Assembly: GCA_965197645.1 (NCBI GenBank)
Contig: OZ240219.1
Coordinates: 640,001-704,000 of the forward strand
Direction: 5' to 3'
From: Dehalococcoidia bacterium
Lineage (GTDB): Bacteria; Chloroflexota; Dehalococcoidia; Plut-88900
Length of the DNA: 64,000 bases
Shown: positions 1 to 64,000 of the stretch, piece after piece
Position numbering within the stretch: position 1 is the first letter of the stretch
Layout: the number at the start of each line of letters is the position of its first letter
Notes under the pieces: generated by a model
Told to the model about the DNA's origin: nothing
Seen by the model: the letters and a program-made list of their open reading frames with translations, nothing else
The model's database searches: none
Made by a program: the position numbers and the translations under genes

Positions 1-1
1 C

Positions 2-781
2 CTGAACGCCCAGGACATACAGATAGACGTCCAGTCTCCCGGCTCCCTGGCCCTAGACGCGAGCACCGCTTGTCTCATAGCCCAGTATCCCAACTACTAC
101 GGCTGTATCGACGACCTTTCGACGTATGTCACGGCCGCTCACGATGCGGGAGCGCTGATGGTGGTAGCGGTCAACCCCATAGCGCTTGGTCTGCTGCGGG
201 CACCGGGCAGCTTTGGCGCCGACATCGTGGTTGGGGAAGGTCAGCCGTTGGGGTCGTCGACCAACTTCGGCGGGCCCTATCTCGGGTTGTTCGCCTGCAA
301 CGAGAAGCACCTGCGACAGATGCCGGGAAGGATCGTCGGGAAGACTACGGATACCCAGGGGCGGGAGGGCTATGTGCTCACCCTACAGACCCGGGAGCAG
401 CACATCCGCCGCGAGACCGCCACGTCCAACATCTGTACCAGCGAGTCCCTGGTCGCCCTGGCGGCAACGGTCTACCTATCGGCGCTCGGTCCTGGGGGGC
501 TGAGAACGGTGGCTGAGCAGTGCTATCACAAGGCCCACTACGCTGCGCAACGCATATCGGAGCTACCCGGCTACTCCCTGCCGATGGAAGGCAGCTTCTT
601 CTCCGAGTTCGTGGTGCGGTGCCCGAGGCCCCCAGCCGAGATCAACGCCACTTTGGCCGAGCATAACGTCATAGGAGGCCTGGACGTCAGCGATCAGATC
701 GAAAACGGCATGCTCATATGCGTCACCGAGATGAACCCCAGGGAGCAGATCGATTCCCTGGTAGAGCTCCTAGCGGCGTGA
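2..781 (+). CDS. gcvPA: glycine dehydrogenase (decarboxylating) subunit 1, 5'-truncated by the window edge
   Basis: Frame is open from base 2 (..QYPNYYG..). Motifs GEGQPLG, FGGPYLG and TREQHIRRETATSNICT. Followed by gcvPB. Confidence 0.95.
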   Translation: MNAQDIQIDVQSPGSLALDASTACLIAQYPNYYGCIDDLSTYVTAAHDAGALMVVAVNPIALGLLRAPGSFGADIVVGEGQPLGSSTNFGGPYLGLFACNEKHLRQMPGRIVGKTTDTQGREGYVLTLQTREQHIRRETATSNICTSESLVALAATVYLSALGPGGLRTVAEQCYHKAHYAAQRISELPGYSLPMEGSFFSEFVVRCPRPPAEINATLAEHNVIGGLDVSDQIENGMLICVTEMNPREQIDSLVELLAA

Positions 782-823
782 TCCCAGGGCTATTGAGACC
801 GACGGCCGATAAGACTGCAGCCC

Positions 824-2290
824 ATGACCACAACGACAAAAAAGCAAAGCCTCACCCTTAAGGACCTCCACGCCCCCGGTGTAGTAGGCACTACTCTGCC
901 GGAGCTCGACGTTCCAGCCGCCGAGCTGCCCCCGGACGACCTGCTGCGCTCCGACCTTCCGCTGCCCGAGGTCAGCGAACTGGATATCGTTCGGCACTTC
1001 ACCCGCATCAGCCAGCTGAACTTCGGCATCGATAGCGGCTTCTACCCGCTGGGCAGCTGCACCATGAAGTACAACCCCAAGTGGCACGAAGAGGCGGCAC
1101 GGCTGCCGGGCTTCGCCGAGGTCCACCCCCTGCAGTCCCAGGCCCTGTCCCAGGGCGCCCTGAAGGTGATGTACGACCTCCAGTCCATCCTGGCGGAGAT
1201 CACCGGCGCCAAAGCGGTGAGCCTGGCTCCCCTGGCCGGCGCCCATGGAGAGATGGCCGGTCTCCTCATGATCAAGGCCTATCAACAGGGCCGGGGTGAA
1301 GGCCACCGAGACCGGATCATCATCCCCGATACTGCCCATGGCACCAACGCCGCCTCGGCCCGCATGTGTGGCTACCAGGTCGTCACCGCGCCCTCGGACT
1401 CCGAGGGGAACATGGATCTTGACGCCCTCCGAGAGCTCTGCTCGGAGCAACTGGCCGGAGTTATGATCACGTTGCCAAGCACCTTGGGCCTGTTCAATCC
1501 CAACATCCTCGAGGTCTGCGACACCGTCCACCAGAACGGCGGCATGGTCTACGGCGATGGCGCCAACCTGAATGCCCTATTAGGGCGGGCCAAGCTGGGC
1601 GACCTGGGCTTTGACGTCATTCACTCCAACCTGCACAAGACCTTCAGCTCGCCCCACGGGGGTGGCGGACCGGGGGCGGGGCCTGTCTGCGCCGCCGATA
1701 CCCTAGCCCCCTTCCTCCCTGCCCCAGTAGTCCAGCGTGCCAACAACCCCGACGACTCAAACACCCCGGAATACTATCTGGGCAGACCGGAACGCTCCAT
1801 AGGCAAGATGAGCGCCTTCCACTGCAACTTCGGCGTCATCCTGCGCGCTTACGCCTACATCCGGCTCCTCGGCGAACCGGGCCTGAAGGAGGTCAGCGAG
1901 AACGCCGTCATCAACGCCAACTACGTCATGGCCCGGCTCAGAGAGGACTACGATCTGCCCTACGACCGTACCTACACCCACGAGGTGGTCTTCTCCGCCT
2001 CCAGGCAGAAGGCGCTGGGCGTCCGGGCCCTGGACATCTCCAAGCGCTTGATGGACTTCGGTTTTCATCCACCCACGATGTACTTCCCCCTCATAGTGCC
2101 TGAGGCCCTGATGATCGAACCCACCGAGTGCGAAAGCAAGCGCACCCTGGACCAGTTCATCGATGCGATGAAGACGATCTCACGGGAGGCCGAAGAAGAC
2201 CCCGAGGTGGTAACCTCCGCCCCCCACACCACCCCTCTCTCCCGACTGGACGAAGCTCACGCCGCTCGCCACCCGATCCTTCACTGGTAA
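824..2290 (+). CDS. gcvPB: glycine dehydrogenase (decarboxylating) subunit 2
   Basis: YPLGSCTMKYNP, AHGTN, PLP lysine motif NLHKTFSSPHGGGGPG, HPPTMYFPL, MIEPTE. Confidence 0.96.
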   Translation: MTTTTKKQSLTLKDLHAPGVVGTTLPELDVPAAELPPDDLLRSDLPLPEVSELDIVRHFTRISQLNFGIDSGFYPLGSCTMKYNPKWHEEAARLPGFAEVHPLQSQALSQGALKVMYDLQSILAEITGAKAVSLAPLAGAHGEMAGLLMIKAYQQGRGEGHRDRIIIPDTAHGTNAASARMCGYQVVTAPSDSEGNMDLDALRELCSEQLAGVMITLPSTLGLFNPNILEVCDTVHQNGGMVYGDGANLNALLGRAKLGDLGFDVIHSNLHKTFSSPHGGGGPGAGPVCAADTLAPFLPAPVVQRANNPDDSNTPEYYLGRPERSIGKMSAFHCNFGVILRAYAYIRLLGEPGLKEVSENAVINANYVMARLREDYDLPYDRTYTHEVVFSASRQKALGVRALDISKRLMDFGFHPPTMYFPLIVPEALMIEPTECESKRTLDQFIDAMKTISREAEEDPEVVTSAPHTTPLSRLDEAHAARHPILHW

Positions 2291-2378
2291 ACTGTCCCTC
2301 GCCACAGCCCTTCTTTCGCCCATCGGCGGCGCTATAACGTATGCCAGGCCAGCAAAGACCCGGGACAGGAGTAATTCC

Positions 2379-2579
2379 ATGTGCCGCAGCATCAAAGTCC
2401 TCAGAAGTCCCGATGCCCCTGCCTCCGAAGAGGAGGTCCGGGTCGCCGCCCTCCAGTTCGTGCGGAAGATCAGCGGCTACCGTAATCCCTCCAAGGCCAA
2501 CACCCTCGCCTTCGATACCGCCGTGATGGAGGTCTCCGCCGCCTCAAGCAAGCTGCTGGCCTCGCTAAGGAGGGGCTAA
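2379..2579 (+). CDS. DUF2277 family small protein
   Basis: MCRSIK...AALQFVRKISG signature; RBS AGGAG upstream. Confidence 0.8.
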   Translation: MCRSIKVLRSPDAPASEEEVRVAALQFVRKISGYRNPSKANTLAFDTAVMEVSAASSKLLASLRRG

Positions 2580-2587
2580 CCGCCCCT

Positions 2588-2631
2588 GCTAGATTGCCAC
2601 GCCCCGACAGAGTCGGAGCTCGCAATGACGA
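2588..2631 (+). repeat. REP-like palindromic repeat, family A
   Basis: GCTAGATTGCCACGCCCCGAC-N3-GTCGG..CTCGCAATGACG; copies at ~20427 (+), ~34017 (-) and ~46700 (-). Confidence 0.85.
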
Positions 2632-2700
2632 GGGCAGGGACTCAGTCTAACTGTCGCGCTCAGCTTGCTCCACCCGGTGGAAAAGAGATATCTTAGGTGC

Positions 2701-3375
2701 ATGGGAGAGTCACCGCCGTTTCAGGACCACCTCAGAGCGTTGGCCGACCCTATCTGGGAGGCCCAGCACAACCACCCGTTCATCACCGGTATAGGCGCGG
2801 GCACCCTGGACATGGAGAAGCTGAAGTACTGGGCCAGGCAGGACTATCTCTACCTCATCGACTACGCACGAATTCTGTCCATAGGCTCCGCCAAGGCGCC
2901 TGACACGGACTCGTTGAAGTGGTTCGCCAGCCTGGCCAAGAACGTGTCCACGGAGATGGAGCTCCACCTCTCCTACGCCAGGGACTTCGGCATCTCACTG
3001 GCCGAGATGGAGGCCGAAACCAAAGCGCCCTCCTGCCAGGGTTACACCGACTTCCTTCTCCGTACCGCCGCCATCGATCCCTTCGAGGTGCTGGTGGCCG
3101 CCCTGTTGCCATGCTTCTGGGGCTACCACGAGATCGGCACGCGACTGGAGGACCGGGGCCTGCCCGAGAACGATCTCTACGTCCGCTGGATCGAACAGTA
3201 CACGGATCCCGACTACGCCCAACAAGTACGCTACTGCCGGGACCTGATCGATAGGCTGGGCACTGAAGCCACCGAAAGCGGGCGTCGCCGGATGGAGCTG
3301 GCATTCGTTACCAGCAGCCGCTACGAGTACCTGTTCTGGGAGATGTGCTATACAGAGGAGACTTGGCCCGTTTAG
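2701..3375 (+). CDS. tenA: thiaminase II / TenA family aminopyrimidine aminohydrolase
   Basis: HPF, QDYLYL, LLPCFWGY (catalytic Cys present), EYLFWEM. Confidence 0.9.
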   Translation: MGESPPFQDHLRALADPIWEAQHNHPFITGIGAGTLDMEKLKYWARQDYLYLIDYARILSIGSAKAPDTDSLKWFASLAKNVSTEMELHLSYARDFGISLAEMEAETKAPSCQGYTDFLLRTAAIDPFEVLVAALLPCFWGYHEIGTRLEDRGLPENDLYVRWIEQYTDPDYAQQVRYCRDLIDRLGTEATESGRRRMELAFVTSSRYEYLFWEMCYTEETWPV

Positions 3376-3435
3376 GCCCGTCGGTTCCCTGCACGTGTTA
3401 AGATTGTCGGGCCAGCCCAATCGAGAGGCGCCCCA

Positions 3436-3843
3436 GTGACCCAATCGATACCTCCCCAGGACAAATTCCCCCAGGTGATGGAAAGGACGATCCAGCTCAC
3501 GGGTGAGAAGCTGCCGGCCAAGAACGTCAAAGGCCTCGCCCAGATATTCCACTCGCTGTGCTGGGAGTTCCCCGACTACCAGGTCCAGGTCTACACCGTG
3601 CTGGACGATGAGGGCAACTTCGAGTACGCCGGTAACATAGACGGCGAGGCCGACGCCCAGATCACCATGAACGCGGAACAGCTGCACAGCGTCGTTTACG
3701 GCCGGGCCAACATGCCCAAGATGTTCCTCACCCGCCAGATCAAGGTCCGCGGACTTCCCACCCTGAAGCTCATGAAGTTCGCACCCCTGCTCGGCCCTTT
3801 CCTGGACAGCTACAAGGAGGCTTGCGATGCCCTGGCCAGCTAA
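3436..3843 (+). CDS. SCP2 sterol/lipid-binding domain protein
   Basis: C-terminal ADAQITMNAE..GRANMPKMFLTRQIKVRG pattern typical of SCP2; GTG start. Confidence 0.6.
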   Translation: MTQSIPPQDKFPQVMERTIQLTGEKLPAKNVKGLAQIFHSLCWEFPDYQVQVYTVLDDEGNFEYAGNIDGEADAQITMNAEQLHSVVYGRANMPKMFLTRQIKVRGLPTLKLMKFAPLLGPFLDSYKEACDALAS

Positions 3844-3871
3844 CCTGGCCCTCCCTGACGCATCGTTTCGC

Positions 3872-3902
3872 TTGACACTTTCAAACATCTTTGCGGTATA
3901 AT
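3872..3902 (+). promoter_or_regulatory. putative sigma70 promoter of the IscA-YgfZ genes
   Basis: TTGACA (3872-3877) and TATAAT (3897-3902); the 19-nt spacer is longer than optimal. Confidence 0.5.
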
Positions 3903-3960
3903 AAACCCACCTACCGATATAGAAACTGTCGCAGTCACACGACTAGGAAACGGTATCCAG

Positions 3961-4305
3961 ATGACCACAGCCACTGTCCCGACCATCCACGTCACCGAGA
4001 AAGCCGCCAAGCAGATAGAGAAGCTGGGTGAGAAAGAGGGTATGACCGACTTCGGCCTTCGAATGTCGGTCAAGGGCGGCGGCTGCTCCGGTCTTACCTA
4101 CAAACTCGTCTTTGCAGAGCAGCCCAAAGAGAACGACAAGATCATCGAGGAGCACGGGGTAAAGCTGTTCATAGATTTCAAGAGCATGTTCTACCTGGGC
4201 GGCACCGTCCTCGAGTTCTCCGACGGCCTTAACGGCAAGGGGTTCGAGTTTACCAACCCCAACGCCACGGCCACCTGTGGCTGCGGCAACTCCTTCTCCG
4301 TCTAA
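3961..4305 (+). CDS. HesB/IscA/ErpA family Fe-S cluster carrier protein
   Basis: GGGCSG and C-terminal NPNATATCGCGNSF. Confidence 0.93.
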   Translation: MTTATVPTIHVTEKAAKQIEKLGEKEGMTDFGLRMSVKGGGCSGLTYKLVFAEQPKENDKIIEEHGVKLFIDFKSMFYLGGTVLEFSDGLNGKGFEFTNPNATATCGCGNSFSV

Positions 4306-4471
4306 GCCACCTCGCGTCCATCCCTCCAGCAGGGCGCCCTCTCGTCTACGCCGGAAACGACGCGCGCCTTGAGGCTATCGCGAGCTCCACCTGTTCCCGC
4401 CGAGCCGGAAGCTTTGGAAAACTACTATAATAGTGGGGCACGAGCACACTTCAGCCGGACGGGGACCAAGA

Positions 4472-5512
4472 ATGACTAGAAGCAGCCTGTACCAGGTCCA
4501 TAGCGACGCCGGGGCCACCTTTGGTGAGCTCCACGGCTGGGAGTTGCCCTTACGCTTCTCTTCCATCGAGGAGGAGTACGGCGCCGCCAAAACCGGGGCC
4601 GCACTGATCGATAGGTCCCACCTCGGTCGCATCAAGATGACCGGAGAGGACTCCCTGGACCTGCTGAACCGGCTCAGCACCAACGAGGTGATGGGCCTCG
4701 CTGCCGGCACCGGCCTCTCTACGGTCCTCACCACCAACAAGGGCCGGGTGGTAGACCTGTTGACCGTCTACTGCCACGGAGACGAGCTTGTCGTTCTCAC
4801 AGCACCCCAGAACCGTGAGAGGGTGCCGTCCTGGATCGACCGGTTCGTCTTCGGTGAGGAGGTCGAGCTACAGGACATTACCGAGTCGGTGGCCATGCTC
4901 ACCCTGCTCGGGCCCCGGGCCACCGAGATACTGGACGATCTCACGGATCTCAACGTGGGTGACCTCGATGAGCACCACGGGCTTCAGGCGTCGCTTTCAG
5001 GGTCCGAAGTGTACGTGGCCCGTGAGAGCCTGCTGTGGGGTGCGGCCTACAACATCCTGGTCGAAGCGGATTCCGCCGCCGGGGTCTGGGACCTGTTACT
5101 GGGGGCAGGGGCTTCGCCGGTGGGGATGGAGGCCTACGAGCTTCTGCGCATCGACTCGTGCGTCCCCCAGTACGGCTCCGAGCTAAGCGAGGACTACAAT
5201 CCCCTCGAAGCAAAGCTCGACTCTTCGATCAACTTCTCCAAGGGGTGCTACGTAGGCCAGGAGGTTGTCGCTCGCCTCAACACCTACGAAAAGGTCAAGC
5301 GGTATCTGGTGAAGCTCCAGTTCGATAACGGGACTGCTCCTCAGCCGGGGACTACCCTCTTGGCCGGTGAGAAGGAGGTGGGCGCCGTCACGTCCATCAC
5401 CTCGATACCCGGCAACGGCATGTCCATCGCTCTGGGCTACGTACGAAAGGCCCACGTGCAACCGGGAACAACCCTAACCGCCAACTCCTCCACCGGCCGG
5501 ATAGTGGCTTAA
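4472..5512 (+). CDS. ygfZ: YgfZ/GcvT-like folate-binding protein
   Basis: FSKGCYVGQEVVARL signature and GcvT-like N-terminus. Start could also be 4433. Confidence 0.85.
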   Translation: MTRSSLYQVHSDAGATFGELHGWELPLRFSSIEEEYGAAKTGAALIDRSHLGRIKMTGEDSLDLLNRLSTNEVMGLAAGTGLSTVLTTNKGRVVDLLTVYCHGDELVVLTAPQNRERVPSWIDRFVFGEEVELQDITESVAMLTLLGPRATEILDDLTDLNVGDLDEHHGLQASLSGSEVYVARESLLWGAAYNILVEADSAAGVWDLLLGAGASPVGMEAYELLRIDSCVPQYGSELSEDYNPLEAKLDSSINFSKGCYVGQEVVARLNTYEKVKRYLVKLQFDNGTAPQPGTTLLAGEKEVGAVTSITSIPGNGMSIALGYVRKAHVQPGTTLTANSSTGRIVA

Positions 5513-7629
5513 GACCGGGGCGGCTCCGCCACACCGAAGCTCTTCAACGTCGACTCCAGCTGGTCCAGGTCCGCGGTGGGCATGGCGCAGGTGTTGCCTG
5601 CGCACACGTATGCCAGCGGCTCTTCGGACTTTTGAAGCATTGCACGCAGAGCCGGCGGCAACCTCTCCTCGTTCCCTACCGAGGGGTCATGGAGGGATAC
5701 TAGCTTCTTGGGTCGATAGGTGGACAGGGCCTTGCGCCACAGCCGCTGTGTCCGCTCGTCCTGCCTGGGACCGACAACCACCGCATGGGCCGGCGGAGCG
5801 ATGTGGCGGTCCAGGGCGATGAAGTAGGTAGCGGCGAAGATGCCGTACTGGCTGCACCTCTCTCCGAAGGCCCGCAAAGACCGTTCCGACTTGTCCCAGT
5901 ACTCCCGGTCCTGGGTGAGCTGGTACAACCGGTCCAGCACCAGAATCGCTACGGCGTTGCTGCTGGGACTCGGCGAGTCCTGTATCGGTTTGTCACTAAC
6001 CTCCAGGCCTATGGAAGAGTTCCTATCGATGGGGATATCGAAGAACCCGCCGAAATCAACGTCCCAGAACGATTCCGTAACGTAGTCCATAACGTCTACG
6101 GCGGTCTCCAGGTACCTGGCTTCGCCCGTCGATTCGTGGGCATCGAGGAGGGCCTGGGCCATCTGCACCTGGTCATCGAGCAGCCCATCGATCTTTGCCC
6201 GACCGTCAGCCAGGCTGTGGTAGAACCCCCGCCCGGGAACGTAGGTCTCTTTCATCAGCAGCTCGATGGTCCTGATCGCCTGATCCCGGCACTCGGAGTT
6301 ACCCAGCACCCGGTGGGCTTCCAGGAACGCCGAGGCCATCATGCCGTTCCACCCGGTGTATACAGTGGGGTCGATGAAAGGAGTGGGCCGTGCTGTTCGG
6401 GCCTCTAGCATCTTGCGAGCGCCCGAGGCTAGCAGCTCTTCTACCTCCGACTCATCCACGTCCAGTGTGCGGGCTATGGCCGGAAGCTCCTGGTCCACGA
6501 ACAGAACGTTCTTGGCCGGGTTGTGGTGCATCTCGCCCCGGGGCTCCACGTTGTACCGAAGGGCAATGGCCTGGGCCTCCTCGAGCGAGACGGCCTCCTT
6601 TACCTCGTCCAGAGTCCAGGTGAAGTAGTCGCCGTCGTCGTGCAGGTCTATGTCGGCGTCCTGGCTGGCGTAGAAACCCCCATGCTCAGTGTCCGAACCG
6701 ACCTCCAGAACGTAGGCTGCGATCCCCTCGGCGGTCCTTCGAAACAGCTCTTTGCCCATCGCCTGGTAGCCGTGAAGGTAGTTCTTCAGCAGCTCGGAGT
6801 TGTCGTAGGACATCTTCTCGAAGTGGGGCACTATCCACTTCTCGTCCACCGAGTACCGGTGGAACCCACCGCCCAGCTGGTCGTACACCCCGCCCAGGGC
6901 CATCTTCTCCAACGTCTTCTCTATCGTGACCTCCAGCCACCCTTCTTTGGTCTCGAAGTAGCGGGCCAGCATCAGCTCTATGGCGCCGGTGTGGGGAAAC
7001 TTGGGCGCATTGCCGAACCCGCCGTTCACAATGTCGAAGCTCTTGCCCATCGTCTGCAGCGCGTCCTCGACGGCTTGAGGAGTGATCTCGAAGGCACTGT
7101 CGGAGGGAGCGGACAGCTTCTCTATGTGCTCGACGATCATTCTGGCGTTGTCCTGCACCTTGTCCCGCTCCTGGGCGTATATCTCGCTGATGCGAGTGAG
7201 GACGGTCTTGAAGCCGGGGCGTCCGTGCATGTCCTCGGGAGGGAAGTAGGTGCCGCCGAAGAAGGCCTGGCCATCGCTGGTGAGGAAACCTGTCAAGGGC
7301 CACCCTCCCTGCCCTGCCACGGCGCCGACGGAGTTTTGATATCTCCTATCGATGTCGGGCCTTTCGTCCCGGTCCACCTTCACCGCTACGAATTTGCTGT
7401 TTATGAGATTGGCTATCTCGTCGTTCTCATAGCTTTCGCCGTCCATGACGTGGCACCAGTGGCACCAGACGGCGCCGATGTCCAGCAGGACGGGCTTATT
7501 TTGCTCCCGCGCCAGGCTAAAGGCCTCTTCGCCCCAGGGGTGCCAATCGACGGGTTGGTGGCCCGCACTCCTCAGGTATGCGCTGGACTCCTTTGCCAGC
7601 CTGTTTTCCGTCGGTTTCTTGTCAGTCAT
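5509..7629 (-). CDS. thioredoxin-domain protein YyaL/SSP411 (DUF255)
   Basis: NRLAKESSAYL, WCHWCHVM, KVDRDERPDID, GGWPLT, GGFHRYSVD, PHFEKM. Confidence 0.92.
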   Translation of the reverse strand: MTDKKPTENRLAKESSAYLRSAGHQPVDWHPWGEEAFSLAREQNKPVLLDIGAVWCHWCHVMDGESYENDEIANLINSKFVAVKVDRDERPDIDRRYQNSVGAVAGQGGWPLTGFLTSDGQAFFGGTYFPPEDMHGRPGFKTVLTRISEIYAQERDKVQDNARMIVEHIEKLSAPSDSAFEITPQAVEDALQTMGKSFDIVNGGFGNAPKFPHTGAIELMLARYFETKEGWLEVTIEKTLEKMALGGVYDQLGGGFHRYSVDEKWIVPHFEKMSYDNSELLKNYLHGYQAMGKELFRRTAEGIAAYVLEVGSDTEHGGFYASQDADIDLHDDGDYFTWTLDEVKEAVSLEEAQAIALRYNVEPRGEMHHNPAKNVLFVDQELPAIARTLDVDESEVEELLASGARKMLEARTARPTPFIDPTVYTGWNGMMASAFLEAHRVLGNSECRDQAIRTIELLMKETYVPGRGFYHSLADGRAKIDGLLDDQVQMAQALLDAHESTGEARYLETAVDVMDYVTESFWDVDFGGFFDIPIDRNSSIGLEVSDKPIQDSPSPSSNAVAILVLDRLYQLTQDREYWDKSERSLRAFGERCSQYGIFAATYFIALDRHIAPPAHAVVVGPRQDERTQRLWRKALSTYRPKKLVSLHDPSVGNEERLPPALRAMLQKSEEPLAYVCAGNTCAMPTADLDQLESTLKSFGVAEPPRS

Positions 7630-7703
7630 CCTGGGTATTATAACGTTGTACGCCAGCCATTCCTCTTGCGTGTTATATTATCCTCACACGGAGGAGGCGT
7701 CCA

Positions 7704-8498
7704 TTGAGCACAACTTCTAACCACAAGACACCCGGAGAAGTGAGGGAGGAGGCCCGAAGCGGCCGCTTTGCCGCCGTGACCGCCGGCCTTGCACCCGGTT
7801 ACACCCAGACCAACCTGGCCATTCTGCCGAGAGAGCAGGCCTTCGACTTTCTTCTGTTCTGCCAACGCAATCCCAAGCCCTGCCCGCTCATCGAGGTGCT
7901 GGAACCGGGCGTTCCGGAGCCCGTGATGTCGGCGCCGGGCGCCGACATCCGGACCGACCTACCCAGATACAGGGTTTATAGGGACGGCGTACTGGAGCAG
8001 GAGGTAGAGGAGATAAGCGAGGTGTGGCGGGACGACCTGGTCTCGTTCCTGCTGGGCTGCAGCTTCACCTTCGAGGAAGCGCTGGTTCGGGCGGGCATCC
8101 CCCTGAGACACATAGACCGGGGCGAGAACGTCTCCATGTACATCACCAACATCGAGACCCAAAGCGCAGGGGCTTTCTCCGGGCCCATGGTGGTGAGCAT
8201 GCGGGCCATAGACCACAAGAAGGTGGTGAGGTCGGTCCAGATCACGTCCCGGTACCCGGACGTCCACGGCGCCCCCGTCCACGTCGGCGATCCCGAGGTC
8301 ATAGGCATCAGGGATATCTCGAAGCCGGACTACGGCGACCTGACGGAGTTCAAGGAGGGCGAGGTGCCGGTGTTCTGGGCCTGCGGCGTTACCCCCCAGG
8401 CCGTGGCGGTCAACTCCAGGCCCCCGCTGATGATTACCCACGCTCCGGGCCACATGTTTGTTACCGACCTTCTGAACGAGGACATCGCAGCCCTTTAG
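7704..8498 (+). CDS. putative hydro-lyase, DUF1445 / D-glutamate cyclase N-terminal family
   Basis: [42 protein letters not shown]. Confidence 0.9.
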
Positions 8499-8509
8499 TC
8501 GGAGGCGCT

Positions 8510-9352
8510 ATGACTATAGAAGACATCATTCTAGGCAACGACGTACGGGGCATCTCCCAGCTCAGGGACAAGCTCCCCGCCGATTTCTGCGACCAGGCGG
8601 CCAGGTTCATACTCGAAAGTCCGGGGCCCGTCTTCATCATCACCGGCTTCTTCGTGAAGAAGAACTGGGAATCGGATGGCCCCGTCGGCGCCCTGGTGCT
8701 GGGCCAAGCGCTGGAGCGTCGCGGGTTCCAGGTCTACTACGTTACCGATGGCTGCACCGACATGATGCGGGAGCTGGTGGGCGCCGGGGAAAAGGTGATC
8801 GACTTCCCCAACCTAGACCACGAAGCCAGCAAGGAGCAGGCAAACAGGCTCCTGGACGAGTACAAACCGGGACTGGCCGTGGCCATCGAGCGGTGCTCTC
8901 TCACCGAGGAGCAGAAGTACCGCAACATGCGCGGCAAGGACATCTCGGAGCATACGGCCAAGATCGACTACCTGTTCCGCGGCGTCGACCGGACGGTCGG
9001 CGTGGGCGACGGCGGCAACGAGATAGGCATGGGCAACCTGTTCGACGAGATCCCCAAGGTGGAGTCCCTGGTGCGGCTGCCCGCCACCACCTCGGCAACC
9101 CACCTGGTCATCGCCGCGGTGTCCAACTGGGGCGCCTACGGCCTCGCCGCCAGTATCTCCGTCCAGACGGGCCAGAACCTGCTGCCCTCCATCGACGGGG
9201 AGCAGGACATGGTGAAGAAGTGGGTCGATATGGGCGGCGTCGATGGGTTCAGCGGAGAGCAGATCTACAAGGTCGATGGCTTCTCCCTGGAGGAGAACAG
9301 CGCCGTCCTGGAGGCCCTGCATAACGACGTGGAGGCGGCCATAGGGGCCTGA
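8510..9352 (+). CDS. DUF4392 / D-glutamate cyclase C-terminal domain protein
   Basis: ITGF..ESDGP, AIER, NMRG, GVGDGGNEIGMG, VSNWG; RBS GGAGG before ATG 8510. Confidence 0.88.
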   Translation: MTIEDIILGNDVRGISQLRDKLPADFCDQAARFILESPGPVFIITGFFVKKNWESDGPVGALVLGQALERRGFQVYYVTDGCTDMMRELVGAGEKVIDFPNLDHEASKEQANRLLDEYKPGLAVAIERCSLTEEQKYRNMRGKDISEHTAKIDYLFRGVDRTVGVGDGGNEIGMGNLFDEIPKVESLVRLPATTSATHLVIAAVSNWGAYGLAASISVQTGQNLLPSIDGEQDMVKKWVDMGGVDGFSGEQIYKVDGFSLEENSAVLEALHNDVEAAIGA

Positions 9353-9356
9353 CCCC

Positions 9357-10301
9357 ATGCGCATCTGCTCCCTACTACCCAGCAACACCGAAATCCTGTT
9401 CTCACTAGGTCTCGGGGACTCCATCGTAGGCGTAACCCACGAGTGCGACTATCCTGAGGAAGCTGCTACCAAGCCGGTAGTGACCTCCAGCGTGGTGGAT
9501 GGCGACAACATGGCCAGCCGGGAGATCAGCGCCGCCATCAGCAGCCTGCTGCACAAGGGCAGCTCCATCTACCACCTGGACGAGGACCGGCTTCGCGAGT
9601 CCGGCACCGAGCTCATTCTCACCCAGGAGCTCTGCGACGTCTGTGCCGTGTCCTACAAGGAGGTCAAGGCCGCCGCACGGGTGCTGGACTCGGACGTTAA
9701 GGTGGTCTCCCTGGAGCCGAACACCATTCAGGACATCCTGGACAACATCATGTTCGTTGGGGAGTTGACCGGTTCGCTGGAGAGTGCCGAAAGGGTTGTC
9801 GCCGGCCTCGCCAGAAGGATCGAGACGGTCAAATCCCAGGCATCCCAGCCCCAGACCCGGCCTCGGGTACTCTGCATGGAGTGGCTGGACCCGATATTCG
9901 TCGGGGGACACTGGGTGCCGGAGATGGTCGATCTCGCCGGCGGAGAGGATGGGCTGGGAGAGGCCGGTAGACCCTCCATCCAGGTGGACTGGGACCTGGT
10001 GGCAGCCTACGCCCCCGAGGTCATCGTGCTGATGCCCTGTGGATTCGGTGTGTCACGGGTGCTGCAGGAGCTGGAGCATATCCGCTTCCCCGAACAGTGG
10101 GAAGCGTTGCCCGCCGTGCAGCAGGGCAATGTCTTCGCAGTGGACGGCTCCTCCTATTTCAACCGGCCCGGCCCGAGGATCATAGACGGGCTGGAGATAC
10201 TGGCCGAGATCATTCACCCGGAGCTGTTTCCCAGGAAGCGGCGGACACGCCAGGACTACGTTAGGCTTCCGGCTCCTTACACGGTCCAGTCGGCAGGATA
10301 G
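9357..10301 (+). CDS. BtuF-like cobalamin/Fe-siderophore-binding fold protein without a signal peptide
   Basis: MRICSLLPSNTE, GVTHECDYP, TQELCDVCAV, GHWVPEM, FNRPGPR. Confidence 0.85.
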   Translation: MRICSLLPSNTEILFSLGLGDSIVGVTHECDYPEEAATKPVVTSSVVDGDNMASREISAAISSLLHKGSSIYHLDEDRLRESGTELILTQELCDVCAVSYKEVKAAARVLDSDVKVVSLEPNTIQDILDNIMFVGELTGSLESAERVVAGLARRIETVKSQASQPQTRPRVLCMEWLDPIFVGGHWVPEMVDLAGGEDGLGEAGRPSIQVDWDLVAAYAPEVIVLMPCGFGVSRVLQELEHIRFPEQWEALPAVQQGNVFAVDGSSYFNRPGPRIIDGLEILAEIIHPELFPRKRRTRQDYVRLPAPYTVQSAG

Positions 10302-10311
10302 CAGGGTCCAA

Positions 10312-10713
10312 GTGCAGGACATGGACGCTCCGGCCCAGGAGGTCATCAAGGCCAACGACGGTTTCTACCGCGCCTTCGAGAGCCTGGACATCGAGAATAT
10401 GGCCCAGGTCTGGGTCCAGGACGATACAGCGAAGTGCATTCACCCGGGTTGGCCGGTAAAGCTGGGCTGGGAAGCCGTCAGGGACAGCTGGATCGCCATA
10501 TTCCAGAACACGGAGTACATGGAGTTCACCATCACCGACGTCAAGGCCCTTGTCACCGGCGACTTTGGTTGGGTCACCTGTACCGAGAACCTTCGAAGCG
10601 TGGCCGGGGGTCAGGAGAACATTGGCGTTGTCCAGACCACCAACTTGTTCGTCAGGCGTGGGGAGTCCTGGTTGATGGTCCACCACCACGGCTCTCCCAT
10701 CTACACCGGCTAG
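10312..10713 (+). CDS. SnoaL/NTF2-like protein
   Basis: ANDGFYRAFE, CIHPGW, VRDSW, TNLF, WLMVHHHGS. Start is 10312 (GTG) or 10321. Confidence 0.85.
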   Translation: MQDMDAPAQEVIKANDGFYRAFESLDIENMAQVWVQDDTAKCIHPGWPVKLGWEAVRDSWIAIFQNTEYMEFTITDVKALVTGDFGWVTCTENLRSVAGGQENIGVVQTTNLFVRRGESWLMVHHHGSPIYTG

Positions 10714-10725
10714 CTCCCCTTACCC

Positions 10726-11781
10726 TCAGTCCCAGATGCCCGGCAGCCGGGTGGCGCACTCAGGGCAGCGGCCTCCCGGGGCCAATCGATTCTCCAAGAC
10801 CCTGAATCCGAAACGCTCGATTACCGGGGTGCTGCAGCCGGGGCAGTAGGTGTTCTCGTAGCGGCCGACCATCCCCGGCAGGTTCCCCGCATACACAAAC
10901 TTCAGCCCCGCTTCGTACCCGATGTCCGCCGCGCGCACCAGCAGCCGTGCCGAGGTGTTGTCGGGGTCGGTCATCCTGTAGTCCTTGTGGAAAGCGGTCA
11001 CGTGCCACGGTATGTCCACCGAAAGGGAGGCGATGAACTCCGCCGCTTCCTTGATCTCCTCCGGGGAGTCGTTGAAGCCGGGCACCAGCAGAGTCACAAT
11101 CTCGACCCAGAAACCCATGCGTACCAGCGTCTCCAGCGTTTGCAGGACGTTGTCCAGCCGTCCCCCCAGCGACCTGTAGCCCTCTTTGGACATCGATTTC
11201 AGGTCGACCTTGTACCCGTCGACCCAGGGCTTCAGGTACTCCAGCACCTCTGGGGTGCCGTTTCCGTTGGACACGAAGGCCGTTCGAAGTTCCTGCTCTC
11301 TCGCGAGCTTGAACACCTCCACCGACCACTCGGCGGTTATCAGCGGCTCGTTGTAGGAGCTGGCGATTACCGGCGCCCCCAGGTCTACCGCATGCCGCAC
11401 CAGCTGCTCCGGGCTCGTTTCCTTGGGCGGGACCACCGCGACCGGGTCACGGATGGTCTGGGAAGTTAGCCAGTTCTGGCAGTAGCCGCAGTGGAAATCG
11501 CATCCCAGCATACCGAAGGTGAGGGTGTTGGAACCGGGCAGCAGGTGGTAGAAGGGCTTCTTCTCGGTGGGGTCGCACTGGAGGGCGCCTACGTAGCGCG
11601 TCGGAACTCGGAGGATGCCGCCCCGGTTGAACCTGACCTTGCAGATACCCCTGTGCCCATCGAAGATGACGCACCGGTGCCCGCAGGCGAAGCAACGCAG
11701 CTTGTCATTGGGCAGCTTCTCGTACAGCTCCCCCTCTTTGGTGAGGGCATCTATGACGCCGGCGAGGGTAGTAGTGGTCAA
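10726..11781 (-). CDS. amrS: AmmeMemoRadiSam system radical SAM enzyme
   Basis: N-terminal CFACGHRC..GICKVR, DPTEKKP, CDFHCGYCQNW (CxxxCxxC), SYNEP, C-terminal CPGC/CPEC. Confidence 0.9.
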   Translation of the reverse strand: MTTTTLAGVIDALTKEGELYEKLPNDKLRCFACGHRCVIFDGHRGICKVRFNRGGILRVPTRYVGALQCDPTEKKPFYHLLPGSNTLTFGMLGCDFHCGYCQNWLTSQTIRDPVAVVPPKETSPEQLVRHAVDLGAPVIASSYNEPLITAEWSVEVFKLAREQELRTAFVSNGNGTPEVLEYLKPWVDGYKVDLKSMSKEGYRSLGGRLDNVLQTLETLVRMGFWVEIVTLLVPGFNDSPEEIKEAAEFIASLSVDIPWHVTAFHKDYRMTDPDNTSARLLVRAADIGYEAGLKFVYAGNLPGMVGRYENTYCPGCSTPVIERFGFRVLENRLAPGGRCPECATRLPGIWD

Positions 11782-11936
11782 GTCCCGTGCCGCCTCCCTA
11801 CTGAGCCTAGAGCTACTCTAGCCGACAGGGATATGGGCCGTAAAAGATCGAGTTGGTCGTGTCGGTATCGCCGTCGGACGTTTCCAGGGCGTCTCCGGCA
11901 GTCATGGGTCTCCCCCTGAACGAGCCGATGCGCCGG

Positions 11937-13367
11937 CTACTCTTCTATCTTTAGCTGGCGGCGCACCTTCTCCGCCGCTCCCTCCCAATCGTACCCGCCG
12001 AAGGCCATCATCTTCTGGGCCTGGGGAGAGCCGGCCCCGTGGAGCTCCAGCACGTGGTAGTGGCCGGCGTACTCATCGGCCGCCTTGTCTCGGACGTAGT
12101 TGTACAGGCGGAGCCGCTGTTCCGCCGTCGCCGAGTCGCCGCCGTCCAGGTACTTCCTGAACGCGTCGTGCAGGTCGGGGTGCTTGTAGTCCGTCTCCCA
12201 AGGCTGGGTGGTGATGATGGCGCCACCGATATCGATCAGGTACTTGTACATCTCCATGATCTTATCGGTGAACAGGTACTTGCCCACGTTGGTGATAACC
12301 CCGTTGGGCACGGCCATGTTGTCCTGGTAGGTGGAGGTGATGGCCGCGGTCTGAACGAAGGCGGCCAGTGAGCTGGCCAGCATCGCCATCTCGAACAGGT
12401 GGTCCTTGATATGGGGTGCGCCCAGTACGCCGTTGTACTTGGCAAGGAGGTAACCGGTGCCGGCCATCATCTCGGCTTCGTGGGCCTGGCTGCACAGGGC
12501 CGAGTACCGGAGCAGCACGCCCAGCGTCCTGGCGATGTCCGAGGACAGCCAGTCCTCGCCATTCTGGATGACCCGCTCCCAGGGCACGAACACATCGTCG
12601 AACCAGACGAAACACTCTCCGCCGACGTTGCTGTGGCTGACGGGGTACTCCCACTCGGTGCCCGTCATCCTGCGGGGCCTCATGATCATCTTCACGCCGG
12701 GGGCATTGGGCGGTACGGCACAGCTAATCGAGTAGTCGGACTCATCCGGCTTCATCCGTTTCGTGGGCATGACGATGAGCTCGTGCATGAAGGCGGCATC
12801 GGTGATGTGGGCCTTCATTCCCCTGATCACGATGCCGTCGTCCCTCTCAGCCACCTTGTGGACGTACATGTCCGGGTCGTGCTGTTCCCCGGGGTGCTTG
12901 GCACGGTCCCCCTTGGTGTCAGACATGGCGATGGCCATTATCAAGTCTTCTTCTCTGAACCGACGGTAGAGCTTATCGACGTTCTCCTTGTACTGGGGGT
13001 AGGCTTCAGCCAGTTTGGGCGACACCAGGAACAGGGATAGGATGCTATCGCTGAGACCCAGGGCGCTGCTATAACCGTTCTCAGCGCCGATGGAGAAGGC
13101 CTTGGCCCGCCGGAGCAGGTCGTCCGAGTTCTGGGGCGGGATCAGGAACAGGTCGGAAGGCTCGCCCGTCTCCGGGTCGTCGGATATGAAGGTATCCCTG
13201 ACCTCGGGATTGTGGAACCGGGTGTAGGCGTGAGCCTGGTGGAGGGCGCCTTTCCTGGTGACGGGGTGCGTGACCACGTTATCGATCTTTTCACCATCGG
13301 CGTAAACGACCCGGCCGTCCTGGATGCTTTCCAGGTAGTCTTCAGGGGTCTTGAAGGTCTTTGCCAT
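11937..13367 (-). CDS. HpaB / 4-hydroxybutyryl-CoA dehydratase (AbfD)-like flavoprotein
   Basis: AMSDTKGDR, DGIVIRGMKAHIT, FDDVFVPWER, LELHGAGSPQAQ. Confidence 0.85.
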   Translation of the reverse strand: MAKTFKTPEDYLESIQDGRVVYADGEKIDNVVTHPVTRKGALHQAHAYTRFHNPEVRDTFISDDPETGEPSDLFLIPPQNSDDLLRRAKAFSIGAENGYSSALGLSDSILSLFLVSPKLAEAYPQYKENVDKLYRRFREEDLIMAIAMSDTKGDRAKHPGEQHDPDMYVHKVAERDDGIVIRGMKAHITDAAFMHELIVMPTKRMKPDESDYSISCAVPPNAPGVKMIMRPRRMTGTEWEYPVSHSNVGGECFVWFDDVFVPWERVIQNGEDWLSSDIARTLGVLLRYSALCSQAHEAEMMAGTGYLLAKYNGVLGAPHIKDHLFEMAMLASSLAAFVQTAAITSTYQDNMAVPNGVITNVGKYLFTDKIMEMYKYLIDIGGAIITTQPWETDYKHPDLHDAFRKYLDGGDSATAEQRLRLYNYVRDKAADEYAGHYHVLELHGAGSPQAQKMMAFGGYDWEGAAEKVRRQLKIEE

Positions 13368-13415
13368 CGGGCCTCCTCCGCGCAGGCGTGGAATGAATAC
13401 TGACTAGCGGAGTTC

Positions 13416-13483
13416 ATTGTAGTCTCGCCTTCTCGACCGTGTCAAAGCAAATTCTTGACCCTCTAACCTCGCCCACCTATACT
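13416..13483. promoter_or_regulatory. divergent sigma70-type promoters
   Basis: Minus strand TTGACA-N18-TACAAT (13445-13416); plus strand TTGACC-N17-TATACT (13455-13483). Confidence 0.6.
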
Positions 13484-13518
13484 CGACGAAAGGCCGTCCA
13501 GGCAGGAAGGGGAGACCG

Positions 13519-14265
13519 GTGAAGCCGCTAAGCTACTCCAAGATATCCACGTACCTCACTTGTCCCCTCAACTATCGATTCCAGTACATCGATAAGCTGC
13601 CCCGTAAGCCCAGGCACTACTTCAGCTTCGGCAACACGTTGCACCGGTGCGCTCAGCATTTCTTCAAGAAGGGGCGCAAAGCGCCTCCCAGCCTTGAGGA
13701 CTTGCTCGGCTACTACGAACAGACGTGGACTTCGTCGGGGTACAGGACCCGGGAGCACGAGGAGGCCGACAAAGAGCTGGGCCGGGAGATCCTGACCAAG
13801 TTCTGGGAGACCAACTCGAAGAGCTACCAGCCGGCCTTGGCCACCGAGCAATGGTTCGTCATCGATATCGACGGAGTGAGCTTTCGAGGATACATTGACA
13901 AGGTGGACATCTCTCCCAACGGCGGCCTGGTAATCATCGACTACAAGAGCGGCAAAGCGGAGATATCGAGGGAACAGGTGGAGAACAGCCTCCAGCTAAG
14001 CCTGTACCAGCTGGGGGTCGGCGGGCTCTGGCTCCTTCCCGTCGAGAAGCTGTCTCTCTACCACCTGCGAAGCAACTCCATGGTGGACGTCGGGCCGCGA
14101 GATCAACGGACGCTGGAAGAGACCCGGGAAACGGTGCACACGGTCTCGGAGTCGATCAAAGAAGAGAAGTTCGAGCCCCGGCTGAACTACTCCTGCCCCT
14201 GCGAGTTCGCCCAGTTCTGTCCCCTGTTCCAGAAGGAAGCGGCGACGGCCAATTCAACCGGCTAG
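13519..14265 (+). CDS. stand-alone PD-(D/E)XK (RecB/AddB-like) nuclease with putative Fe-S staple
   Basis: LSYSKISTYLTCP, FGNTLH, GYIDKVD, IIDYKSG, QLSLY, C-terminal CPCEFAQFCP. Confidence 0.88.
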   Translation: MKPLSYSKISTYLTCPLNYRFQYIDKLPRKPRHYFSFGNTLHRCAQHFFKKGRKAPPSLEDLLGYYEQTWTSSGYRTREHEEADKELGREILTKFWETNSKSYQPALATEQWFVIDIDGVSFRGYIDKVDISPNGGLVIIDYKSGKAEISREQVENSLQLSLYQLGVGGLWLLPVEKLSLYHLRSNSMVDVGPRDQRTLEETRETVHTVSESIKEEKFEPRLNYSCPCEFAQFCPLFQKEAATANSTG

Positions 14266-15074
14266 GCCATGGCTTTTCGCAGGCGGGACCAGAGCCGGCG
14301 TCCACGTTCGCTGAAGGCGAGTGCCCCGTCGGCCAGACCGGCCATCTCTTGAATCCGTCTCGCCGTATCCACCACCTCAAGGGCGGCAACCGGAGACCGA
14401 CTTCGCTCTCCGGGACCGGCTAGGGCCTCGGCTAGCTTGCCCAGTAGTCCTCGCTTGGTTCCTGGGCCCTCGCTCAGCTCTTTCCAGATCTCATCGATGG
14501 TGGTGCCCCTGACAAACGCGCCGCCCACCAGGACGGCGGCAACCAGGGGAGCGGGAGCCAGCACCAGCGAGTCCTTAAGCAGGTGTGGGGCGAGACGAAC
14601 GTAGCGTTTCGGTTCCTCGAAGAGCAGCGTACCGTCGGTGAGCAGGAGCTCGGCGATGGCTCGGACACCTGGAGATGCGGCGATGACTCTTGCCGCGGCC
14701 CATCGGCCCGCCTCGGGTAGGCGTTCCTCTACGACGGTTGAACCGACGATCTGGGCCACCGCGGCGCCGGTCAGATGGCTCAGGTCGAGGGTCAGAAGCT
14801 CCAGCGCTACTCGGCCCTTGTCGGCCCAGGCATCCCCGTCCAACAGGCTTACCAAGAATCTCCACCGGCCCGGAATAGCGGCATTGGCTGCGGGCACGAT
14901 CAATCGAAGGGTGACGTTTTCGAGGGAGGCGGTGGCATCGGGCGGGGGGGATATGCGGTCCAGGGAGTGTTCAAACCTCTTGGGAGAGGTCGTCAATGAT
15001 CCGTCGGTGTGTTGCTCGGAGAAGAGCAGGTCCAGAACTTGTGCCTGGGCCAGTATCCACAGTTGAGACCGCAT
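14262..15074 (-). CDS. hypothetical protein
   Basis: 270-aa open frame that fills the gap between two genes; no recognisable motif; start uncertain. Confidence 0.5.
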   Translation of the reverse strand: MRSQLWILAQAQVLDLLFSEQHTDGSLTTSPKRFEHSLDRISPPPDATASLENVTLRLIVPAANAAIPGRWRFLVSLLDGDAWADKGRVALELLTLDLSHLTGAAVAQIVGSTVVEERLPEAGRWAAARVIAASPGVRAIAELLLTDGTLLFEEPKRYVRLAPHLLKDSLVLAPAPLVAAVLVGGAFVRGTTIDEIWKELSEGPGTKRGLLGKLAEALAGPGERSRSPVAALEVVDTARRIQEMAGLADGALAFSERGRRLWSRLRKAMA

Positions 15075-15151
15075 TCTACCCCTCTGGGAGATGGAGAAGT
15101 CAGTACTTCGCCTGGGCCAGTATATCAAGAAAAGGGGTGTGGAGGGACGGC

Positions 15152-16363
15152 TCAGCCGCATACGTCCAGCGCCGTCAGAGCCAATACCCGGCTGCACAGC
15201 ACCATCTCATCGATGCTGCTGTAGTCGTTACCATAGCTGCCGCCACCCGGCCCGTAGATAGGGGCGGGGATGCCGGCCAGCCAGAGGTGGGCATCGTCGT
15301 CGCCGTAGCGTGCGCTGAGTTCCGAGGCCGGCAGCCCAATGGTGTTCGGCTCTTGGCCTGTCACCTTCCGGTAGCTGGCCGTCAGCGTCTGGACTATCTC
15401 CTCTTCCACTGGCATGTCCATGGGCGGGTGGTCCATGATCCAGGTGTTGAACCTCCGCTCGATGGGGTGCACCAGCTCATACTCGAAGTTGGGGGCCTCT
15501 CTTCGAAGCCGGTCCAGCGTCGCCTCGAGGTCTCTTCGGATGGTCTCGGCCGTCATTCCCGGCACGGTGCTGACGGCGATGAAAGCCGTGCACAGATCGG
15601 CGTTACGGCTGACGGACCTCATGTCGTAGGTCTCACCTCTCCCGCCGATTATCGACCCCACCTTCAGCCAGGGCAGCCCATTGACGTCCCAGGGCTCGAA
15701 GGTAAGCGGGGTACCGTAGATGGCGTCTATCGCCTTCATCATCTGGGGAATTGCGTCGACTCCCGTCACGTCGTCGCCCTCGGGATGCCGCCCTTTGACG
15801 TGCAGGGAAAATTTGGACATGCCGCCATGCTTGGTGACGATGTTGTGGGCGCCATAGGGCTCGGTTACCACGGCCATGTCGGTCCTGTAGCCCGATTCCA
15901 TCAGGTGGACCGTGCCGAGGCCACCCTGCAGCTCCGCCAGGACGCACCCGACCACCAGATCGCCTTTGAGCTGCGTTCCCGACCGACGAAGGGCCTCGGC
16001 GGCGTGGACCATCGAGGCGACGCCGCTCTTCATGTTGCGAATTCCCGCCCCGTACAGCCTGTCTCCTTCTACCCGGGGCTCGAAGGGGTTGCCGGTCTGC
16101 CCCGAAGCCAGGGGATTGTTGTCCAGGTGGCCGTTGAACATCAGGCTCCGGCCTCCCCCAGATCCCTTCAGGACGGCGACGGTCTGGTACCAACCCGGCT
16201 CCACCTCCTGGAGCTCGACCTCGTAGCCTCGTGCCGAGAAGTAGCTCGCCAGCCAGCGGGCCAGCGGCGTCTCGTCCCCTATCATGCTGGGAATCCGTAT
16301 CAGGTCCTTGCCCAGTTCAACCAGCTCCTGCCGGTCGATGTGCCCCAGTACGTCTTCAGACAT
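15152..16363 (-). CDS. M20 (ArgE/DapE-like) metallo-hydrolase, non-canonical ligands (paralog 1)
   Basis: FNGHLDNNP, YGAGIRNMKSG, LAELQGG, VTEP, YGDDDAHL. Confidence 0.88.
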   Translation of the reverse strand: MSEDVLGHIDRQELVELGKDLIRIPSMIGDETPLARWLASYFSARGYEVELQEVEPGWYQTVAVLKGSGGGRSLMFNGHLDNNPLASGQTGNPFEPRVEGDRLYGAGIRNMKSGVASMVHAAEALRRSGTQLKGDLVVGCVLAELQGGLGTVHLMESGYRTDMAVVTEPYGAHNIVTKHGGMSKFSLHVKGRHPEGDDVTGVDAIPQMMKAIDAIYGTPLTFEPWDVNGLPWLKVGSIIGGRGETYDMRSVSRNADLCTAFIAVSTVPGMTAETIRRDLEATLDRLRREAPNFEYELVHPIERRFNTWIMDHPPMDMPVEEEIVQTLTASYRKVTGQEPNTIGLPASELSARYGDDDAHLWLAGIPAPIYGPGGGSYGNDYSSIDEMVLCSRVLALTALDVCG

Positions 16364-16492
16364 AATCTGCCGCTTTCTTCGAGGATGGAGGCATGATACT
16401 ACAACGGATTCCTCGCCTGGGTACAGGCATTGGCACACCGCGGTTCGAAGAGCACAAGGTGACGAGACCACCTTCCAAGAGGTTTGGCCGCG

Positions 16493-17242
16493 CTAGAAGG
16501 GGATCAGGGCCGTCCCCAGGGCGATATCGGACATCAGAGCGAAGCCGAAGGCGACGCTGAACATCCCTGCGACGCCCGCCACGGCGGAGTTAATCCTCTT
16601 GAAACCGGCTCCGAGGGCGAAGGGCACTCCCAGAACGAGGGTGATGACCCCCATGGACAGAATGGTGCCGACGCCGAACATGAGAATGTAGCCCAGGCCC
16701 ACCCAGAAGGAGGAGATCTTGGGCAGCAGGAGCAGCATTACGGCGGCGCTGCCGGCTAGGCCGTGGACGAGACCTATCACATAGGACTTGGTGCGGAAGA
16801 AGGGCTTGCCCGGACTGAAAAACCCGTGAGGCGACTCCACCTCGGGTGCGTCGGTTCGATCGTGGGTGGCGTGGATGTGAACGTGGGGACCGCTATCGTG
16901 GCTGTGTTTGTGCACGTGGAGACGTCCCCGGCGCAGATTCCAGAACACCTGGGCGCCGAGGAATACCAGCATAATAGCCACGCCGAACTCGAACAGCGGG
17001 GCGACGGCATCGTACCGGTCCAGTACCGACTCTTTGAACAGGAGGATGATCACGCCCAGCACCAGCAGGGGCGTCGAGTGGCCGAGACCCCATGACCCCC
17101 CGACCCATATGCTCTTCCAGGCGTTACGGTGCTCGCCGGCTATAGTAGAAACGGCGACGACGTGGTCGGCATCGGTGGCGTGCTTCAAGCCCAGTAGGAA
17201 CCCAAGCGCCAGCGCCGCCAGGGCACCCGACTCGATATCCAC
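16493..17242 (-). CDS. NiCoT/UreH-like nickel/cobalt transporter
   Basis: KHATDADH (HX4DH), WGLGH, His-rich loop HVHKHSHDSGPHVHIH, GLVHGLAGSAA. Confidence 0.85.
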   Translation of the reverse strand: MDIESGALAALALGFLLGLKHATDADHVVAVSTIAGEHRNAWKSIWVGGSWGLGHSTPLLVLGVIILLFKESVLDRYDAVAPLFEFGVAIMLVFLGAQVFWNLRRGRLHVHKHSHDSGPHVHIHATHDRTDAPEVESPHGFFSPGKPFFRTKSYVIGLVHGLAGSAAVMLLLLPKISSFWVGLGYILMFGVGTILSMGVITLVLGVPFALGAGFKRINSAVAGVAGMFSVAFGFALMSDIALGTALIPF

Positions 17243-17354
17243 GGCTCAGTCCTCCCTCGGTTTTGCTATAGTCAAAATGCTCCTGCAACAAGTTGCAGGA
17301 GCATTCTAGTGCAACAGACACTTCGAGTCAACTGGTCTTCAGGGACAGCTTACC

Positions 17355-18575
17355 TCAGATAGCCCCCTCTTCTCGCAGGGCGGCCACGTCCTCGACAGAG
17401 TACTCGAGGAGGCCGGTCAGTATCTCCTCGTTGTGCTGGCCCAGGAGGGGAGCGTGGTCGAACACCTCATCCGTTCCGGGCATCTTTATCGGGTTGCCAG
17501 CGGCTTTGTACCTGCCGCTGACCGGGTGGTCTATCTCCACCACCATGTTCCGATGCAATATCTGGGGGTTTGAAGTAGCTTCGGCGAAGTTGTTGACCTT
17601 GCTGGAGGGCACGTCGCCGGCCTCCAACTCGGGTATCCACTCGTCTACGGTCTTCGTCCGGAACGCCCTGGACAGGGCCTCCTCCAACTCTTCCTTGTGC
17701 TCGATCCTCGACATCGGGGTCTCGAACCGGGAATCGTTGGGCAGGTCTTCGAACCCATCCACGCGAGATATCACCCTGGCCAGGTTTTCGTAGAACCGCT
17801 GTATGGGACAGCTGATCTGAACGTGCCGGCCGTCCTTGGTCTCGAAGGCGCCGATGGGCACGTTGGTCTGGTGTCCCGATCCCAGCGGCTCCGGCAGATT
17901 CCCGGAGACCAGGAAAAGCTGGCCGATGTGGGCCTGCAACGCGATCTGAACGTCCAACAGACTGACCGATATCTCTCGGCCCACTCCCGTCTGCTCACGA
18001 GCATACAGGGCCGCCAGAATGCCCTGGACGGCGTACAGTCCTCCACCGGTGTCTCCCATGGGATAACCCATAAGAAACGGCGGCGTGTCCCTGGTGCCGG
18101 TGATGCTCATCACCCCGCCCATAGCCTGGATCATGCCATCGAAGGCGGGCCTGTCCTTCATGGGCCCGCTGGTCCCGAAACCAGATATGGCGCAGTAGAT
18201 GATGCGGGGATTGACCGCCTTCATCACCTCGTAGCCCAGGCTCAGCTTGTCCATCACCCCCGGCCGAAAGTTCTCGAAGACCACGTCGGATACCGTCACC
18301 AGCTCCTTGAATATCTTCTTGCCCTTCTCGTGCTTCAGGTCCAGGGTGACGCCCTTCTTGTTGCGGTTGATGCCCAGATAGTAGGCGCTCTCGCCCTCCA
18401 GGAAGTAGGGTGGAAACCGACGGCTGGAATCGCCAACTCCGGGCTGCTCGATTTTGATGATCTCGGCGCCCAGGTCGCCCATAACCCTAGCGCCGAAGGG
18501 CCCGGCGAGAGCCTGGGTCAGATCGAGTATTCGCACCCCTTTCAGGGGACGTTGGAGGTTGCTATCGTTTGTCAT
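17355..18575 (-). CDS. family III CoA-transferase (CaiB/BaiF)
   Basis: LAGPF..LGAEIIKIE, NRNKKG, ENFRPG, GFG, catalytic Asp in PMGDTGGG. Confidence 0.92.
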   Translation of the reverse strand: MTNDSNLQRPLKGVRILDLTQALAGPFGARVMGDLGAEIIKIEQPGVGDSSRRFPPYFLEGESAYYLGINRNKKGVTLDLKHEKGKKIFKELVTVSDVVFENFRPGVMDKLSLGYEVMKAVNPRIIYCAISGFGTSGPMKDRPAFDGMIQAMGGVMSITGTRDTPPFLMGYPMGDTGGGLYAVQGILAALYAREQTGVGREISVSLLDVQIALQAHIGQLFLVSGNLPEPLGSGHQTNVPIGAFETKDGRHVQISCPIQRFYENLARVISRVDGFEDLPNDSRFETPMSRIEHKEELEEALSRAFRTKTVDEWIPELEAGDVPSSKVNNFAEATSNPQILHRNMVVEIDHPVSGRYKAAGNPIKMPGTDEVFDHAPLLGQHNEEILTGLLEYSVEDVAALREEGAI

Positions 18576-19368
18576 CTTTGTGTCTTGTCAGCCTCTTGGC
18601 CTCCTGCCACAGCCCCTCCTGCTCCGATTCGGAGAGCTGTTTCAGGTCCAGGCCCCGTTCTCTACACATCTTTTCCATCGTGGTGAACCGGCAGTAGAAG
18701 CGGTCATTGGCCCCGCGTAACGCCGATTCCATATCGATCTCCAGCTTGCGGCCCACGTTTACCAGCGTCGCCAGGATATCCCCCATCTCCTGCTCCTGCT
18801 CGTCCTTGGAGCCGGCTTGTTGAAGCTCCTCCACCTCTTCTCTCACCTTGTCCAGCACCCCGTCCATGTCCTTCCAATCGAACCCGGCGTTGGCGGCCCT
18901 GCGGTGTATCGATTGGCTGTGGGCCAGCGCGGGCATCTGCTTGGGGACACCGTCCAACACGGATCCGCCGCCCCTCTCTCGTTTCTTGTTGGCCTCCCAG
19001 TTGGACTCGACCTCTCGTGCGGTGGATGCGTCATCATCGCCGAAAACGTGGGGATGACGGCGCACCAGCTTGTCGGTCAGGCCGGTGACCACGTCGTCGA
19101 TGGTGAACTCGTCGGCCTCGGCGGCTATCTGCGAGTGGAGCATTACCTGCAAGAGGAGGTCGCCAAGCTCGTCTCTCAGCTTACCCGGCTCGCCTTCATC
19201 CAGCGCCTCCAGGGCCTCGTAGCACTCTTCGAGCAGGTAGTTCTTGATGGATTGGTGCGTCTGGTCCCGGTCCCAGGGGCACCCTTCGGGCGAGCGAAGG
19301 TGGGAGATGACCCCGGTCAGGGCATCGAAAGGGGACTGCTGGGCGTTAGTAGACAATGATAAGCTCAC
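18562..19368 (-). CDS. mazG: nucleoside triphosphate pyrophosphohydrolase MazG
   Basis: GCPWDRDQT, EECYE, ELGDLL, RRHPHVF, second domain EMGD. Confidence 0.93.
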   Translation of the reverse strand: MSLSLSTNAQQSPFDALTGVISHLRSPEGCPWDRDQTHQSIKNYLLEECYEALEALDEGEPGKLRDELGDLLLQVMLHSQIAAEADEFTIDDVVTGLTDKLVRRHPHVFGDDDASTAREVESNWEANKKRERGGGSVLDGVPKQMPALAHSQSIHRRAANAGFDWKDMDGVLDKVREEVEELQQAGSKDEQEQEMGDILATLVNVGRKLEIDMESALRGANDRFYCRFTTMEKMCRERGLDLKQLSESEQEGLWQEAKRLTRHKDDKR

Positions 19369-19506
19369 TCAGGGTGCAGGTGCTGGGGAACGTAGCCAGA
19401 TTATAGATAGCGGGCAATTGGGGGTCAACCCGAACGGTTTTGCTCTATTCTTTACAGGTCGAATAAGGCCTGCTCGATGTGATCCCCGGCCGGTACGGTT
19501 CGAGTT

Positions 19507-20250
19507 ATGATATCCGACATACAGCGAAACCGATTGCTCAGCTACGCCAACGTCGTGGCGACGGTACTGGTGGTGCCGGCCATCGCCATCCTGCTTACCA
19601 CCACCAGCCTCCGGTTCACCATCAACCTGCCTCGCCTCTACGAGTACGGTTTCGAGGAGTACGACATCAGCCGGCGCACGGGCATCAAGGATGAGGAGCT
19701 GATCAGGATCGGTGGTGAGATCCGAGACTACTTCAACTCCGACGAGGAGCTCATCGATATCAGAGCCATCATATACGGAGAAGAGCAACCCCTGTTCACC
19801 CAGCGGGAGATCATCCATATGAAGGATGTGAAGGGGCTGGTGCAGGGGACGTACACGGTGCAGTGGATAACTTTCGGGTTCGTCGTGGCGTACGGTATGA
19901 CGTGCCTGGCCGTCCTGAGACTATCTGCGTCAGCGATGCTGGCCAAGCGGCTCCTCTGGGGCGGGGGGTTCACCCTGACGGCCATAGCGGTCCTTGGACT
20001 GGCCTCCCTCATCGGTTTCGACGCCGTGTTCCTCAAGTTTCACCAGATAGGCTTCTCCAACGATTTCTGGCAGCTGGACCCCCGGATTCACAACCTGATA
20101 GCGATGTTTCCCCAGGGCTTCTTCCTGGACGCTACGCTGTTCATCGCGTTCTTGACCATGGCCAAGGCCGCGCTGCTCATGGCCATAGGCGGCGGATATC
20201 TGCTCTGGCGCCGGAGAACGCTGTCCAACGAAAGGACGGGAGTCGGGTAA
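19507..20250 (+). CDS. TIGR01906/DUF1461 family integral membrane protein
   Basis: REIIHMKDVK, FLKFHQIGFSNDFW, LIAMFPQGFF; several TM segments. Confidence 0.85.
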   Translation: MISDIQRNRLLSYANVVATVLVVPAIAILLTTTSLRFTINLPRLYEYGFEEYDISRRTGIKDEELIRIGGEIRDYFNSDEELIDIRAIIYGEEQPLFTQREIIHMKDVKGLVQGTYTVQWITFGFVVAYGMTCLAVLRLSASAMLAKRLLWGGGFTLTAIAVLGLASLIGFDAVFLKFHQIGFSNDFWQLDPRIHNLIAMFPQGFFLDATLFIAFLTMAKAALLMAIGGGYLLWRRRTLSNERTGVG

Positions 20251-20321
20251 AACAGCCCGGTGTAACCCATGTCTTCGAACATGTGTAACCTATGTCCCCG
20301 GTCTGTACAGCAATGACGAAG

Positions 20322-20620
20322 CCGTCGTTGCGAGCGACGGAGGAGGTAGTCCTGAGGGGGGTCGAAGGGAGCGAAGCAATCTGGAGCGGTGGAGTATACA
20401 TCCCTGCCAGTCAACGGTCAGACCTGGCTAGATTGCCACGCCCCGACTTTGTCGGGTCTCGCAATGACGGAGGTGCGGATTCAGACGTTGCCCTCTCTTC
20501 TATCATGTTATGGGTGCAGGGCCCGCCCTGCCTTTAGCAGGGGGTTGGGAGACGTGCCCCCAAAGTATTCGAACCTCCCAGGGCGGGTGGGAGGGAAGAA
20601 CCACCTGGGGTGGGGAGCTT
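20322..20620 (+). repeat. mosaic intergenic repeat (family A inverted pair plus GC-rich modules)
   Basis: CGTCGTTGCGAGC...GAAGCAATCT faces AGATTGCCAC...CTCGCAATGACG; 20427-20565 closely matches the reverse complement of ~46605-46741. Confidence 0.8.
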
Positions 20621-20641
20621 GACGTCCCAATTGCTCCCGAC

Positions 20642-20677
20642 AAAAGAAGGCGGCCCGACAAGTCGGGCCGCCTCTTA
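20642..20677 (-). terminator. intrinsic terminator
   Basis: AGGCGGCCCGAC-TT-GTCGGGCCGCCT hairpin followed by TCTTTT on the minus strand, just downstream of the FmdB-type gene. Confidence 0.8.
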
Positions 20678-20699
20678 ACGTTTGCTTGTTAGCTAGACC

Positions 20700-20930
20700 T
20701 CAGCGACACCCACATCCAGTGGGACCACAACCCCCTCAGGTGGGGCCCGACGAGGGAGCGGGCATCGGGTCTCCGGCCCCAACCGTCGAGAAGGAGGCGA
20801 AGGTGGATACGGTCCTCGAAGCGCCGTTGTGGCACGATGGGCAGGAGACCGCTTGGTCAGACTTGCTCATCGGCATCAACAGCTCGAACTCGGACTCACA
20901 CGTGGTGCACTTGTACTCGTAAAGGGGCAT
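20700..20930 (-). CDS. FmdB-family zinc-ribbon protein, probable selenoprotein (in-frame TGA at 20738-20736)
   Basis: MPLYEYKCTTC...CPSC; read-through gives ...SGPT-U-GGCGPTGCGCR-stop; RBS AGGAGG; promoter TTGACA-N18-TAGGAT (20986-20957). Confidence 0.8.
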
Positions 20931-21085
20931 GGTTTTCCTCCTGCGTAGTCGGTGACATCCTAGTGGTGTTTCCCGCCCGATGTCAAGGCTTGGCCTGGAT
21001 ATGCAGTGTATTGTTGTCTTGCTCAGCCGGTTACCGGTGGGGTATCTTAGGAAACAGCCGCTACCCAATCAGGAGGAGTCCCGTC

Positions 21086-21538
21086 ATGCAGAAAAGCAAG
21101 ACCGAACCCTGGATGCCCGCCGACGAGTACGGTCGCTCGCTGCCGGTCTTTACCATCAATCTCCTGGTCACCGACGTCGCCCGGGAGGTGGAGTTCTACG
21201 AGGCGGTGCTGATGGCCAAGTGCCGCTATCAGGACGTCGACTTTGCGGCTGTGAACGTGCAAGGCATCGAGTTCATGCTCCACGCAGACCACACCTACGA
21301 CGTGCACCCCTGGCTGGAACCCTTCAAGGCCGGCGATCTCCGGGGCCTGGGCGCCGAGCTACGCATCCTGGGTATAGACCCCGACGAGGTGGAGAAGGCG
21401 GCGCGAGGGTTTGGTGCGGACATTATTCAGGAGGCCAGCGACAAGCCCCACGGCTGGCGGGAGGTCATGGTCGCCGACCCCGAGGGCTACGTCTGGGCGG
21501 TAGGGGTAAAGTTCTACGGGAACGGCGAGTCCGAGTAG
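21086..21538 (+). CDS. VOC/glyoxalase family protein
   Basis: NLLVTDV, MLHADHTY, KPHGWRE..DPEGYVW; RBS AGGAGG. Confidence 0.82.
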   Translation: MQKSKTEPWMPADEYGRSLPVFTINLLVTDVAREVEFYEAVLMAKCRYQDVDFAAVNVQGIEFMLHADHTYDVHPWLEPFKAGDLRGLGAELRILGIDPDEVEKAARGFGADIIQEASDKPHGWREVMVADPEGYVWAVGVKFYGNGESE

Positions 21539-21589
21539 CCCCGGCTCCCGCAGCAGGCTGATGGAATAACCCTGTCAGGGGTAAAAGAG

Positions 21590-22795
21590 CTAGCAGATAG
21601 CCGTATCGGGGCCTATGGCCTCCAGCCCGTCTTTGACGGACCTGAGAAACGCCGTCGCGTTGCTGCCGTCCAGGATTCGGTGGTCGAAGGAGAGGCACAC
21701 GTTCATCATCGAGCGTATCGCTATGGCGTCGTTCACCACCACGGGCCGCTTGACCACCGCCTCGGAGGTTATTATCCCGCACTGAGGCGGATTGATTATC
21801 GGGCCGCTGAGCACGGAGCCCAGCGCACCCGTGTTGTTCACGGTAAACGTCCCACCCTGAACGTCCTGCACGGCCAGCTTGTTTCCCCTGGCCTTCTCCG
21901 CCAGCTCCTGGACCTCTCTAGCGAGGGCAGCCACCGGCTTCCGGTCGGCTTCCTTGATCACCGGCACGATCAGCCCCTCTTCTCGCGCTACGGCAACACC
22001 GATGTTCAGCTCCTTTTTCAGGGCGATCTTGCCCTCTGTCCAGGTGGAATTGACCAGGGGATGCTCTTTCAGGGCGTTCACCACAGACTGGATGAAGAAG
22101 GGCAGGTACGTAAGGTTGACGCCCTGCTGTCGGTGAAACTCCTCCTTGGCGCCTTTCACCAGCGCCACCAGCCCCGTAACGTCGGCCTCCATCATCGTCC
22201 AGGCGTGGGGTATCTCCCGAACGCTCTGCTCCATCCGCTGCGCAATGGCCCGCCGTACCGGGCTATCGATGATTTCATCACCCTCGGGCGCCTCCGACTG
22301 AGCATGGACAGCGGCTTCCCGTTGCTCGACGTGCTGAAGGACGTCGGCCTTGGTGATTCTACCTGCGGCGCCCGTGCCCTGGACGGCATCCAGATCGACG
22401 TTGTGGTCACTGGCAAGCTTCAACACCAGTGGGGAGTATCGCTTGTCCCGCCGGCCCGATGCTCCGTCCCTGCGGCTAACGGGCGCCGGTTCCGCCCGTG
22501 TGGGGACGGTTTCGGCCTCCGCCGGCCTTGCTTCCTCTACCTCGACAGGGAGACCACCTTCGGACTCCATCAGAGCCAGAGGTGTACCGACGGGCACGGT
22601 CTCTCCCTCGGCGACGAGGATTTCGGTGAGAACGCCGGTGGCCGGAGAGGGCAGCTCCACGTTCACCTTGTCGGTGACTACCTCCACCAGCGACTCGTAC
22701 AGCTCAACGCTATCGCCGGGCCTTTTCAACCACCGGGAGATGGTGCCCTCGACGACGGTCTCGGCAACCTCGGGCATGGTCAGGGTAACGGTCAT
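21590..22795 (-). CDS. 2-oxoacid dehydrogenase E2 (dihydrolipoamide acyltransferase), branched-chain type
   Basis: Lipoyl motif EVVTDKVNVELPSP, E3-binding YSPLV..GTGAAGRIT, catalytic FDHRILDG. Confidence 0.93.
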   Translation of the reverse strand: MTVTLTMPEVAETVVEGTISRWLKRPGDSVELYESLVEVVTDKVNVELPSPATGVLTEILVAEGETVPVGTPLALMESEGGLPVEVEEARPAEAETVPTRAEPAPVSRRDGASGRRDKRYSPLVLKLASDHNVDLDAVQGTGAAGRITKADVLQHVEQREAAVHAQSEAPEGDEIIDSPVRRAIAQRMEQSVREIPHAWTMMEADVTGLVALVKGAKEEFHRQQGVNLTYLPFFIQSVVNALKEHPLVNSTWTEGKIALKKELNIGVAVAREEGLIVPVIKEADRKPVAALAREVQELAEKARGNKLAVQDVQGGTFTVNNTGALGSVLSGPIINPPQCGIITSEAVVKRPVVVNDAIAIRSMMNVCLSFDHRILDGSNATAFLRSVKDGLEAIGPDTAIC

Positions 22796-22804
22796 ATCGA
22801 TTCC

Positions 22805-23788
22805 CTAGTAGCTGGCCAGCTCCCGAAGAGCGTTGGCGATCTTCTCGGGGCTTGGCAGGCAGTGGAACTCCATGTTGGGGTGGAAGGGCATCGAGGGCAC
22901 GTCGGGAGCGGCCACCCTCATCACCGGCCCGTCGAGGTACTCGAAGGCCTCGGAGGCCAGGATGGCGGCAAGCTCGGCCCCGTAGCCGAGGGTCAGATTG
23001 TCCTCGTACACCACCAGGGCCTTGTTGGTCTTGCGCACCGATTCCAACACGGCCTCCTTGTCGAGGGGAAGCAGCGTCCGCAGATCCACCACCTCGACGC
23101 TGATCGATTCCTCCTCGACCGTAGCGGCGGCTTCCATAACGTGATGGACCATCAGACCATAGGTCAGGACGGTGATATCGGAGCCTTCCCGCACCGTGTT
23201 GGCGGTACCCAGGGGTACGTCATAGTCCTCCTCTGGCACCTCACCCTTGATCGAACGGTAGGTTTTCTTGTGCTCCAGGAAGATCACCGGGTCATGGTCT
23301 CGAATGCTGGACTTGATAAGGCCCTTGGCGTCGTATGGACTGGAGGGGGCCACCACCTTCAGACCTGGAATATGAGCAAACTGTACCTCCACGCTCTGGG
23401 AGTGGTACAGACCTCCATGTATGCCGGCGCCGTACGGGGCCCTGACCACCAGGGGGCAACCGTAAGCCCCGGCGGAGCGATAGCGCATCTTGGCCGCTTC
23501 GTTGACGATCTGGTCGTAGGCGGGGAATATGTAATCGGCAAATTGTACCTCAGCGATGGGACGCAACCCGTTTACCGCCATTCCTATGGCGATACCCACA
23601 ATGCCGATTTCGGCCAGTGGGGTATCGATGACTCGTTCGTCACCAAACCGGCTGTGAAGGCCTTCGGTGGTGCGAAACACTCCTCCCAGCCCTCCCACGT
23701 CCTCACCGAGGAGAACGACGCTGTCGTCCCGCTCCATCTCCTCGGCCATCCCCTCGCGAATCGCCTCCAGCACCGTCCTTTCAGGCAT
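22805..23788 (-). CDS. 2-oxoacid dehydrogenase E1 beta subunit
   Basis: LGEDVG, DTPLAE, EVQFADY, GLYHSQS, FLEHK, VVDLRTLLPLD. Confidence 0.94.
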   Translation of the reverse strand: MPERTVLEAIREGMAEEMERDDSVVLLGEDVGGLGGVFRTTEGLHSRFGDERVIDTPLAEIGIVGIAIGMAVNGLRPIAEVQFADYIFPAYDQIVNEAAKMRYRSAGAYGCPLVVRAPYGAGIHGGLYHSQSVEVQFAHIPGLKVVAPSSPYDAKGLIKSSIRDHDPVIFLEHKKTYRSIKGEVPEEDYDVPLGTANTVREGSDITVLTYGLMVHHVMEAAATVEEESISVEVVDLRTLLPLDKEAVLESVRKTNKALVVYEDNLTLGYGAELAAILASEAFEYLDGPVMRVAAPDVPSMPFHPNMEFHCLPSPEKIANALRELASY

Positions 23789-24815
23789 GTTCTTCTCCCT
23801 GATCGGCGTATACGCCCGTCAGAGCGTCCTCCGGCCTGGGGTCCTCGCTGGCCTCCGCTTCGACCACCGCCTCAGTGACCACCTGGTCCACCTCCGATTG
23901 AATGTCCGAGTCCTGGTTCTCGGAGATGATGGAAGCGTCCAGCAGGAAGTCCCGAAACCGGGGAATGGGATCGGCGGATCTCTCCCTATCCAGCTCCTCG
24001 GGCTGGCGGTACTGGGCCTGGTCATCGTTGCTGCTGTGAGAGGTCAGCCGGAAGACCTTCGCCTCTATCAGGGTAGGCCCCAGGCCGTCCCTTGCCCTCT
24101 TGGCCGCGTTCCGGGTAGCTTGGTAGACCGCGAGAGGGTCGTTCCCGTCGACACTCACGCCGGGGAGGCCGTATCCTTCGGCCCGGGCGGAGATGTCCTC
24201 TACGGCCATCTGCTTGGCCTGGGGGACCGAGATGGACCACCCGTTGTTCTCGCAGAGGAAGATGACGGGCAGGCTATGAATCCCGGCAAAGTTCAGCGCC
24301 TCGTGGAAGTCCCCCTTGCTGGTGGCGCCGTCGCCAAAGTAGGTGATAGTAACGGCCTCTTCCCTTCGGAACTTGGAGGCGTAAGCAGCTCCCACGGCGT
24401 GGAGGACCTGGGTGCCCACGGAGCTGGAGCCGGATATTATGTTCAGGTCCTTCCGGCTGGGGTGGCCCGGCAGCTGGCGTCCGCCGCTGTAGGGGTCGGC
24501 CCGCTTGCCTAGGCCGTGGAGGAACACGTCCAAGGGGGTAGAGCCCGCGGCCAAGGCCACTCCCAGGTCTCGGTAGTAGGGGACGAAGATATCCTCGCCT
24601 CGCCGCAGAGCATGTACGCTCCCGACTTGGGCAGCCTCATGACCATCGCAGGGAACGAGGAAGTATATCTTGCCCTGCCGGCCCAATAGCCACAGCCGTT
24701 TGGAGACAGCGCGGGCGGTGAGCATGTCCCGATACATATCCACCACCTGGGACCTGCTCAGCCCCAGCTCTTTGAGTGGGGCCGCTACACCCTCCGTGTC
24801 ACTCTTCAGGGTCAT
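23781..24815 (-). CDS. 2-oxoacid dehydrogenase E1 alpha subunit (branched-chain type)
   Basis: GHEA, PYYRD, GRQLPGH, TPP motif GDGATSKGDFHE..NN, SHSSNDD. Confidence 0.94.
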   Translation of the reverse strand: MTLKSDTEGVAAPLKELGLSRSQVVDMYRDMLTARAVSKRLWLLGRQGKIYFLVPCDGHEAAQVGSVHALRRGEDIFVPYYRDLGVALAAGSTPLDVFLHGLGKRADPYSGGRQLPGHPSRKDLNIISGSSSVGTQVLHAVGAAYASKFRREEAVTITYFGDGATSKGDFHEALNFAGIHSLPVIFLCENNGWSISVPQAKQMAVEDISARAEGYGLPGVSVDGNDPLAVYQATRNAAKRARDGLGPTLIEAKVFRLTSHSSNDDQAQYRQPEELDRERSADPIPRFRDFLLDASIISENQDSDIQSEVDQVVTEAVVEAEASEDPRPEDALTGVYADQGEEHA

Positions 24816-25011
24816 ACGTCGTTTCCCTCATCGCCGGAGACTCGAATTTCGATATGTGATGAAGTATTCACGGCTCACCCGAGTGTGTCCGTCAAGTCCA
24901 AGTTATCATCCGTCCCAGGGCCAGTCAACATTGAACAAACCGGCACAACCGGTCACATTGCAAGGCTAATCCAAATGATATATCCTCTGTCATGCTGTCA
25001 CGGAGGAAGCA

Positions 25012-26055
25012 ATGAAAGCCATAATGTTCGAAGAGCATGGAGGGGTCGAGAAGCTCCAGTACAAGGACGTAGACGACCCGAAAGTCGGGCCCAACGACGT
25101 CTTGTTCAAGGTCAAGGCCGCAGGCTGCAACTACAACGATATATGGGCCCGGAGGGGTCTGCCCGGTGTCGAGATCATCCTACCCCACATCTCGGGAAGC
25201 GATGCTTCAGGGGTGGTGGAGGAGGTGGGCAGCGAGGTCACCGGCTTCAAGGCCGGTGACGAAGTCTTGGTCCACCCGGGTATAAGCTGCCGCACATGCG
25301 AGTCCTGTACCAGCGGACAGGAGTTCTTCTGCCGCGGTTACCGGATTTGGGGATTCCAGACCGGTCCCCTGGACGGCGCCAACGCCGAGTACGCCCGCAT
25401 GCCGGAAGCCAACCTGATGCGCAAACCGGGCAACCTCAGCTACGAGGAGGCGGCGTCCCTTCCACTGATCCTCGTCACAGTGTGGCGGATGCTGGTCACC
25501 CGTGCCCGTATCCAGGCCGGGGATCTGGTATTGGTGTGGGGCGGAGCAGGGGGGTTGGGATCGATGGCGATACAGGTGTGCAACCTCTACGGCGCCAAGG
25601 CCATCGCCGTGGTGAGCTCTGATGAGAAGGCCAAGTACGCCGAGAGCCTGGGAGCGTTCAAGGCCGTCAACCGCAAGACCCAGGACCTTCGGGAGGAGAT
25701 CCGGAGCATCAGTCGCGTCGGAGTCGACATAGTCTTCGAGCACACGGGCGCCGAGACCTGGAAGCAGAGCGTCGCCAACCTGAAATGGGGCGGATCGCTG
25801 GTGACCTGCGGCGCCACGAGCGGGTTCATCGGAGAAACGGACATCCGGTTCCTGTGGAACAAGCAGATGAACTTCTACGGCTCCCACATGGGAAGCAAGG
25901 GGGAGCTCCTACAGGCCCTGAAGTTCGTGCAGAGCGGCCAGATCAAGCCCCTGGTCTCCAAGACCTTCGCTCTCAAAGACGCCGCCAAGGCCCAGGCCCA
26001 CATGGAGGGCGGCGACGTGATGGGCAAGATGATTCTACTTCCGGAGGCGGCGTAA
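25012..26055 (+). CDS. MDR-family enoyl-CoA reductase-like oxidoreductase
   Basis: AAGCNYNDIW, HISGSD, structural-Zn CRTCESC..C, IWGFQTG, GGAGGLG, GSHMG. Confidence 0.85.
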   Translation: MKAIMFEEHGGVEKLQYKDVDDPKVGPNDVLFKVKAAGCNYNDIWARRGLPGVEIILPHISGSDASGVVEEVGSEVTGFKAGDEVLVHPGISCRTCESCTSGQEFFCRGYRIWGFQTGPLDGANAEYARMPEANLMRKPGNLSYEEAASLPLILVTVWRMLVTRARIQAGDLVLVWGGAGGLGSMAIQVCNLYGAKAIAVVSSDEKAKYAESLGAFKAVNRKTQDLREEIRSISRVGVDIVFEHTGAETWKQSVANLKWGGSLVTCGATSGFIGETDIRFLWNKQMNFYGSHMGSKGELLQALKFVQSGQIKPLVSKTFALKDAAKAQAHMEGGDVMGKMILLPEAA

Positions 26056-26104
26056 CCGCCCCAGGGAACCGGAGGACGGAAATTGGCTGCCCGGAGGACC
26101 GAAA

Positions 26105-26986
26105 TTGGCTGCGTTGTTACGTAGCTCCCTGTTCGTGCCCGCCATCCGCGAGCGGTTCATCGAAAAGGCGCCCGAGTCCGGCGCCGATCTCTTGGTGCTG
26201 GACCTGGAAGACTCTGTGGCCGCGGCGGAGAAGCCCAAGGGCCGGGAGATGGCCCGGGAGGCCGTAGCCTCCATGCCGCGTACCGGCTACGTGATGTGCG
26301 TGCGGGTCAACTCCCTTCAATCGGGCCTCATAGAGGAAGACCTTTCCGCCGTCGTGTGCCCGGAGTTGGATGCCATAAGCCTGCCCAAAGCCGATAGGCC
26401 CGAAATCATAGAGACGGTGGACCGATACCTCACGCTTCTGGAGAAGACCAGGGGCGTTCCCGAAGGCCAGATAGGCATCATCCCCTGGATCGAGACTGCC
26501 CTCGGCATCGTCAACGCTCACCGGATCTGTGCCGCATCGACGAGGCTCATCGGCGCTGCGGTGGGAGGGGAAGACCTGACGGCGGACATGGGAATGGAAC
26601 GGACCAAGGGCGGCAAGGAGATCGAGTACGCCCGGTACACCGTAGCCACCGCCGCTACCGCTGCCGGCATACTTCCCCTCGACGGTGTGTTCGTGGACTT
26701 CCGAGACCCGGACAACTTTCGGAAAGACTGCTTGTTCTCCCGCAGCATCGGGTTCAAGGGCAGGTTCTGCATTCACCCCTCCCAGGTGGAGATGGTCAAC
26801 CAGATGTACCAGCCCTCGGAAGAGGAGATAGAGGAGGCCCGCAAGGTCGTGGCCGTCTACGAGGAGGGTATCGCTCAGGGCCTGGGGGCCGTCAGCCTGG
26901 ATGGCGCCATGGTGGACAAGCCTGTCTACGATCGTGCTCTGGTACTGCTGGAGCGGGTGGAGGCCCTCAAGGAAAGGACGGGATAG
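26105..26986 (+). CDS. CitE/HpcH-family CoA-ester lyase (citryl-/malyl-CoA lyase-like)
   Basis: RSSLFVP, LDLEDSV, VRVN, IET, GGEDL, CIHPSQ, GAMVDKP. Confidence 0.9.
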   Translation: MAALLRSSLFVPAIRERFIEKAPESGADLLVLDLEDSVAAAEKPKGREMAREAVASMPRTGYVMCVRVNSLQSGLIEEDLSAVVCPELDAISLPKADRPEIIETVDRYLTLLEKTRGVPEGQIGIIPWIETALGIVNAHRICAASTRLIGAAVGGEDLTADMGMERTKGGKEIEYARYTVATAATAAGILPLDGVFVDFRDPDNFRKDCLFSRSIGFKGRFCIHPSQVEMVNQMYQPSEEEIEEARKVVAVYEEGIAQGLGAVSLDGAMVDKPVYDRALVLLERVEALKERTG

Positions 26987-27041
26987 CCCGGCTTTGGTAG
27001 AATAGCTTTATAGATAGGCTTGGGTATCCTGGAGGACGTTC

Positions 27042-27638
27042 ATGGACGAGATTCCCAGCGCCCTGGATCGGGCTCTGGAACGGGTAGAAAAGCTGGGCAA
27101 GGCCTCATCCGAGGAGTTGCAGCGGGCCAACCGTGTCGAGGATGGCCAGCGGCTGGGCGCCAGGTATGTAAAGGGCGAAGTAAGCCTGCTTACCGAGCTC
27201 AACCTGATTGAGGACGAGCAGACCCGCAAATGGGTTGGCGAGGGTGCCCAGGAGGTGATGATCCGCAACATCGATCTACCCTCCAGCGATTCCGCAAAAA
27301 AGCAGAACAAGGCGTCCATGGAGGGCATCAAGCTGGTCAAGACGGACAAGGCGCGGACGGAGAACGTGTTCAGCAAGATGCGCCAGGTCTTCGACCACTA
27401 TAATGAGATGGGGGAACATCAGCGAAAGCAGGCCTACGAGGACCTGAAGGCCAACATCACGGCCAAGCTCCGCCAGGCGATGCAGCAGCAGAGCGGCGGG
27501 ATGCCCCCCTTGGATCTAGGCAACATCGAGACCAACCCCCAGTTTCAAATGGAGTGGCGTCGGGTCCAGGGCCAGCTGGACTCCCAGTACCTCGTCCTGC
27601 TCAAAGAGTACAAGGAGCAGCTGGCCGCGATCCCCTAG
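27042..27638 (+). CDS. conserved hypothetical helical protein
   Basis: 198-aa ORF with RBS GGAGG; EIPSALDRALER N-terminus; coding-like codon usage. Confidence 0.75.
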   Translation: MDEIPSALDRALERVEKLGKASSEELQRANRVEDGQRLGARYVKGEVSLLTELNLIEDEQTRKWVGEGAQEVMIRNIDLPSSDSAKKQNKASMEGIKLVKTDKARTENVFSKMRQVFDHYNEMGEHQRKQAYEDLKANITAKLRQAMQQQSGGMPPLDLGNIETNPQFQMEWRRVQGQLDSQYLVLLKEYKEQLAAIP

Positions 27639-27646
27639 GTAACCCC

Positions 27647-28336
27647 ATGGACTCCTACGACGACCGTCTCCACCACGCCGTTGTCAACACCGAGATCCTC
27701 AGAACGCCTCGGCAGATGCTGTCCACCTTCGGTACCACCAACGTCCGATACTTCCTGCTCACGACCCCGGCTTACGACGATGTCATCAAAGGGCCCGAGG
27801 AGACGGTGATCCGCGAGGGCCGGGTGATCTCGGAGAAGCCCAAAGTCGTCACCCCCAGCTACATGATGCGACTGGATGGGTTTGGGGATAACGCCCGCAA
27901 GTACTTCGAGCAGCTTATAACCGACTACGGCTACGATGCCCCGGGCATCCTGTACCACTACCGCAACGAGCCCAAGGGCCTGAACATCGTGTCGGGCAAT
28001 ATCATGGCCGCTCTGGAGCGGATCGAAAAGGAGACGGGAAGCGATCCGCTGGCGGCGATAATTCGGGGTGTCGACGAGATGTGGGACGTCTCCCTTCTCA
28101 AGTTCATCCAGGAGTACACCGCTCAGTCCGTCGAGAGCAACGTGATGGAGCTGGGAGGGCGGGGACTGATCAGCCCAGACACCTCAGGGGTCCCCGGCGA
28201 CGCCCGCCGTCGCATTGAGGAGATGTTCCGAGACGTGAGGATGAACCGGGAGGACCCGGCTGCACTGAAGAAGGAGCTGGACCGCTGGGACCTCTTCAGC
28301 GAGTACGAGGACCGGTTCCTCAAGCTGTTTCGCTAG
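27647..28336 (+). CDS. conserved hypothetical protein
   Basis: 229 aa starting 8 nt after the previous stop; STFGTT, ETVIREGRV, W.LF.EYEDRF motifs. Confidence 0.75.
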   Translation: MDSYDDRLHHAVVNTEILRTPRQMLSTFGTTNVRYFLLTTPAYDDVIKGPEETVIREGRVISEKPKVVTPSYMMRLDGFGDNARKYFEQLITDYGYDAPGILYHYRNEPKGLNIVSGNIMAALERIEKETGSDPLAAIIRGVDEMWDVSLLKFIQEYTAQSVESNVMELGGRGLISPDTSGVPGDARRRIEEMFRDVRMNREDPAALKKELDRWDLFSEYEDRFLKLFR

Positions 28337-28649
28337 CGCCCGCTTCCTCGGCACATCTCTCGCACCCGCAAAGAGACCTCAGCAGGGTAAACGAGTATAT
28401 TCCCGTCTCGTGGGCATCGCTCCACAGGATCTGCACCGCGTACCTGCCGATCTCTATGAAGTCAAGGGCCTGGATATCGTCGGGGATGGTAGCAATCTCC
28501 AGGATCTTCCTGCCGCTCCATTCGTCGACGCAATGGGCACACTTGCACTCATTCCTCAACATCTTGTGGGGGTAAACGCTGCGGTGTTCCGCGTCCCACT
28601 CCACGGTCAACCCTTCGGGGGTAATCTCGATCGATTCCGGTTCTTTCAT
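28320..28649 (-). CDS. DUF971 (GBBH-like N-terminal Zn domain) protein
   Basis: LRNECKCAHC, IGRYAVQILWSDAHETGIYSF..LR. Confidence 0.85.
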   Translation of the reverse strand: MKEPESIEITPEGLTVEWDAEHRSVYPHKMLRNECKCAHCVDEWSGRKILEIATIPDDIQALDFIEIGRYAVQILWSDAHETGIYSFTLLRSLCGCERCAEEAGASETA

Positions 28650-28701
28650 GATGGGTACATCTCTGATTCTAGCAGATTCGACAACCGGCTCCGTCCCTCG
28701 C

Positions 28702-29511
28702 CTACTTCTGGCAGCCCCGGCAGTAGTTGGTCAGGCGCTGATTGGGCTGCACCTGGGAGATATTGGAGCCGCACACCGGGCACTGCTCTTTTCCCTTACC
28801 GTGCACCTTCAAGAAGTCTCGTATCTTCACGTCTATGCGGCCGTTCATCCTCTGCCCCACTATCTCCGTGGCCTCCAGCAGCACGGTATGGACGCTCTTG
28901 TACAGCGCGTCCACCTCGGGCTTGGACAGGGATGTCCTCTTGCGAAAGGGATAGATGCCGGCATCGAACAGGATCTCATCTGCGTAGGCGTTGCCGATGC
29001 CGGCGAGGAAGGTGTCGTTGACCAGGATGTTCTTGACCTGGCCCGGGTGCCTCTTGAGCCGCTTCTCGAATACCTCCAGACTCACCTCTTCGTCCAGCGC
29101 CTCGGGGCCCATCTCGGTGAACCTGGGTACCATATCCAGCTGGTCTCGAGGCACCAGATACACCTTGCCCATCACTTTGCTATCGAAGTAGCGGAGCTGT
29201 TTGCCGTTGCTGAGGGCCAGCACGAAACAGGTCTTGGCCAGTCTCTTCTCACCGGGGTCGACGTACTGGAGCCGGCCCGTCAGCATGGGGTTGACGGCCA
29301 GTACGTGACCGGACTTGAAGCTGAACAGCAGGAACTTGCCCCGTCGCCTGACTCCGGTGAAGGTGTCGCCTCGAAGCGTCTCGGAGAACTGATCGAAAGT
29401 AGGCATGCGGATGACCAGCGGTTGCTTGCCTTCCACCTCTTCCACCGCCACTCCCGATAGCTCTTTGTCCAGAAAGAGCTGTATGTTGTGAAGATCGGGT
29501 AGCTCCGGCAT
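28702..29511 (-). CDS. Fpg/Nei family DNA glycosylase / AP lyase
   Basis: MPELPD N-terminus, RRGKFL, H2TH GIGNAYADEIL, C-terminal zinc finger CPVC..CRGCQ. Confidence 0.92.
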   Translation of the reverse strand: MPELPDLHNIQLFLDKELSGVAVEEVEGKQPLVIRMPTFDQFSETLRGDTFTGVRRRGKFLLFSFKSGHVLAVNPMLTGRLQYVDPGEKRLAKTCFVLALSNGKQLRYFDSKVMGKVYLVPRDQLDMVPRFTEMGPEALDEEVSLEVFEKRLKRHPGQVKNILVNDTFLAGIGNAYADEILFDAGIYPFRKRTSLSKPEVDALYKSVHTVLLEATEIVGQRMNGRIDVKIRDFLKVHGKGKEQCPVCGSNISQVQPNQRLTNYCRGCQK

Positions 29512-29633
29512 CCCGGCTTCCTCCAAGTGGCATTATACTCTTTACCGGGACTCGACCTTCCGGTTGACACCCCAACTAGGCGGTGGGACAATTTAGGCCG
29601 CTTTCCAGGGCTGTAACCTCCATTCCAGACGCT

Positions 29634-30806
29634 ATGCAATCCGCCCTATCCGATATAAGGATCGTAGACCTGGCTACCGATATAGCCGGCTCCTACGCCT
29701 GCATGCTTCTCGGCGACATGGGCGCCGACGTGGTCAAAGTCGAGCTGGCCGGCTCCCCCAACTGGCGAGGCGACCTTCCCTTCCACCTGTGGAACAGGGG
29801 TAAGAAGAGCCTGGGCCTCGACCTGGAAAGGGAGGGCGCCCGTGAGGTCCTGGAAAAGCTGGTCCGCCAATCGGATGTGCTGGTGGAGAGCTTCCTACCC
29901 TCCCAGGCCAAAGCCGCAGTGCTGGACTATGAATCGGTCAGTCGCCTGAACCCCCGGCTGCTCTACTGCGCCATGCCTCCTTTCGGCGAGGAGGGCCCCC
30001 TGAGCGACAAGCCCGCCGACGATGGGGTCGTGGCCGCCTTCGCAGCGATAATGGGCGACCAGACCGGCCCGGACCAACCCCCGGCCTTCATCACCATACC
30101 CGCCTCCAGCTACAGCGCCTCCATCCTGGCCTGCTACGCCATCTGCTCGGCCCTGTACGTAAGGGAGGTGGAGGGAATAGGGCAGAAGATCGAGGTGCCG
30201 CTGCTGAACGGCGCCCTCACCGTGCAGGGCCACCACTTCATCCACGCACCGGACATGACCCGGGAGACGGAAACCCAAGGCGATCAGCAGGGCACCGTCC
30301 CCGCTTACCGGCTCTACGAGTGCAGCGATGGCAAATGGATGTTCATTGGCTGCGGCAACACGGCTTTCTGGACCCGGCTGTGCAATGTCCTGGGGTTGGA
30401 GAGGTACCTGTCCGAACCTCGATACGAGAACGCTCCCTGGGTCTTCGAGGAACAGGACAGGCTGGATATCATCGCACAGCTGACGCCGATCATCGCCCGA
30501 CACCCTCAGGAGTACTGGCTGGACCTGTTCGACAAAGAGGATATCCCCTGCGCTCCCGCCGACACTCGGCACGACTACGCCGCCGATCCCCAGGTGCTCC
30601 ACAACGGCATGATAGTGGACATGGATGATCCGATGCTGGGCAACACCCGGCAGATGGGCTTGCCCGTGGCCATGACCCTTACGCCGGGAGATACCAACAC
30701 GCCGGCATCAATGAACGGTGAGCACGCCGATGGGATACTGGAATCGCTGGGCTACGACGGCCCGGCCCGGGAGGAGCTGAAGAAGAGCGGGGCGCTGACA
30801 TGCTGA
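29634..30806 (+). CDS. family III CoA-transferase subunit lacking the catalytic Asp
   Basis: IAGSYA..MGADVVKVE, WNRGKKS; the Asp position reads PASSYSAS. Confidence 0.88.
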   Translation: MQSALSDIRIVDLATDIAGSYACMLLGDMGADVVKVELAGSPNWRGDLPFHLWNRGKKSLGLDLEREGAREVLEKLVRQSDVLVESFLPSQAKAAVLDYESVSRLNPRLLYCAMPPFGEEGPLSDKPADDGVVAAFAAIMGDQTGPDQPPAFITIPASSYSASILACYAICSALYVREVEGIGQKIEVPLLNGALTVQGHHFIHAPDMTRETETQGDQQGTVPAYRLYECSDGKWMFIGCGNTAFWTRLCNVLGLERYLSEPRYENAPWVFEEQDRLDIIAQLTPIIARHPQEYWLDLFDKEDIPCAPADTRHDYAADPQVLHNGMIVDMDDPMLGNTRQMGLPVAMTLTPGDTNTPASMNGEHADGILESLGYDGPAREELKKSGALTC

Positions 30807-31966
30807 CCCACGCTCTACAGAACGTCAAGGTCGTAGACCTTTCCAGCTACATAGCCGGGGCCTACTGCCCGACTCTGCTGGCCGACCTCGGCGCAGATGT
30901 CATCAAGTTCGAATCGCCCATGGGAGACCCCTTTCGGGCCAACGGCCCTCCATTCCACGTGTGGAACCGCGGCAAGAGGGGGCTGGTCGTTGACCTGCGC
31001 AAGGACGAGGGTAAGGAGGTCCTCTACCGGCTGGTCAAGGACGCCGACGTGGTGGTGGAGAACTACCGGCCCGGCGTGGCCGCCAAGCTGGGCGCCGACT
31101 ACGATACCCTGAAGAAGATCAACCCATCGCTGGTCTACTGCTCCATCTCCGGCTACGGCCAGACCGGGCCCTACAGCAAGAAGCCCGGCTTCGATCCGCT
31201 GCTCCAAGCCCGAAGCGGCGCCATGACCTATCAGGGCGGCCCCGACAATCCTCCCGTGTTCCTCGCCGTCGCCATCTCCGATTACGGCGGCGCCATGCTG
31301 GGAGCGTGGGCCGTGGCCATGGCCCTGTTCGCTCGAGCGCGGACTGGTCGGGGGCAGTGGGTGCAGACCTCCCTGGCAAACTCCGCCATGTCCATGCAGT
31401 CGGACAGGTTCATTCTTCCAAAAGGGGAGACCAACCACAACGATCCGGGCCACCCCCAGGGCCCCACACCCACCTATCGCGCCTACAAGACAGCTGATAG
31501 TTGGCTCTTCATAGGCGTCACTACCGACGACCAGTGGCACAAGCTCGCCAAGGCCCTGGGCAGGGATGACCTAGCCCGCGACGAGAGGTTCGGTTCCGGC
31601 GAAAAACGACAGGTCGCCGATGCGGAGCTGCATGCCATACTGGCAGAGATATTCGCTGCCAACGGCTCGGACCACTGGCTGAAGCTGCTGGAGGCCGAAG
31701 GTGTCCCCTGCTCCAGGGTGAACTACTTCGACAATGATCTGATGCATCACCCCCAGGTCCTGCAGAACGGTCTGCTCGCACAGCATCGTTCCAGGGACAT
31801 CGGTGAGATCGAGCAGATCGGCGTGCCCGTCAAGCTGAGCAAGACGCCGGGCATCGCCCAGCGGGCCGCCCCCGGCCACGGCGAGCACTCCGACGAGGTC
31901 CTGCTGGAAGCCGGCTACACCGCCGACGAGATCAGGTCTCTACGGGACGCCAAGGTGGTCTACTGA
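30800..31966 (+). CDS. family III CoA-transferase (CaiB/BaiF)
   Basis: IAGAYC..LGADVIK, ENYRPG, GYGQTGP, catalytic Asp in AISDYGG; overlaps the previous gene by 7 nt. Confidence 0.92.
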   Translation: MLTHALQNVKVVDLSSYIAGAYCPTLLADLGADVIKFESPMGDPFRANGPPFHVWNRGKRGLVVDLRKDEGKEVLYRLVKDADVVVENYRPGVAAKLGADYDTLKKINPSLVYCSISGYGQTGPYSKKPGFDPLLQARSGAMTYQGGPDNPPVFLAVAISDYGGAMLGAWAVAMALFARARTGRGQWVQTSLANSAMSMQSDRFILPKGETNHNDPGHPQGPTPTYRAYKTADSWLFIGVTTDDQWHKLAKALGRDDLARDERFGSGEKRQVADAELHAILAEIFAANGSDHWLKLLEAEGVPCSRVNYFDNDLMHHPQVLQNGLLAQHRSRDIGEIEQIGVPVKLSKTPGIAQRAAPGHGEHSDEVLLEAGYTADEIRSLRDAKVVY

Positions 31967-31985
31967 GAGCCGGAATCCAGGACAA

Positions 31986-32070
31986 CCCTCACCCCTAGCC
32001 CCTCTCCCTTGGCAAGGGAGAGGGGAACAGGAAAAGAGATTTGGGGGCACAGCCCCGTTGGACTCCCCAT
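31986..32070. repeat. REP-like hairpin module between convergent genes
   Basis: CCCTCACCCCTAGCCCCTCTCCCTTG-G-CAAGGGAGAGGGG hairpin, then a GGGGGCACA..GGACTCCC module also seen near 33900 and 46605. Confidence 0.65.
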
Positions 32071-32082
32071 CAAACAGGTCTC

Positions 32083-32892
32083 TCACTTGCTCAGCCAGTA
32101 CTCCGCAATGTCTATGCCCCGCATGAACTCCACGTTGGGGTGGGAGCGGGCGTACTTGATCAGCTTCTCCACTGCCAGCAACCGGCTGGGTCGACCGCTC
32201 ACCTGGGGGTGCAGGGTTACGGTCATGCACCGGCCATACTTGTAGATGCCGTCGAACTCCGCGGCATAGGTCTCGAACACACTGTCCGGGTCCTGCATGG
32301 CGGAGCGGACATCGGCGGCGGGCATGAAGGCGAAGTACCCGAAGTCGTCCAGCGCCCATTTGACGGGCACTTCCACCAGCTTCTTGCCGTCTATCTCGTG
32401 GATGTAGGGTGCATCGTCGTCCATCATGCTGGTGTCGTAGACGAAGCCATACTCGGTCAGCAGCCTTAGAGTGTTGGGGCTGGAATCGAACACCGGGGCG
32501 CGGTACCCCTTGGGCTTTTCACCGGTGATGTTCTCCAGCGCGGATATTCCCTTCTCCAGGTACCCGGTCTCGGTTTCCAGGTCCACCCCACCAAGAGGCT
32601 CGTGCATATAGCCGTGGTGCGCTACCTCGTGACCTCTCCGCACCAGATCCTCCACCATCTCCACGTGGGTTTCGGCGACGTAGCCGGGGACGTAGAAGCT
32701 GGCTTTGATATCGTATTCGTCCAGCAGGTTGAGAATGCGGGGGACGCCCCGTTTGGGCCCGTACTCTGCGAGGGTCATCACGCTGGGCCGGTCGGCAAAT
32801 TCGGGGTTTCGGCTCAGCCATGAGCTGACTCCGTCGATATCGAACCCCAGGCTTATGACGCACTGTGTGTCTCCGGGCCAGATTCCCGCCAT
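32083..32892 (-). CDS. polysaccharide deacetylase (CE4, PuuE/PgdA-like)
   Basis: GFDID, EYGP..GVPRIL, HHGYMHE, GYRAP, LDD, HPQ. Confidence 0.9.
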   Translation of the reverse strand: MAGIWPGDTQCVISLGFDIDGVSSWLSRNPEFADRPSVMTLAEYGPKRGVPRILNLLDEYDIKASFYVPGYVAETHVEMVEDLVRRGHEVAHHGYMHEPLGGVDLETETGYLEKGISALENITGEKPKGYRAPVFDSSPNTLRLLTEYGFVYDTSMMDDDAPYIHEIDGKKLVEVPVKWALDDFGYFAFMPAADVRSAMQDPDSVFETYAAEFDGIYKYGRCMTVTLHPQVSGRPSRLLAVEKLIKYARSHPNVEFMRGIDIAEYWLSK

Positions 32893-32893
32893 T

Positions 32894-33721
32894 TTATCCC
32901 TCCCCGTCGGGGTGTTCCTTGAGCCAGTGTTCGGCGATGTCCACCGCCCGCATGAACGCGGCGTTGGGGTGTCGCTTGATGTGCTGTATCGTGCGCTCCA
33001 GGCTTGCCAGGCGGCTGGGGTGGCCGGTGATCTGCGGGTGCATGGTCAGCACGAAGCACCTGCCCTCTCTGTACAGGCCATCGAACTCCGAGGTCCACGT
33101 CCTGGCCACGCTCGCGGGACTGCACATGGGCCCCCGGATGCCGGCGGCGGGCACGAACCCGAAGTAGGGAAAGTCGTCAAGCAGCCAGTGGATGGGAAGC
33201 TCGACGATATCACCGTCCTTGGTGTGCCAGATGTAGGGAGCGTCGTCGTCCATCAGGCTGCTATCGTAGAGGAACCCGTGTTCGGCCAATAACGGCCCCG
33301 TGTGCGGCGTCACGTCCCACGAGGGCGATCTGTACCCCCTGGGTCTCTGCCCGCTCAGTCCTTCGAGGATATCGATACCCTTCTCCAGCACCTCCCGCTC
33401 CTCAGTGGGACTGAGGCGGGCGGGGGGCTCGTGCATGTAGCCGTGGTGAGCGATCTCGTGACCCCCGGCTGCCAGCTCCCTGACCATGTCCGGGTGGGTC
33501 TCGGCGACGTAGGCCGGGATGAAGAAGCTGGCCTTGATTTCGTAGCTATCGAGAAGCTGGAGTATCCTGGGGAGCCCCGTTTTGGGCCCGTACTCCCCCA
33601 TGGTCATCAGCCCGGGCCGGTTGGCGAAATCGGGGTCCCTGCCGATCCACGAGCTCACCCCATCGACATCGAAGCCCAGGTTGACGGCGCATTGGATGTC
33701 ACCGGGCCACAGTCCAGCCAT
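32894..33721 (-). CDS. polysaccharide deacetylase (CE4, PuuE/PgdA-like), tandem paralog
   Basis: GFDVD, HHGYMHE, GYRSPSW, YDSSLMDDD, MHPQ. Confidence 0.9.
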   Translation of the reverse strand: MAGLWPGDIQCAVNLGFDVDGVSSWIGRDPDFANRPGLMTMGEYGPKTGLPRILQLLDSYEIKASFFIPAYVAETHPDMVRELAAGGHEIAHHGYMHEPPARLSPTEEREVLEKGIDILEGLSGQRPRGYRSPSWDVTPHTGPLLAEHGFLYDSSLMDDDAPYIWHTKDGDIVELPIHWLLDDFPYFGFVPAAGIRGPMCSPASVARTWTSEFDGLYREGRCFVLTMHPQITGHPSRLASLERTIQHIKRHPNAAFMRAVDIAEHWLKEHPDGEG

Positions 33722-33829
33722 GTTCGAGCACCTCCTCGAGGGATACGCTTGCCCGTAGTTTACACCCTTGCATATGAGCCTGTCTCACCGGGACGTGTTA
33801 GTCAAACTCTCCCGCGCTGGGCGGTCTTG

Positions 33830-34150
33830 TAGCTGGGGCACATCCACCCCACCCAGGTTAGTTTGCCCTCCCCCCACCCCGGGACGTTATAGATATTAGG
33901 GACACATTCCCCATGCCTCTTGCCAGAGGGAACCCCTCTGGACTCCCTGGATATGCGCAGCTGGAGATAGGTTCAGTGATCGCAACGATGACCACGGTCA
34001 GACTGAATCCATACTCTCGTCATTGCGAGCCTCGACAAAGTCGAGGAGTGGCAATCTAGCGAGGGCGGGTAGAGCTACCTTTCAAGAGGGCTAGGCTGTC
34101 TTCCAAGTGGGCGGGACTGAGGCATCCGTTGTTGTGAGAAAGGCCCATGT
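33830..34150. repeat. mosaic intergenic repeat including a family A copy (34017-34060, minus)
   Basis: TCGTCATTGCGAGCCTCGAC-AAA-GTCGAGGAGTGGCAATCTAGC plus GGGGCACAT and CCCCTCTGGACTCCC modules. Confidence 0.7.
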
Positions 34151-34161
34151 AGATGGAAACC

Positions 34162-34554
34162 CTACGTGTCCTGGCGGTTGGCGAAGGCGGAGATGGCATC
34201 GTAGATGCGGAGCATCTCTCTATCATCGGGTTCAGCCCAGTAGTAGGGCTTGATGGCCTCGCCGCCGAGGGCGGCCACCAGCTCCGAGTGGTCATCGATG
34301 CAGAAATCGGGCTCAACGGGAATCCTCAGGCGTCGCAGCCCGTTCCGGTAATCGTAAACCGGCTTCATGAAGCAGTCGGTGACGTACTGCCGGAGATCGT
34401 GCTTGTCGATCACGTCCCATCGCAGACCGACGCCGGACCAGATGTAGATCGTGTGGCCGTCGTCAATGAGCCGTTGAAAGACATCGTGGACGAAGGGTCT
34501 CAGCTTACCGTTCCAGGCGATGATGGTATCGTCGACGTCGAAAAATACGTTCAT
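34162..34554 (-). CDS. small HAD-superfamily protein
   Basis: FFDVDDT (DxD motif I), IWSG, KP, IDD; ATGA overlap with the prmC stop. Confidence 0.78.
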   Translation of the reverse strand: MNVFFDVDDTIIAWNGKLRPFVHDVFQRLIDDGHTIYIWSGVGLRWDVIDKHDLRQYVTDCFMKPVYDYRNGLRRLRIPVEPDFCIDDHSELVAALGGEAIKPYYWAEPDDREMLRIYDAISAFANRQDT

Positions 34555-35390
34555 CGGACTACCAGCACCCTTTCGATACCCGCCAGGTCCTTCACCAGCT
34601 CGACCTCCGATCCGGGAAATGCACTGCAAGCCAGATCTCGCACCCCATGGGCCTGGTCGTATCCTATCTCCATGAGAAAGGCACCGCTCGGCTTCAGCCG
34701 GTCCCGGACCTGGGGCAGCAGCCGTCGGATCACGTCCAGTCCATCGGCGCCGCCATCCAGGGCGACCCGGGGTTCGTGCTCTCGGATTTCGATGGGGAGC
34801 GACGACAGATCACGCCGGTTGACGTAGGGAGGGTTGGACACGATGACGTCCACCTGCTCCGGCACCGGCCGCAGTAGATCGCCCTGCAGCAGCCGCACCC
34901 GGTCCTCTACACCGTAGGCCCGGCAGTTTATCGCCGCGACCTCCAAGGCCTCGGTGGAGAGGTCGGTGGCGTAGATGGTGGCTGTGAGCAAGTGTCTGGC
35001 CAGCGAGACGGCCACCGCTCCGCTACCTGTCCCCACTTCGGCGATGAGGGGCCGCTCCAATGCGGAGGAGCTATCCAGCGCCAGCTCCACCAGGAGCTCG
35101 GTCTCGGGTCTGGGTATAAGCACCCTCGGATCGACGTGCATGTCCAGGCCGTAGAACTCCCGGTGATTGGTCAGGTAGGCCGTAGGCTCTCCCACCGTAC
35201 GACGTTCGACCATCTGGTCGTACTCGTCTTGCGCGTCGGCAGGGATAGGCTCGAGCAGGTCGGCGTAGAGCCGGGCCCGGCTCACCGACAGCAGATGGGC
35301 CAGCAGCACCTGGGCCTCCATTCGGGGGTCAGCTACTCCCTCACTGAGCAGCCGAGTTTCCGCACGATTGAGGGCATCGCGGACCGTCAT
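34551..35390 (-). CDS. prmC: release factor glutamine methyltransferase
   Basis: VLIPRPETE, VGTGSG, SNPPY, HEP..ALDGG; downstream of prfA. Confidence 0.96.
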   Translation of the reverse strand: MTVRDALNRAETRLLSEGVADPRMEAQVLLAHLLSVSRARLYADLLEPIPADAQDEYDQMVERRTVGEPTAYLTNHREFYGLDMHVDPRVLIPRPETELLVELALDSSSALERPLIAEVGTGSGAVAVSLARHLLTATIYATDLSTEALEVAAINCRAYGVEDRVRLLQGDLLRPVPEQVDVIVSNPPYVNRRDLSSLPIEIREHEPRVALDGGADGLDVIRRLLPQVRDRLKPSGAFLMEIGYDQAHGVRDLACSAFPGSEVELVKDLAGIERVLVVR

Positions 35391-36469
35391 GCAGCCCCAC
35401 CGGCGTGTACCTTCTGCAGGTTCTGCTCGCGCTCGTAGGCCGCCAAGGCGTCTACCATCCCGTTCATCTCTCCCTCCATCATGATCGACAGGCTATGGAG
35501 GGTCAGTCCGATACGGTGGTCTGTAACCCGGTCCTGGGGATAGTTGTAGGTGCGGACCTTTTCCGCCCTGTCCCCGGTCCCCACCTGGGAGCGGCGGGCC
35601 TCGGTGATCTCCTCCTGCTGCTTCCGGTGCTCGATGTCGTACAGGCGGGCACGGAGCACCGCCATGGCCTTGGCCTTGTTCTTCATCTGGGAACGCTCGT
35701 CCTGGCAGACGGCCACGATGTTGGTGGGCAGGTGAGTGATGCGGACGGCTGTCGCCACCTTGTTAACGTTCTGGCCGCCGTGGCCCCCGGCATGAAAGAT
35801 ATCTATCTTCAGATCGGATGGGTTGATATCAACCTCCACGTTCTCCACCTCGGACATCACGGCCACGGTCACAGTGGAGGTGTGGATGCGGCCGCTGGCC
35901 TCGGTAACGGGGACCCGTTGTACCCTGTGGACGCCGCTTTCATACTTGAACTTGCCGAAGGCGCCTCTCCCCCTGACCCCGAACACGATCTCCTTGAACC
36001 CCCCGATCCCGATCTGGTTGGTATTGATGACATCGACCCGGAACTTGTTGGTTTGTGCGTACCGAGAGTACATGCGATACAGGTCGGCGGCGAAGAGGGC
36101 CGCTTCGTCACCGCCGGCGCCCGCCCGTATCTCCATGATCACGTCCTTCTCGTCCCGGGGGTCCCTGGCTATTAAGGCCTCTTCGATCTCCGACTCCAGC
36201 CGGTCTCGCCGTCTCTCCAGCGCCTCGATCTCCAATTGAACGAGGTCTTTCATCTCATCGTCCAACCCGTCTTCTAGCAGGGTCCTGGTCTCTTCCAGCT
36301 CCGTGGCCGCGCCCTTGTAGTCCCGGTACTTGGTCACTACCTCGTCGATGGAGGCGCGCTCTTTGGCCAGCTTCTGCAGCTCGTCGGGATTGGTGGAGAC
36401 CTTGGGATCGGCCATGAGCCGGTCCAGCTCTCGGTACCGTTCCTCTACGTTCGCCAGCTGCTCAAACAT
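35387..36469 (-). CDS. prfA: peptide chain release factor 1
   Basis: EIRAGAGG, ESGVHRVQRVPVTE (PxT), GGQNVNK, RTYNYPQ. Confidence 0.97.
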   Translation of the reverse strand: MFEQLANVEERYRELDRLMADPKVSTNPDELQKLAKERASIDEVVTKYRDYKGAATELEETRTLLEDGLDDEMKDLVQLEIEALERRRDRLESEIEEALIARDPRDEKDVIMEIRAGAGGDEAALFAADLYRMYSRYAQTNKFRVDVINTNQIGIGGFKEIVFGVRGRGAFGKFKYESGVHRVQRVPVTEASGRIHTSTVTVAVMSEVENVEVDINPSDLKIDIFHAGGHGGQNVNKVATAVRITHLPTNIVAVCQDERSQMKNKAKAMAVLRARLYDIEHRKQQEEITEARRSQVGTGDRAEKVRTYNYPQDRVTDHRIGLTLHSLSIMMEGEMNGMVDALAAYEREQNLQKVHAGGAA

Positions 36470-36562
36470 CTTTTTGTTCCGACTCAGCTACGTGGTTCAA
36501 CGGTGTATCGCTCGTGACTATGAAGTCCTGTACCATCGGAATGCTCTTTCAGCTGCATTCAA

Positions 36563-36592
36563 TAGAAAGCCCCCGACATTCGGGGGTCTCTT
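36563..36592 (-). terminator. putative terminator after hisS
   Basis: CCCCCGA-ATG-TCGGGGG hairpin followed by CTTTCT on the minus strand. Confidence 0.55.
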
Positions 36593-36625
36593 GACCTGGA
36601 TTATATCAAAAGCGTCACAGCCTCT

Positions 36626-37888
36626 TCAAAGCTTTAGCTTGACCAGTTCCTCCACCACCGATTCTCTGGGCACCTCCCTCTGCTCGCCCTGGGCCATGTC
36701 TCGCAGCACGGCGACACCCTTTGCCATCTCCTGTTCGCCCAGGATCACCACGTAGGGAATGCCCATATTCCCGGCCTGCCTGAGCTGTGCCCGAAGGCCC
36801 TTGCCGGCCGGCGCCATCTGGGCGCCCACACCTTCCCTGATCAGGGTAGAGGACAGCTTGATCGCTTCGGCCTTACCCTCGTCGCCGACGTAGGCCACGA
36901 AGACTGCCGGGCCGGGAATCGGAGGCGGTTCGATGTTTTGCTGCTTGAGACTGAGGATCACCCGCTCTATCCCGATGGCGAAGCCCACGCCGGGCGTGGG
37001 CCGGCCTCCCAGCTCCTCGATCAAGCCGTCGTAGCGCCCCCCACCCCCCAGCGCGTTCTGCGCTTTATCCTCTCCGGTCTGCACCTCGTACACGGTACGG
37101 GTATAGTAGTCCAAGCCACGCACCAGCCGGTGGTCCAGGGTGAAGGGCACCTCCATCAGGCGCAGGAACTTGGTCAGCTGCTGGAAGTGGTCCCGGCAGT
37201 CGTCGCAAAGGTAATCCACGCTACGGGGGGCGCCATCGATTAACGGCTGGCAGCTTTCCATCTTGCAGTCCAGCAGGCGAAGGACGTTTCTCTCCAGGCG
37301 TCCCTTGCATTCCCGGCACAGCTCGTCGACGTGTTGGGAGTAGTACTCGTTAAGTGCCTGCAAGTAACCGGGTCTGCAGTTCTGGTCACCGATGCTGTTC
37401 AGCAGGATCGAAAGGTGCTTCAGTCCGAGCTCTTGGAAAAGCCGCCAACTCACCCCGATAACCTCGGCGTCGACGGTCGGGTTGGGGTCGCCTATCGCTT
37501 CGACGTTGAGCTGGTGGAACTGCCGCAACCGTCCCACCTGGGGCCTGGAGTAGCGGAACATGGGTGCGGCGACAGAGTACAATCGCACCGGCTGGGGCTG
37601 ATTGTGGAGACCGTGCTCCAGGTAGGCTCGACATGCCGCCGCCGTCTCTTCCGGTCGGAGGGTGAGGGTATCGCCCCCCTTGTCGGTGATGGTGTACATC
37701 TCCTTCTCTACGATGTCGGTCACTTCACCGACGCCGCGCACGAACAGCCCGTAGTTCTCGATTATCGGCGTATCGATGCGGCCGTATCCATAGCGGTGGC
37801 ACAGGGAGACCGCCGACTGCTCGAAGTATCGCCAGTAGGCCTGTTCCCCAGGCAGTATGTCCGCCGTTCCTCTTACAGCTTTATACAT
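36626..37888 (-). CDS. hisS: histidine--tRNA ligase
   Basis: KEMY, LRPEETA, RQFHQ, LVRGLDYYT, GGGRYD, GFAIGIER. Confidence 0.97.
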   Translation of the reverse strand: MYKAVRGTADILPGEQAYWRYFEQSAVSLCHRYGYGRIDTPIIENYGLFVRGVGEVTDIVEKEMYTITDKGGDTLTLRPEETAAACRAYLEHGLHNQPQPVRLYSVAAPMFRYSRPQVGRLRQFHQLNVEAIGDPNPTVDAEVIGVSWRLFQELGLKHLSILLNSIGDQNCRPGYLQALNEYYSQHVDELCRECKGRLERNVLRLLDCKMESCQPLIDGAPRSVDYLCDDCRDHFQQLTKFLRLMEVPFTLDHRLVRGLDYYTRTVYEVQTGEDKAQNALGGGGRYDGLIEELGGRPTPGVGFAIGIERVILSLKQQNIEPPPIPGPAVFVAYVGDEGKAEAIKLSSTLIREGVGAQMAPAGKGLRAQLRQAGNMGIPYVVILGEQEMAKGVAVLRDMAQGEQREVPRESVVEELVKLKL

Positions 37889-38098
37889 AACGGATGCTCC
37901 TCAAACCACGGGCTAGAATACAACCGCGCACGGCAACCGACAAGGCCGATTTTATCTTCTGACGAAATGTGTTAGAATATCGTTGACTCCGAGACCGAGT
38001 TGAAGGGAATTTCCGCTGACGTGTCAAGGTATATGCCGAGGACTAATGCGGTGCCTGTCGGGACTGAGGAGAAATTTTAGTGCTAGGAGAAGCACCGC

Positions 38099-38341
38099 AT
38101 GAACATCTACGTAGGCAACCTCGCTTATGAGGTAAACGACGACGACCTGAACGCAGCCTTTGCCGAATACGGCGAGGTCTCTTCGGCCAGGGTCATCACA
38201 GACCGGTACTCAGGCCGTTCCCGCGGGTTCGGTTTCGTCGAGATGGCCAACAACGACGAGGCCCAGGCGGCCATCAGCGCCGTCAACGGCAAAGACCTAA
38301 AAGGCCGGCCGGTGAACGTAAACGAAGCTCGGCCCCGCTAG
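38099..38341 (+). CDS. RRM RNA-binding protein
   Basis: RNP2 IYVGNL and RNP1 RGFGFVEM; VNEARPR. Confidence 0.95.
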   Translation: MNIYVGNLAYEVNDDDLNAAFAEYGEVSSARVITDRYSGRSRGFGFVEMANNDEAQAAISAVNGKDLKGRPVNVNEARPR

Positions 38342-38398
38342 GGCCCCGCTCTCCCAACAACACCGATTAAGGCCATCCCCGGCGTTCTTCTAGCCCCG

Positions 38399-39643
38399 CT
38401 ACCTGGGCCGGTTGCACCAGTCCAACGCGGTGAGCGATAGGACCTGGGCCACCTGAAGTATGTGGCTCACGCTGACCCAGCCATCCACCTCGTCCGGGGC
38501 GTCTCCACCGCCTCTTGGGCCGTAGAGACAGCAGGGTATTCCCGCCTCCAGCAGGTGCGACGTGTCATTTCCAGCGTAGGACTGGGGTACCAGCGCCCCC
38601 ACCTGTTCGGGTTCGTGCCCGGTGAACTTTTTGTAGCTCCCCGCCAAAGTGCGAACGATGGGTTCGTCGGGGGACACCTCGAAGGGGTTCATGTACACCC
38701 GCTGGACCTTGTATTCGGCAGGGGGTGGGGTCTCTATCTCGTACCTGAAGTTGGGGTCCTCGGCGGCAAGACCATCGAGCACGGCCTTGATGTCGGCTAC
38801 GGCCATCTCGGCCGTCTGGCCGGGCACGGTGCGAATATCGGCGATGCAGGTGCAGAAGTCGGACGTGAAGTTGGGACCCCGCATATCGTGGTCCCGGCCC
38901 CGACCGGCGAGCATCACCCCTACGATGATCCGCGGCATATCGGGCAGCCCAGGATGGGGTGGGTAGTTGAACTTGACGTTCTTCACCGCCGGCACCACCT
39001 TCAGCATCATGTCCAAGGCGTCGATAGCTTTGTCAGCCTGGCTCATGTGCTTCGATAGTCCCAGCGTGTGAATGACGATCTCGACCCAGCCCACGTGGGT
39101 GGTCAGGATGTTGTCCTTTCCATAGGGCTCGGCGACTATGGCCGCATCGGCCGTGAAGCCCTGTTGGATGGCGTGAACCGTGCCAACTCCTCCCTGGAGC
39201 TCGCCCACGACGCACTCTACGATCAGGTCGCCCTTGAGTGGGGCCTTGGACCGGCGGATTGCTTCGGCGGCATGCACTATCGAGGTCACGCCGCCCTTCA
39301 TGTTGTTGCCGCCGCCTCCATACAGCCGATCGCCCTCATGGCTGGGGGTGAAGGGGTCCCGCTTCCATCCCATGGCCAGCGGATCGATATCGATGTGACC
39401 GTTGAGAATGAGGCTCTTGCCCCCACCGCTCCCCTTCAGCCTGGCGATGGTCTGAAACCGGCCTGGATCGACCTCCTGTAGATCTACCTCGTAACCACGG
39501 CGTCGGAAGTAGTTGGCCAGGTATCGGGCTACCTTGGTCTCCTCCGTCTTGAAGCTGGGCATAGATATCAGCTTGCTGCAGAACTTGACCAGCTCGTCCT
39601 CTTTGATCTGCCTCAACACCCTGTCTTTGACGACCTGCTCCAT
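38399..39643 (-). CDS. M20 (ArgE/DapE-like) metallo-hydrolase, non-canonical ligands (paralog 2)
   Basis: LNGHIDIDP, YGGGGNNMKGG, VGELQGG, AEP, YAGNDTSHL. Confidence 0.9.
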   Translation of the reverse strand: MEQVVKDRVLRQIKEDELVKFCSKLISMPSFKTEETKVARYLANYFRRRGYEVDLQEVDPGRFQTIARLKGSGGGKSLILNGHIDIDPLAMGWKRDPFTPSHEGDRLYGGGGNNMKGGVTSIVHAAEAIRRSKAPLKGDLIVECVVGELQGGVGTVHAIQQGFTADAAIVAEPYGKDNILTTHVGWVEIVIHTLGLSKHMSQADKAIDALDMMLKVVPAVKNVKFNYPPHPGLPDMPRIIVGVMLAGRGRDHDMRGPNFTSDFCTCIADIRTVPGQTAEMAVADIKAVLDGLAAEDPNFRYEIETPPPAEYKVQRVYMNPFEVSPDEPIVRTLAGSYKKFTGHEPEQVGALVPQSYAGNDTSHLLEAGIPCCLYGPRGGGDAPDEVDGWVSVSHILQVAQVLSLTALDWCNRPR

Positions 39644-39740
39644 GGACTCACCTCCTAGAAGTAATTCCTTAGCTAAAACACTTCCGGTGCTGGTTTCACG
39701 CCTCCGACTCTTCGTCCAAGGCTTCTATGAAGAGGAACCC

Positions 39741-42700
39741 TTACTCGTACCGCAGTGCTTCGGCGGGGGCGATGTTCGCCGCCTGGCGAGAGGGCAGGAA
39801 CGTGGTCAACAGGGAGAACAGGTATCCTCCGGCTGCCACGAGAAGTATGGTCCCCCAGGGGAAGACCAGCTGGATACCCGGCTCTTCGCTACGGATGTCG
39901 GCCACGATGTTGACCGAACTCACCAGTCCCAGGGCCAGTCCCAGACCTATGCCGAGCACGGCAATGAAGGAGGACTCCGCCAGAAACGTCAGCTGCACCA
40001 TCCGTCCGGAGAAGCCTATGGCCCGCATCACGCCGATCTGGTGACGGCGCTCCACCACCGCCCTGGCGCTGACGACACCCAGGGCGGCAATCCCAACCAC
40101 CAGGCCCAGGGACATAAAGGCGATGAGCAGATTGAAGAAGGACCGGTTGGCGGCCTGCAAACCCTCTATCGTCTCCTCTATATCGATCGTCTCCAGCCCG
40201 TGCTGGAAGAACGCGGCCTCCAACCTGTTGGCAGATCCATCGGTACCCGGGTCTACGTTGAAAAAGAACTGGGTAGCATCGATGTCCCGGTCCAGATGGG
40301 CTTGCAGGGTGTTGGATGAGGTGAAGATCCCGAAGGGCAGAGACCCCTGGGAGGCGAAGACGTCCAGAACGCCTATGATGGTCAGCTGTAGGGTGGTGTT
40401 GCTCTTCAGGTCCCGGACCTCTACCTCGATGGGCTCCATGGTCTCATTCTCAATGTAAAGGCCTTCCACGCCGTTCAGGGTGAAATCCTCAAAAGATATG
40501 TCGAAGGCGAAGTTGTTCCTGGAGGGGACCAAGAGGGCATTCACCACCGCCAGGCCCTGGTTGTCCCGGAGGTCCCTCCAGACTTTTCCACTATCGAAGC
40601 CGGAGCCCGTTGCGTATTCAGCGGTGGCTAGCTTTATAGAGAAGTCGTTGGAGGCCACGAAGTCATCGTCGACTCCGGTGATTAGGGTATCCTCGAACTC
40701 CCCTTTGACGGCCTGGTCCAACCTGGCGTCGGCCTGGGGGATCGTCCTGAAGGTGCCTACCGAGGGCTCCCCATTGACCCTGGACACGAAAGCCAAGTCG
40801 GGATTTTCTCCGACGGCCTGGCCCAGATCGGGCACGGGGTTCACGTCCGCCACGGACAAGGCCATTACATCGTACCCGCCTCCAAGCCTGGATTGATCGT
40901 CCAGCAGACGATTGAATCCTTCGATAGTGGTGGACATCACCGTGACGGAAAAGATAACCACGGCGAAAATCGCTACCGAAAGCCCCGTTCGAAAGCTGAA
41001 CCTGAGGGGATAGGCAACGGAGGACTTGATGATGGGGGCCAAGCGTCTGAACCGGCCCAGGGTGGCCGACGCTGTCCCCAGCACAAGTGACGAGTTGCTG
41101 ATAGTGGCTAGGACGGCCCCGGTAACCAACATCGCCGCGGAGACAAAGAAGATGGAAAAATCCTGGTTCCAGTCCTCTCTGATCTTGTCTATCACTCCGG
41201 GAGGCAAGAGCCAGTAGGCCACCAGGAAAAGCCCGGTGCCCGTTAGGACCCAACGTTGGGCGACTCCTAGCCATCTAAGGACCATGGCAACGCCAATGGG
41301 AACCAGTGATACTCCCAGACCGAAGGCGGTCGCCTGTGCGGAGCTGAAGCCCACGATCAGGACCAGGACTCCCACCACTGTCAGGATAACTCCCCAGATC
41401 AGGGCCTTCTTGCCCGCCCGGTGCATTTGAGGTTCGGGGATGTCCCGGATGGCTCTGACGATGTTTAGGCGGCTTATGCGCCTGGAGGCAAAGGCTACCG
41501 TCGCCAGGGTGATGACGCTCCCTACGAAAAACGAGACCAGGACGCTGGTGATCTCTACGTGGGCAGAAAGGGCGAAATCGTCGGTCTGGTCTTGCTCGAA
41601 CGCTCCTGCGGTGACTATCACCAGAAGGAAGCCCAACCCGATGCCAACGACTACGCCGACGATGGCGGAACCCAGACCATAAATGGCCCCTTCGGCCATG
41701 AACATGCGGATCAGGTGGCGGCGCTGCATTCCCACTGCCCTGGCCATGCCCAGCTCCGCCTTGCGCTCGGCGGCAAGCATGGAGAAGATGAGGAATATTA
41801 GCAGCAACCCCACACCGATGGAAAAGAGCCCGAAGGTGGTGAAGAAGGAAACGAAGAGGGTGCCCAGCTCGTTGGCGAAGTCTATGAGCTCCCTCTTCAG
41901 GCCGAAGACCTCCAGCCCGGCGTCTTTGATTGCGGGAAGATCGCCGATGCGCTCCACAACGGCGGAGGTGAGGTCCACGCCGCTGAACTCATCGCCCCGA
42001 TTGGAGATCAGGACGGAGGTGAGCTGGCCCTCCAGACCCAGCAGAGCTTGAGCCCGCTCCAGGGAGACCAGGACTACAACGTTCGTCGAGTCTCTCTTGA
42101 AGTACCATCCGTCCACCACAGCCTTGACTGACATCTGGGTCAGCTCGTCGGGACCGAGGGCTACTCCCAGCACGTCTCCCGGTTGGGCGCCGATCTCCCG
42201 AGCGCCATCCCTATCGATGTAGACCTCGTCGGGACCGAGTGAAGCCAGGTCTATAGTGCGGCCATCGGTGTCCACCAGGGTTTCGAACGCTGCGGCCCTG
42301 GCCGGGTCCAGGCCCGACAAGAGGGCGTTTACAGTGAACTGCTGGCTGCGTATGTTAACGGCGCCCGTCTGTTCAACCAGGGCAGGAAGGACGCCGTCGA
42401 TATCCGGGTCGGAGTCCAGGACGGGCGCTATCTCGTCAAAGATCGACTCGGAGAACACCTCCGGCAGCGCTCTGCCTTCCCACACCTCGGAGTCCTCGTC
42501 TATCTGGATGATCTCGTCGAGGGAGAGCAGGTTGTCGGTAACGCTCTTCTTGATGCTGAAAGTAATGGAGTCGCCGGTGGTAAAGGCGCTGGTGATGATA
42601 GCCGTCGCCAGCATGAGACCGACGACAATCAGGACGCCCCGGGCCGGGCGTCTGGTAACGTTGCGCATAGCCATCCGGACCAGTACCGGGTCTCTCAGGG

Positions 42701-42791
42701 CGATGAAGACCAGGGCTACGGCGAATAAGGTGAATAGGACGCCCAGCACAACCAGAATGGAGCTGATAGGTGCCCCGAAAAGCTCATCCAT
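39741..42791 (-). CDS. ABC transporter permease, double FtsX/MacB type
   Basis: Two FtsX-like halves (AERKAELGMARAVG; ERRHQIGVMRAIG), C-terminal PAEALRYE. Confidence 0.9.
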   Translation of the reverse strand: MDELFGAPISSILVVLGVLFTLFAVALVFIALRDPVLVRMAMRNVTRRPARGVLIVVGLMLATAIITSAFTTGDSITFSIKKSVTDNLLSLDEIIQIDEDSEVWEGRALPEVFSESIFDEIAPVLDSDPDIDGVLPALVEQTGAVNIRSQQFTVNALLSGLDPARAAAFETLVDTDGRTIDLASLGPDEVYIDRDGAREIGAQPGDVLGVALGPDELTQMSVKAVVDGWYFKRDSTNVVVLVSLERAQALLGLEGQLTSVLISNRGDEFSGVDLTSAVVERIGDLPAIKDAGLEVFGLKRELIDFANELGTLFVSFFTTFGLFSIGVGLLLIFLIFSMLAAERKAELGMARAVGMQRRHLIRMFMAEGAIYGLGSAIVGVVVGIGLGFLLVIVTAGAFEQDQTDDFALSAHVEITSVLVSFFVGSVITLATVAFASRRISRLNIVRAIRDIPEPQMHRAGKKALIWGVILTVVGVLVLIVGFSSAQATAFGLGVSLVPIGVAMVLRWLGVAQRWVLTGTGLFLVAYWLLPPGVIDKIREDWNQDFSIFFVSAAMLVTGAVLATISNSSLVLGTASATLGRFRRLAPIIKSSVAYPLRFSFRTGLSVAIFAVVIFSVTVMSTTIEGFNRLLDDQSRLGGGYDVMALSVADVNPVPDLGQAVGENPDLAFVSRVNGEPSVGTFRTIPQADARLDQAVKGEFEDTLITGVDDDFVASNDFSIKLATAEYATGSGFDSGKVWRDLRDNQGLAVVNALLVPSRNNFAFDISFEDFTLNGVEGLYIENETMEPIEVEVRDLKSNTTLQLTIIGVLDVFASQGSLPFGIFTSSNTLQAHLDRDIDATQFFFNVDPGTDGSANRLEAAFFQHGLETIDIEETIEGLQAANRSFFNLLIAFMSLGLVVGIAALGVVSARAVVERRHQIGVMRAIGFSGRMVQLTFLAESSFIAVLGIGLGLALGLVSSVNIVADIRSEEPGIQLVFPWGTILLVAAGGYLFSLLTTFLPSRQAANIAPAEALRYE

Positions 42792-42808
42792 AGGACTGTC
42801 GGTGGGGC

Positions 42809-43534
42809 CTAGTCGCCATTTTGCAACACTTCCTCTACGATCTGTCCATCGGCCATGCGTATGAGTCGGTCCGTGGTGCGGCCGACGTTCAGGTCGTGGG
42901 TAACGATGACACAGGTGAGGCCCTGTTCACGGTTGAGCCGTCTGATAACAGCAATGATCTCCTTGGAGTTCTCGCTATCCAGGTTTCCCGTCGGCTCATC
43001 GGCCCAGACGATTTCGGGCTGGTTGACCAGCGATCTGGCTACGGTCACCCTCTGCTGTTCTCCTCCCGAGAGCTCCGACGGGTCGTGGCTCCCACGATGG
43101 GCAAGGTTCACCAGTTCCAGGGCGGCCCTCGCCCTCTCCCGGGCCTCGCTGGCCTTGGTGCCGGAAACCAGAAGCGGCAGCTCCACGTTCTCTACCGCCG
43201 TGAGGACGGGCAGCAGGTTGAAAGACTGAAAGATGTACCCCATCCGGGTAGCTCGGTAACGGGTTTTCTGGTTGTCGGACAGGGTGGATATATCGGTACC
43301 GGCTATCTTGATGAACCCGGAATCTATGTCATCCAACCCGGAAAGAGAGTTGAGCAGGGTGGTCTTGCCACAGCCGCTGGGGCCCATGATAGCCACCATC
43401 TCGCCCCGGGCCACTGTCAGATCAACGCCTCTCAGAGCGTGGACCTTCACTCGCCCGGTATCGTAGGTCTTATGGACCCCCTGGGCATCAATGATCGGCT
43501 CGTCCGCTGGACTGGACATCTCCATCTCCTGCAA
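42809..43534 (-). CDS. ABC transporter ATP-binding protein (LolD/MacB-like)
   Basis: [28 protein letters not shown]. Confidence 0.95.
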
Positions 43535-43585
43535 CGAAAGGCTTTCGACGGGTAATTGTATCCTAATTCACAAACTTTTGAAATC

Positions 43586-44458
43586 CTACTCCAGCGCCGA
43601 GGCCTTGCCGACTATGACCACCGTGCCGTCGGGCTTCTCCATCCACACAGTAACGAGAGCTCGGGTACCGCCCTTCTCCTTTACCATATCGGTTATCACG
43701 CCCCGGGCGGTGACCGCCTCGTTGGGCCACACGATGTTGGTGAACTTGATGTCCAGGGTCCCGCCTTCGAACCAGCCTTTGCCGAAGCGCCGGTCCATCA
43801 TGTCGCCAAGATAGGACATGGTCATCCGTCCGCCAACGACCACGTCATCGAACCCCAGCGCCTCCGAGGCCTCCTTGTCGGTATGGTAGTTCACGTCGCC
43901 GTGAAAGTAGGCGCCGCACATCTCCAGGGAGATCCTCCGTTCGACGGGGTCCAGCTCCTCGCCCTCGGGCACATCGAACTTGCGCACTCCTTCCTTTTTC
44001 TTCGGGTCCCGCAGCTCCACCTTCCCGGAGCTCTGGGTGAGCAGATAGCTCTGATGGTGCCTGGCCTGGGCGATTACCTCGCCGCCGGGAGCGGATATGG
44101 TGGCCTCCCTTAGCACGACGGTACGGCCTCGCCAGTCGTAGATATCCGGTATTGAAGCGGATACGGTATACGTGGCGCCGGGCACCATGGGCCTATGCAG
44201 GTCCCACTCTTGGCGAACCCACAGGTTGCCGAAGTCGTTGTCGAACCCGTCGCCCACAAACCCTTCCTCGGCGGCCGCTACTACCATCGAGGGAGCTACG
44301 CCACTTCCGTACTCCGGGTTGGCCGAGTACCAGTCCGGCGCTATCTCCAGCCCTTGAAAGTAGTTTTTCAGCAGGTCATCGGTAACGGCGAATTCGTAGG
44401 ACCCCAGGTCCTTTCCCGTGTAGGCCTCGTCCGTTTTCCGGCTCTTCTCCTGGGCCAT
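43586..44458 (-). CDS. MaoC-like double hot-dog dehydratase
   Basis: NYHTD..A...GFDDVVVGG hydratase-like motif, LDIKFTNIVWP; N-terminal MaoC-like half. Confidence 0.8.
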   Translation of the reverse strand: MAQEKSRKTDEAYTGKDLGSYEFAVTDDLLKNYFQGLEIAPDWYSANPEYGSGVAPSMVVAAAEEGFVGDGFDNDFGNLWVRQEWDLHRPMVPGATYTVSASIPDIYDWRGRTVVLREATISAPGGEVIAQARHHQSYLLTQSSGKVELRDPKKKEGVRKFDVPEGEELDPVERRISLEMCGAYFHGDVNYHTDKEASEALGFDDVVVGGRMTMSYLGDMMDRRFGKGWFEGGTLDIKFTNIVWPNEAVTARGVITDMVKEKGGTRALVTVWMEKPDGTVVIVGKASALE

Positions 44459-44736
44459 GGCAGCCTCCTGAGTGGGTATAGTTGAACGATGCGTAGAACA
44501 AGTAGAGTTGGAGATATTATACTACCCTCGTTCTCGCCTTCCCGGCAGTAAAATCGATGCATGGAGCGGCTTACCCACCTGCTCTGTGGCTGCCTCGCCG
44601 ATGTGGGATCCTAAGGCAGGTTCGCATAGAAATATTCGCCTGACATTCGCCCATCTGTAAAGGGCCCCCTGTATAATCGCGCCACCCCACGCAACGGTGT
44701 CCGAATCAAAATCTCCTAGAATGAGAGACTGGGTTT

Positions 44737-45450
44737 ATGAACATTAACGATATCTTCCCCAACGGGCTGGACATCGATGATGCCCTCGATTTGCTATGGC
44801 CAGTGACGGTTTACCTCCTAGGCCTTACCGCGTATGCAGTCTTCGTATTCAAGTTTTACCGGTTCGTGGCTGCCCGGGACATGTTCAAGTTGGACCTGTC
44901 GAAATATCAAGAGTCCCGGTTTCGGTGGGTGCGGGCACTCCTCCACATCGTCTTGTACACGGGCAAGTACATTATCCTGTTTCCCGTCTTCGCCTTCTTC
45001 TGGTTCGCTGTCCTCACGTTGATACTGACCTTCCTATCGAAAGACCGATCGTTCTCGGACATTCTGCTGCTGGCCTTGGCCACGGTTAGTACCATCCGTG
45101 TGACAGCGTACTACAACGAAGATCTATCCAGGGACCTGGCAAAGATCCTGCCCTTCGCGGTGCTGGCTATCTTCCTGATTGACGCATCGTTCTTCACGGT
45201 TGCAGATTCCCTGGATGTCTTGAAGGGGACCAGGGATTACAGCGAGAACATCCTCTATTATCTGGTGTTCCTTATCGCTTTGGAGTTTGTGTTGCGCCTC
45301 ATCAAGGGGGTCGTTACGCTCCTGGTTGATGTGAAAAAGCGATTGCTGAAAAGGAACGAACCCGCCGCAGAGGTTGCGTCTCCGCCTTTGGCGGAAGAAT
45401 CGCCATCGCAAGAAGACCAACACAAGGAAGGGCAGGCCGGAGCCGATTAA
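44737..45450 (+). CDS. hypothetical membrane protein
   Basis: About five hydrophobic segments; YYNEDLSRDLAKILPF; visibly more AT-rich than its neighbours. Confidence 0.75.
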   Translation: MNINDIFPNGLDIDDALDLLWPVTVYLLGLTAYAVFVFKFYRFVAARDMFKLDLSKYQESRFRWVRALLHIVLYTGKYIILFPVFAFFWFAVLTLILTFLSKDRSFSDILLLALATVSTIRVTAYYNEDLSRDLAKILPFAVLAIFLIDASFFTVADSLDVLKGTRDYSENILYYLVFLIALEFVLRLIKGVVTLLVDVKKRLLKRNEPAAEVASPPLAEESPSQEDQHKEGQAGAD

Positions 45451-45519
45451 CGGGAGCAGCTTACCCACCGGCTCCATACGCACATCATCAATCACGTATC
45501 AGGCTAGAGGGAGAAGGAT

Positions 45520-46500
45520 ATGGCAGGCAGGATCATTGGTGTAGAAACTGCATTTAGTGTCGGATACTCAGGCGGAGGCGGCTCTCCCGACCAAGTGGTG
45601 GGTCGTATCCAGCACTTGGAGGAGATGGGAATCGGCGGCGCCTGGCTGGTCGGCGGGCCCGGGTCCGGTACAGACGCCCTCACGGTCCTTGCAGCGGCCG
45701 CCGCCAGGACCGAAAGGATCCTACTGGGCACGGCCATCGTGCCCACCTGGTCCCGGCATCCGATCGCCGCCGCGGAACAGGCCGCCACCATAGCCGGCAT
45801 AGCCCCGGGGAGGTTCCGGCTGGGCGTTGGCCCCAGTCACAAGTCGATCATGGAGGAGGCCTACGGGCTCGATTTCCGGAGGCCGCTGACCAATCTCCGG
45901 GAGTACCTTCAGATTACCCGGGCGTTGCTGCGCGAGGGTTCGGTGGACTTCGATGGATACCACTATAGCGCCCACATCACCGATGCTCCGGTGTCGGACC
46001 TGCCGGTGATGGCATCGGCATTGAGGCCCAAGTCCTTTCATCTGTGCGGAGCAGAGTCCGACGGCGCCATCAGCTGGGTCTGCCCCCTGGAGTACCTTCG
46101 AGACTCTGCCCTCCCCGCCCTGAACCAGGAGGCGCGAGAGGCAGGCCGTCCCACCCCGCCCCTCATCTCCCACGCCGCAGTGTGCGTCCATGACGATCCC
46201 GCAGAGGTGAAAGAGGCCGCCTTGAGGGATATGTTCATCTATCCTCAGACTGATTTCTACCGGAAAATGTTCATCGCGGCGGGCTATCCCGAGGCCGAGG
46301 AAACGGACGAATGGAGCGATCGCATGCTGGACGCAGTGCTGTACTCCGGCTCCGAGAACCAGGTGGCCGACCGGTTGGGCCAGCTATTCGATATCGGCTC
46401 CACGGAGCTGATAATAACGGTGGTGAGGGCTGGCAGCGACACGGACGCCTCGTGGGAGCGGTCCCTCAGGTTGCTGGCCGAGGTTGCTAAGAGCTCCTAG
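45520..46500 (+). CDS. LLM-class (luciferase-like) flavin/F420-dependent oxidoreductase
   Basis: LAAAAARTERILLGTAIVP..RHP, GRFRLGVGPSH, SALRPK, DGAISW. Confidence 0.9.
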   Translation: MAGRIIGVETAFSVGYSGGGGSPDQVVGRIQHLEEMGIGGAWLVGGPGSGTDALTVLAAAAARTERILLGTAIVPTWSRHPIAAAEQAATIAGIAPGRFRLGVGPSHKSIMEEAYGLDFRRPLTNLREYLQITRALLREGSVDFDGYHYSAHITDAPVSDLPVMASALRPKSFHLCGAESDGAISWVCPLEYLRDSALPALNQEAREAGRPTPPLISHAAVCVHDDPAEVKEAALRDMFIYPQTDFYRKMFIAAGYPEAEETDEWSDRMLDAVLYSGSENQVADRLGQLFDIGSTELIITVVRAGSDTDASWERSLRLLAEVAKSS

Positions 46501-46504
46501 GCGA

Positions 46505-46741
46505 CAAGGGGTATGTAGAGGGGCAAACCCCCTTTGCCGGGAGTTCTGAGGGTACCCCACCCCTGGTGGTTGTTCCCTCCCACCCTCCCTGGGATGAGTT
46601 AGTAGCTGGGGGCACATCCCCCAAACCCCCTGCCAGAGGCAGGGCGGGCCCTGCACCCATAACATGATGGAAGAGAGGGCAACGTCTGAATCCGTACCCT
46701 CGTCATTGCGAGACCCGACGAAGTCGGGGCGTGGCAACCTA
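46505..46741. repeat. mosaic intergenic repeat (families C + A) between convergent genes
   Basis: GGGTATGTAGAGGGG..CCCTTTGCCGGGAGTTCTGA (also ~48499 +, ~51295-51370 -), then a ~135-bp reverse copy of 20427-20565. Confidence 0.8.
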
Positions 46742-46769
46742 CCCGGTGTGGGCGATCTATCTTTAAGGC

Positions 46770-48323
46770 CTAGACCTTCAGAAGCTCCCTGGTGCGCTGG
46801 TAGATCTTGTGCTCTCTCCCACCGTGCACTACCGCCGATGATTTGGCCGTCGAGAGCATGTGCACCGACCTGAGGGGCGCCCTGGTAGAGTAGAACTCCT
46901 CGGCCGTGGCCTGGTGATGCTTGAGAGCATGCATCTCTGTGAAGTCGTCTCGAGAGTTAAGCTCGGCGATGCGGGAGAAGAAGGCGTCGGGATCGTACCC
47001 GCAGTTGTAGTACTGCTGCGCCAGTGCGACGGTGTTGTGCACGTCGTTGGGCGCCACCAGGTTGTCGACGCCGATGCTCCTCCAGTCGGACCAGGGCTGG
47101 GCCTCGATGCTCTGTTCGATGCTATCTAACAGGGCGTCCTGGCCGAGCTCCGGCAGCGACTCCAGGGTGCCTGCGTCTATCGTCGGGCTCCAGTTCAGCT
47201 GCTCTTCACCGCTGGTGACCTCGGGCCCGGTCAGGCCGGTCAGCAGCCCGAGAATCTTTTGCGGCAGACCAACGCCCTCCAGACCGATGAGATACCTGCG
47301 GTTGTTCGATCCGGTGTGGAGGTGGGAGTCCATGGGGTTGCCGTAGCTACTGCTCATGTAGATAGTAGCGGCTCCCAGGGACAGCGCCTCGCCGGCGCCT
47401 TCCAGTGAAAGGCCCCCGGCCAGCGCGTCGATCATCATCTCGATGGCATCGTAGTAGTTCCTGCATGCGCCTATGCGGGCGCCCAGATCGCCGATGGCCT
47501 CCGATTCCCCATCGCTGGTCTTAGTTGGGATATCCATCTCCAGCAGCTTCCGATTCTCCACCAGCTCCTCGATAGTCTCGTAGTCCCTGCGACGGTCCGG
47601 TCCGCCCAGGGGAGTCGGGTTCCGTGCCAGGAACTTGATCGCCGGCCTCATCAGCACCGGCGCCCATTCCCAGCCTATGCAGTCCAACGCCCGGGCGGTG
47701 AACATGGGATAGATGAAGTAGTGATCGTCCAGGTGATTTCTGGAGATGGCTATGGGCAGCAACAGGTCCATGAACTCGCCCGGCGATAGATGCTCGAGCA
47801 ACCACACGCCGTAGTGCTCGGCGGCGCTGGTGTTTTGCGTGGCGATGCTCTTCACGAAAGCCTCGCTGGTGCCCGCCACGCCGCCTTCCGCGTGCCCGTT
47901 GGACGAGGCCTGGGCGACGGGATACTCATCGGTGAGATGATAAGACCCCACGTCCGAGGCGCTGCCCTCCACCGCCTCTATCTCCGGCATGATGTAGGGC
48001 CCCATCTGGTGGGAGTTTACGTGGTTGTTGCACAGCGCCGTGTGCTGGACTACAGGAAGATAGGCCTGCTCGCCGGGCAGACGTTGAGAGGTGTGGTAGA
48101 TGGCGTGTACCCCGCATATCGGGTGTACGGGGCCGCCGTGGTGCTGCGGCGGCAGGTCCGTGGACCGCACGACGGCGAGGGCCGACGCGGTAAGCATCTG
48201 CTTGGCGGTCACCCCGCCTCGCAGCTTGGTCAGCGTCGCCTCTATGATGTCGCTGGGGTCCGTCTCCTCGACGAATCCGACGAGCTCTTCCACCTCTGGA
48301 GTGAACTGAATAGGCTTGTACAT
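46770..48323 (-). CDS. His-rich helical hypothetical protein (putative metalloenzyme)
   Basis: 517-aa ORF with RBS GGAGGA and four spaced His clusters. Confidence 0.75.
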   Translation of the reverse strand: MYKPIQFTPEVEELVGFVEETDPSDIIEATLTKLRGGVTAKQMLTASALAVVRSTDLPPQHHGGPVHPICGVHAIYHTSQRLPGEQAYLPVVQHTALCNNHVNSHQMGPYIMPEIEAVEGSASDVGSYHLTDEYPVAQASSNGHAEGGVAGTSEAFVKSIATQNTSAAEHYGVWLLEHLSPGEFMDLLLPIAISRNHLDDHYFIYPMFTARALDCIGWEWAPVLMRPAIKFLARNPTPLGGPDRRRDYETIEELVENRKLLEMDIPTKTSDGESEAIGDLGARIGACRNYYDAIEMMIDALAGGLSLEGAGEALSLGAATIYMSSSYGNPMDSHLHTGSNNRRYLIGLEGVGLPQKILGLLTGLTGPEVTSGEEQLNWSPTIDAGTLESLPELGQDALLDSIEQSIEAQPWSDWRSIGVDNLVAPNDVHNTVALAQQYYNCGYDPDAFFSRIAELNSRDDFTEMHALKHHQATAEEFYSTRAPLRSVHMLSTAKSSAVVHGGREHKIYQRTRELLKV

Positions 48324-48498
48324 CGGCTCCTCCCGTCTTGCTCTGCCCTTGTCCCTAGAGGTTTATGGTATATCCACCGTCCCGAATGTCAAGTTTTTGG
48401 AGTGAAGAGTGAGGAACGACCGGAGACTAGCTTGTCCCAAAAGGAGTAACCCCTTGGAACCAGCCGTCTATCCCCGGGGGATTTCGCAACCGGCGGAC

Positions 48499-48565
48499 CG
48501 GGTGTGCAGAGGGGCTACGCCCCTTTGCCGGGAGTCTGAATGCCTCCCTCAGATACGATTCTCCT
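48499..48565 (+). repeat. family C repeat module
   Basis: GGGTGTGCAGAGGGG..CCCTTTGCCGGGAGTCTGA..CCCTCAGA matches 46508 and the reverse of 51295-51370. Confidence 0.7.
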
Positions 48566-48570
48566 CCCTC

Positions 48571-49701
48571 TCAGTTCTGCCCATCGGTCCTGGTGGGTTC
48601 CGCCTCCGAGGCCGGCCGAAACGGGTCCGGAGAGGCGCCGTCCGAAGGGTATACCACTTTCCTCACCGGGTAGTTGATCTCTATCCCCTCCTTGGTGAAG
48701 CGTTTGTGGATCCTCCGGATGAGCTGGTCCTTGAGGAGAAACTGCCCGATGAAGTTCCGGGCGCGAAAGATGACGATGAAATTGATGTTGGAGTCCCCGA
48801 ACTCCCTCATCCTCACTATCGGCTCGTACTCCAGGTCCGCCGCTTCCGGATTCTCCTGCAGGACCTTGTTCGTCACCTCGATGGCCACCTCCGCAACCTG
48901 GTCCAGGTCGCTCTCGTAGCTGACTCCACACTCCACCCTGGACATCACCGCCGGGTCTGGGCCCTGGACGTTAGTCACTATGGAATCGGCCAGGTGACTG
49001 TTGGGAATGATTATCAGGTTGTTGAAGAAGTCCCTGATCTTGGTGGTCCGCCAACCCACCTCTTCCACCCAGCCCGATGGCCCGCCGTCCATCTCGATGT
49101 AGTCGCCGGCGCCTATGCGACTCTCCGTCACCGTATAGGTGCCCGCAAACAGGTTGGAGAGAGTCGGTTGAACTGCCAGAGCCACAGCCAGGCCGCCTAT
49201 ACCCAGGCCCGCCAGCAGAGGACTGATGTTCAGGCCCTGCGCCTGCAGCACCAGGAGGACCGCGACGGATATTATCGATAGATCGACGAACCGCTTGGCA
49301 ATGGGCAGTACCCGCTCGTCCCAGCTGGTGGTCGTCTTGTGCGCCATCTCGGCGCCGTACCAGGTCAGGAGCGCGCCCACGACCCGCTTGATCCCGTAGC
49401 AGACTATCAGGATTTCCGCGGATATCAGACCCCTGTCCAGCTGGTCCTGGTAATCGTCCAGGTAGGTGGTAGCGCTCAGAGCGGTATATGGACCGAACAC
49501 CAGCACGAATATGAACAGCGGCCCGCCGACCGCCTTGATGATCCGATCGTCCAGCGTGTTGCCCGTTCGGGCCATTAGCTGGGCCAGGACCTTATTGAAG
49601 ATGAACCATACGATGAAGGCGACCACCAGCGAGGCCCCAAAGATCGCCGCGCCGAAGATCGCCTCCCATCCCGGTTCACCTTTTGCGAAATCTGGCAACA
49701 T
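48571..49701 (-). CDS. MscS-family mechanosensitive channel
   Basis: LLAGLGIGGLAVALAVQPTLSNLFAG, GDYI, GWRTTKIR, IPNS, FGDS. Confidence 0.93.
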   Translation of the reverse strand: MLPDFAKGEPGWEAIFGAAIFGASLVVAFIVWFIFNKVLAQLMARTGNTLDDRIIKAVGGPLFIFVLVFGPYTALSATTYLDDYQDQLDRGLISAEILIVCYGIKRVVGALLTWYGAEMAHKTTTSWDERVLPIAKRFVDLSIISVAVLLVLQAQGLNISPLLAGLGIGGLAVALAVQPTLSNLFAGTYTVTESRIGAGDYIEMDGGPSGWVEEVGWRTTKIRDFFNNLIIIPNSHLADSIVTNVQGPDPAVMSRVECGVSYESDLDQVAEVAIEVTNKVLQENPEAADLEYEPIVRMREFGDSNINFIVIFRARNFIGQFLLKDQLIRRIHKRFTKEGIEINYPVRKVVYPSDGASPDPFRPASEAEPTRTDGQN

Positions 49702-49737
49702 GAGCCGTATCCTCCGGCGGGAAGTATTATATATGTC

Positions 49738-49820
49738 GCCTTGACAAAGATAAAATGGGCCTTGGCAAAGACAACATGGGCCCTAGCAAAGATAATATCG
49801 CCCTGGTAAAGATAGAATGC
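49738..49820 (+). repeat. four tandem ~21-bp direct repeats in a divergent intergenic region
   Basis: GCCTTGACAAAGATAAAATGG / GCCTTGGCAAAGACAACATGG / GCCCTAGCAAAGATAATATC / GCCCTGGTAAAGATAGAATGC. Confidence 0.85.
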
Positions 49821-49898
49821 CGGTGTTTACCCAGGTATGCGATGGACGTTAGAATAGGGCCGGTACCAACTAACCCATTCTGATAGGAAGGTCGATCA

Positions 49899-50435
49899 GT
49901 GTTGGAACCAAGCTACGAATTCGGTCCGGTGTCCAGGCTGGATGCCGAGGCTATCGGCGAGCCCGGCAGACGCACCTTCAGGCTACTGATAGACTCTCCC
50001 GGCGGCTCCGCCATACTCTGGATAGAGAAGGAGCAGCTGCTGGAGTTGAGCCTCTCCATCAAGAGGGCCCTGGGCATGCTGGAGATGGAGCAGGAGGCCG
50101 GGCCACCTCGGACCAAGCCCCCCGCCCAGAGCGAGGACAGCCTCGGTGGCGAGCCTGTAGAGTTCAAGATCGGCAAGCAGGCGATAGAGTACGACAAGGG
50201 AGCGGAACTCTTCCGCTTCTGGAACCACGACATCGAAGAAGAGGACCAGGACCGCGCTAGGCTGGTCTTCGAAGCGACGAGAGAGCAGGTAACGCGCCTC
50301 TCGGACCACGCCCTGAGCGTCTGCGCCGCCGGTCGCCCCATCTGCCCTCTATGCCACACACCTATCGATCCCGAAGGCCACTTCTGCGCTCGCTCCAACG
50401 GTCACCCGGCCGATGCCAATGAGAGGCTGGAATAG
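49899..50435 (+). CDS. DUF3090 family protein
   Basis: AIGEPGRRTF, EKEQL, C-terminal AGRPICPLC..PIDPEGHFCARSNGH. Confidence 0.88.
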   Translation: MLEPSYEFGPVSRLDAEAIGEPGRRTFRLLIDSPGGSAILWIEKEQLLELSLSIKRALGMLEMEQEAGPPRTKPPAQSEDSLGGEPVEFKIGKQAIEYDKGAELFRFWNHDIEEEDQDRARLVFEATREQVTRLSDHALSVCAAGRPICPLCHTPIDPEGHFCARSNGHPADANERLE

Positions 50436-50437
50436 GA

Positions 50438-51217
50438 TTGAGCCCCGGCGCATCGAAAAGGCCCCGGGACCTGAAGGGGGGCGTCGATGCCCTTGACCCC
50501 ACCCGCCACCCCGAGATATGCCGCCTGCTCAGCCAGTCATCCTCCGATACCTGTGACCTCGTGCCGCGAGGGTCCAACTACACCTTCCTCGTCAAGCTAT
50601 CGATTAACGGGGATCGGCTGGGACACGGCATCTATAAGCCCAGCAAGGGCGAACGGCCCCTCTGGGACTTCCCCTTCGGCTCTCTATACAAGCGGGAGTA
50701 CGCCGCCTACCTCCTCAGCGAGGCCCTTGGATGGCACATCGTTCCCCCCACCACCCTTTGGGAAGGGCCTCACGGCATCGGCTCCCTTCAGATGTTCATC
50801 AACAACGAACCCGGCATAACCTACTTCCAGCTTCGAGAGACCAACGTCCCCGAGTGCAAACGGGTGGCCGCTTTCGATAGCATGCTGAACAACGCCGATA
50901 GGAAGGGCGGCCACACCATCAAGGACCTGAACGGTCGGGTCTGGTCCATCGACCACGGCCTCAGTTTCAACGTGGAGCACAAGCTGAGGACCGTGATATG
51001 GGACTTTGCCGGCGATGCGATTGCCCCCGAGAGCATCCAGGGCATTCAGCGGGCGCACACCAGCTTCGATGGCCCAGACGGCCTCGCCGGGGTGCTGCAT
51101 GACGTGCTGGACGAGATGGAGATCGAAGCGCTGCATCAGCGCATGGCCAACCTGGTCGAAGACCCCCACCTGCCCTACCCCACCTCCCGTTGGGACGTGC
51201 CCTGGCCCCTGGTCTAA
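50438..51217 (+). CDS. SCO1664 family PI3/4-kinase-like protein
   Basis: GSNYTF, YKP..GERPLWDFP, REYAAY, NNADRKGGH, IDHGL, KLRTVIW. Confidence 0.9.
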   Translation: MSPGASKRPRDLKGGVDALDPTRHPEICRLLSQSSSDTCDLVPRGSNYTFLVKLSINGDRLGHGIYKPSKGERPLWDFPFGSLYKREYAAYLLSEALGWHIVPPTTLWEGPHGIGSLQMFINNEPGITYFQLRETNVPECKRVAAFDSMLNNADRKGGHTIKDLNGRVWSIDHGLSFNVEHKLRTVIWDFAGDAIAPESIQGIQRAHTSFDGPDGLAGVLHDVLDEMEIEALHQRMANLVEDPHLPYPTSRWDVPWPLV

Positions 51218-51244
51218 CAGGGCGCCGAAAAACCATTTCGCGAC

Positions 51245-51372
51245 CATCCCCCTGCCCCCCTTCCTGGCCAGGAAGGGGGCTGAAGAAGAGATTATTTCTG
51301 AGGGACACCCTCAGACTCCCGGCCCCTAGCAGGCAGTCCCAGAAATACGCTTCGCCCCTCTGCACACCCCAT
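51245..51372. repeat. mosaic intergenic repeat between convergent genes
   Basis: CCCCCTTCCTGG-CCAGGAAGGGGG and CTGAGGG-ACA-CCCTCAG hairpins plus a reverse family C module. Confidence 0.7.
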
Positions 51373-51395
51373 ATTTCATTAGCCTGCCGAGCCTT

Positions 51396-52181
51396 TCAGC
51401 TCAGCTCCATGATCGAACGTACAGCGGTGTAGACCGCCAGGGCAAGCACCATAACGGCAAACCCCCGTGTGAGCGCCGCGGTGGTCAGTTTCCCCGCCAC
51501 CAGAGAGCCGGCGCCCACTCCCACCAGTCCCGCCGCGCCGAAGGGTAGGATCACCTCCCACGGCAGGGACTCGGTGTCCAGGCGGGACAGCAAGGCGGCC
51601 ACAGAGTTGATCACCGTCACCAGAAGCGCCGTGCCGATAGCCTCGTGGATGGCATACCCTAGTACGAAGATCAGAGCGGGCACGATGATGAACCCGGCGC
51701 CTATCCCGTAGAATCCCGTTACGAACCCGACGGCGGACCCGGCGGCGACCACCTTCAGCACGACCGGAGCAGAGGCGAGAGCCACTTTGTTCCCATCGCC
51801 TACGTCATGGCCTCTATCAACCGGGACTGGGCGTGACCTGGCTATCGCTCCTGCGGCCAGGACCATTAACCCAGCGAGGGAGAGAAGCAGCACGTCCGGG
51901 TCTAGGGCCCGGTTGAGAAATGAGCCGCCCACCGATGCCCCCACCCCCGCCATGCCAAAAACGCTGCCCGAGGCGAACCGCACCCGGCCGGCCCTCGAGT
52001 AGATCGCCATGCCGGCCAGAGACACGAGGCCTACCACTATCAGCGACACTGTGACCGCCTCTCTGGCCTCCAGGCCCGCCAGGTAGACGAGGAGCGGCAC
52101 CGCGATGATCGATCCGCCGGCGCCCAAGGCGCCTTGGGCAACACCGATAGTCAGCCCGAGAGGTACGGTCAACCACTCCAT
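51396..52181 (-). CDS. TauE/SafE (TSUP) family exporter
   Basis: GALGAGGSIIAVP and GFYGIGAGFIIVP duplicated halves; multiple TM segments. Confidence 0.9.
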   Translation of the reverse strand: MEWLTVPLGLTIGVAQGALGAGGSIIAVPLLVYLAGLEAREAVTVSLIVVGLVSLAGMAIYSRAGRVRFASGSVFGMAGVGASVGGSFLNRALDPDVLLLSLAGLMVLAAGAIARSRPVPVDRGHDVGDGNKVALASAPVVLKVVAAGSAVGFVTGFYGIGAGFIIVPALIFVLGYAIHEAIGTALLVTVINSVAALLSRLDTESLPWEVILPFGAAGLVGVGAGSLVAGKLTTAALTRGFAVMVLALAVYTAVRSIMELS

Positions 52182-52311
52182 ATGACCGCCCAGCGTCCCG
52201 GCAGTTCGGCGTGGGCTAACCGTACCAAGCTCGTTCCGGCACTACGGATGGACCCTCACCTCCCGGCGGAATCCCCTGTCAACGAGCACACGGAGACGGG
52301 TGGAGCCTGGT

Positions 52312-53544
52312 TCATGTCTCGTCAGGGCTCCAAACCCGCCCGCCCTTGACCGTCATAGCGGCCGTGATTCGCTGGTCGCAATGAATGGGCACCCCGTCGG
52401 TATCCTTGGTCATGAAGTCTCCCCGCTCCAGGTCCAGCACCGCCGCGTCCCCCTCCGCTCCCACCCGTAACGTTCCCAGGGTGTCCGACAGGCCCATAGC
52501 CGCGGCCGCGTTGCACGTGGTAGCGGCGATCACCTCTTCCAGGGACATCCCCATCGCCATGTAGGGTGTCATCACCTCCGGCAGCGTGTAGACCAAGGCG
52601 TCCGTGCCCGGATTCAGCTTTTCGTAGAAGCTCTGCTTGGTTATGTCGGTGCTGATGGTCGATGGCAGGATGCCCTGCTTGATAGCCGGCCTGGAGATGT
52701 CCTTGGCGAAGTATCCCGCGCCGATATCGAAGACGATTCCCTTCGATTTGGCCTCCTTCACCTCGCTGCGCACCCTGCCGTTTTCGTCCAGGATGTTGTT
52801 CTCGGCGCTGTGAAATATGTGGGTCACTATGTCGCCCGGCCGCAGCTCGTCGAACACCTGGGCCAGGGGCACCGGTATCCGGGCGACGTGCACCATGATG
52901 AAGCTGTCCGTCATCTCAGCCACCTGGCGTGCCCGTCTCAACGCCTCCTTAATGTTGTCGCCTCCGCTGATGTTGATGTCCAGCCGGATTTTCACCCCCA
53001 GCGCGATATTGGGATTGTCCTTGATGCACTGCACCGCCTCCTCCACCTGGGCGAACCTGAGGTCCATCAGCTCGCCGGCGCTTTCCGCTGGAAGCAGCGT
53101 TTTCGGCCCGCCGCTGATCACCACCGTCGGCCCGAACCCTCCGTGCCGCTGCTCGTGAAGCATCCCCAGCGCTGAAAGGTTGACCAGTGCCAGCAGCCGG
53201 GTCTTCTCCCGCTTGACAATGTACTCCCGAAAGCCATCGAAGTGGGTCCACCCCGAGCTGCCCGCGTCCAGAGTGGTGGTCACTCCGTTGGGCAGGCACA
53301 CCTGGTCGGCGGCGATGGAGAAGGGGACTATATGCTCGAAGTAGTGGCCGTGTATGTCGATCAGCCCGGGCGTTACCAGCTTCCCCGATACGTCCACGGT
53401 TTCCCGGGCCTCCTCGCCGGGGATGCCGGCCTCCACTGCCGCAACCTTGCCGCCTTTAAAGGCTACGTCTCGCACCCCGCGAAGGTGCTGACTGGGATCG
53501 ATAACCTCGCCGCCCTTTAGCAGAAGGTCGTATTTTGGGGCCAT
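52312..53544 (-). CDS. amidohydrolase/deacetylase family metallo-hydrolase (dihydroorotase-like)
   Basis: PGLIDIHGH, GVTTTLDAGS, GVK, MVH, GDIVTH, ISTD. Confidence 0.88.
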   Translation of the reverse strand: MAPKYDLLLKGGEVIDPSQHLRGVRDVAFKGGKVAAVEAGIPGEEARETVDVSGKLVTPGLIDIHGHYFEHIVPFSIAADQVCLPNGVTTTLDAGSSGWTHFDGFREYIVKREKTRLLALVNLSALGMLHEQRHGGFGPTVVISGGPKTLLPAESAGELMDLRFAQVEEAVQCIKDNPNIALGVKIRLDINISGGDNIKEALRRARQVAEMTDSFIMVHVARIPVPLAQVFDELRPGDIVTHIFHSAENNILDENGRVRSEVKEAKSKGIVFDIGAGYFAKDISRPAIKQGILPSTISTDITKQSFYEKLNPGTDALVYTLPEVMTPYMAMGMSLEEVIAATTCNAAAAMGLSDTLGTLRVGAEGDAAVLDLERGDFMTKDTDGVPIHCDQRITAAMTVKGGRVWSPDET

Positions 53545-53569
53545 TGAATGCCTCCCATGCGCTGGTTCG

Positions 53570-54487
53570 CTAGCCTTTCAGGCGTCGCTTGAGCCTGGTG
53601 AACCAGCCAGGTACCAGCAGTCTCGAAAGGTACCCCACCAGCTCGGCGTCCCCCACCAGGACCGGTTTCCTCCAGTTTCGGGGGTGCTTTGGGTCTTTGG
53701 GGTCGGTGGGACTATCGGTGGGGAAGGGCTCAGAGAATCGCCAGATGCTCCTGCGCCAGTCGTAGGTGAGGTTGGCGCCCCCGGCCTCGTTGATCAGCGC
53801 CATGCCACCGGCCACGTCCCAGATGCCGGGCCAGGAGAACAGGGAGTACTGGAGCATCCCGGATGCGGTGACCGCCATCTCGTAGGCGATACTCCCCAGG
53901 TTTCGGCCCTCTCCCAGGGGCGTCTCGGGCCCCGCCTTCTGGTGGAACCTTCGTCTGAACATCAACGGCATGATCATCAGCTGTCCGGGCTGGGGCGCCG
54001 GGTTGTTTCGCACCCGGATTCGCTCTCCATCCCTGAACGCCCCTCCACCGAGCCGGGCATGGTACAACGAACCCTCGGCTCTTCCCGAAAACGGCGTCCA
54101 GATACTTCCCACCACCGGGTGCCCCTTGTACAGCACCCCGATGGAGACCGCGTATATGGGGAAGCCGTTCAGGAAGTTGACGGTGCCGTCCAGGGGGTCC
54201 AGCACCCAGAGGAAATCGGCGTCGGGTGCGCCGGTGTCGGTCCCCTCTTCACCCAGGACCCGGTGGTCGGGAAACTTAGAGGAAATGGTTGACTTGAGGT
54301 ACTCCTCGCTCTCCTTGTCGGCCTGGGATACCGGGTTGGTCTTATCGTCCGACTTGAACTCCACGTCTATCGACTTGCCGAAGTGCCCTGTAAGGATGCG
54401 TCCCGCCTTTACCGCCATTTCGGTGGCCAGGGACTCCAGCCGGCTCAGCGTCTCGGTGTCAGGCTGTGGGGTCGGATCACTCTGCAA
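53570..54487 (-). CDS. inositol monophosphatase family protein
   Basis: ADKESE, LGEE, WVLDPLDGTVNF, WDVAGG. Confidence 0.9.
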   Translation of the reverse strand: MQSDPTPQPDTETLSRLESLATEMAVKAGRILTGHFGKSIDVEFKSDDKTNPVSQADKESEEYLKSTISSKFPDHRVLGEEGTDTGAPDADFLWVLDPLDGTVNFLNGFPIYAVSIGVLYKGHPVVGSIWTPFSGRAEGSLYHARLGGGAFRDGERIRVRNNPAPQPGQLMIMPLMFRRRFHQKAGPETPLGEGRNLGSIAYEMAVTASGMLQYSLFSWPGIWDVAGGMALINEAGGANLTYDWRRSIWRFSEPFPTDSPTDPKDPKHPRNWRKPVLVGDAELVGYLSRLLVPGWFTRLKRRLKG

Positions 54488-54947
54488 GGCAGCTCTTCAG
54501 CAGTTCTAGCGCGGCCGTCGCAGCGCTGCATCGATTGGAAGCCCGGTCGCCTTCGAAGTGGTGCTCGCGGCAAACCTGCCGGTCTCCGGGGCCCACCAGG
54601 GCCGTGAAGAACAGGCCCACCGGTTTTGCCGCCGTGCCCCCTTCGGGGCCCATGACGCCCGTGGTGCCCAGCGCCAGGTCAGACTCGAGCAGGTCTCTTA
54701 CCCCCTTTGCCATCGCAATGGCAGTCTCTTCAGACACCGAGCCCTCTCTGATCATCAGGTCCCTGGGCACGTTCAGCACCTTCTCCTTGACCTCGTTGGA
54801 GTAGGAAAGCACGCCGCCGACGAAGTACCGGGAGCTGCCAGGGACGCCGGTCAATCTGTACGCCAGGAGTCCCGAGGTACAGGCCTCGGCCACCGAGACG
54901 GTCAGGTTTCTCGCTGTAAGCGTGGACGCTACCTCTTCTTCCAGCAT
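54477..54947 (-). CDS. CinA C-terminal / PncC-like protein (catalytic Ser apparently replaced by Ala)
   Basis: AEACTSG, PGSSRYF, YSNEVK, GSVS, TGVMGP.GGT..KPVG. Confidence 0.85.
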   Translation of the reverse strand: MLEEEVASTLTARNLTVSVAEACTSGLLAYRLTGVPGSSRYFVGGVLSYSNEVKEKVLNVPRDLMIREGSVSEETAIAMAKGVRDLLESDLALGTTGVMGPEGGTAAKPVGLFFTALVGPGDRQVCREHHFEGDRASNRCSAATAALELLKSCLAE

Positions 54948-55043
54948 CAAGTGCGGTACCTTTGGTAAGTTGGAGAACGACCTGTGCCGATTATAGTCCC
55001 GGCCGCGATTTCTGACCACATCTCGGCTTGCGGCGACGCCCAC

Positions 55044-55280
55044 AAGAGGCTGTTTCAGAAAGGCGGATGTCTTCGTCCCACCCACCCGACCTCCAATGTC
55101 ATTCCGAAACGGAGCGCAGCATAATGAGGAATCTATAGTCCATGCCCTCAGCCCACCGTGCACCGACGAGCCTAACGGCTCATACGTGCGATCCCGTGAT
55201 CCTGGGGAGCCTCCGACGGAATCGGGCCGCGACCCCCAACAAGCCCCTTAGATTCCTCACTGCGTTCGGAATGACATCCA
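55044..55280. repeat. REP-like family B inverted pair
   Basis: ATGTCATTCCGAA...TGAGGAATCT (55096-55134) faces AGATTCCTCACTGCGTTCGGAATGACAT (~55250-55277); 55223-55278 is nearly identical to 63942-63997. Confidence 0.8.
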
Positions 55281-55317
55281 AGCTGCATAGGTGGCATGGT
55301 CGTAATGTGAACGGGCC

Positions 55318-55929
55318 CTAGCCGCCTACCTCCACACGGATGTCCGTCGGGGCGCCCGAGTTGGTGTCGTTCTGGTCCTGGGGGCAGGCGGAGACGCAGA
55401 CGTAGGAGTCCATGTCCGCCCGGATTATCACGTAGTCGCCGGGCTGGGTCTGAGGCGCCGCGATTCCCATCGAACCGTCGGGGTTGACCGGGAAGTTGGT
55501 GAACAGGTTGACCGGCTGGGGTATCTCGACCCCTGCCACTCCGATCGCCTCCATCTCCTTCTGCAGGTTCTCCTCGCAGCTGGCGTGCCATCCCTCCACC
55601 CCCAGCTCCCGATACCGGCTCGGGTTGCAGGCGGCGAACAGCAGGTCGTGGATCCCCGGACTGTGGTCCTCCACCAGCGTCATGATGGGCCGGCGCTCCT
55701 GGGTATAGAACCCGTCGCCCTCTATGGGGAAGAGCCGGTTGATGGACGGCCTCGTGTGCTCTGCGCTCAGGTACTCCCTGATGTTCTCGACGTTGAAGGC
55801 GAAGAAATCGACTGCCTGGCCACCCTCCGAGTCGATCACCTTGATCAGCTCCCCTTCGCTCACCCTGAACGCCCTGCCCGTTCGAGCGGGAACGTCGTGG
55901 TCCAGCCGTATCTTCGATAGCTCCGTCAT
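55318..55929 (-). CDS. DUF1989 (urea carboxylase-associated) family protein
   Basis: GGQAVDF, LSAEHT, HDLLFAAC, HASCEENL, PVNLFTN, SACPQD. Confidence 0.88.
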   Translation of the reverse strand: MTELSKIRLDHDVPARTGRAFRVSEGELIKVIDSEGGQAVDFFAFNVENIREYLSAEHTRPSINRLFPIEGDGFYTQERRPIMTLVEDHSPGIHDLLFAACNPSRYRELGVEGWHASCEENLQKEMEAIGVAGVEIPQPVNLFTNFPVNPDGSMGIAAPQTQPGDYVIIRADMDSYVCVSACPQDQNDTNSGAPTDIRVEVGG

Positions 55930-55968
55930 GGTTGCTCCTCCACTATCTCTCATGGGGCTCCAGGGACT

Positions 55969-57222
55969 CTAGCCGGCCACTTCACACACGTCCAGCGCGG
56001 TATGGGCCAGCACCTTGGCGCACTGCACCATCTCGCTGATGTTGACGTAGTTGTCCGGCTCCTCTTCCCCGGCGTATATGCCGCCCGGCCCGTAGAGCAG
56101 GCACGGTATGCCCGCCTTCCACAGATGGCACGTGTCGTCGCCGGAGTAGGCCAGCGGTAGGACGGTGCCCACCTGCTTCGGGGCCGATCCCACCACCTGC
56201 GAATAGTTGCTCACTACCCGCTGCACGAAGGGGTGATCCGTCGGTATGTCGAAGGGCTCCATCACCAGCCAACGAGAGCTGCGGAAGCTTCGAGGCACCG
56301 GTATCTCCACCTCGTACTTCAGGTCCGGGTCCTCCCGGGTCAGCGGCTCCAGCGTGCGATGGATGTCCGCCACAATGGAGTCCACCGTCTGACCGTGGAC
56401 GAAATGGACGTCGATTATCGCCGTGCAAAAATCGGACACCAGGTACGGGTCGACGAGATCGTACTCCGGCCCCCGGCCGCCTATGACCGCGCCCACCTGA
56501 AGTATGGGCATCTTGGGCAGGTCCGGACGGGGCGTATGCGTCAGTTCGATGCCCCGCAGGGCCTTAGTCACCTTCTCCATCTTCTCTATGGCGTCGATGG
56601 CCCCGGTCAGGTTGCTCAAGTGCTTCGAGTAGCCGTAGGTGTGGACAGCCATGTGGACGATGCCGCAGTGGACGGTGGCGATGCTGTCCCCGCCGAAGGG
56701 CTCGGTGACGATGGCGTAGTCGGTTCTCAAGCCCTGCTCCAGCATGTGGTGAGTGCCCTCGCCACCCGCCAGCTCCCCGACCACGCAGGCCAGGACCAGG
56801 TCGCCCTTGAGCTGCACCTTGGACGTGCGTATCGCCTCGGCGGCGGCGATCTGGGTGGCTACGCCGCCCTTCATGTTGAAGGTGCCTGCGCCGTAGAAAC
56901 GGTCCCCTTCTATGGACGGCGTCCACGGGTCTCGCTTCCAACCCCGGCTGAGCTCGTCGATATCGATGTGGCCGTTGAGCATCAGGCTCTCGCCCCCGCC
57001 GGCGCCCTTGAGGGTGGCGATGGTCTGGTACCGGCCGGGCTCCACCTCCTGCAGCTCCACCTGGTACCCGCGACGCTTGAGCAGGTTGCCGATGTACCGG
57101 GCAACGGCCGTCTCTTCGTTCTTGAAGCTGGGGATCCTTACGATCCGGCCCAACAGGTCCAGCATGGCCCCCTTGTCCCGCTCCACCCTGCCGACAACCT
57201 TATCGGCTATGCCTTGGTCCAT
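55969..57222 (-). CDS. M20 (ArgE/DapE-like) metallo-hydrolase, non-canonical ligands (paralog 3)
   Basis: LNGHIDIDE, YGAGTFNMKGG, VGELAGG, TEP, YSGDDTCHL. Confidence 0.9.
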   Translation of the reverse strand: MDQGIADKVVGRVERDKGAMLDLLGRIVRIPSFKNEETAVARYIGNLLKRRGYQVELQEVEPGRYQTIATLKGAGGGESLMLNGHIDIDELSRGWKRDPWTPSIEGDRFYGAGTFNMKGGVATQIAAAEAIRTSKVQLKGDLVLACVVGELAGGEGTHHMLEQGLRTDYAIVTEPFGGDSIATVHCGIVHMAVHTYGYSKHLSNLTGAIDAIEKMEKVTKALRGIELTHTPRPDLPKMPILQVGAVIGGRGPEYDLVDPYLVSDFCTAIIDVHFVHGQTVDSIVADIHRTLEPLTREDPDLKYEVEIPVPRSFRSSRWLVMEPFDIPTDHPFVQRVVSNYSQVVGSAPKQVGTVLPLAYSGDDTCHLWKAGIPCLLYGPGGIYAGEEEPDNYVNISEMVQCAKVLAHTALDVCEVAG

Positions 57223-57315
57223 TTTCGTCTCCTATCCGCCCGTTTGTTCCGAGGAAGTCCGTCACAGTACCGGGACTAAGAACCCGGTCGGGGTCTAAGC
57301 TCAATGCCGCCTCGT

Positions 57316-58557
57316 CTACTCTTGATTGCACGCCTCGTAAGCCGCAAGAGCGATAACCTTGGCGCACGTGTCCATCTGATCGATGCTGACGTAGTTGTCG
57401 GGCTCATCGCCGTCATCCCAACCCCCCGCCGGCCCGTAGAGCACGCAGGGTATCCCCGCCTTCCACAGGTGGGCCGTGTCGTTGCCCGAGTAGGAATCGG
57501 GCGCTTTGACCCCTATGGTAGACGGCGGGCTCCCGGTAACCTCTTCTACCTTGCGAGCCACCAGCTGGGGAAGGTACCCCTCGGTGGGCATGTTCATAGG
57601 TTCCATGGAGACCCGGGCCACGCCGTAGTTGGCGGGCGGCGGGCACTCTATCTCGTAGCGGAAGTCCCGGTCCTCGGCCTTGATGGCGTCCAGCGCCTTG
57701 CGGACGTCGGCTATAACCATCTCCTCCGTCTGTCCCGGCACGGCCCGGGCATCTACCAGCGCCGTGCAGAAATCGCTGACGAAGTTGGTGCCGTTCATCA
57801 CGTGGTCCCGTCCCAGCCCCCCGATGATTCCCCCCACCATGATGCGCGGCAGGGTCGGCAGGTCCGGGAAGGGCGGATGGCTCAGCTCCAGGCTGTTTAT
57901 CGCTGCGACCACCCTGGACATCTTACCTATGGCGTCGATGCCCTCCTCCTTCTGGCTCACGTGGCGGGAGTCTCCGAAGACGTTGATCGCCATCTGGATC
58001 CACCCTGCGTGAACGGTGAGGATCGATTCAGGGCCGTAGGGCTCGGGCACGATGGCCATGTCGGGCCGGGGGCCCCTCTCCAGCGCGGTGACCGTTCCGA
58101 TGCCGCCCTGCAGCTCGCCCGCCACGCAGGCGATGGTCAGATCACCCTTGAGCTCCAGCTTCGACTTTCGCAACGCTTCGGCGGCCCCTATCATCGAGGC
58201 GATGCCGCCCTTCATGTTGTAGGAACCGGCCCCGTACACCCTGTCCCCCTCGACGCTGGGGTGCCACGGGTCCCGGGTCCAGCCCATGGCCAGCGGATCG
58301 ATGTCGATGTGGCCGTTGAGCATCACCCGCTTTCCTGCGCCGGAGCCTTTCAGGGTAGCGATGGTCTGGAACCGGCCCGGGTCGACCTCCTGCAGCTCCA
58401 CCTCGTAGCCCCTGCGCCGGAAGAAACCGGCGAGGAAGCGTGCTACCGCCGTCTCCTCGGTTTTGAAGCTGGGTATCTTGATCAGCTTCTGCGCCAGATC
58501 CACCAGGAAGTCCCGTTTGATATGTCTGGTTATTCTATTTGCGGTATCGTCGGCCAT
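57316..58557 (-). CDS. M20 (ArgE/DapE-like) metallo-hydrolase, non-canonical ligands (paralog 4)
   Basis: LNGHIDIDP, YGAGSYNMKGG, AGELQGG, PEP, YSGNDTAHL. Confidence 0.9.
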   Translation of the reverse strand: MADDTANRITRHIKRDFLVDLAQKLIKIPSFKTEETAVARFLAGFFRRRGYEVELQEVDPGRFQTIATLKGSGAGKRVMLNGHIDIDPLAMGWTRDPWHPSVEGDRVYGAGSYNMKGGIASMIGAAEALRKSKLELKGDLTIACVAGELQGGIGTVTALERGPRPDMAIVPEPYGPESILTVHAGWIQMAINVFGDSRHVSQKEEGIDAIGKMSRVVAAINSLELSHPPFPDLPTLPRIMVGGIIGGLGRDHVMNGTNFVSDFCTALVDARAVPGQTEEMVIADVRKALDAIKAEDRDFRYEIECPPPANYGVARVSMEPMNMPTEGYLPQLVARKVEEVTGSPPSTIGVKAPDSYSGNDTAHLWKAGIPCVLYGPAGGWDDGDEPDNYVSIDQMDTCAKVIALAAYEACNQE

Positions 58558-58632
58558 CGATTGGTTCCTTCGCTCCCATTATGGAACTGTACGATCTCGG
58601 GCACGGTGTTTTCTCCCACTCAGACAGGCGGC

Positions 58633-59880
58633 TCACTTCGGCTGGTTGCACACGTCCAGTGCCGTCAGGGCCATCACCTTGGCGCAGTGCTCCATCTCGC
58701 TGATCGATACGTAGGTGTCCGGCTCCTCCCCCGGACCTCCCCGCCCGCCGCCGGGGCCGTGGAGCACGCAGGGGATGCCCGCCTTCCACAGGTGACAGGT
58801 ATCGTTTCCGGCGTAGGACCTGGGCACCAGCGTCCCGATGGTCTTGGGGTCCCGACCCTCCAGCTCCCGGAAGCTGTTCACCACCGATTGGACTATGTAC
58901 TCGTCCTTGGGGATGTCCACCGGCTCCATAACGTGGCGCATGTTGTTGAACTTGGCCGGGATGGGGATCTCGATCTCGTACTTGAGCTCCGGGTCCCCCT
59001 TCTTCAGATCGTCGAGGGTGTGGCGTACGTCCGCCTCCACCGATTTCGAGGTCTGACCGGGCAGGATTCTCACGTCCCACAGGCTGGTGCAGAAATCGCT
59101 CACGAAGTTGGGGCCTTTCAGGTCGTGGTCCCGGCCCCGTCCGCCTATGACGTTGCCGCACAGTATCCTCGGCAGGCCGGGCAGGTCCTCTCTGGGAGTG
59201 TAGGTCATCTTCAGGTTGCTAACCGCGTCGATGACGGGAAACATCTTCTCGATGGCGTCTACGCTGTGCTCTCGCCGGCTGATGTGCTGGGATCTGCCGA
59301 TGGTGTTGATGGCCATCCCCACCACGCCGGCATGGGTGGTCATCACCGTCTCCGCGCCGAAGGGCTCGGCGACGACGGCCATGTCCGCTCTTACCCCGCT
59401 CTCCAGGGCGTGGACCGTGCCCACCCCTCCCTGCAGCTCTCCCACCACACAGGCGATAACGATGTCACCTTTGATCTGGGTCTTCGACTTTCGAACGGCC
59501 TCTGCGGCGATGATCATGGAGGTGACGCCGCCCTTCATGTTGAAGGCGCCTCCGCCGTACAGCCGATCGCCCACGACGTCCGGCGTCCACGGGTCCCGCT
59601 TCCACCCTATCGACAGCGGATCGATGTCGATGTGCCCGTTGAACATCAGGCTCTTGCCGCCCCCGGCGCCCTTCAGCGTGGCGATGGTCTGGAACCGGCC
59701 GGGGTCCACCTCTTGGAGATCGACCTCGTAGCCACGCTGCCGGAAGTACCTGGCCAGGAATCGAGCGACCCGGGTCTCCTCCGTCTTGAAGCTGGGAATA
59801 CGAAGTATGCGGGATCCCAGCGATATCAGGGCCTTCCGCGTGATCTGCCGCAGCACCCGATCCTTGGCGGCCTGGTCCAT
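58633..59880 (-). CDS. M20 (ArgE/DapE-like) metallo-hydrolase, non-canonical ligands (paralog 5)
   Basis: FNGHIDIDP, YGGGAFNMKGG, VGELQGG, AEP, YAGNDTCHL. Confidence 0.9.
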   Translation of the reverse strand: MDQAAKDRVLRQITRKALISLGSRILRIPSFKTEETRVARFLARYFRQRGYEVDLQEVDPGRFQTIATLKGAGGGKSLMFNGHIDIDPLSIGWKRDPWTPDVVGDRLYGGGAFNMKGGVTSMIIAAEAVRKSKTQIKGDIVIACVVGELQGGVGTVHALESGVRADMAVVAEPFGAETVMTTHAGVVGMAINTIGRSQHISRREHSVDAIEKMFPVIDAVSNLKMTYTPREDLPGLPRILCGNVIGGRGRDHDLKGPNFVSDFCTSLWDVRILPGQTSKSVEADVRHTLDDLKKGDPELKYEIEIPIPAKFNNMRHVMEPVDIPKDEYIVQSVVNSFRELEGRDPKTIGTLVPRSYAGNDTCHLWKAGIPCVLHGPGGGRGGPGEEPDTYVSISEMEHCAKVMALTALDVCNQPK

Positions 59881-60084
59881 CTACTCACCTCCGGGGTAAG
59901 AGACTGCCCGAACCTGCCCAAGCCAGGGCCTGTTCGCAGTCGCGGCTAGTATATTATGGGCCTGGTGTCCTCACAAGGTAAGCGAGGCGTTGCCGTGCCT
60001 TGAGGAATAGATGCCTGCGTGCTAGAATCCGCTTTCGGGACCTCCCCACGTTCTTCGCTATCTTTTCCACCCCAGAGGCCCTCC

Positions 60085-61110
60085 ATGAGAGCAGTTGTCC
60101 TTCACGAACACGGCGGCCCGGAGGTGCTGAGAGTAGAGAAGCGCCGAAAGCCGGAGGTTGGCCCTCTGGAGGTCCTGATCAAGGTCCGGGCCTGCGGCGT
60201 CAATCACGTGGACCTGTACCTGAGACAGGGGGTCATCGGCGCCAACATACCCCTTCCCGCCGTTCCGGGACGCGAGGTGGCCGGCGAGGTGGAGGAGGTG
60301 GGAGAGCTGGTGAACGACTTCAGCCCCGGGGACAGGGTGACGGTGATTCCTCGATTTCCCTGCGGCCAGTGCGAGCCGTGCCGGGTGGGCCAGGAAGGGA
60401 TGTGCCAGCGGGCCGAGAGCATCGACGGGGGCTACGCCGAGTACACCAAGGCTCCCGCCTCCAGCTTGCTCCACCTTCCCACCGAGGTCTCCTTCGACGC
60501 CGCGGCGGCAACAGCCCTGGCATACCTCACCGCCTGGCATATGCTCATAGACCGGGCCAAGCTACGGAGCGGCGAGTGCGTCCTGGTGCACGCCGCCGGC
60601 AGCGGCGTGGGCAGTGGAGCCATCCAGATAGCCAAGCTCTCGGGGGCCCGGGTGATCGCCACCGCCGGCTCGGACGAGAAGCTGGCAAAGGCCAAGGAGC
60701 TGGGCGCCGACGAGGTGATCAACTACTCCAAGGACGATTTTCGCGACGCGGTCATCGGGCTTACCGAGGGGCGGGGGGTGGACGTGGTGGTGGAGCACGT
60801 GGGCGCCGACACCTGGGAGCGGAGCGTCGAATCGCTGGCCTACAACGGTCGGCTGGTGACCTGCGGCTCCCACACGGGCGTTTTCGGCCGGTTGAACATC
60901 CACGAGTTGTTCATCAAGCAGATATCCATAATCGGCTCCTACCTGGGCAGCCGGCACGAGCTGGACCAGCTGCTCAAGGTGGTGGCCCGGGGAGAGGTGG
61001 TGCCGATCATAGACAGCGTCTACCCGCTGGAGGGCGCCGCTGAGGCGCATAGAACGATGGAAGACCGGCGCCAGTTCGGCAAGATCCTCATCAAGCCCTG
61101 GCTCAAGTAA
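60085..61110 (+). CDS. MDR zinc-binding dehydrogenase / quinone-reductase-like protein
   Basis: ACGVNHVD, PGRE, CGQCEPC..C, HAAGSGVG, GKILI. Confidence 0.88.
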   Translation: MRAVVLHEHGGPEVLRVEKRRKPEVGPLEVLIKVRACGVNHVDLYLRQGVIGANIPLPAVPGREVAGEVEEVGELVNDFSPGDRVTVIPRFPCGQCEPCRVGQEGMCQRAESIDGGYAEYTKAPASSLLHLPTEVSFDAAAATALAYLTAWHMLIDRAKLRSGECVLVHAAGSGVGSGAIQIAKLSGARVIATAGSDEKLAKAKELGADEVINYSKDDFRDAVIGLTEGRGVDVVVEHVGADTWERSVESLAYNGRLVTCGSHTGVFGRLNIHELFIKQISIIGSYLGSRHELDQLLKVVARGEVVPIIDSVYPLEGAAEAHRTMEDRRQFGKILIKPWLK

Positions 61111-61132
61111 TCCAGCCCCCGGAATCGATTCG

Positions 61133-61180
61133 AAAAGGGGAAGGGGCCTCGACACAGTCGAGGCCCCTTCCTTGTCTTCT
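61133..61180. terminator. bidirectional intrinsic terminator
   Basis: GGAAGGGGCCTCGAC-ACA-GTCGAGGCCCCTTCC perfect stem between the convergent MDR and groEL genes, with A-rich and T-rich flanks. Confidence 0.8.
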
Positions 61181-61198
61181 TCTACTTCTGCCCGGCCG

Positions 61199-63162
<1,964 letters not shown>

Positions 63163-63212
63163 TAATTCTCCTCCTTTCCTATTCTTGGCTATTGTCTTCG
63201 ACTTACAGTATT

Positions 63213-63239
63213 TTAGCACTCGCAGCGCGCGAGTGCCAA
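63213..63239. promoter_or_regulatory. CIRCE element (HrcA operator) upstream of groES
   Basis: TTAGCACTC-N9-GAGTGCCAA, one mismatch from the consensus. Confidence 0.93.
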
Positions 63240-63628
63240 TCCGGCCTATGGTAACCGCACGAGAGCGATGTTCGCAAACCCCAGCATACTAAGATAGAGG
63301 TATGCTCGTACACCTGACCGGACTGCCAGTAAACTATAGACCATCGTTAGACCTAAGTCTCTAAATCTCGATTATTCCACAGAAAACGCTGGAATTATCT
63401 TTGCCTCAAACCCTAGCATGCCCCGGCCTCAGCCGCTCGACTGGGACGGCTTTGCCGTGGGGCGCGTCTTCCAATAACCTCGGCAGCCGGAGAAGGGGGG
63501 AGCCCGACATCGGCATTGGATATTGCCGACGACCCCGCCGTGAAGGGAAAAAACCTCTGGGCTTTCGAGATGCAGGGCCCCGGGCGGGCTCGGTACGCTG
63601 TCGAGGCCCGCTTTACCAACATAGCGGG

Positions 63629-63657
63629 TTGAACCGCTACACGGTTACGTGTAAAAT
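63629..63657 (+). promoter_or_regulatory. sigma70-type promoter with an internal palindrome
   Basis: TTGAAC-N17-TAAAAT with TACACG-GTTA-CGTGTA covering the spacer and the edge of the -10 box. Confidence 0.55.
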
Positions 63658-63691
63658 GCGTATTACACTACGGGCAAGGCGGGCGCGGGAG

Positions 63692-63922
63692 ATGGAATAC
63701 GCACCGAAATGGGATAAACACACCGTCCGAGGACTGCGGCGCCATCTCAAGATGACCCAGCAGGAGCTGGCCCGGGAGATGGGGGCGCGCCAGCAGACCA
63801 TCAGCGAGTGGGAGCGGGGAATGTATGCTCCCAGAGGGGCCTCGGCAAAGCTGCTCTCCATCATCGCCGAGCGGGCCGACTATCCCTACGAGGCGAAGAC
63901 TCCTGGGGAGGAGAAGGGTTGA
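63692..63922 (+). CDS. XRE-family HTH protein
   Basis: LRRHLKMTQQELAREMGARQQTISEWERG..P. Confidence 0.88.
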   Translation: MEYAPKWDKHTVRGLRRHLKMTQQELAREMGARQQTISEWERGMYAPRGASAKLLSIIAERADYPYEAKTPGEEKG

Positions 63923-63941
63923 GGAGCGCCGCCGACGGCAG

Positions 63942-63997
63942 CGGGCCGCGACTGCCAACAACCCCTTTAGATTCCTCACTGCGTTCGGAATGACATC
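63942..63997 (+). repeat. REP-like family B copy
   Basis: CGGGCCGCGAC..CCAACAA.CCC.TTAGATTCCTCACTGCGTTCGGAATGACATC shared with 55223-55278. Confidence 0.8.
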
Positions 63998-64000
63998 TAA

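Follow-up and report, generated by a model that had tools for sequence, protein, structure and literature searches.

According to standard teaching, M20 enzymes hydrolyse their substrates at a co-catalytic centre of two metals. Whether five M20 (ArgE/DapE-like) paralogs, encoded between positions 15152 and 59880 of a Dehalococcoidia window of 64,000 nucleotides (the whole stretch of DNA that was analysed), can still assemble such a centre is the question raised by this locus. All five reading frames are intact and open, and three of them are arranged as a tandem trio (Table 1). The longest reading frame of P0001 starts from a GTG at 16471, with the ATG at 16363 (residue 37) being the likely start, as orthologue matches begin at query residues 27-42. 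Unless stated otherwise, residues are numbered according to P0005, which has been chosen as the reference.

Table 1. Position of the five M20 paralogs and of a neighbouring gene in the window, with key residues in the numbering of each protein (reading-frame numbering from the GTG for P0001)
Feature	Position	Strand	Basis	Key residues
M20 paralog P0001 (N-type)	15152..16471	-	PF01546 and motif alignment	H115, D117, N146, E180-L181, E204, H229 (lid), D392, H395; S301 at the DapE R258 column; loop of the canonical C-terminal His deleted
M20 paralog P0002 (N-type)	38399..39643	-	PF01546 and motif alignment	H83, D85, N114, E148-L149, E172, H199, R271, Y356, D360, H363; D384 at the canonical C-terminal His column
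DUF1989 / urea-amidolyase-associated-like gene	55318..55953	-	15 bases downstream of the trio, same strand; context only	
M20 paralog P0003 (N-type), tandem trio gene 3	55969..57222	-	PF01546 and motif alignment	H85, N116, E150-L151, E174, H201, H366; H273 at the DapE R258 column; E387 at the canonical C-terminal His column
M20 paralog P0004 (N-type), tandem trio middle gene	57316..58557	-	PF01546 and motif alignment	H83, N114, E148-L149, E172, H199, R271, H363; D384 at the canonical C-terminal His column
M20 paralog P0005 (N-type), tandem trio gene 1	58633..59880	-	PF01546, motif alignment and AlphaFold2	H83, D85, N114, K116, G147-E148-L149, E172, H199, R271, Y356, N359-D360-T361, H363; E385 at the canonical C-terminal His column

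The Peptidase_M20 profile PF01546 recognises all five paralogs with 66.9-83.9 bits against a cutoff of 24.6, while the dimerisation-domain profile PF07687 (cutoff 21) is exceeded by P0004 (42.9) and P0005 (35.6) and narrowly missed by P0002 (20.0) and P0003 (20.3); the Pfam matches listed for P0001 do not contain it. No NCBIfam model reaches its cutoff among the best 25 of the 31-42 families per protein; the closest is TIGR01910 (ArgE/DapE family deacylase), which scores 156.3-192.4 bits over the five paralogs and demands 217.6, and the equivalog models for DapE and ArgE lie far below their cutoffs. Pairwise identity among the five proteins amounts to 45.5-58.4%.

In the two-zinc site, as published (PMC4012986), the first zinc is held by an aspartate, Glu164 and His68, and the second by the same aspartate, Glu136 and a C-terminal histidine. 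Of this co-catalytic set of five ligands (His, bridging Asp, Glu, Glu, His) just the His and one Glu are left in the paralogs. The earlier note had described the site as consistently remodelled, and the alignment bears out its motif readings: G-H-[IL]-D and E-P, with the HxD His and the EP Glu, are kept in 5/5 proteins, N-M-K stands in place of D-M-K in 5/5, (G/A)-E-L (with A in P0001) replaces D-E-E in 5/5, Y-x(0-1)-G-[ND]-D-[TD]-x-H-L is found at the position of the GGTD-like motif in 5/5, and the canonical C-terminal ligand column holds a His in 0/5. The general-base glutamate that precedes the metal-2 glutamate position (E148) is equally present in 5/5. As had been claimed, the bridging Asp, the C-terminal His and the second of the two Glu in EE are lost jointly, and the base is retained along with the His of HxD and the Glu of EP; this state extends over the clade.

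Solved canonical enzymes lead to the same assignment. Compared residue by residue with E. faecium DapE (7UOI), GatDMK corresponds to GafNMK, GEEvG to GELqG and GEPt to aEPf in the paralog; mapping of the ligands on E. coli ArgE (7RSF) and on RPA2325 (3PFO) gives Asp to Asn and EE to EL, while the His of HxD, the Glu of EP and the His of the lid are retained, and H. influenzae DapE (3IC1), aligned through the canonical profile, yields the same equivalences. HMMER alignments place the canonical His within one residue, on either side, of the acidic stretch that four of the five paralogs have at this column. Fold and domain order of these enzymes (H. influenzae DapE also as 5VO3) are those of the paralogs, and the HxD His, the general-base Glu, the E-P Glu, the lid His (DapE H194) and the [GN]-D-T or GGTD loop, with 3PFO likewise reading N-D-T, are common to both groups, whereas the bridging Asp is turned into Asn, the second Glu into Leu and the C-terminal His is gone in the paralogs. 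The Arg of the DapE R258 column is also found in three of the five (P0002, P0004 and P0005), its place being taken by His in P0003 and Ser in P0001, and the residues preceding N-M-K differ among the paralogs.

How far this pattern reaches was assessed in an alignment of 129 family rows, in which N-type is defined as Asn plus a single Glu (68 rows) and 40 rows are canonical; 60 of the N-type rows stem from the 120 full-length representatives of the 150 nearest clusters (50% identity), the other eight being the copies of the present genome. The C-terminal His occurs in 0/68 N-type versus 39/40 canonical rows, and the canonical rows form a starred clade of their own that holds 39 of the 40 (99*). 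In the close family, N-M-K is found in 124/124 proteins and [GAS]-E-L in 123/124, and in the 74 public loci together with the window all 85 M20 reading frames are N-type. As judged from these sequences, the pattern is shared by descent and does not represent five separate events, so that the count of five is non-independent evidence, and the real support for the remodelling comes from its conservation over a deep clade. The five genes belong to a large, conserved and uncharacterised M20 branch. Dehalococcoidia and SAR202-like genomes contain it in several copies each, and it is present too in records titled Thermomicrobiales, Rokubacteria and a cultured Nocardioides.

The present genome holds eight N-type and three canonical M20 genes, in agreement with the expanded M20 subfamily that had been proposed, and at E<=1e-80 the 11/11 other genomes of the family contain 2-10 copies. 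P0002, P0004 and P0005 are each placed in a starred orthogroup with sister genera (100*, 99* and 97*), and three paralog lineages have one-to-one orthologues there: P0002 is orthologous to one gene of a tandem trio in the sister genus g4, and P0004 has orthologues in G002 and in the g4 trio. P0003 is closest in the tree to another copy of its own genome (L006). At least three orthogroups and two further lineages of N-type paralogs have been retained in the present genome. Orthogroups common to sister genera imply that the genes are maintained and not decaying; the earlier note had likewise held that the site looks selected. Orthologues are 55-79% identical in protein; synonymous sites would therefore be saturated for a dN/dS estimate.

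Gene neighbourhood was considered as a guide to the substrate and rejected, with no consistent partner found past family-level synteny (DUF1989, CinA, inositol-monophosphatase-like). A DUF1989 gene lies within approximately 3-6 kb of the trio in 4/5 of the g4 regions examined and occurs in 7/74 public loci; the commonest neighbour, a gene of the metallo-beta-lactamase fold, is seen in 21/74 loci, and neighbourhoods are heterogeneous.

A characterised M20 subfamily with the same substitutions had been listed in the earlier note among the grounds for refutation, and the remodelling does have a precedent: the solved and characterised 5-nitroanthranilate aminohydrolase (5NAA-A or NaaA) of Bradyrhizobium sp. 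JS329 (PDB 5K8M, 5K8N, 5K8O and 5K8P; Kalyoncu et al. 2016, Nat Chem Biol), an M20 two-domain protein like the paralogs, shows the identical replacement of the bridging Asp by Asn (N-C-K, compared to N-M-K), of D-E-E by G-E-I (G-E-L in the paralogs) and the same missing C-terminal ligand His, while the His of HxD and the Glu of E-[PA] remain in both. In a search with the N-type profile, 5NAA-A comes first with 222.7 bits, just about 9 bits above the canonical 3PFO (213.3), and it comes seventh with the canonical profile (187.2 bits), while DapE 7UOI falls from 310.6 bits with the canonical to 200.9 bits with the N-type profile. The titles of the 5NAA-A entries name apo, Mn2+/5NSA-bound and Zn2+/intermediate-bound forms, the metal being given as a single Mn2+ or Zn2+, and one article states that substrate is bound by an enzyme-coordinated M2+ (Mn or Zn) (PMC9814641).

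The two are, however, distant, with identity of the paralogs to 5NAA-A being merely 22-23%. The columns of the lid His and of His363 hold Arg and Pro in 5NAA-A, where the paralogs have His in both, and an insertion of approximately 14 residues after G-E is absent from the paralogs. Arg289 of 5NAA-A, which, to judge from the title of an R289A entry, is presumably substrate-binding, aligns with Asn in P0005 and is not conserved in the paralogs. 5NAA-A is reportedly an octamer, as compared with the lid-mediated dimer that is predicted for P0005. No representative near 5NAA-A was found among the 150 nearest clusters, where P0129, of the G-E-I type, matches at only 1.8e-24. A literature search, covering mostly journals outside subscription, found no further single-metal M20 enzymes. 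Mono-zinc forms of DapE keep activity. The entry titles of mono-zinc DapE (3ISZ, 4O23) document that the M20 scaffold is able to hold one metal; mono-zinc DapE keeps, however, all five ligands and can take up a second metal, whereas the second-site ligands of the paralogs are absent.

The AlphaFold2 model of P0005 (pLDDT 97.4, pTM 0.94) has the two-domain fold with an inserted lid/dimerisation domain, with a Foldseek probability of 1.00 for M20 structures. Its best solved match is 5NAA-A (E 3.7e-30), with TM scores near those of 3PFO; the top structures are 5K8M, 5K8P and 5K8O (TMq 0.77-0.81), 3PFO (0.79) and 7UOI (0.72). A homodimer of P0005 is predicted with an ipSAE of 0.75 versus 0.00 for the best control, the runs share at least 94% of contacts, the partner has a pLDDT of at least 92, and the predicted interface brings the lid domain and residues 198-203 against 353, 356 and 383. 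In calibration, the ipSAE mark was reached by 20/30 solved homodimers and 1/23 single chains, counts that are only rough for a run which, as this one, included zinc and a custom alignment, and the pass may reflect likeness to M20 dimers already solved.

On balance, we lean towards the reading that the five genes code for cytoplasmic homodimeric M20 metallohydrolases of a deep N-type branch, whose two-metal centre has probably been reduced to the metal-1 site; homodimeric single-metal M20 amidohydrolases would be the best description of the paralogs that sequence, model and analogy jointly suggest. The term mononuclear is used because of the missing ligands and one precedent, 5NAA-A, at the low identity given above. 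His83 and Glu172 would bind a single divalent metal, which might be Zn, Mn or Co, and Asn114, in the place of the bridging Asp, would provide at most a neutral carbonyl-oxygen contact or position a water molecule. The general base towards the water on the metal would be Glu148. The coordination sphere might be completed by a carbonyl or carboxylate of the substrate, as the substrate is said to do in 5NAA-A. His199 from the lid domain of the partner subunit would close over the site in the manner of DapE His194, and the clade-specific His363 of D-T-x-H could serve as a third protein ligand or contact the substrate or leaving group. The columns expected to contact the substrate (the DapE R258 column and the residues before N-M-K) differ among the paralogs, whose substrates are most likely distinct small amides or N-acyl compounds.

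A stronger role of His363 is conceivable, if unlikely. Newly recruited as a third ligand, it would convert the metal-1 relic into a His2-Glu (+Asn) mononuclear centre, and a large unnamed M20 branch would have a chemistry of its own. That this His accompanies the remodelling, as had been noticed, is seen in its presence in 50/68 N-type versus 5/40 canonical rows and in 81 of the 85 close members. It is no universal ligand of the clade, being missing in 18/68 N-type rows, in two other copies of the present genome (L007 and L008) and in 5NAA-A. Should the ligand role be true, the chemistry might be, for example, cleavage of C-N bonds in amines and amides that are aromatic or otherwise poorly activated and derive from organic matter of marine or subsurface origin, and the paralog series would represent an expansion of substrate range comparable to the catabolic paralog families of SAR202-like Dehalococcoidia.

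The same His enters a reading that we consider quite improbable, namely that the site is still dinuclear and has been rebuilt, with His363 and Asp/Glu 385 (together with Asn114) forming a new metal-2 site that replaces Glu135 and His349 of the DapE pattern. Besides the enrichment of His363 in the N-type branch, this would accommodate the dimer model, where the mouth of the site is flanked by loops 353-356 and 383, and the acidic residue in the column of the missing His. Such a residue, contemplated beforehand as a sign against loss of the second metal, does exist as D or E in 4/5 paralogs, but it is not conserved: although His363 is kept, column 385 is acidic in just 38 of the 85 close members (Gly 18, Thr 18, gap 10, Gln 1) and reads S 10, D 9, gap 7, N 7, P 7, G 6 and others in the 68 N-type rows. 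The loop is deleted in P0001, the second-Glu column holds Leu or another non-ligand residue, and an amide side chain such as that of Asn114 cannot, unlike a carboxylate, form a bridge between two cations.

If the likeness to 5NAA-A extended to the reaction, the paralogs would convert the amino group of compounds resembling aminobenzoates into a hydroxyl group, by metal-dependent nucleophilic aromatic substitution, and would not hydrolyse amides. Both the N-type profile and the fold identify 5NAA-A as the nearest solved relative, with three ligand changes in common, and catabolic paralog families are abundant in Dehalococcoidia/SAR202-like genomes (PMC5395668, PMC6946804); no mention of an M20 expansion was found in the main texts of the SAR202 genome papers searched. 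The distance in identity, the Asn or other residues in the column of Arg289, and the absence from 5NAA-A of the lid His and His363, along with its additional insertion, argue against such a reaction, and the lid His together with the Arg of the R258 column (3/5) is typical of N-acyl-amino-acid hydrolases, so that we hold it for very unlikely. That the paralogs are catalytically dead or metal-free, ligand-binding or regulatory M20 descendants is barely credible, for although three of five canonical metal ligands are lost and all listed NCBIfam models stay under cutoff (with TIGR01910 as the best), His83 (68/68), Glu172 (66/68), Asp85 (67/68) and the lid His (50/68) are kept outside the class definition, of which Glu148 is itself a part and whose presence is consequently no test of activity, structures of 5NAA-A, which lacks the same ligands, have been solved in complex with substrate, product and a tetrahedral intermediate, and the orthogroups are retained across genera.

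The remodelling bears on how such genes are named. Genome pipelines label N-type genes as "acetylornithine deacetylase" or "ArgE/DapE deacylase", names which are unsafe for the entire N-type branch, and the five paralogs reach no model dedicated to the branch among the NCBIfam families listed. Coupled loss of the second site has so far been documented just for one xenobiotic-degrading enzyme, 5NAA-A. With Nocardioides agariphilus, a cultured organism carrying a member (locus L081), as a tractable entry point, the N-type branch would offer a natural series on the reduction of a two-metal to a one-metal centre and the chemistry that results from it.

The five M20 paralogs, P0001 to P0005, lie in chromosomal DNA (G+C of the window 61-63%) within a single-contig genome of 3.21 Mb (C1:640001-704000), with gaps of 75 and 93 bases within the tandem trio P0005, P0004 and P0003. 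P0001 probably begins at the ATG at 16363, as its orthologues first match at query residues 27-42. Pfam Peptidase_M20 scores above its cutoff in all five; the top NCBIfam model is in each case TIGR01910 (ArgE/DapE family deacylase) at 156-192 bits, under the cutoff of 217.6, and none of the equivalogs listed comes near its cutoff. Pairwise identity among the paralogs is 45.5-58.4%, and a five-way alignment bears out the motifs read by the earlier note, with G-H-[IL]-D, N-M-K, (G/A)-E-L, E-P and Y-x(0-1)-G-[ND]-D-[TD]-x-H-L each present in five of five. At the column of DapE R258 the paralogs read R, R, R, H or S, and the residue pair preceding N-M-K is IR, GN, TF, SY or AF; this variation suggests substrate diversification among them.

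DapE, as excerpted from PMC4012986, binds Zn1 through the bridging Asp, Glu164 and His68; Zn2 shares this Asp and is further bound by Glu136 and the C-terminal His. Lid His194, R258 and T325 are included in the active-site environment. In HMMER alignments, GatDMK, GEEvG, GEPt and GkeaH of Enterococcus faecium DapE (7UOI) correspond to GafNMK, GELqG, aEPf and GrsqH of P0005, the numbering of which is used here. The alignments of E. coli ArgE (7RSF) and RPA2325 (3PFO) agree with these equivalences, and in them the canonical C-terminal His aligns to within one residue with the acidic part of "[DE]-E-P-D-x-Y". Equally, counting by hand along the canonical-profile alignment of H. influenzae DapE (3IC1), then bridged to P0005 via a 129-row alignment, places D100 at column N114, E134 and E135 at E148 and L149, H194 at H199, R258 at R271, D327 at D360, F330 at H363 and H349 at E385. 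With the published ligand roles, these equivalences indicate loss of the bridging carboxylate and of the two ligands exclusive to metal 2, and retention of the metal-1 His and Glu and the general base, as had been proposed, the same substitutions being seen against H. influenzae DapE and E. coli ArgE; the lid His is also kept in all five. Counting against such a loss, Asp or Glu occupies the lost-His column in four of the five paralogs, the loop being deleted there in P0001, and a second metal site rebuilt in these four from His363 and acidic residue 385 is possible.

Of 8000 candidates scored in a word-indexed search, 1956 proteins reached E<=1e-10, and the 120 listed as best are 58-79% identical to P0005; taken together with the five paralogs (n=124), all 124 carry N-[MC]-K, 123 carry [GAS]-E-L and 109 carry [ND]-D-[TDS]-x-H-[LM]. 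When 1.84 billion cluster representatives were searched exhaustively with a profile, 18117 matched at E<=1e-3 and 1401 at E<=1e-30. Of the best 150 representatives, 120 passed a length filter of 370-470 residues (30 were dropped as fragments or fusions) and form the 129-row alignment along with P0001 to P0005 and a further four M20 genes of the own genome. Its rows divide into 68 N-type (bridging column occupied by Asn, base column by Glu, with a non-Glu residue beside it), 40 canonical (Asp plus E-E) and 21 other variants. Invariance of Asn114 and Glu148 is no evidence, because both define the N-type class; columns 385, 363, 83, 172 and 199 played no part in that definition. The C-terminal His (column 385) occurs in 0 of 68 N-type and 39 of 40 canonical rows, His363 in 50/68 and 5/40, His83 in 68/68 and 40/40, Glu172 in 66/68 and 39/40 and lid His199 in 50/68 and 39/40. 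A quick, unrooted maximum-likelihood tree (LG+G4, SH-aLRT) gathers 39 of 40 canonical rows into a single starred clade (99*), with N-type and other rows making up the remainder. Judged from these sequences, the five paralogs share a single condition inherited within a large clade, which did not arise five times over; if the root falls on the canonical side, the site would have been remodelled once, long ago, and varied later. The same region of the M20 tree contains other remodelled metal sites: among the 21 other variants, six (P0187, P0220, P0235, P0263, P0267, P0273) keep the bridging Asp, with G-H-K replacing D-E-E and without the C-terminal His, and three (P0176, P0177, P0210) have His at the bridging position; G-E-C, with Cys after the base, is seen in 11 N-type rows including L008 of the own genome. 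Across 74 public loci and the window, 85 of 85 M20 ORFs are N-type, and since an acid occupies column 385 in only 38 of these close members while His363 persists in 81, the rebuilt site is not a family feature.

A precedent of solved structure is 5-nitroanthranilate aminohydrolase (5NAA-A; PDB 5K8M-P), which in a PDB search aligns end to end; its corresponding motifs are NSHLD, vvN-C-K, c-G-E-I, vAEat and RDT-n-P, and it has no C-terminal His. The interpretation of the earlier note, a subfamily with one metal or a new His ligand, is right in substance but less novel than supposed, as 5NAA-A already shows the same three substitutions. When PDB chains were scored by an N-type (69 sequences) and a canonical profile (38 sequences), 5K8P (5NAA-A) ranked first with the former at 222.7 bits and seventh with the latter at 187.2 bits; the respective scores are 213.3 and 221 bits for 3PFO, 200.9 and 310.6 for 7UOI and 169.2 and 245.6 for 7RSF. 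Foldseek with the AlphaFold2 model of P0005 (pLDDT 97.4) equally ranks 5K8M_C first (E 3.7e-30); TMq reaches 0.77-0.81 with the 5K8 entries, 0.79 with 3PFO and 0.72 with 7UOI, identity being 22-23%. Kalyoncu et al. reportedly described in 2016 that the metal of 5NAA-A is labile and loaded when substrate is present. According to the titles of the 5K8 entries (apo; 5NAA-bound; Mn2+/5NSA-bound; Zn2+/tetrahedral intermediate-bound R289A) and to excerpts of PMC9814641, a single M2+ binds the substrate. On the other hand, the lid-His column of 5NAA-A holds Arg and its His363 column Pro, an insertion of ~14 residues that the paralogs lack follows its G-E, and its Arg289 is not conserved in them. Aromatic deamination in the manner of 5NAA-A is possible for the paralogs, but retention of the lid His and R258-column Arg and absence of the residues specific to 5NAA-A speak against it. 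Among the best 150 of the 18117 clusters no representative near 5NAA-A was found, P0129 scoring only 1.8e-24.

The own genome holds 11 M20 matches: the five window genes, three more of N-type (L006 with E-N-M-K, G-E-T and D-T-S-H; L007 with N-M-K and G-E-L and L008 with N-M-K and G-E-C, both without His363) and three canonical ones, which read D-[MC]-K and E-E and have the C-terminal His. Eight N-type genes here, and 2-10 copies per genome at E<=1e-80 in 11 of 11 other genomes of the family, substantiate the suggested expansion; as only 1 of 19 genomes from the class's other families has such copies, the subclade is lineage-restricted, the N-type as a whole being wider. By a hand count of titles, the 74 public loci comprise 64 from Dehalococcoidia, SAR202 or Chloroflexota, five from Thermomicrobiales, two from Rokubacteria and one each from a Bacillota MAG, an unclassified MAG and Nocardioides agariphilus KCTC 19276. 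In a tree including sister-genus tandem genes, P0002 groups with one trio member of sister genus g4 and a gene of the relative genome G002 (100*), P0004 with another g4 trio member and the CinA-adjoining G002 gene (99*) and P0005 with the middle g4 trio member (97*); P0003 joins L006, where the tool flags two long branches meeting, and P0001 groups with L007 in a separate subclade. Three starred orthogroups across sister genera indicate duplications older than the genera with copies kept, which favours selection over decay, as had been claimed. Conservation of His, Glu and base together with the retained orthogroups renders it unlikely that the paralogs are pseudoenzymes.

Gene neighbourhoods of the M20 genes in the window, public loci and sister-genus regions indicated no substrate. 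Synteny of the trio with DUF1989, CinA, inositol-monophosphatase-like and PI3/4-kinase-like genes is kept within the family; the DUF1989-like gene adjoins the trio here and lies within ~3-6 kb of it in four of five g4 regions examined (L086-L090), there accompanied by CinA and the inositol-monophosphatase-like gene. A NicO-like gene (nickel/cobalt transporter family) directly upstream of P0001 on the same strand may hint at metal supply, or be coincidence. An FtsX-type permease gene lies just upstream of P0002, same strand, after a 97-base gap. Family III CoA-transferases form another catabolic paralog family, three within 15 kb, with oxalate, succinate-glutarate and formyl-CoA transferases as best models, all sub-cutoff. 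The D-glutamate cyclase and GLUCM-like ORFs overlap by ~470 bases in different frames and are probably two adjacent genes, the second with a later start; a frameshift in a fused gene is possible.

Coordinates of M20 paralogs and other genes in the window
Feature	Position	Strand	Remark
D-glutamate cyclase domain ORF	7704-8498	+	called from first start
GLUCM-like C-terminal domain ORF	8024-9352	+	called from first start
M20 paralog P0001	15152-16471	-	open ORF
NicO-like membrane protein, 249 aa	16493-17242	-	PF03824, E 1.2e-6, 28.6 bits vs 27.7, weak
Family III CoA-transferase paralog	17355-18575	-	NCBIfam below cutoff
Family III CoA-transferase paralog	29583-30806	+	NCBIfam below cutoff
Family III CoA-transferase paralog	30800-31966	+	NCBIfam below cutoff
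Polysaccharide deacetylase (PF01522)	32083-32892	-	tandem paralog
Polysaccharide deacetylase (PF01522)	32894-33721	-	tandem paralog, single base between the two
M20 paralog P0002	38399-39643	-	open ORF
Duplicated FtsX-type permease, 1016 aa	39741-42791	-	
ABC ATPase of FtsX-type permease	42809-43534	-	
DUF1989 / urea-amidolyase-associated-like gene	55318-55953	-	TMAO demethylase domain 1.2e-36, UAAP2 2.2e-31, both under cutoff
M20 paralog P0003	55969-57222	-	open ORF, tandem
M20 paralog P0004	57316-58557	-	open ORF, tandem
M20 paralog P0005	58633-59880	-	open ORF, tandem

We infer that the five paralogs are active, homodimeric, single-metal M20 hydrolases. The P0005 dimer model scores 0.75 (median of three runs) against 0.00 for the best control, with runs agreeing in at least 94% of contacts and partner pLDDT of at least 92; as M20 dimers have been solved, this pass may reflect likeness to them. 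The calibration of the tool, its mark being reached by 20 of 30 solved homodimers and 1 of 23 solved single chains, applies only roughly because zinc rode along and a custom alignment was used. In the dimer model the lid domain forms the interface, residues 198-203 including His199 contacting 353, 356 and 383 of the partner, which is also how His194 of DapE extends into the active site of the neighbouring subunit (excerpts of PMC4012986). In the proposed mechanism, one metal would be held by His83 and Glu172, Asn114 would provide a neutral contact or orient the water, Glu148 would deprotonate that water, the substrate would complete the coordination sphere and His199 would work in trans. His363, placed by the AlphaFold2 model two residues into helix 361-366 after the GGTD-equivalent loop, might serve as third ligand or contact substrate or leaving group.

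On sequence grounds, the five genes probably belong to the single-metal M20 type for which 5NAA-A was the first example; their variant of it is large, unnamed and expanded in its lineage, adds a co-varying His and keeps the lid His. The cultured actinobacterium Nocardioides agariphilus KCTC 19276 (L081, ORF 2076-3338, + strand) carries an N-type member with every motif (H, D, N, K, G-E-L, E, lid H and D-D-T-x-H), which would offer a practical source for biochemistry.

Follow-up and report, generated by a model that had tools for sequence, protein, structure and literature searches.

A small zinc-ribbon gene of a Dehalococcoidia bacterium is interrupted near its 3′ end by an in-frame TGA, and its reading frame runs on beyond this codon to a second stop. 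Does the protein end at the first TGA, or is this codon read as selenocysteine (Sec)? The gene lies in a stretch of 64,000 nucleotides that we analyzed as a whole (hereafter, the window), and a preliminary description of this DNA had proposed that the organism inserts Sec into a UxxC motif here. Judging from our sequence comparisons, the TGA at codon 65 is very probably read as Sec, with the protein continuing for 11 residues. The earlier proposal is supported by the Sec machinery of the host, by the alternation of Sec and Cys at this column in related genomes, and by the constraint on the codons past the TGA. The recoding is the ordinary bacterial mechanism, and the novelty is the position of the selenium in a C-terminal Cys4 tail.

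Anatomy of the zinc-ribbon gene

Proteins of the FmdB family begin at the initiator Met and carry two CxxC motifs about 17 residues apart, followed by a low-complexity C-terminal region. The window protein has this layout, with M1, C8-x2-C11, an interval of 18 residues, C30-x2-C33 and then a stretch rich in Gly, Ser, Pro and Ala. Its full coding sequence (20700..20930; this and all following features of the gene are on the minus strand) starts with the ATG at 20930-20928 and comprises 76 codons, with the predicted Sec at codon 65, and the true stop; this extent is supported by the translation, by HMM matches and by orthologs that align over residues 1-75. The zinc-ribbon domain with both knuckles (residues 1-46; 20793..20930) was delimited by HMM matches and AlphaFold2. 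PF09723 (Zn_ribbon_8; 52.7 bits, cut-off 34.4; 4.3e-14) and TIGR02605 (57.4 bits, cut-off 31.3; 1.1e-15) matched over residues 1-39 and 1-45. AlphaFold2, supplied with 42 aligned orthologs, predicted a three-stranded ribbon with block pLDDT values of 83-88 over residues 1-40 and was confident over residues 1-46. The pLDDT fell below 50 at residues 47-49 and 51-76; the prediction with these orthologs gave no structure for the tail and says nothing on metal binding. Residues 47-64 (20739..20792) form a Gly/Ser/Pro/Ala-rich linker that is variable in the alignment and, from its pLDDT, predicted to be disordered.

The linker is followed by the in-frame TGA (20736..20738), whose reading as a predicted Sec comes from comparing this column across the genomes of the taxonomic family. 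The preliminary description had observed that the open reading frame stops at TGA 20738-20736 and that the frame continues with GGG GGT TGT GGT CCC ACT GGA TGT GGG TGT CGC TGA, and the sequence agrees. The read-through product, MPLYEYKC..C...C..C...SSGPT-U-GGCGPTGCGCR, has 76 residues, 11 of them beyond the Sec.

The gene is flanked by signals on both sides. A strong Shine-Dalgarno sequence, AGGAGG, can be read directly 6 nt ahead of the ATG (20937..20942). Further upstream lies a promoter-like site (20957..20986) of TTGACA, an 18-nt spacer and TAGGAT, which agrees with the consensus at 10 of 12 positions and is a consensus match only; two promoter-like sites were found in the scanned region, where shuffled sequences led us to expect 0.2. 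Downstream, the fold of the sequence gives an intrinsic terminator (20638..20674) with a 12-bp stem (20674-20647), a 4-nt loop and a T tract, just past the second stop as previously described. It begins 25 nt past the second stop and 61 nt past the first TGA. Because the promoter-like site and the terminator flank the gene, it would form a monocistronic unit encoding a small FmdB/Ruc-type protein of 76 residues.

Selenocysteine machinery of the host

A genome without selA, selB or selC had been named as an argument against Sec. Instead, the complete host genome (G000, a single contig of 3.21 Mb) encodes selA (547.7 bits), selB (346.8 bits, matching model positions 2-580 of 581 and thus full-length), selD (379.7 bits, with one in-frame TGA) and a tRNA-Sec, which scored 66.4 bits in Rfam and was called tRNA-SeC with anticodon TCA by ARAGORN. 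Both selA and selB scored above their cut-offs in all 12 genomes of the taxonomic family.

The host selD (G000:C1:941844-942767, outside the window) is itself a selenoprotein gene (...HCAG-U-ASKF...), and behind its UGA lies a hairpin of 8 bp whose GUA loop sits at +31. No in-frame TGA occurs in any of the six formate dehydrogenase alpha-like matches in G000; thus, they provided no SECIS for comparison. A genome-wide hunt for other interrupted open reading frames, based on GC3, returned 369 candidates, did not discriminate and was dropped.

Alternation of Sec and Cys at codon 65

Cys is the usual counterpart of Sec in homologs. A six-frame search of 61 related genomes recovered full-length orthologs in all 11 other genomes of the family. 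Homologs ending at the first TGA had been named as a second argument against Sec, and an alignment of homologs in search of Cys had been recommended. What we found at the codon-65 column was TGA in five of the 12 family genomes (G000, G001, G002, G004 and G011) and TGC or TGT in seven (G003 and G005-G010), and the C-x4-C-x-C tail with the following stop is kept in all 12. The Sec forms end in ...GPT-U-GGCGPTGCGC(R/N), ...GAG-U-HSCSPHGCACSA or ...GVG-U-G(S/P)CSTTGCGCAS, and the Cys forms in ...GVG-C-GGC(G/S/P)P(T/A)GCGCAH. Across the 42 aligned orthologs of the class, the tail reads C-x2-C-x4-C-x1-2-C, with C68 invariant and C65 and C73 at least 90% conserved; its counterpart in the window protein is U65-x2-C68-x4-C73-x-C75 (20706..20738). 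Since Sec and Cys alternate within 12 related genomes, the match between the TGA and this column, together with the conserved tail, is more than chance.

In the class sample, 244 of 401 genomes contain a match at E <=1e-10, and among the 150 matches listed (there are 126 further matches) a TGA inside the match occurs only in the five family members. This tally takes in G243, a genome flagged as unpublished, and no result depends on it. At the level of the phylum, we searched 401 genomes, a sample without other family members, with a DNA pattern that, apart from the host genome itself, revealed no in-frame UxxC FmdB tail; nine of the 401 genomes matched the pattern, compared with four matches of a backward-pattern control. 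A degenerate UxxC...GCxC DNA pattern hit at least 120 loci in genome contigs, none of the 120 listed having a zinc-ribbon open reading frame upstream, and is too loose to describe a distribution.

A selA tree of the 12 genomes and one outgroup stood in, as a single-gene proxy, for the species phylogeny. Three genera with one species each, all carrying the Sec form (G000, G001 and G002), lie outside a nine-species genus, within which the Sec forms of G004 and G011 share a clade (98/99) with the Cys forms of G006 and G009, and the well-supported branches cannot be reconciled with fewer than two changes between Sec and Cys. In terms of independent lineages, the five TGA forms count for only about three. 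One protein cluster at 90% identity holds 64-residue (TGA) and 77-residue (Cys) members together; from this mixed cluster and the forced changes on the tree, we infer that the exchange of Sec and Cys at codon 65 has been recent and repeated.

Within the nine-species genus, the Sec forms of G004 and G011 (L035 and L032) equal the Cys form of G009 (L027) over the first 48 residues and differ from that of G006 (L024) at a single one of them (N24/D24), and their last 29 residues differ markedly from both Cys forms. This pattern in the sequences hints that the 3′ part of the gene was replaced in G004 and G011, rather than altered by a single point change. In other orthologs of the class (L034, L039, L042, L046, L047, L050, L056, L058, L061, L062 and L065), the second knuckle of the ribbon reads C-P-x-G-H, which would give a Cys3-His site.

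Constraint past the TGA

Over the ten codons past the TGA, G000 and G001 differ by four single bases, all of them at third positions and synonymous. Strain variants gave a similar picture. Contigs of runs X4 and X6, from two other studies, are about 96% identical to the window and show no difference at 20736-20738, and none of the strain-variant contigs of X4, X6, X11 and X12 (two further DNA studies and two RNA-library runs) alters the first TGA. The true stop (TGA, 20700..20702) is less fixed: a C>T change at 20701 in X4, X6 and X12 turns it into TAA, orthologs have TAG or TAA, and all three stop codons thus occur there among strains and species. One contig carries 20721 G>A, a synonymous change from CCC to CCT that keeps the stem pair as G-U. 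All coding-region differences among those listed are silent (18 further differences fall outside the list). Given the synonymous drift and the changing second stop, the behavior of the first TGA is that of a sense codon, and the behavior of the second is that of a stop. Contigs from the two RNA-library runs cover 20725-20938 and 20688-20929, that is, just the zinc-ribbon gene including the part past the TGA; DNA can occur in such libraries, and these contigs are no proof of transcription.

An error of sequencing or assembly, with TGC or TGT as the true codon, had been raised in the preliminary description as a further way in which the reading could fail. We regard it as scarcely credible, because TGA recurs in five species genomes, in contigs of two other studies and in two RNA-library runs, and because no difference occurs at 20736-20738 although differences are listed around it. 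We found no point in support of such an error.

The TGA could otherwise be a real stop, with a protein of 64 residues and, behind it, either a tail that was cut off recently or an RNA element that is conserved, for example, as part of the terminator region. On this account, the tail, its frame, its three cysteines and its stop would not be expected to persist in five genomes of four genera with synonymous changes between G000 and G001 and among strain variants, nor would the TGA be expected to fall exactly on a column that is at least 90% Cys. Additionally, the second stop drifts between stop codons and the first never does, and the terminator stands after the second stop, not the first. It can be said for a real stop that the zinc ribbon and the linker are complete without the tail, that the hairpin discussed below is statistically unexceptional, and that public collections hold 64-residue products in several variants with one common end; however, these entries are gene-caller output and not evidence. 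Overall, we consider a real stop at codon 65 unlikely, and we retain the reading of this codon as Sec.

A candidate SECIS hairpin

In bSECISearch-type criteria, a bacterial SECIS is a stem-loop just 3′ of the UGA with a G in its apical loop. The E. coli fdhF-type SECIS is an in-ORF stem-loop directly 3′ of the UGA, with the apical-loop G about 20 nt from the UGA. The preliminary description had pointed to a SECIS-like hairpin, CCCAC-TGGAT-GTGGG, whose loop begins 17 nt past the TGA, and this hairpin is present at 20723-20709. We list it as a candidate SECIS with the apical part CCCAC / UGGAU / GUGGG (20709..20723), which has a folding energy of -7.3 kcal/mol alone and is lengthened in G000 by a lower stem to 20728-20703. 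The loop GG lies at +22/+23 from the U of the UGA, which we take to be the spacing of the E. coli fdhF SECIS.

When 45 nt were folded from the UGA onward, the apical 5-bp hairpin was the minimum free energy element in all five TGA forms (-5.7 to -7.3 kcal/mol alone). The Sec-form loops are UGGAU, CGGGU or GGUU, and each puts GG at +22/+23. The closing pair is C-G in G000, G001 and G002 and A-U in G004 and G011, as a result of compensating changes, and G002 retains its five pairs through a one-base register shift (CGCAC/GUGCG). All five pairs form in five of five TGA forms and in none of the seven Cys forms. In each Cys form, the closing pair is broken (C·C) and three or four of the five pairs remain, so the peptide itself imposes some of the structure. 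In the 12-sequence alignment, 80% of the cells pair, compared with 33-56% when the 3′ partner is slid by one to three columns; the covariation score was reached in none of 500 shuffles, a result that relatedness alone can yield. For the Cys encoded in the 3′ arm, all five Sec forms use the rare codon TGT (22% of usage in the genome), compared with three of the seven Cys forms.

As a control, we recoded each tail peptide synonymously by genome codon usage in 2000 trials per Sec form. Hairpins of at least 5 bp with a G in the loop and the same spacing arose in 23-34% of the recodings, and the real Sec-form sequences fold no more stably than the recodings. The hairpin alone is therefore weak evidence. 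The form and spacing given in the preliminary description held, but not the weight placed on the hairpin, since Gly/Cys/Pro-rich coding sequence often makes such structures. Bacterial SECIS elements are poorly modeled in Rfam, so an empty Rfam result is uninformative; our scan of 20500-21100 at E <=10 returned chance-level sRNA matches only and no SECIS family. Similar to the E. coli fdhF SECIS, the hairpin is an in-ORF stem-loop 3′ of a UGA in a genome with a full-length SelB. Unlike it, the stem is much shorter, at 5 bp, the loop is UGGAU, CGGGU or GGUU and not GGUC, and there is no conserved bulged U. Taken together, the hairpin is compatible with a minimal SECIS, and the comparison of forms is suggestive of selection in the Sec forms. 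We infer that it may function as a SECIS.

The minimal hairpin, which is unlike the GUC/GGUC-looped hairpins behind other FmdB UGA codons, would also be in keeping with a read-through without selenium, in which near-cognate insertion of Trp, Cys or Arg, stimulated by the hairpin, would give the 76-residue product. We judge this very unlikely. G000 has a complete Sec system, and selA and selB are found throughout the family; the aligned residue in the relatives is Cys; the loop GG sits at what we presume to be the fdhF spacing; and a leaky stop kept in four genera would be unusual.

Relation to known selenoproteins and to public annotation

An FmdB selenoprotein is not new in itself. As far as the available parts of Zhang and Gladyshev (2008; PMC2398784) show, the "Putative regulatory protein, FmdB family" has ranked among the predicted selenoproteins since that analysis of Global Ocean Sampling (GOS) reads, in which two FmdB reads were counted as selenoproteins and 807 homologs as Cys forms. 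In both of these reads, Sec is located in the first CxxC knuckle (...YSUQEUG... and ...YKCSNUG...; PMC2398784, supplement file 2). Reviews of 2022 and 2026 list FmdB in their available tables under TIGR02605, with the motif U/CxxU or UxxU and no accession (PMC9312934, PMC13188914). The mention of Sec-containing FmdB members in the preliminary description is thus borne out in print, but the published position is the first knuckle and not a C-terminal UxxC tail (PMC2398784). Within the reach of our full-text literature searches, no C-terminal Sec form of FmdB came up.

Similar to the GOS forms, the window protein is small, belongs to TIGR02605 / PF09723, has Sec for Cys with an in-ORF SECIS logic, and is predicted only. 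However, the GOS forms have their Sec in the first knuckle and belong to a branch without the Cys-rich tail, whereas in the window protein both knuckles are Cys (C8, C11, C30 and C33) and Sec is the first ligand of U-x2-C-x4-C-x-C. In contrast to the GOS reads, the window case also comes with a complete genome, a Sec machinery and Sec/Cys orthologs.

The window protein further resembles the small selenoproteins with Sec near the C-terminus that are described in the available part of PMC13188914, namely, the dual CXXC family (NF041197), the UXX-star families (NF041114 and NF041211) and SaoC (Cys-Cys-COOH). These are likewise very small, contain CxxC pairs and have their Sec among the final residues, so that their SECIS lies partly or wholly beyond the coding sequence, and that text suggests metal-ligand roles for them (PMC13188914). 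An NCBIfam scan of the window protein at E <=1 returned no selenoprotein model; TIGR02605, NF053663 and two weak matches below cut-off were the only results.

In public collections, an exact look-up recovered four of the Sec forms as 64-residue truncations (the truncated product of G004 is identical to that of G011, so one look-up covers both), under names that include "zinc ribbon domain-containing protein" and "putative FmdB family regulatory protein". Three read-through sequences, with Cys written for Sec, were absent from these collections in the same exact look-up, which is blind to U-bearing records. One member of the 90% cluster, P0029 (176 residues), continues past ...CGGCSP in another frame and looks like a frameshifted or miscalled Cys form.

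Other FmdB tails with an in-frame TGA

In another family of the class, the G042 genome has an FmdB gene (L036, open reading frame from locus position 621) whose tail carries TGA in place of its fourth Cys and then ends at a stop (...CATCGPGGCST-U-HV). Behind this TGA lies a hairpin of 7 bp, with its GUC loop at +24, and selA is present in the genome (576.7 bits). Read from the sequence, this TGA is probably a second Sec position in the FmdB tail motif.

We also collected 80 FmdB relatives from metagenomes (loci L187-L266), all of them distant, with best-segment identities of 33-57%; no further UxxC forms occurred among these 80. The first in-frame stop is TGA in 45 of them, many times after ...G-F-T/S, and the true stop comes one to five codons on (for example, in L213, L217, L222, L229, L236, L246 and L247). 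A hairpin of at least 5 bp whose loop, located at +22 to +26, is GTC, GGTC or GGT follows in 10 of the 45 TGA-first loci versus none of the 35 TAA- or TAG-first loci. Seven TGA-first metagenome proteins that were scanned matched no selenoprotein-specific NCBIfam model at E <=0.01, and TIGR02605 was the sole named family. From their sequences, the TGA-first forms look like a widespread unannotated C-terminal Sec form.

A putative role of the tail

Sec substitutions usually mark cysteines that perform redox or metal chemistry. Since Sec takes the place of one conserved ligand of the Cys4 tail, the tail is suggested to be a second redox or metal site. By analogy, the Cys4-type tail may be a second metal-binding or redox-active site in which Sec serves as the first ligand for higher reactivity. 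A broader reading is that the C-terminal Cys4 motif is the working redox or metal center of the family, with selenium at several ligand positions (the first here and the fourth in G042); we put this forward tentatively, as the less probable side of the question.

An analogue is offered by Ruc (Rv0991c) of M. tuberculosis, a zinc-ribbon protein that becomes a holdase chaperone upon oxidation (Becker et al. 2020; PMC7448276). In the available text of that paper, the N-terminal domain of Ruc spans about 50 residues and binds zinc through four cysteines, the C-terminus behind it is disordered, hydrophilic and variable, and Ruc homologs occur in 100% of the 22 Chloroflexi genomes surveyed (PMC7448276). 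The window protein is similar in having a four-Cys zinc ribbon and a disordered C-terminus, a likeness drawn from the available published description of the architecture and not from sequence. However, Ruc as described there lacks Sec, and all of its cysteines lie in the ribbon, whereas the window protein has a Cys3-Sec cluster in its tail. On the model of Ruc, the disordered C-terminus may carry a redox switch that the tail site tunes.

According to the same available text, Ruc genes often lie beside chaperone genes (PMC7448276), but the neighbors of the window gene do not include any. Among the neighbors examined (14-28 kb of the window), we found no chaperone genes; metabolic and membrane genes are present instead, including a 2-oxoacid dehydrogenase operon, MazG, a family III CoA-transferase and other metabolic genes. 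The divergent neighbor of 150 residues has no Pfam match. The convergent neighbor (19507-20250, plus strand) encodes a Lit-family membrane protein of 247 residues (PF07314, 1.1e-32), and a Lit-family gene stands directly beside the zinc-ribbon gene in 20 of the 23 genomes compared across the class. A functional link with this neighbor was set aside because the two genes converge and share no common transcript. The spacer between them (20380-20620) consists of dispersed repeats, with 125 blastn matches in the genome and a core of up to about 75 copies; in metagenome runs, the contig depth climbs in these repeats from roughly 8-10 to a maximum of 1248, and joints are numerous.

A model for codon 65 and its implications

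Overall, we provide a putative model for the expression of this gene. The UGA at codon 65 would be decoded as Sec by the organism's own SelB and tRNA-Sec, guided by a minimal stem-loop that is built from the last codons of the gene (5 bp, with the loop GG at +22/+23). Translation would then end at the second stop, 25 nt ahead of the terminator. Under selenium shortage, termination at the UGA would leave a 64-residue product without the tail. If this is true, the UGA would set the ratio of the tail-less (64 aa) to the tailed (76 aa) protein by selenium supply.

The finding would correct the annotation, in that the 64-residue proteins in the databases would be truncations of a 76-residue Sec form. 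A complete genome together with sister species that carry the Cys form offers a test case for a very short in-ORF SECIS and for Sec/Cys turnover within a genus. The predicted Sec also places selenium in a region of FmdB/Ruc proteins that has hitherto been treated as a featureless disordered tail. Because Sec usually marks redox or metal cysteines, it suggests that the four-Cys motif at the C-terminus is a functional site in this very widespread, almost uncharacterized family. If the tentative reading of this motif as the redox or metal center of the family is true, then, with the widespread ...F-T-U-G/A tails, FmdB would be among the most widespread families of small selenoproteins, with nearly all of its members truncated in the databases.
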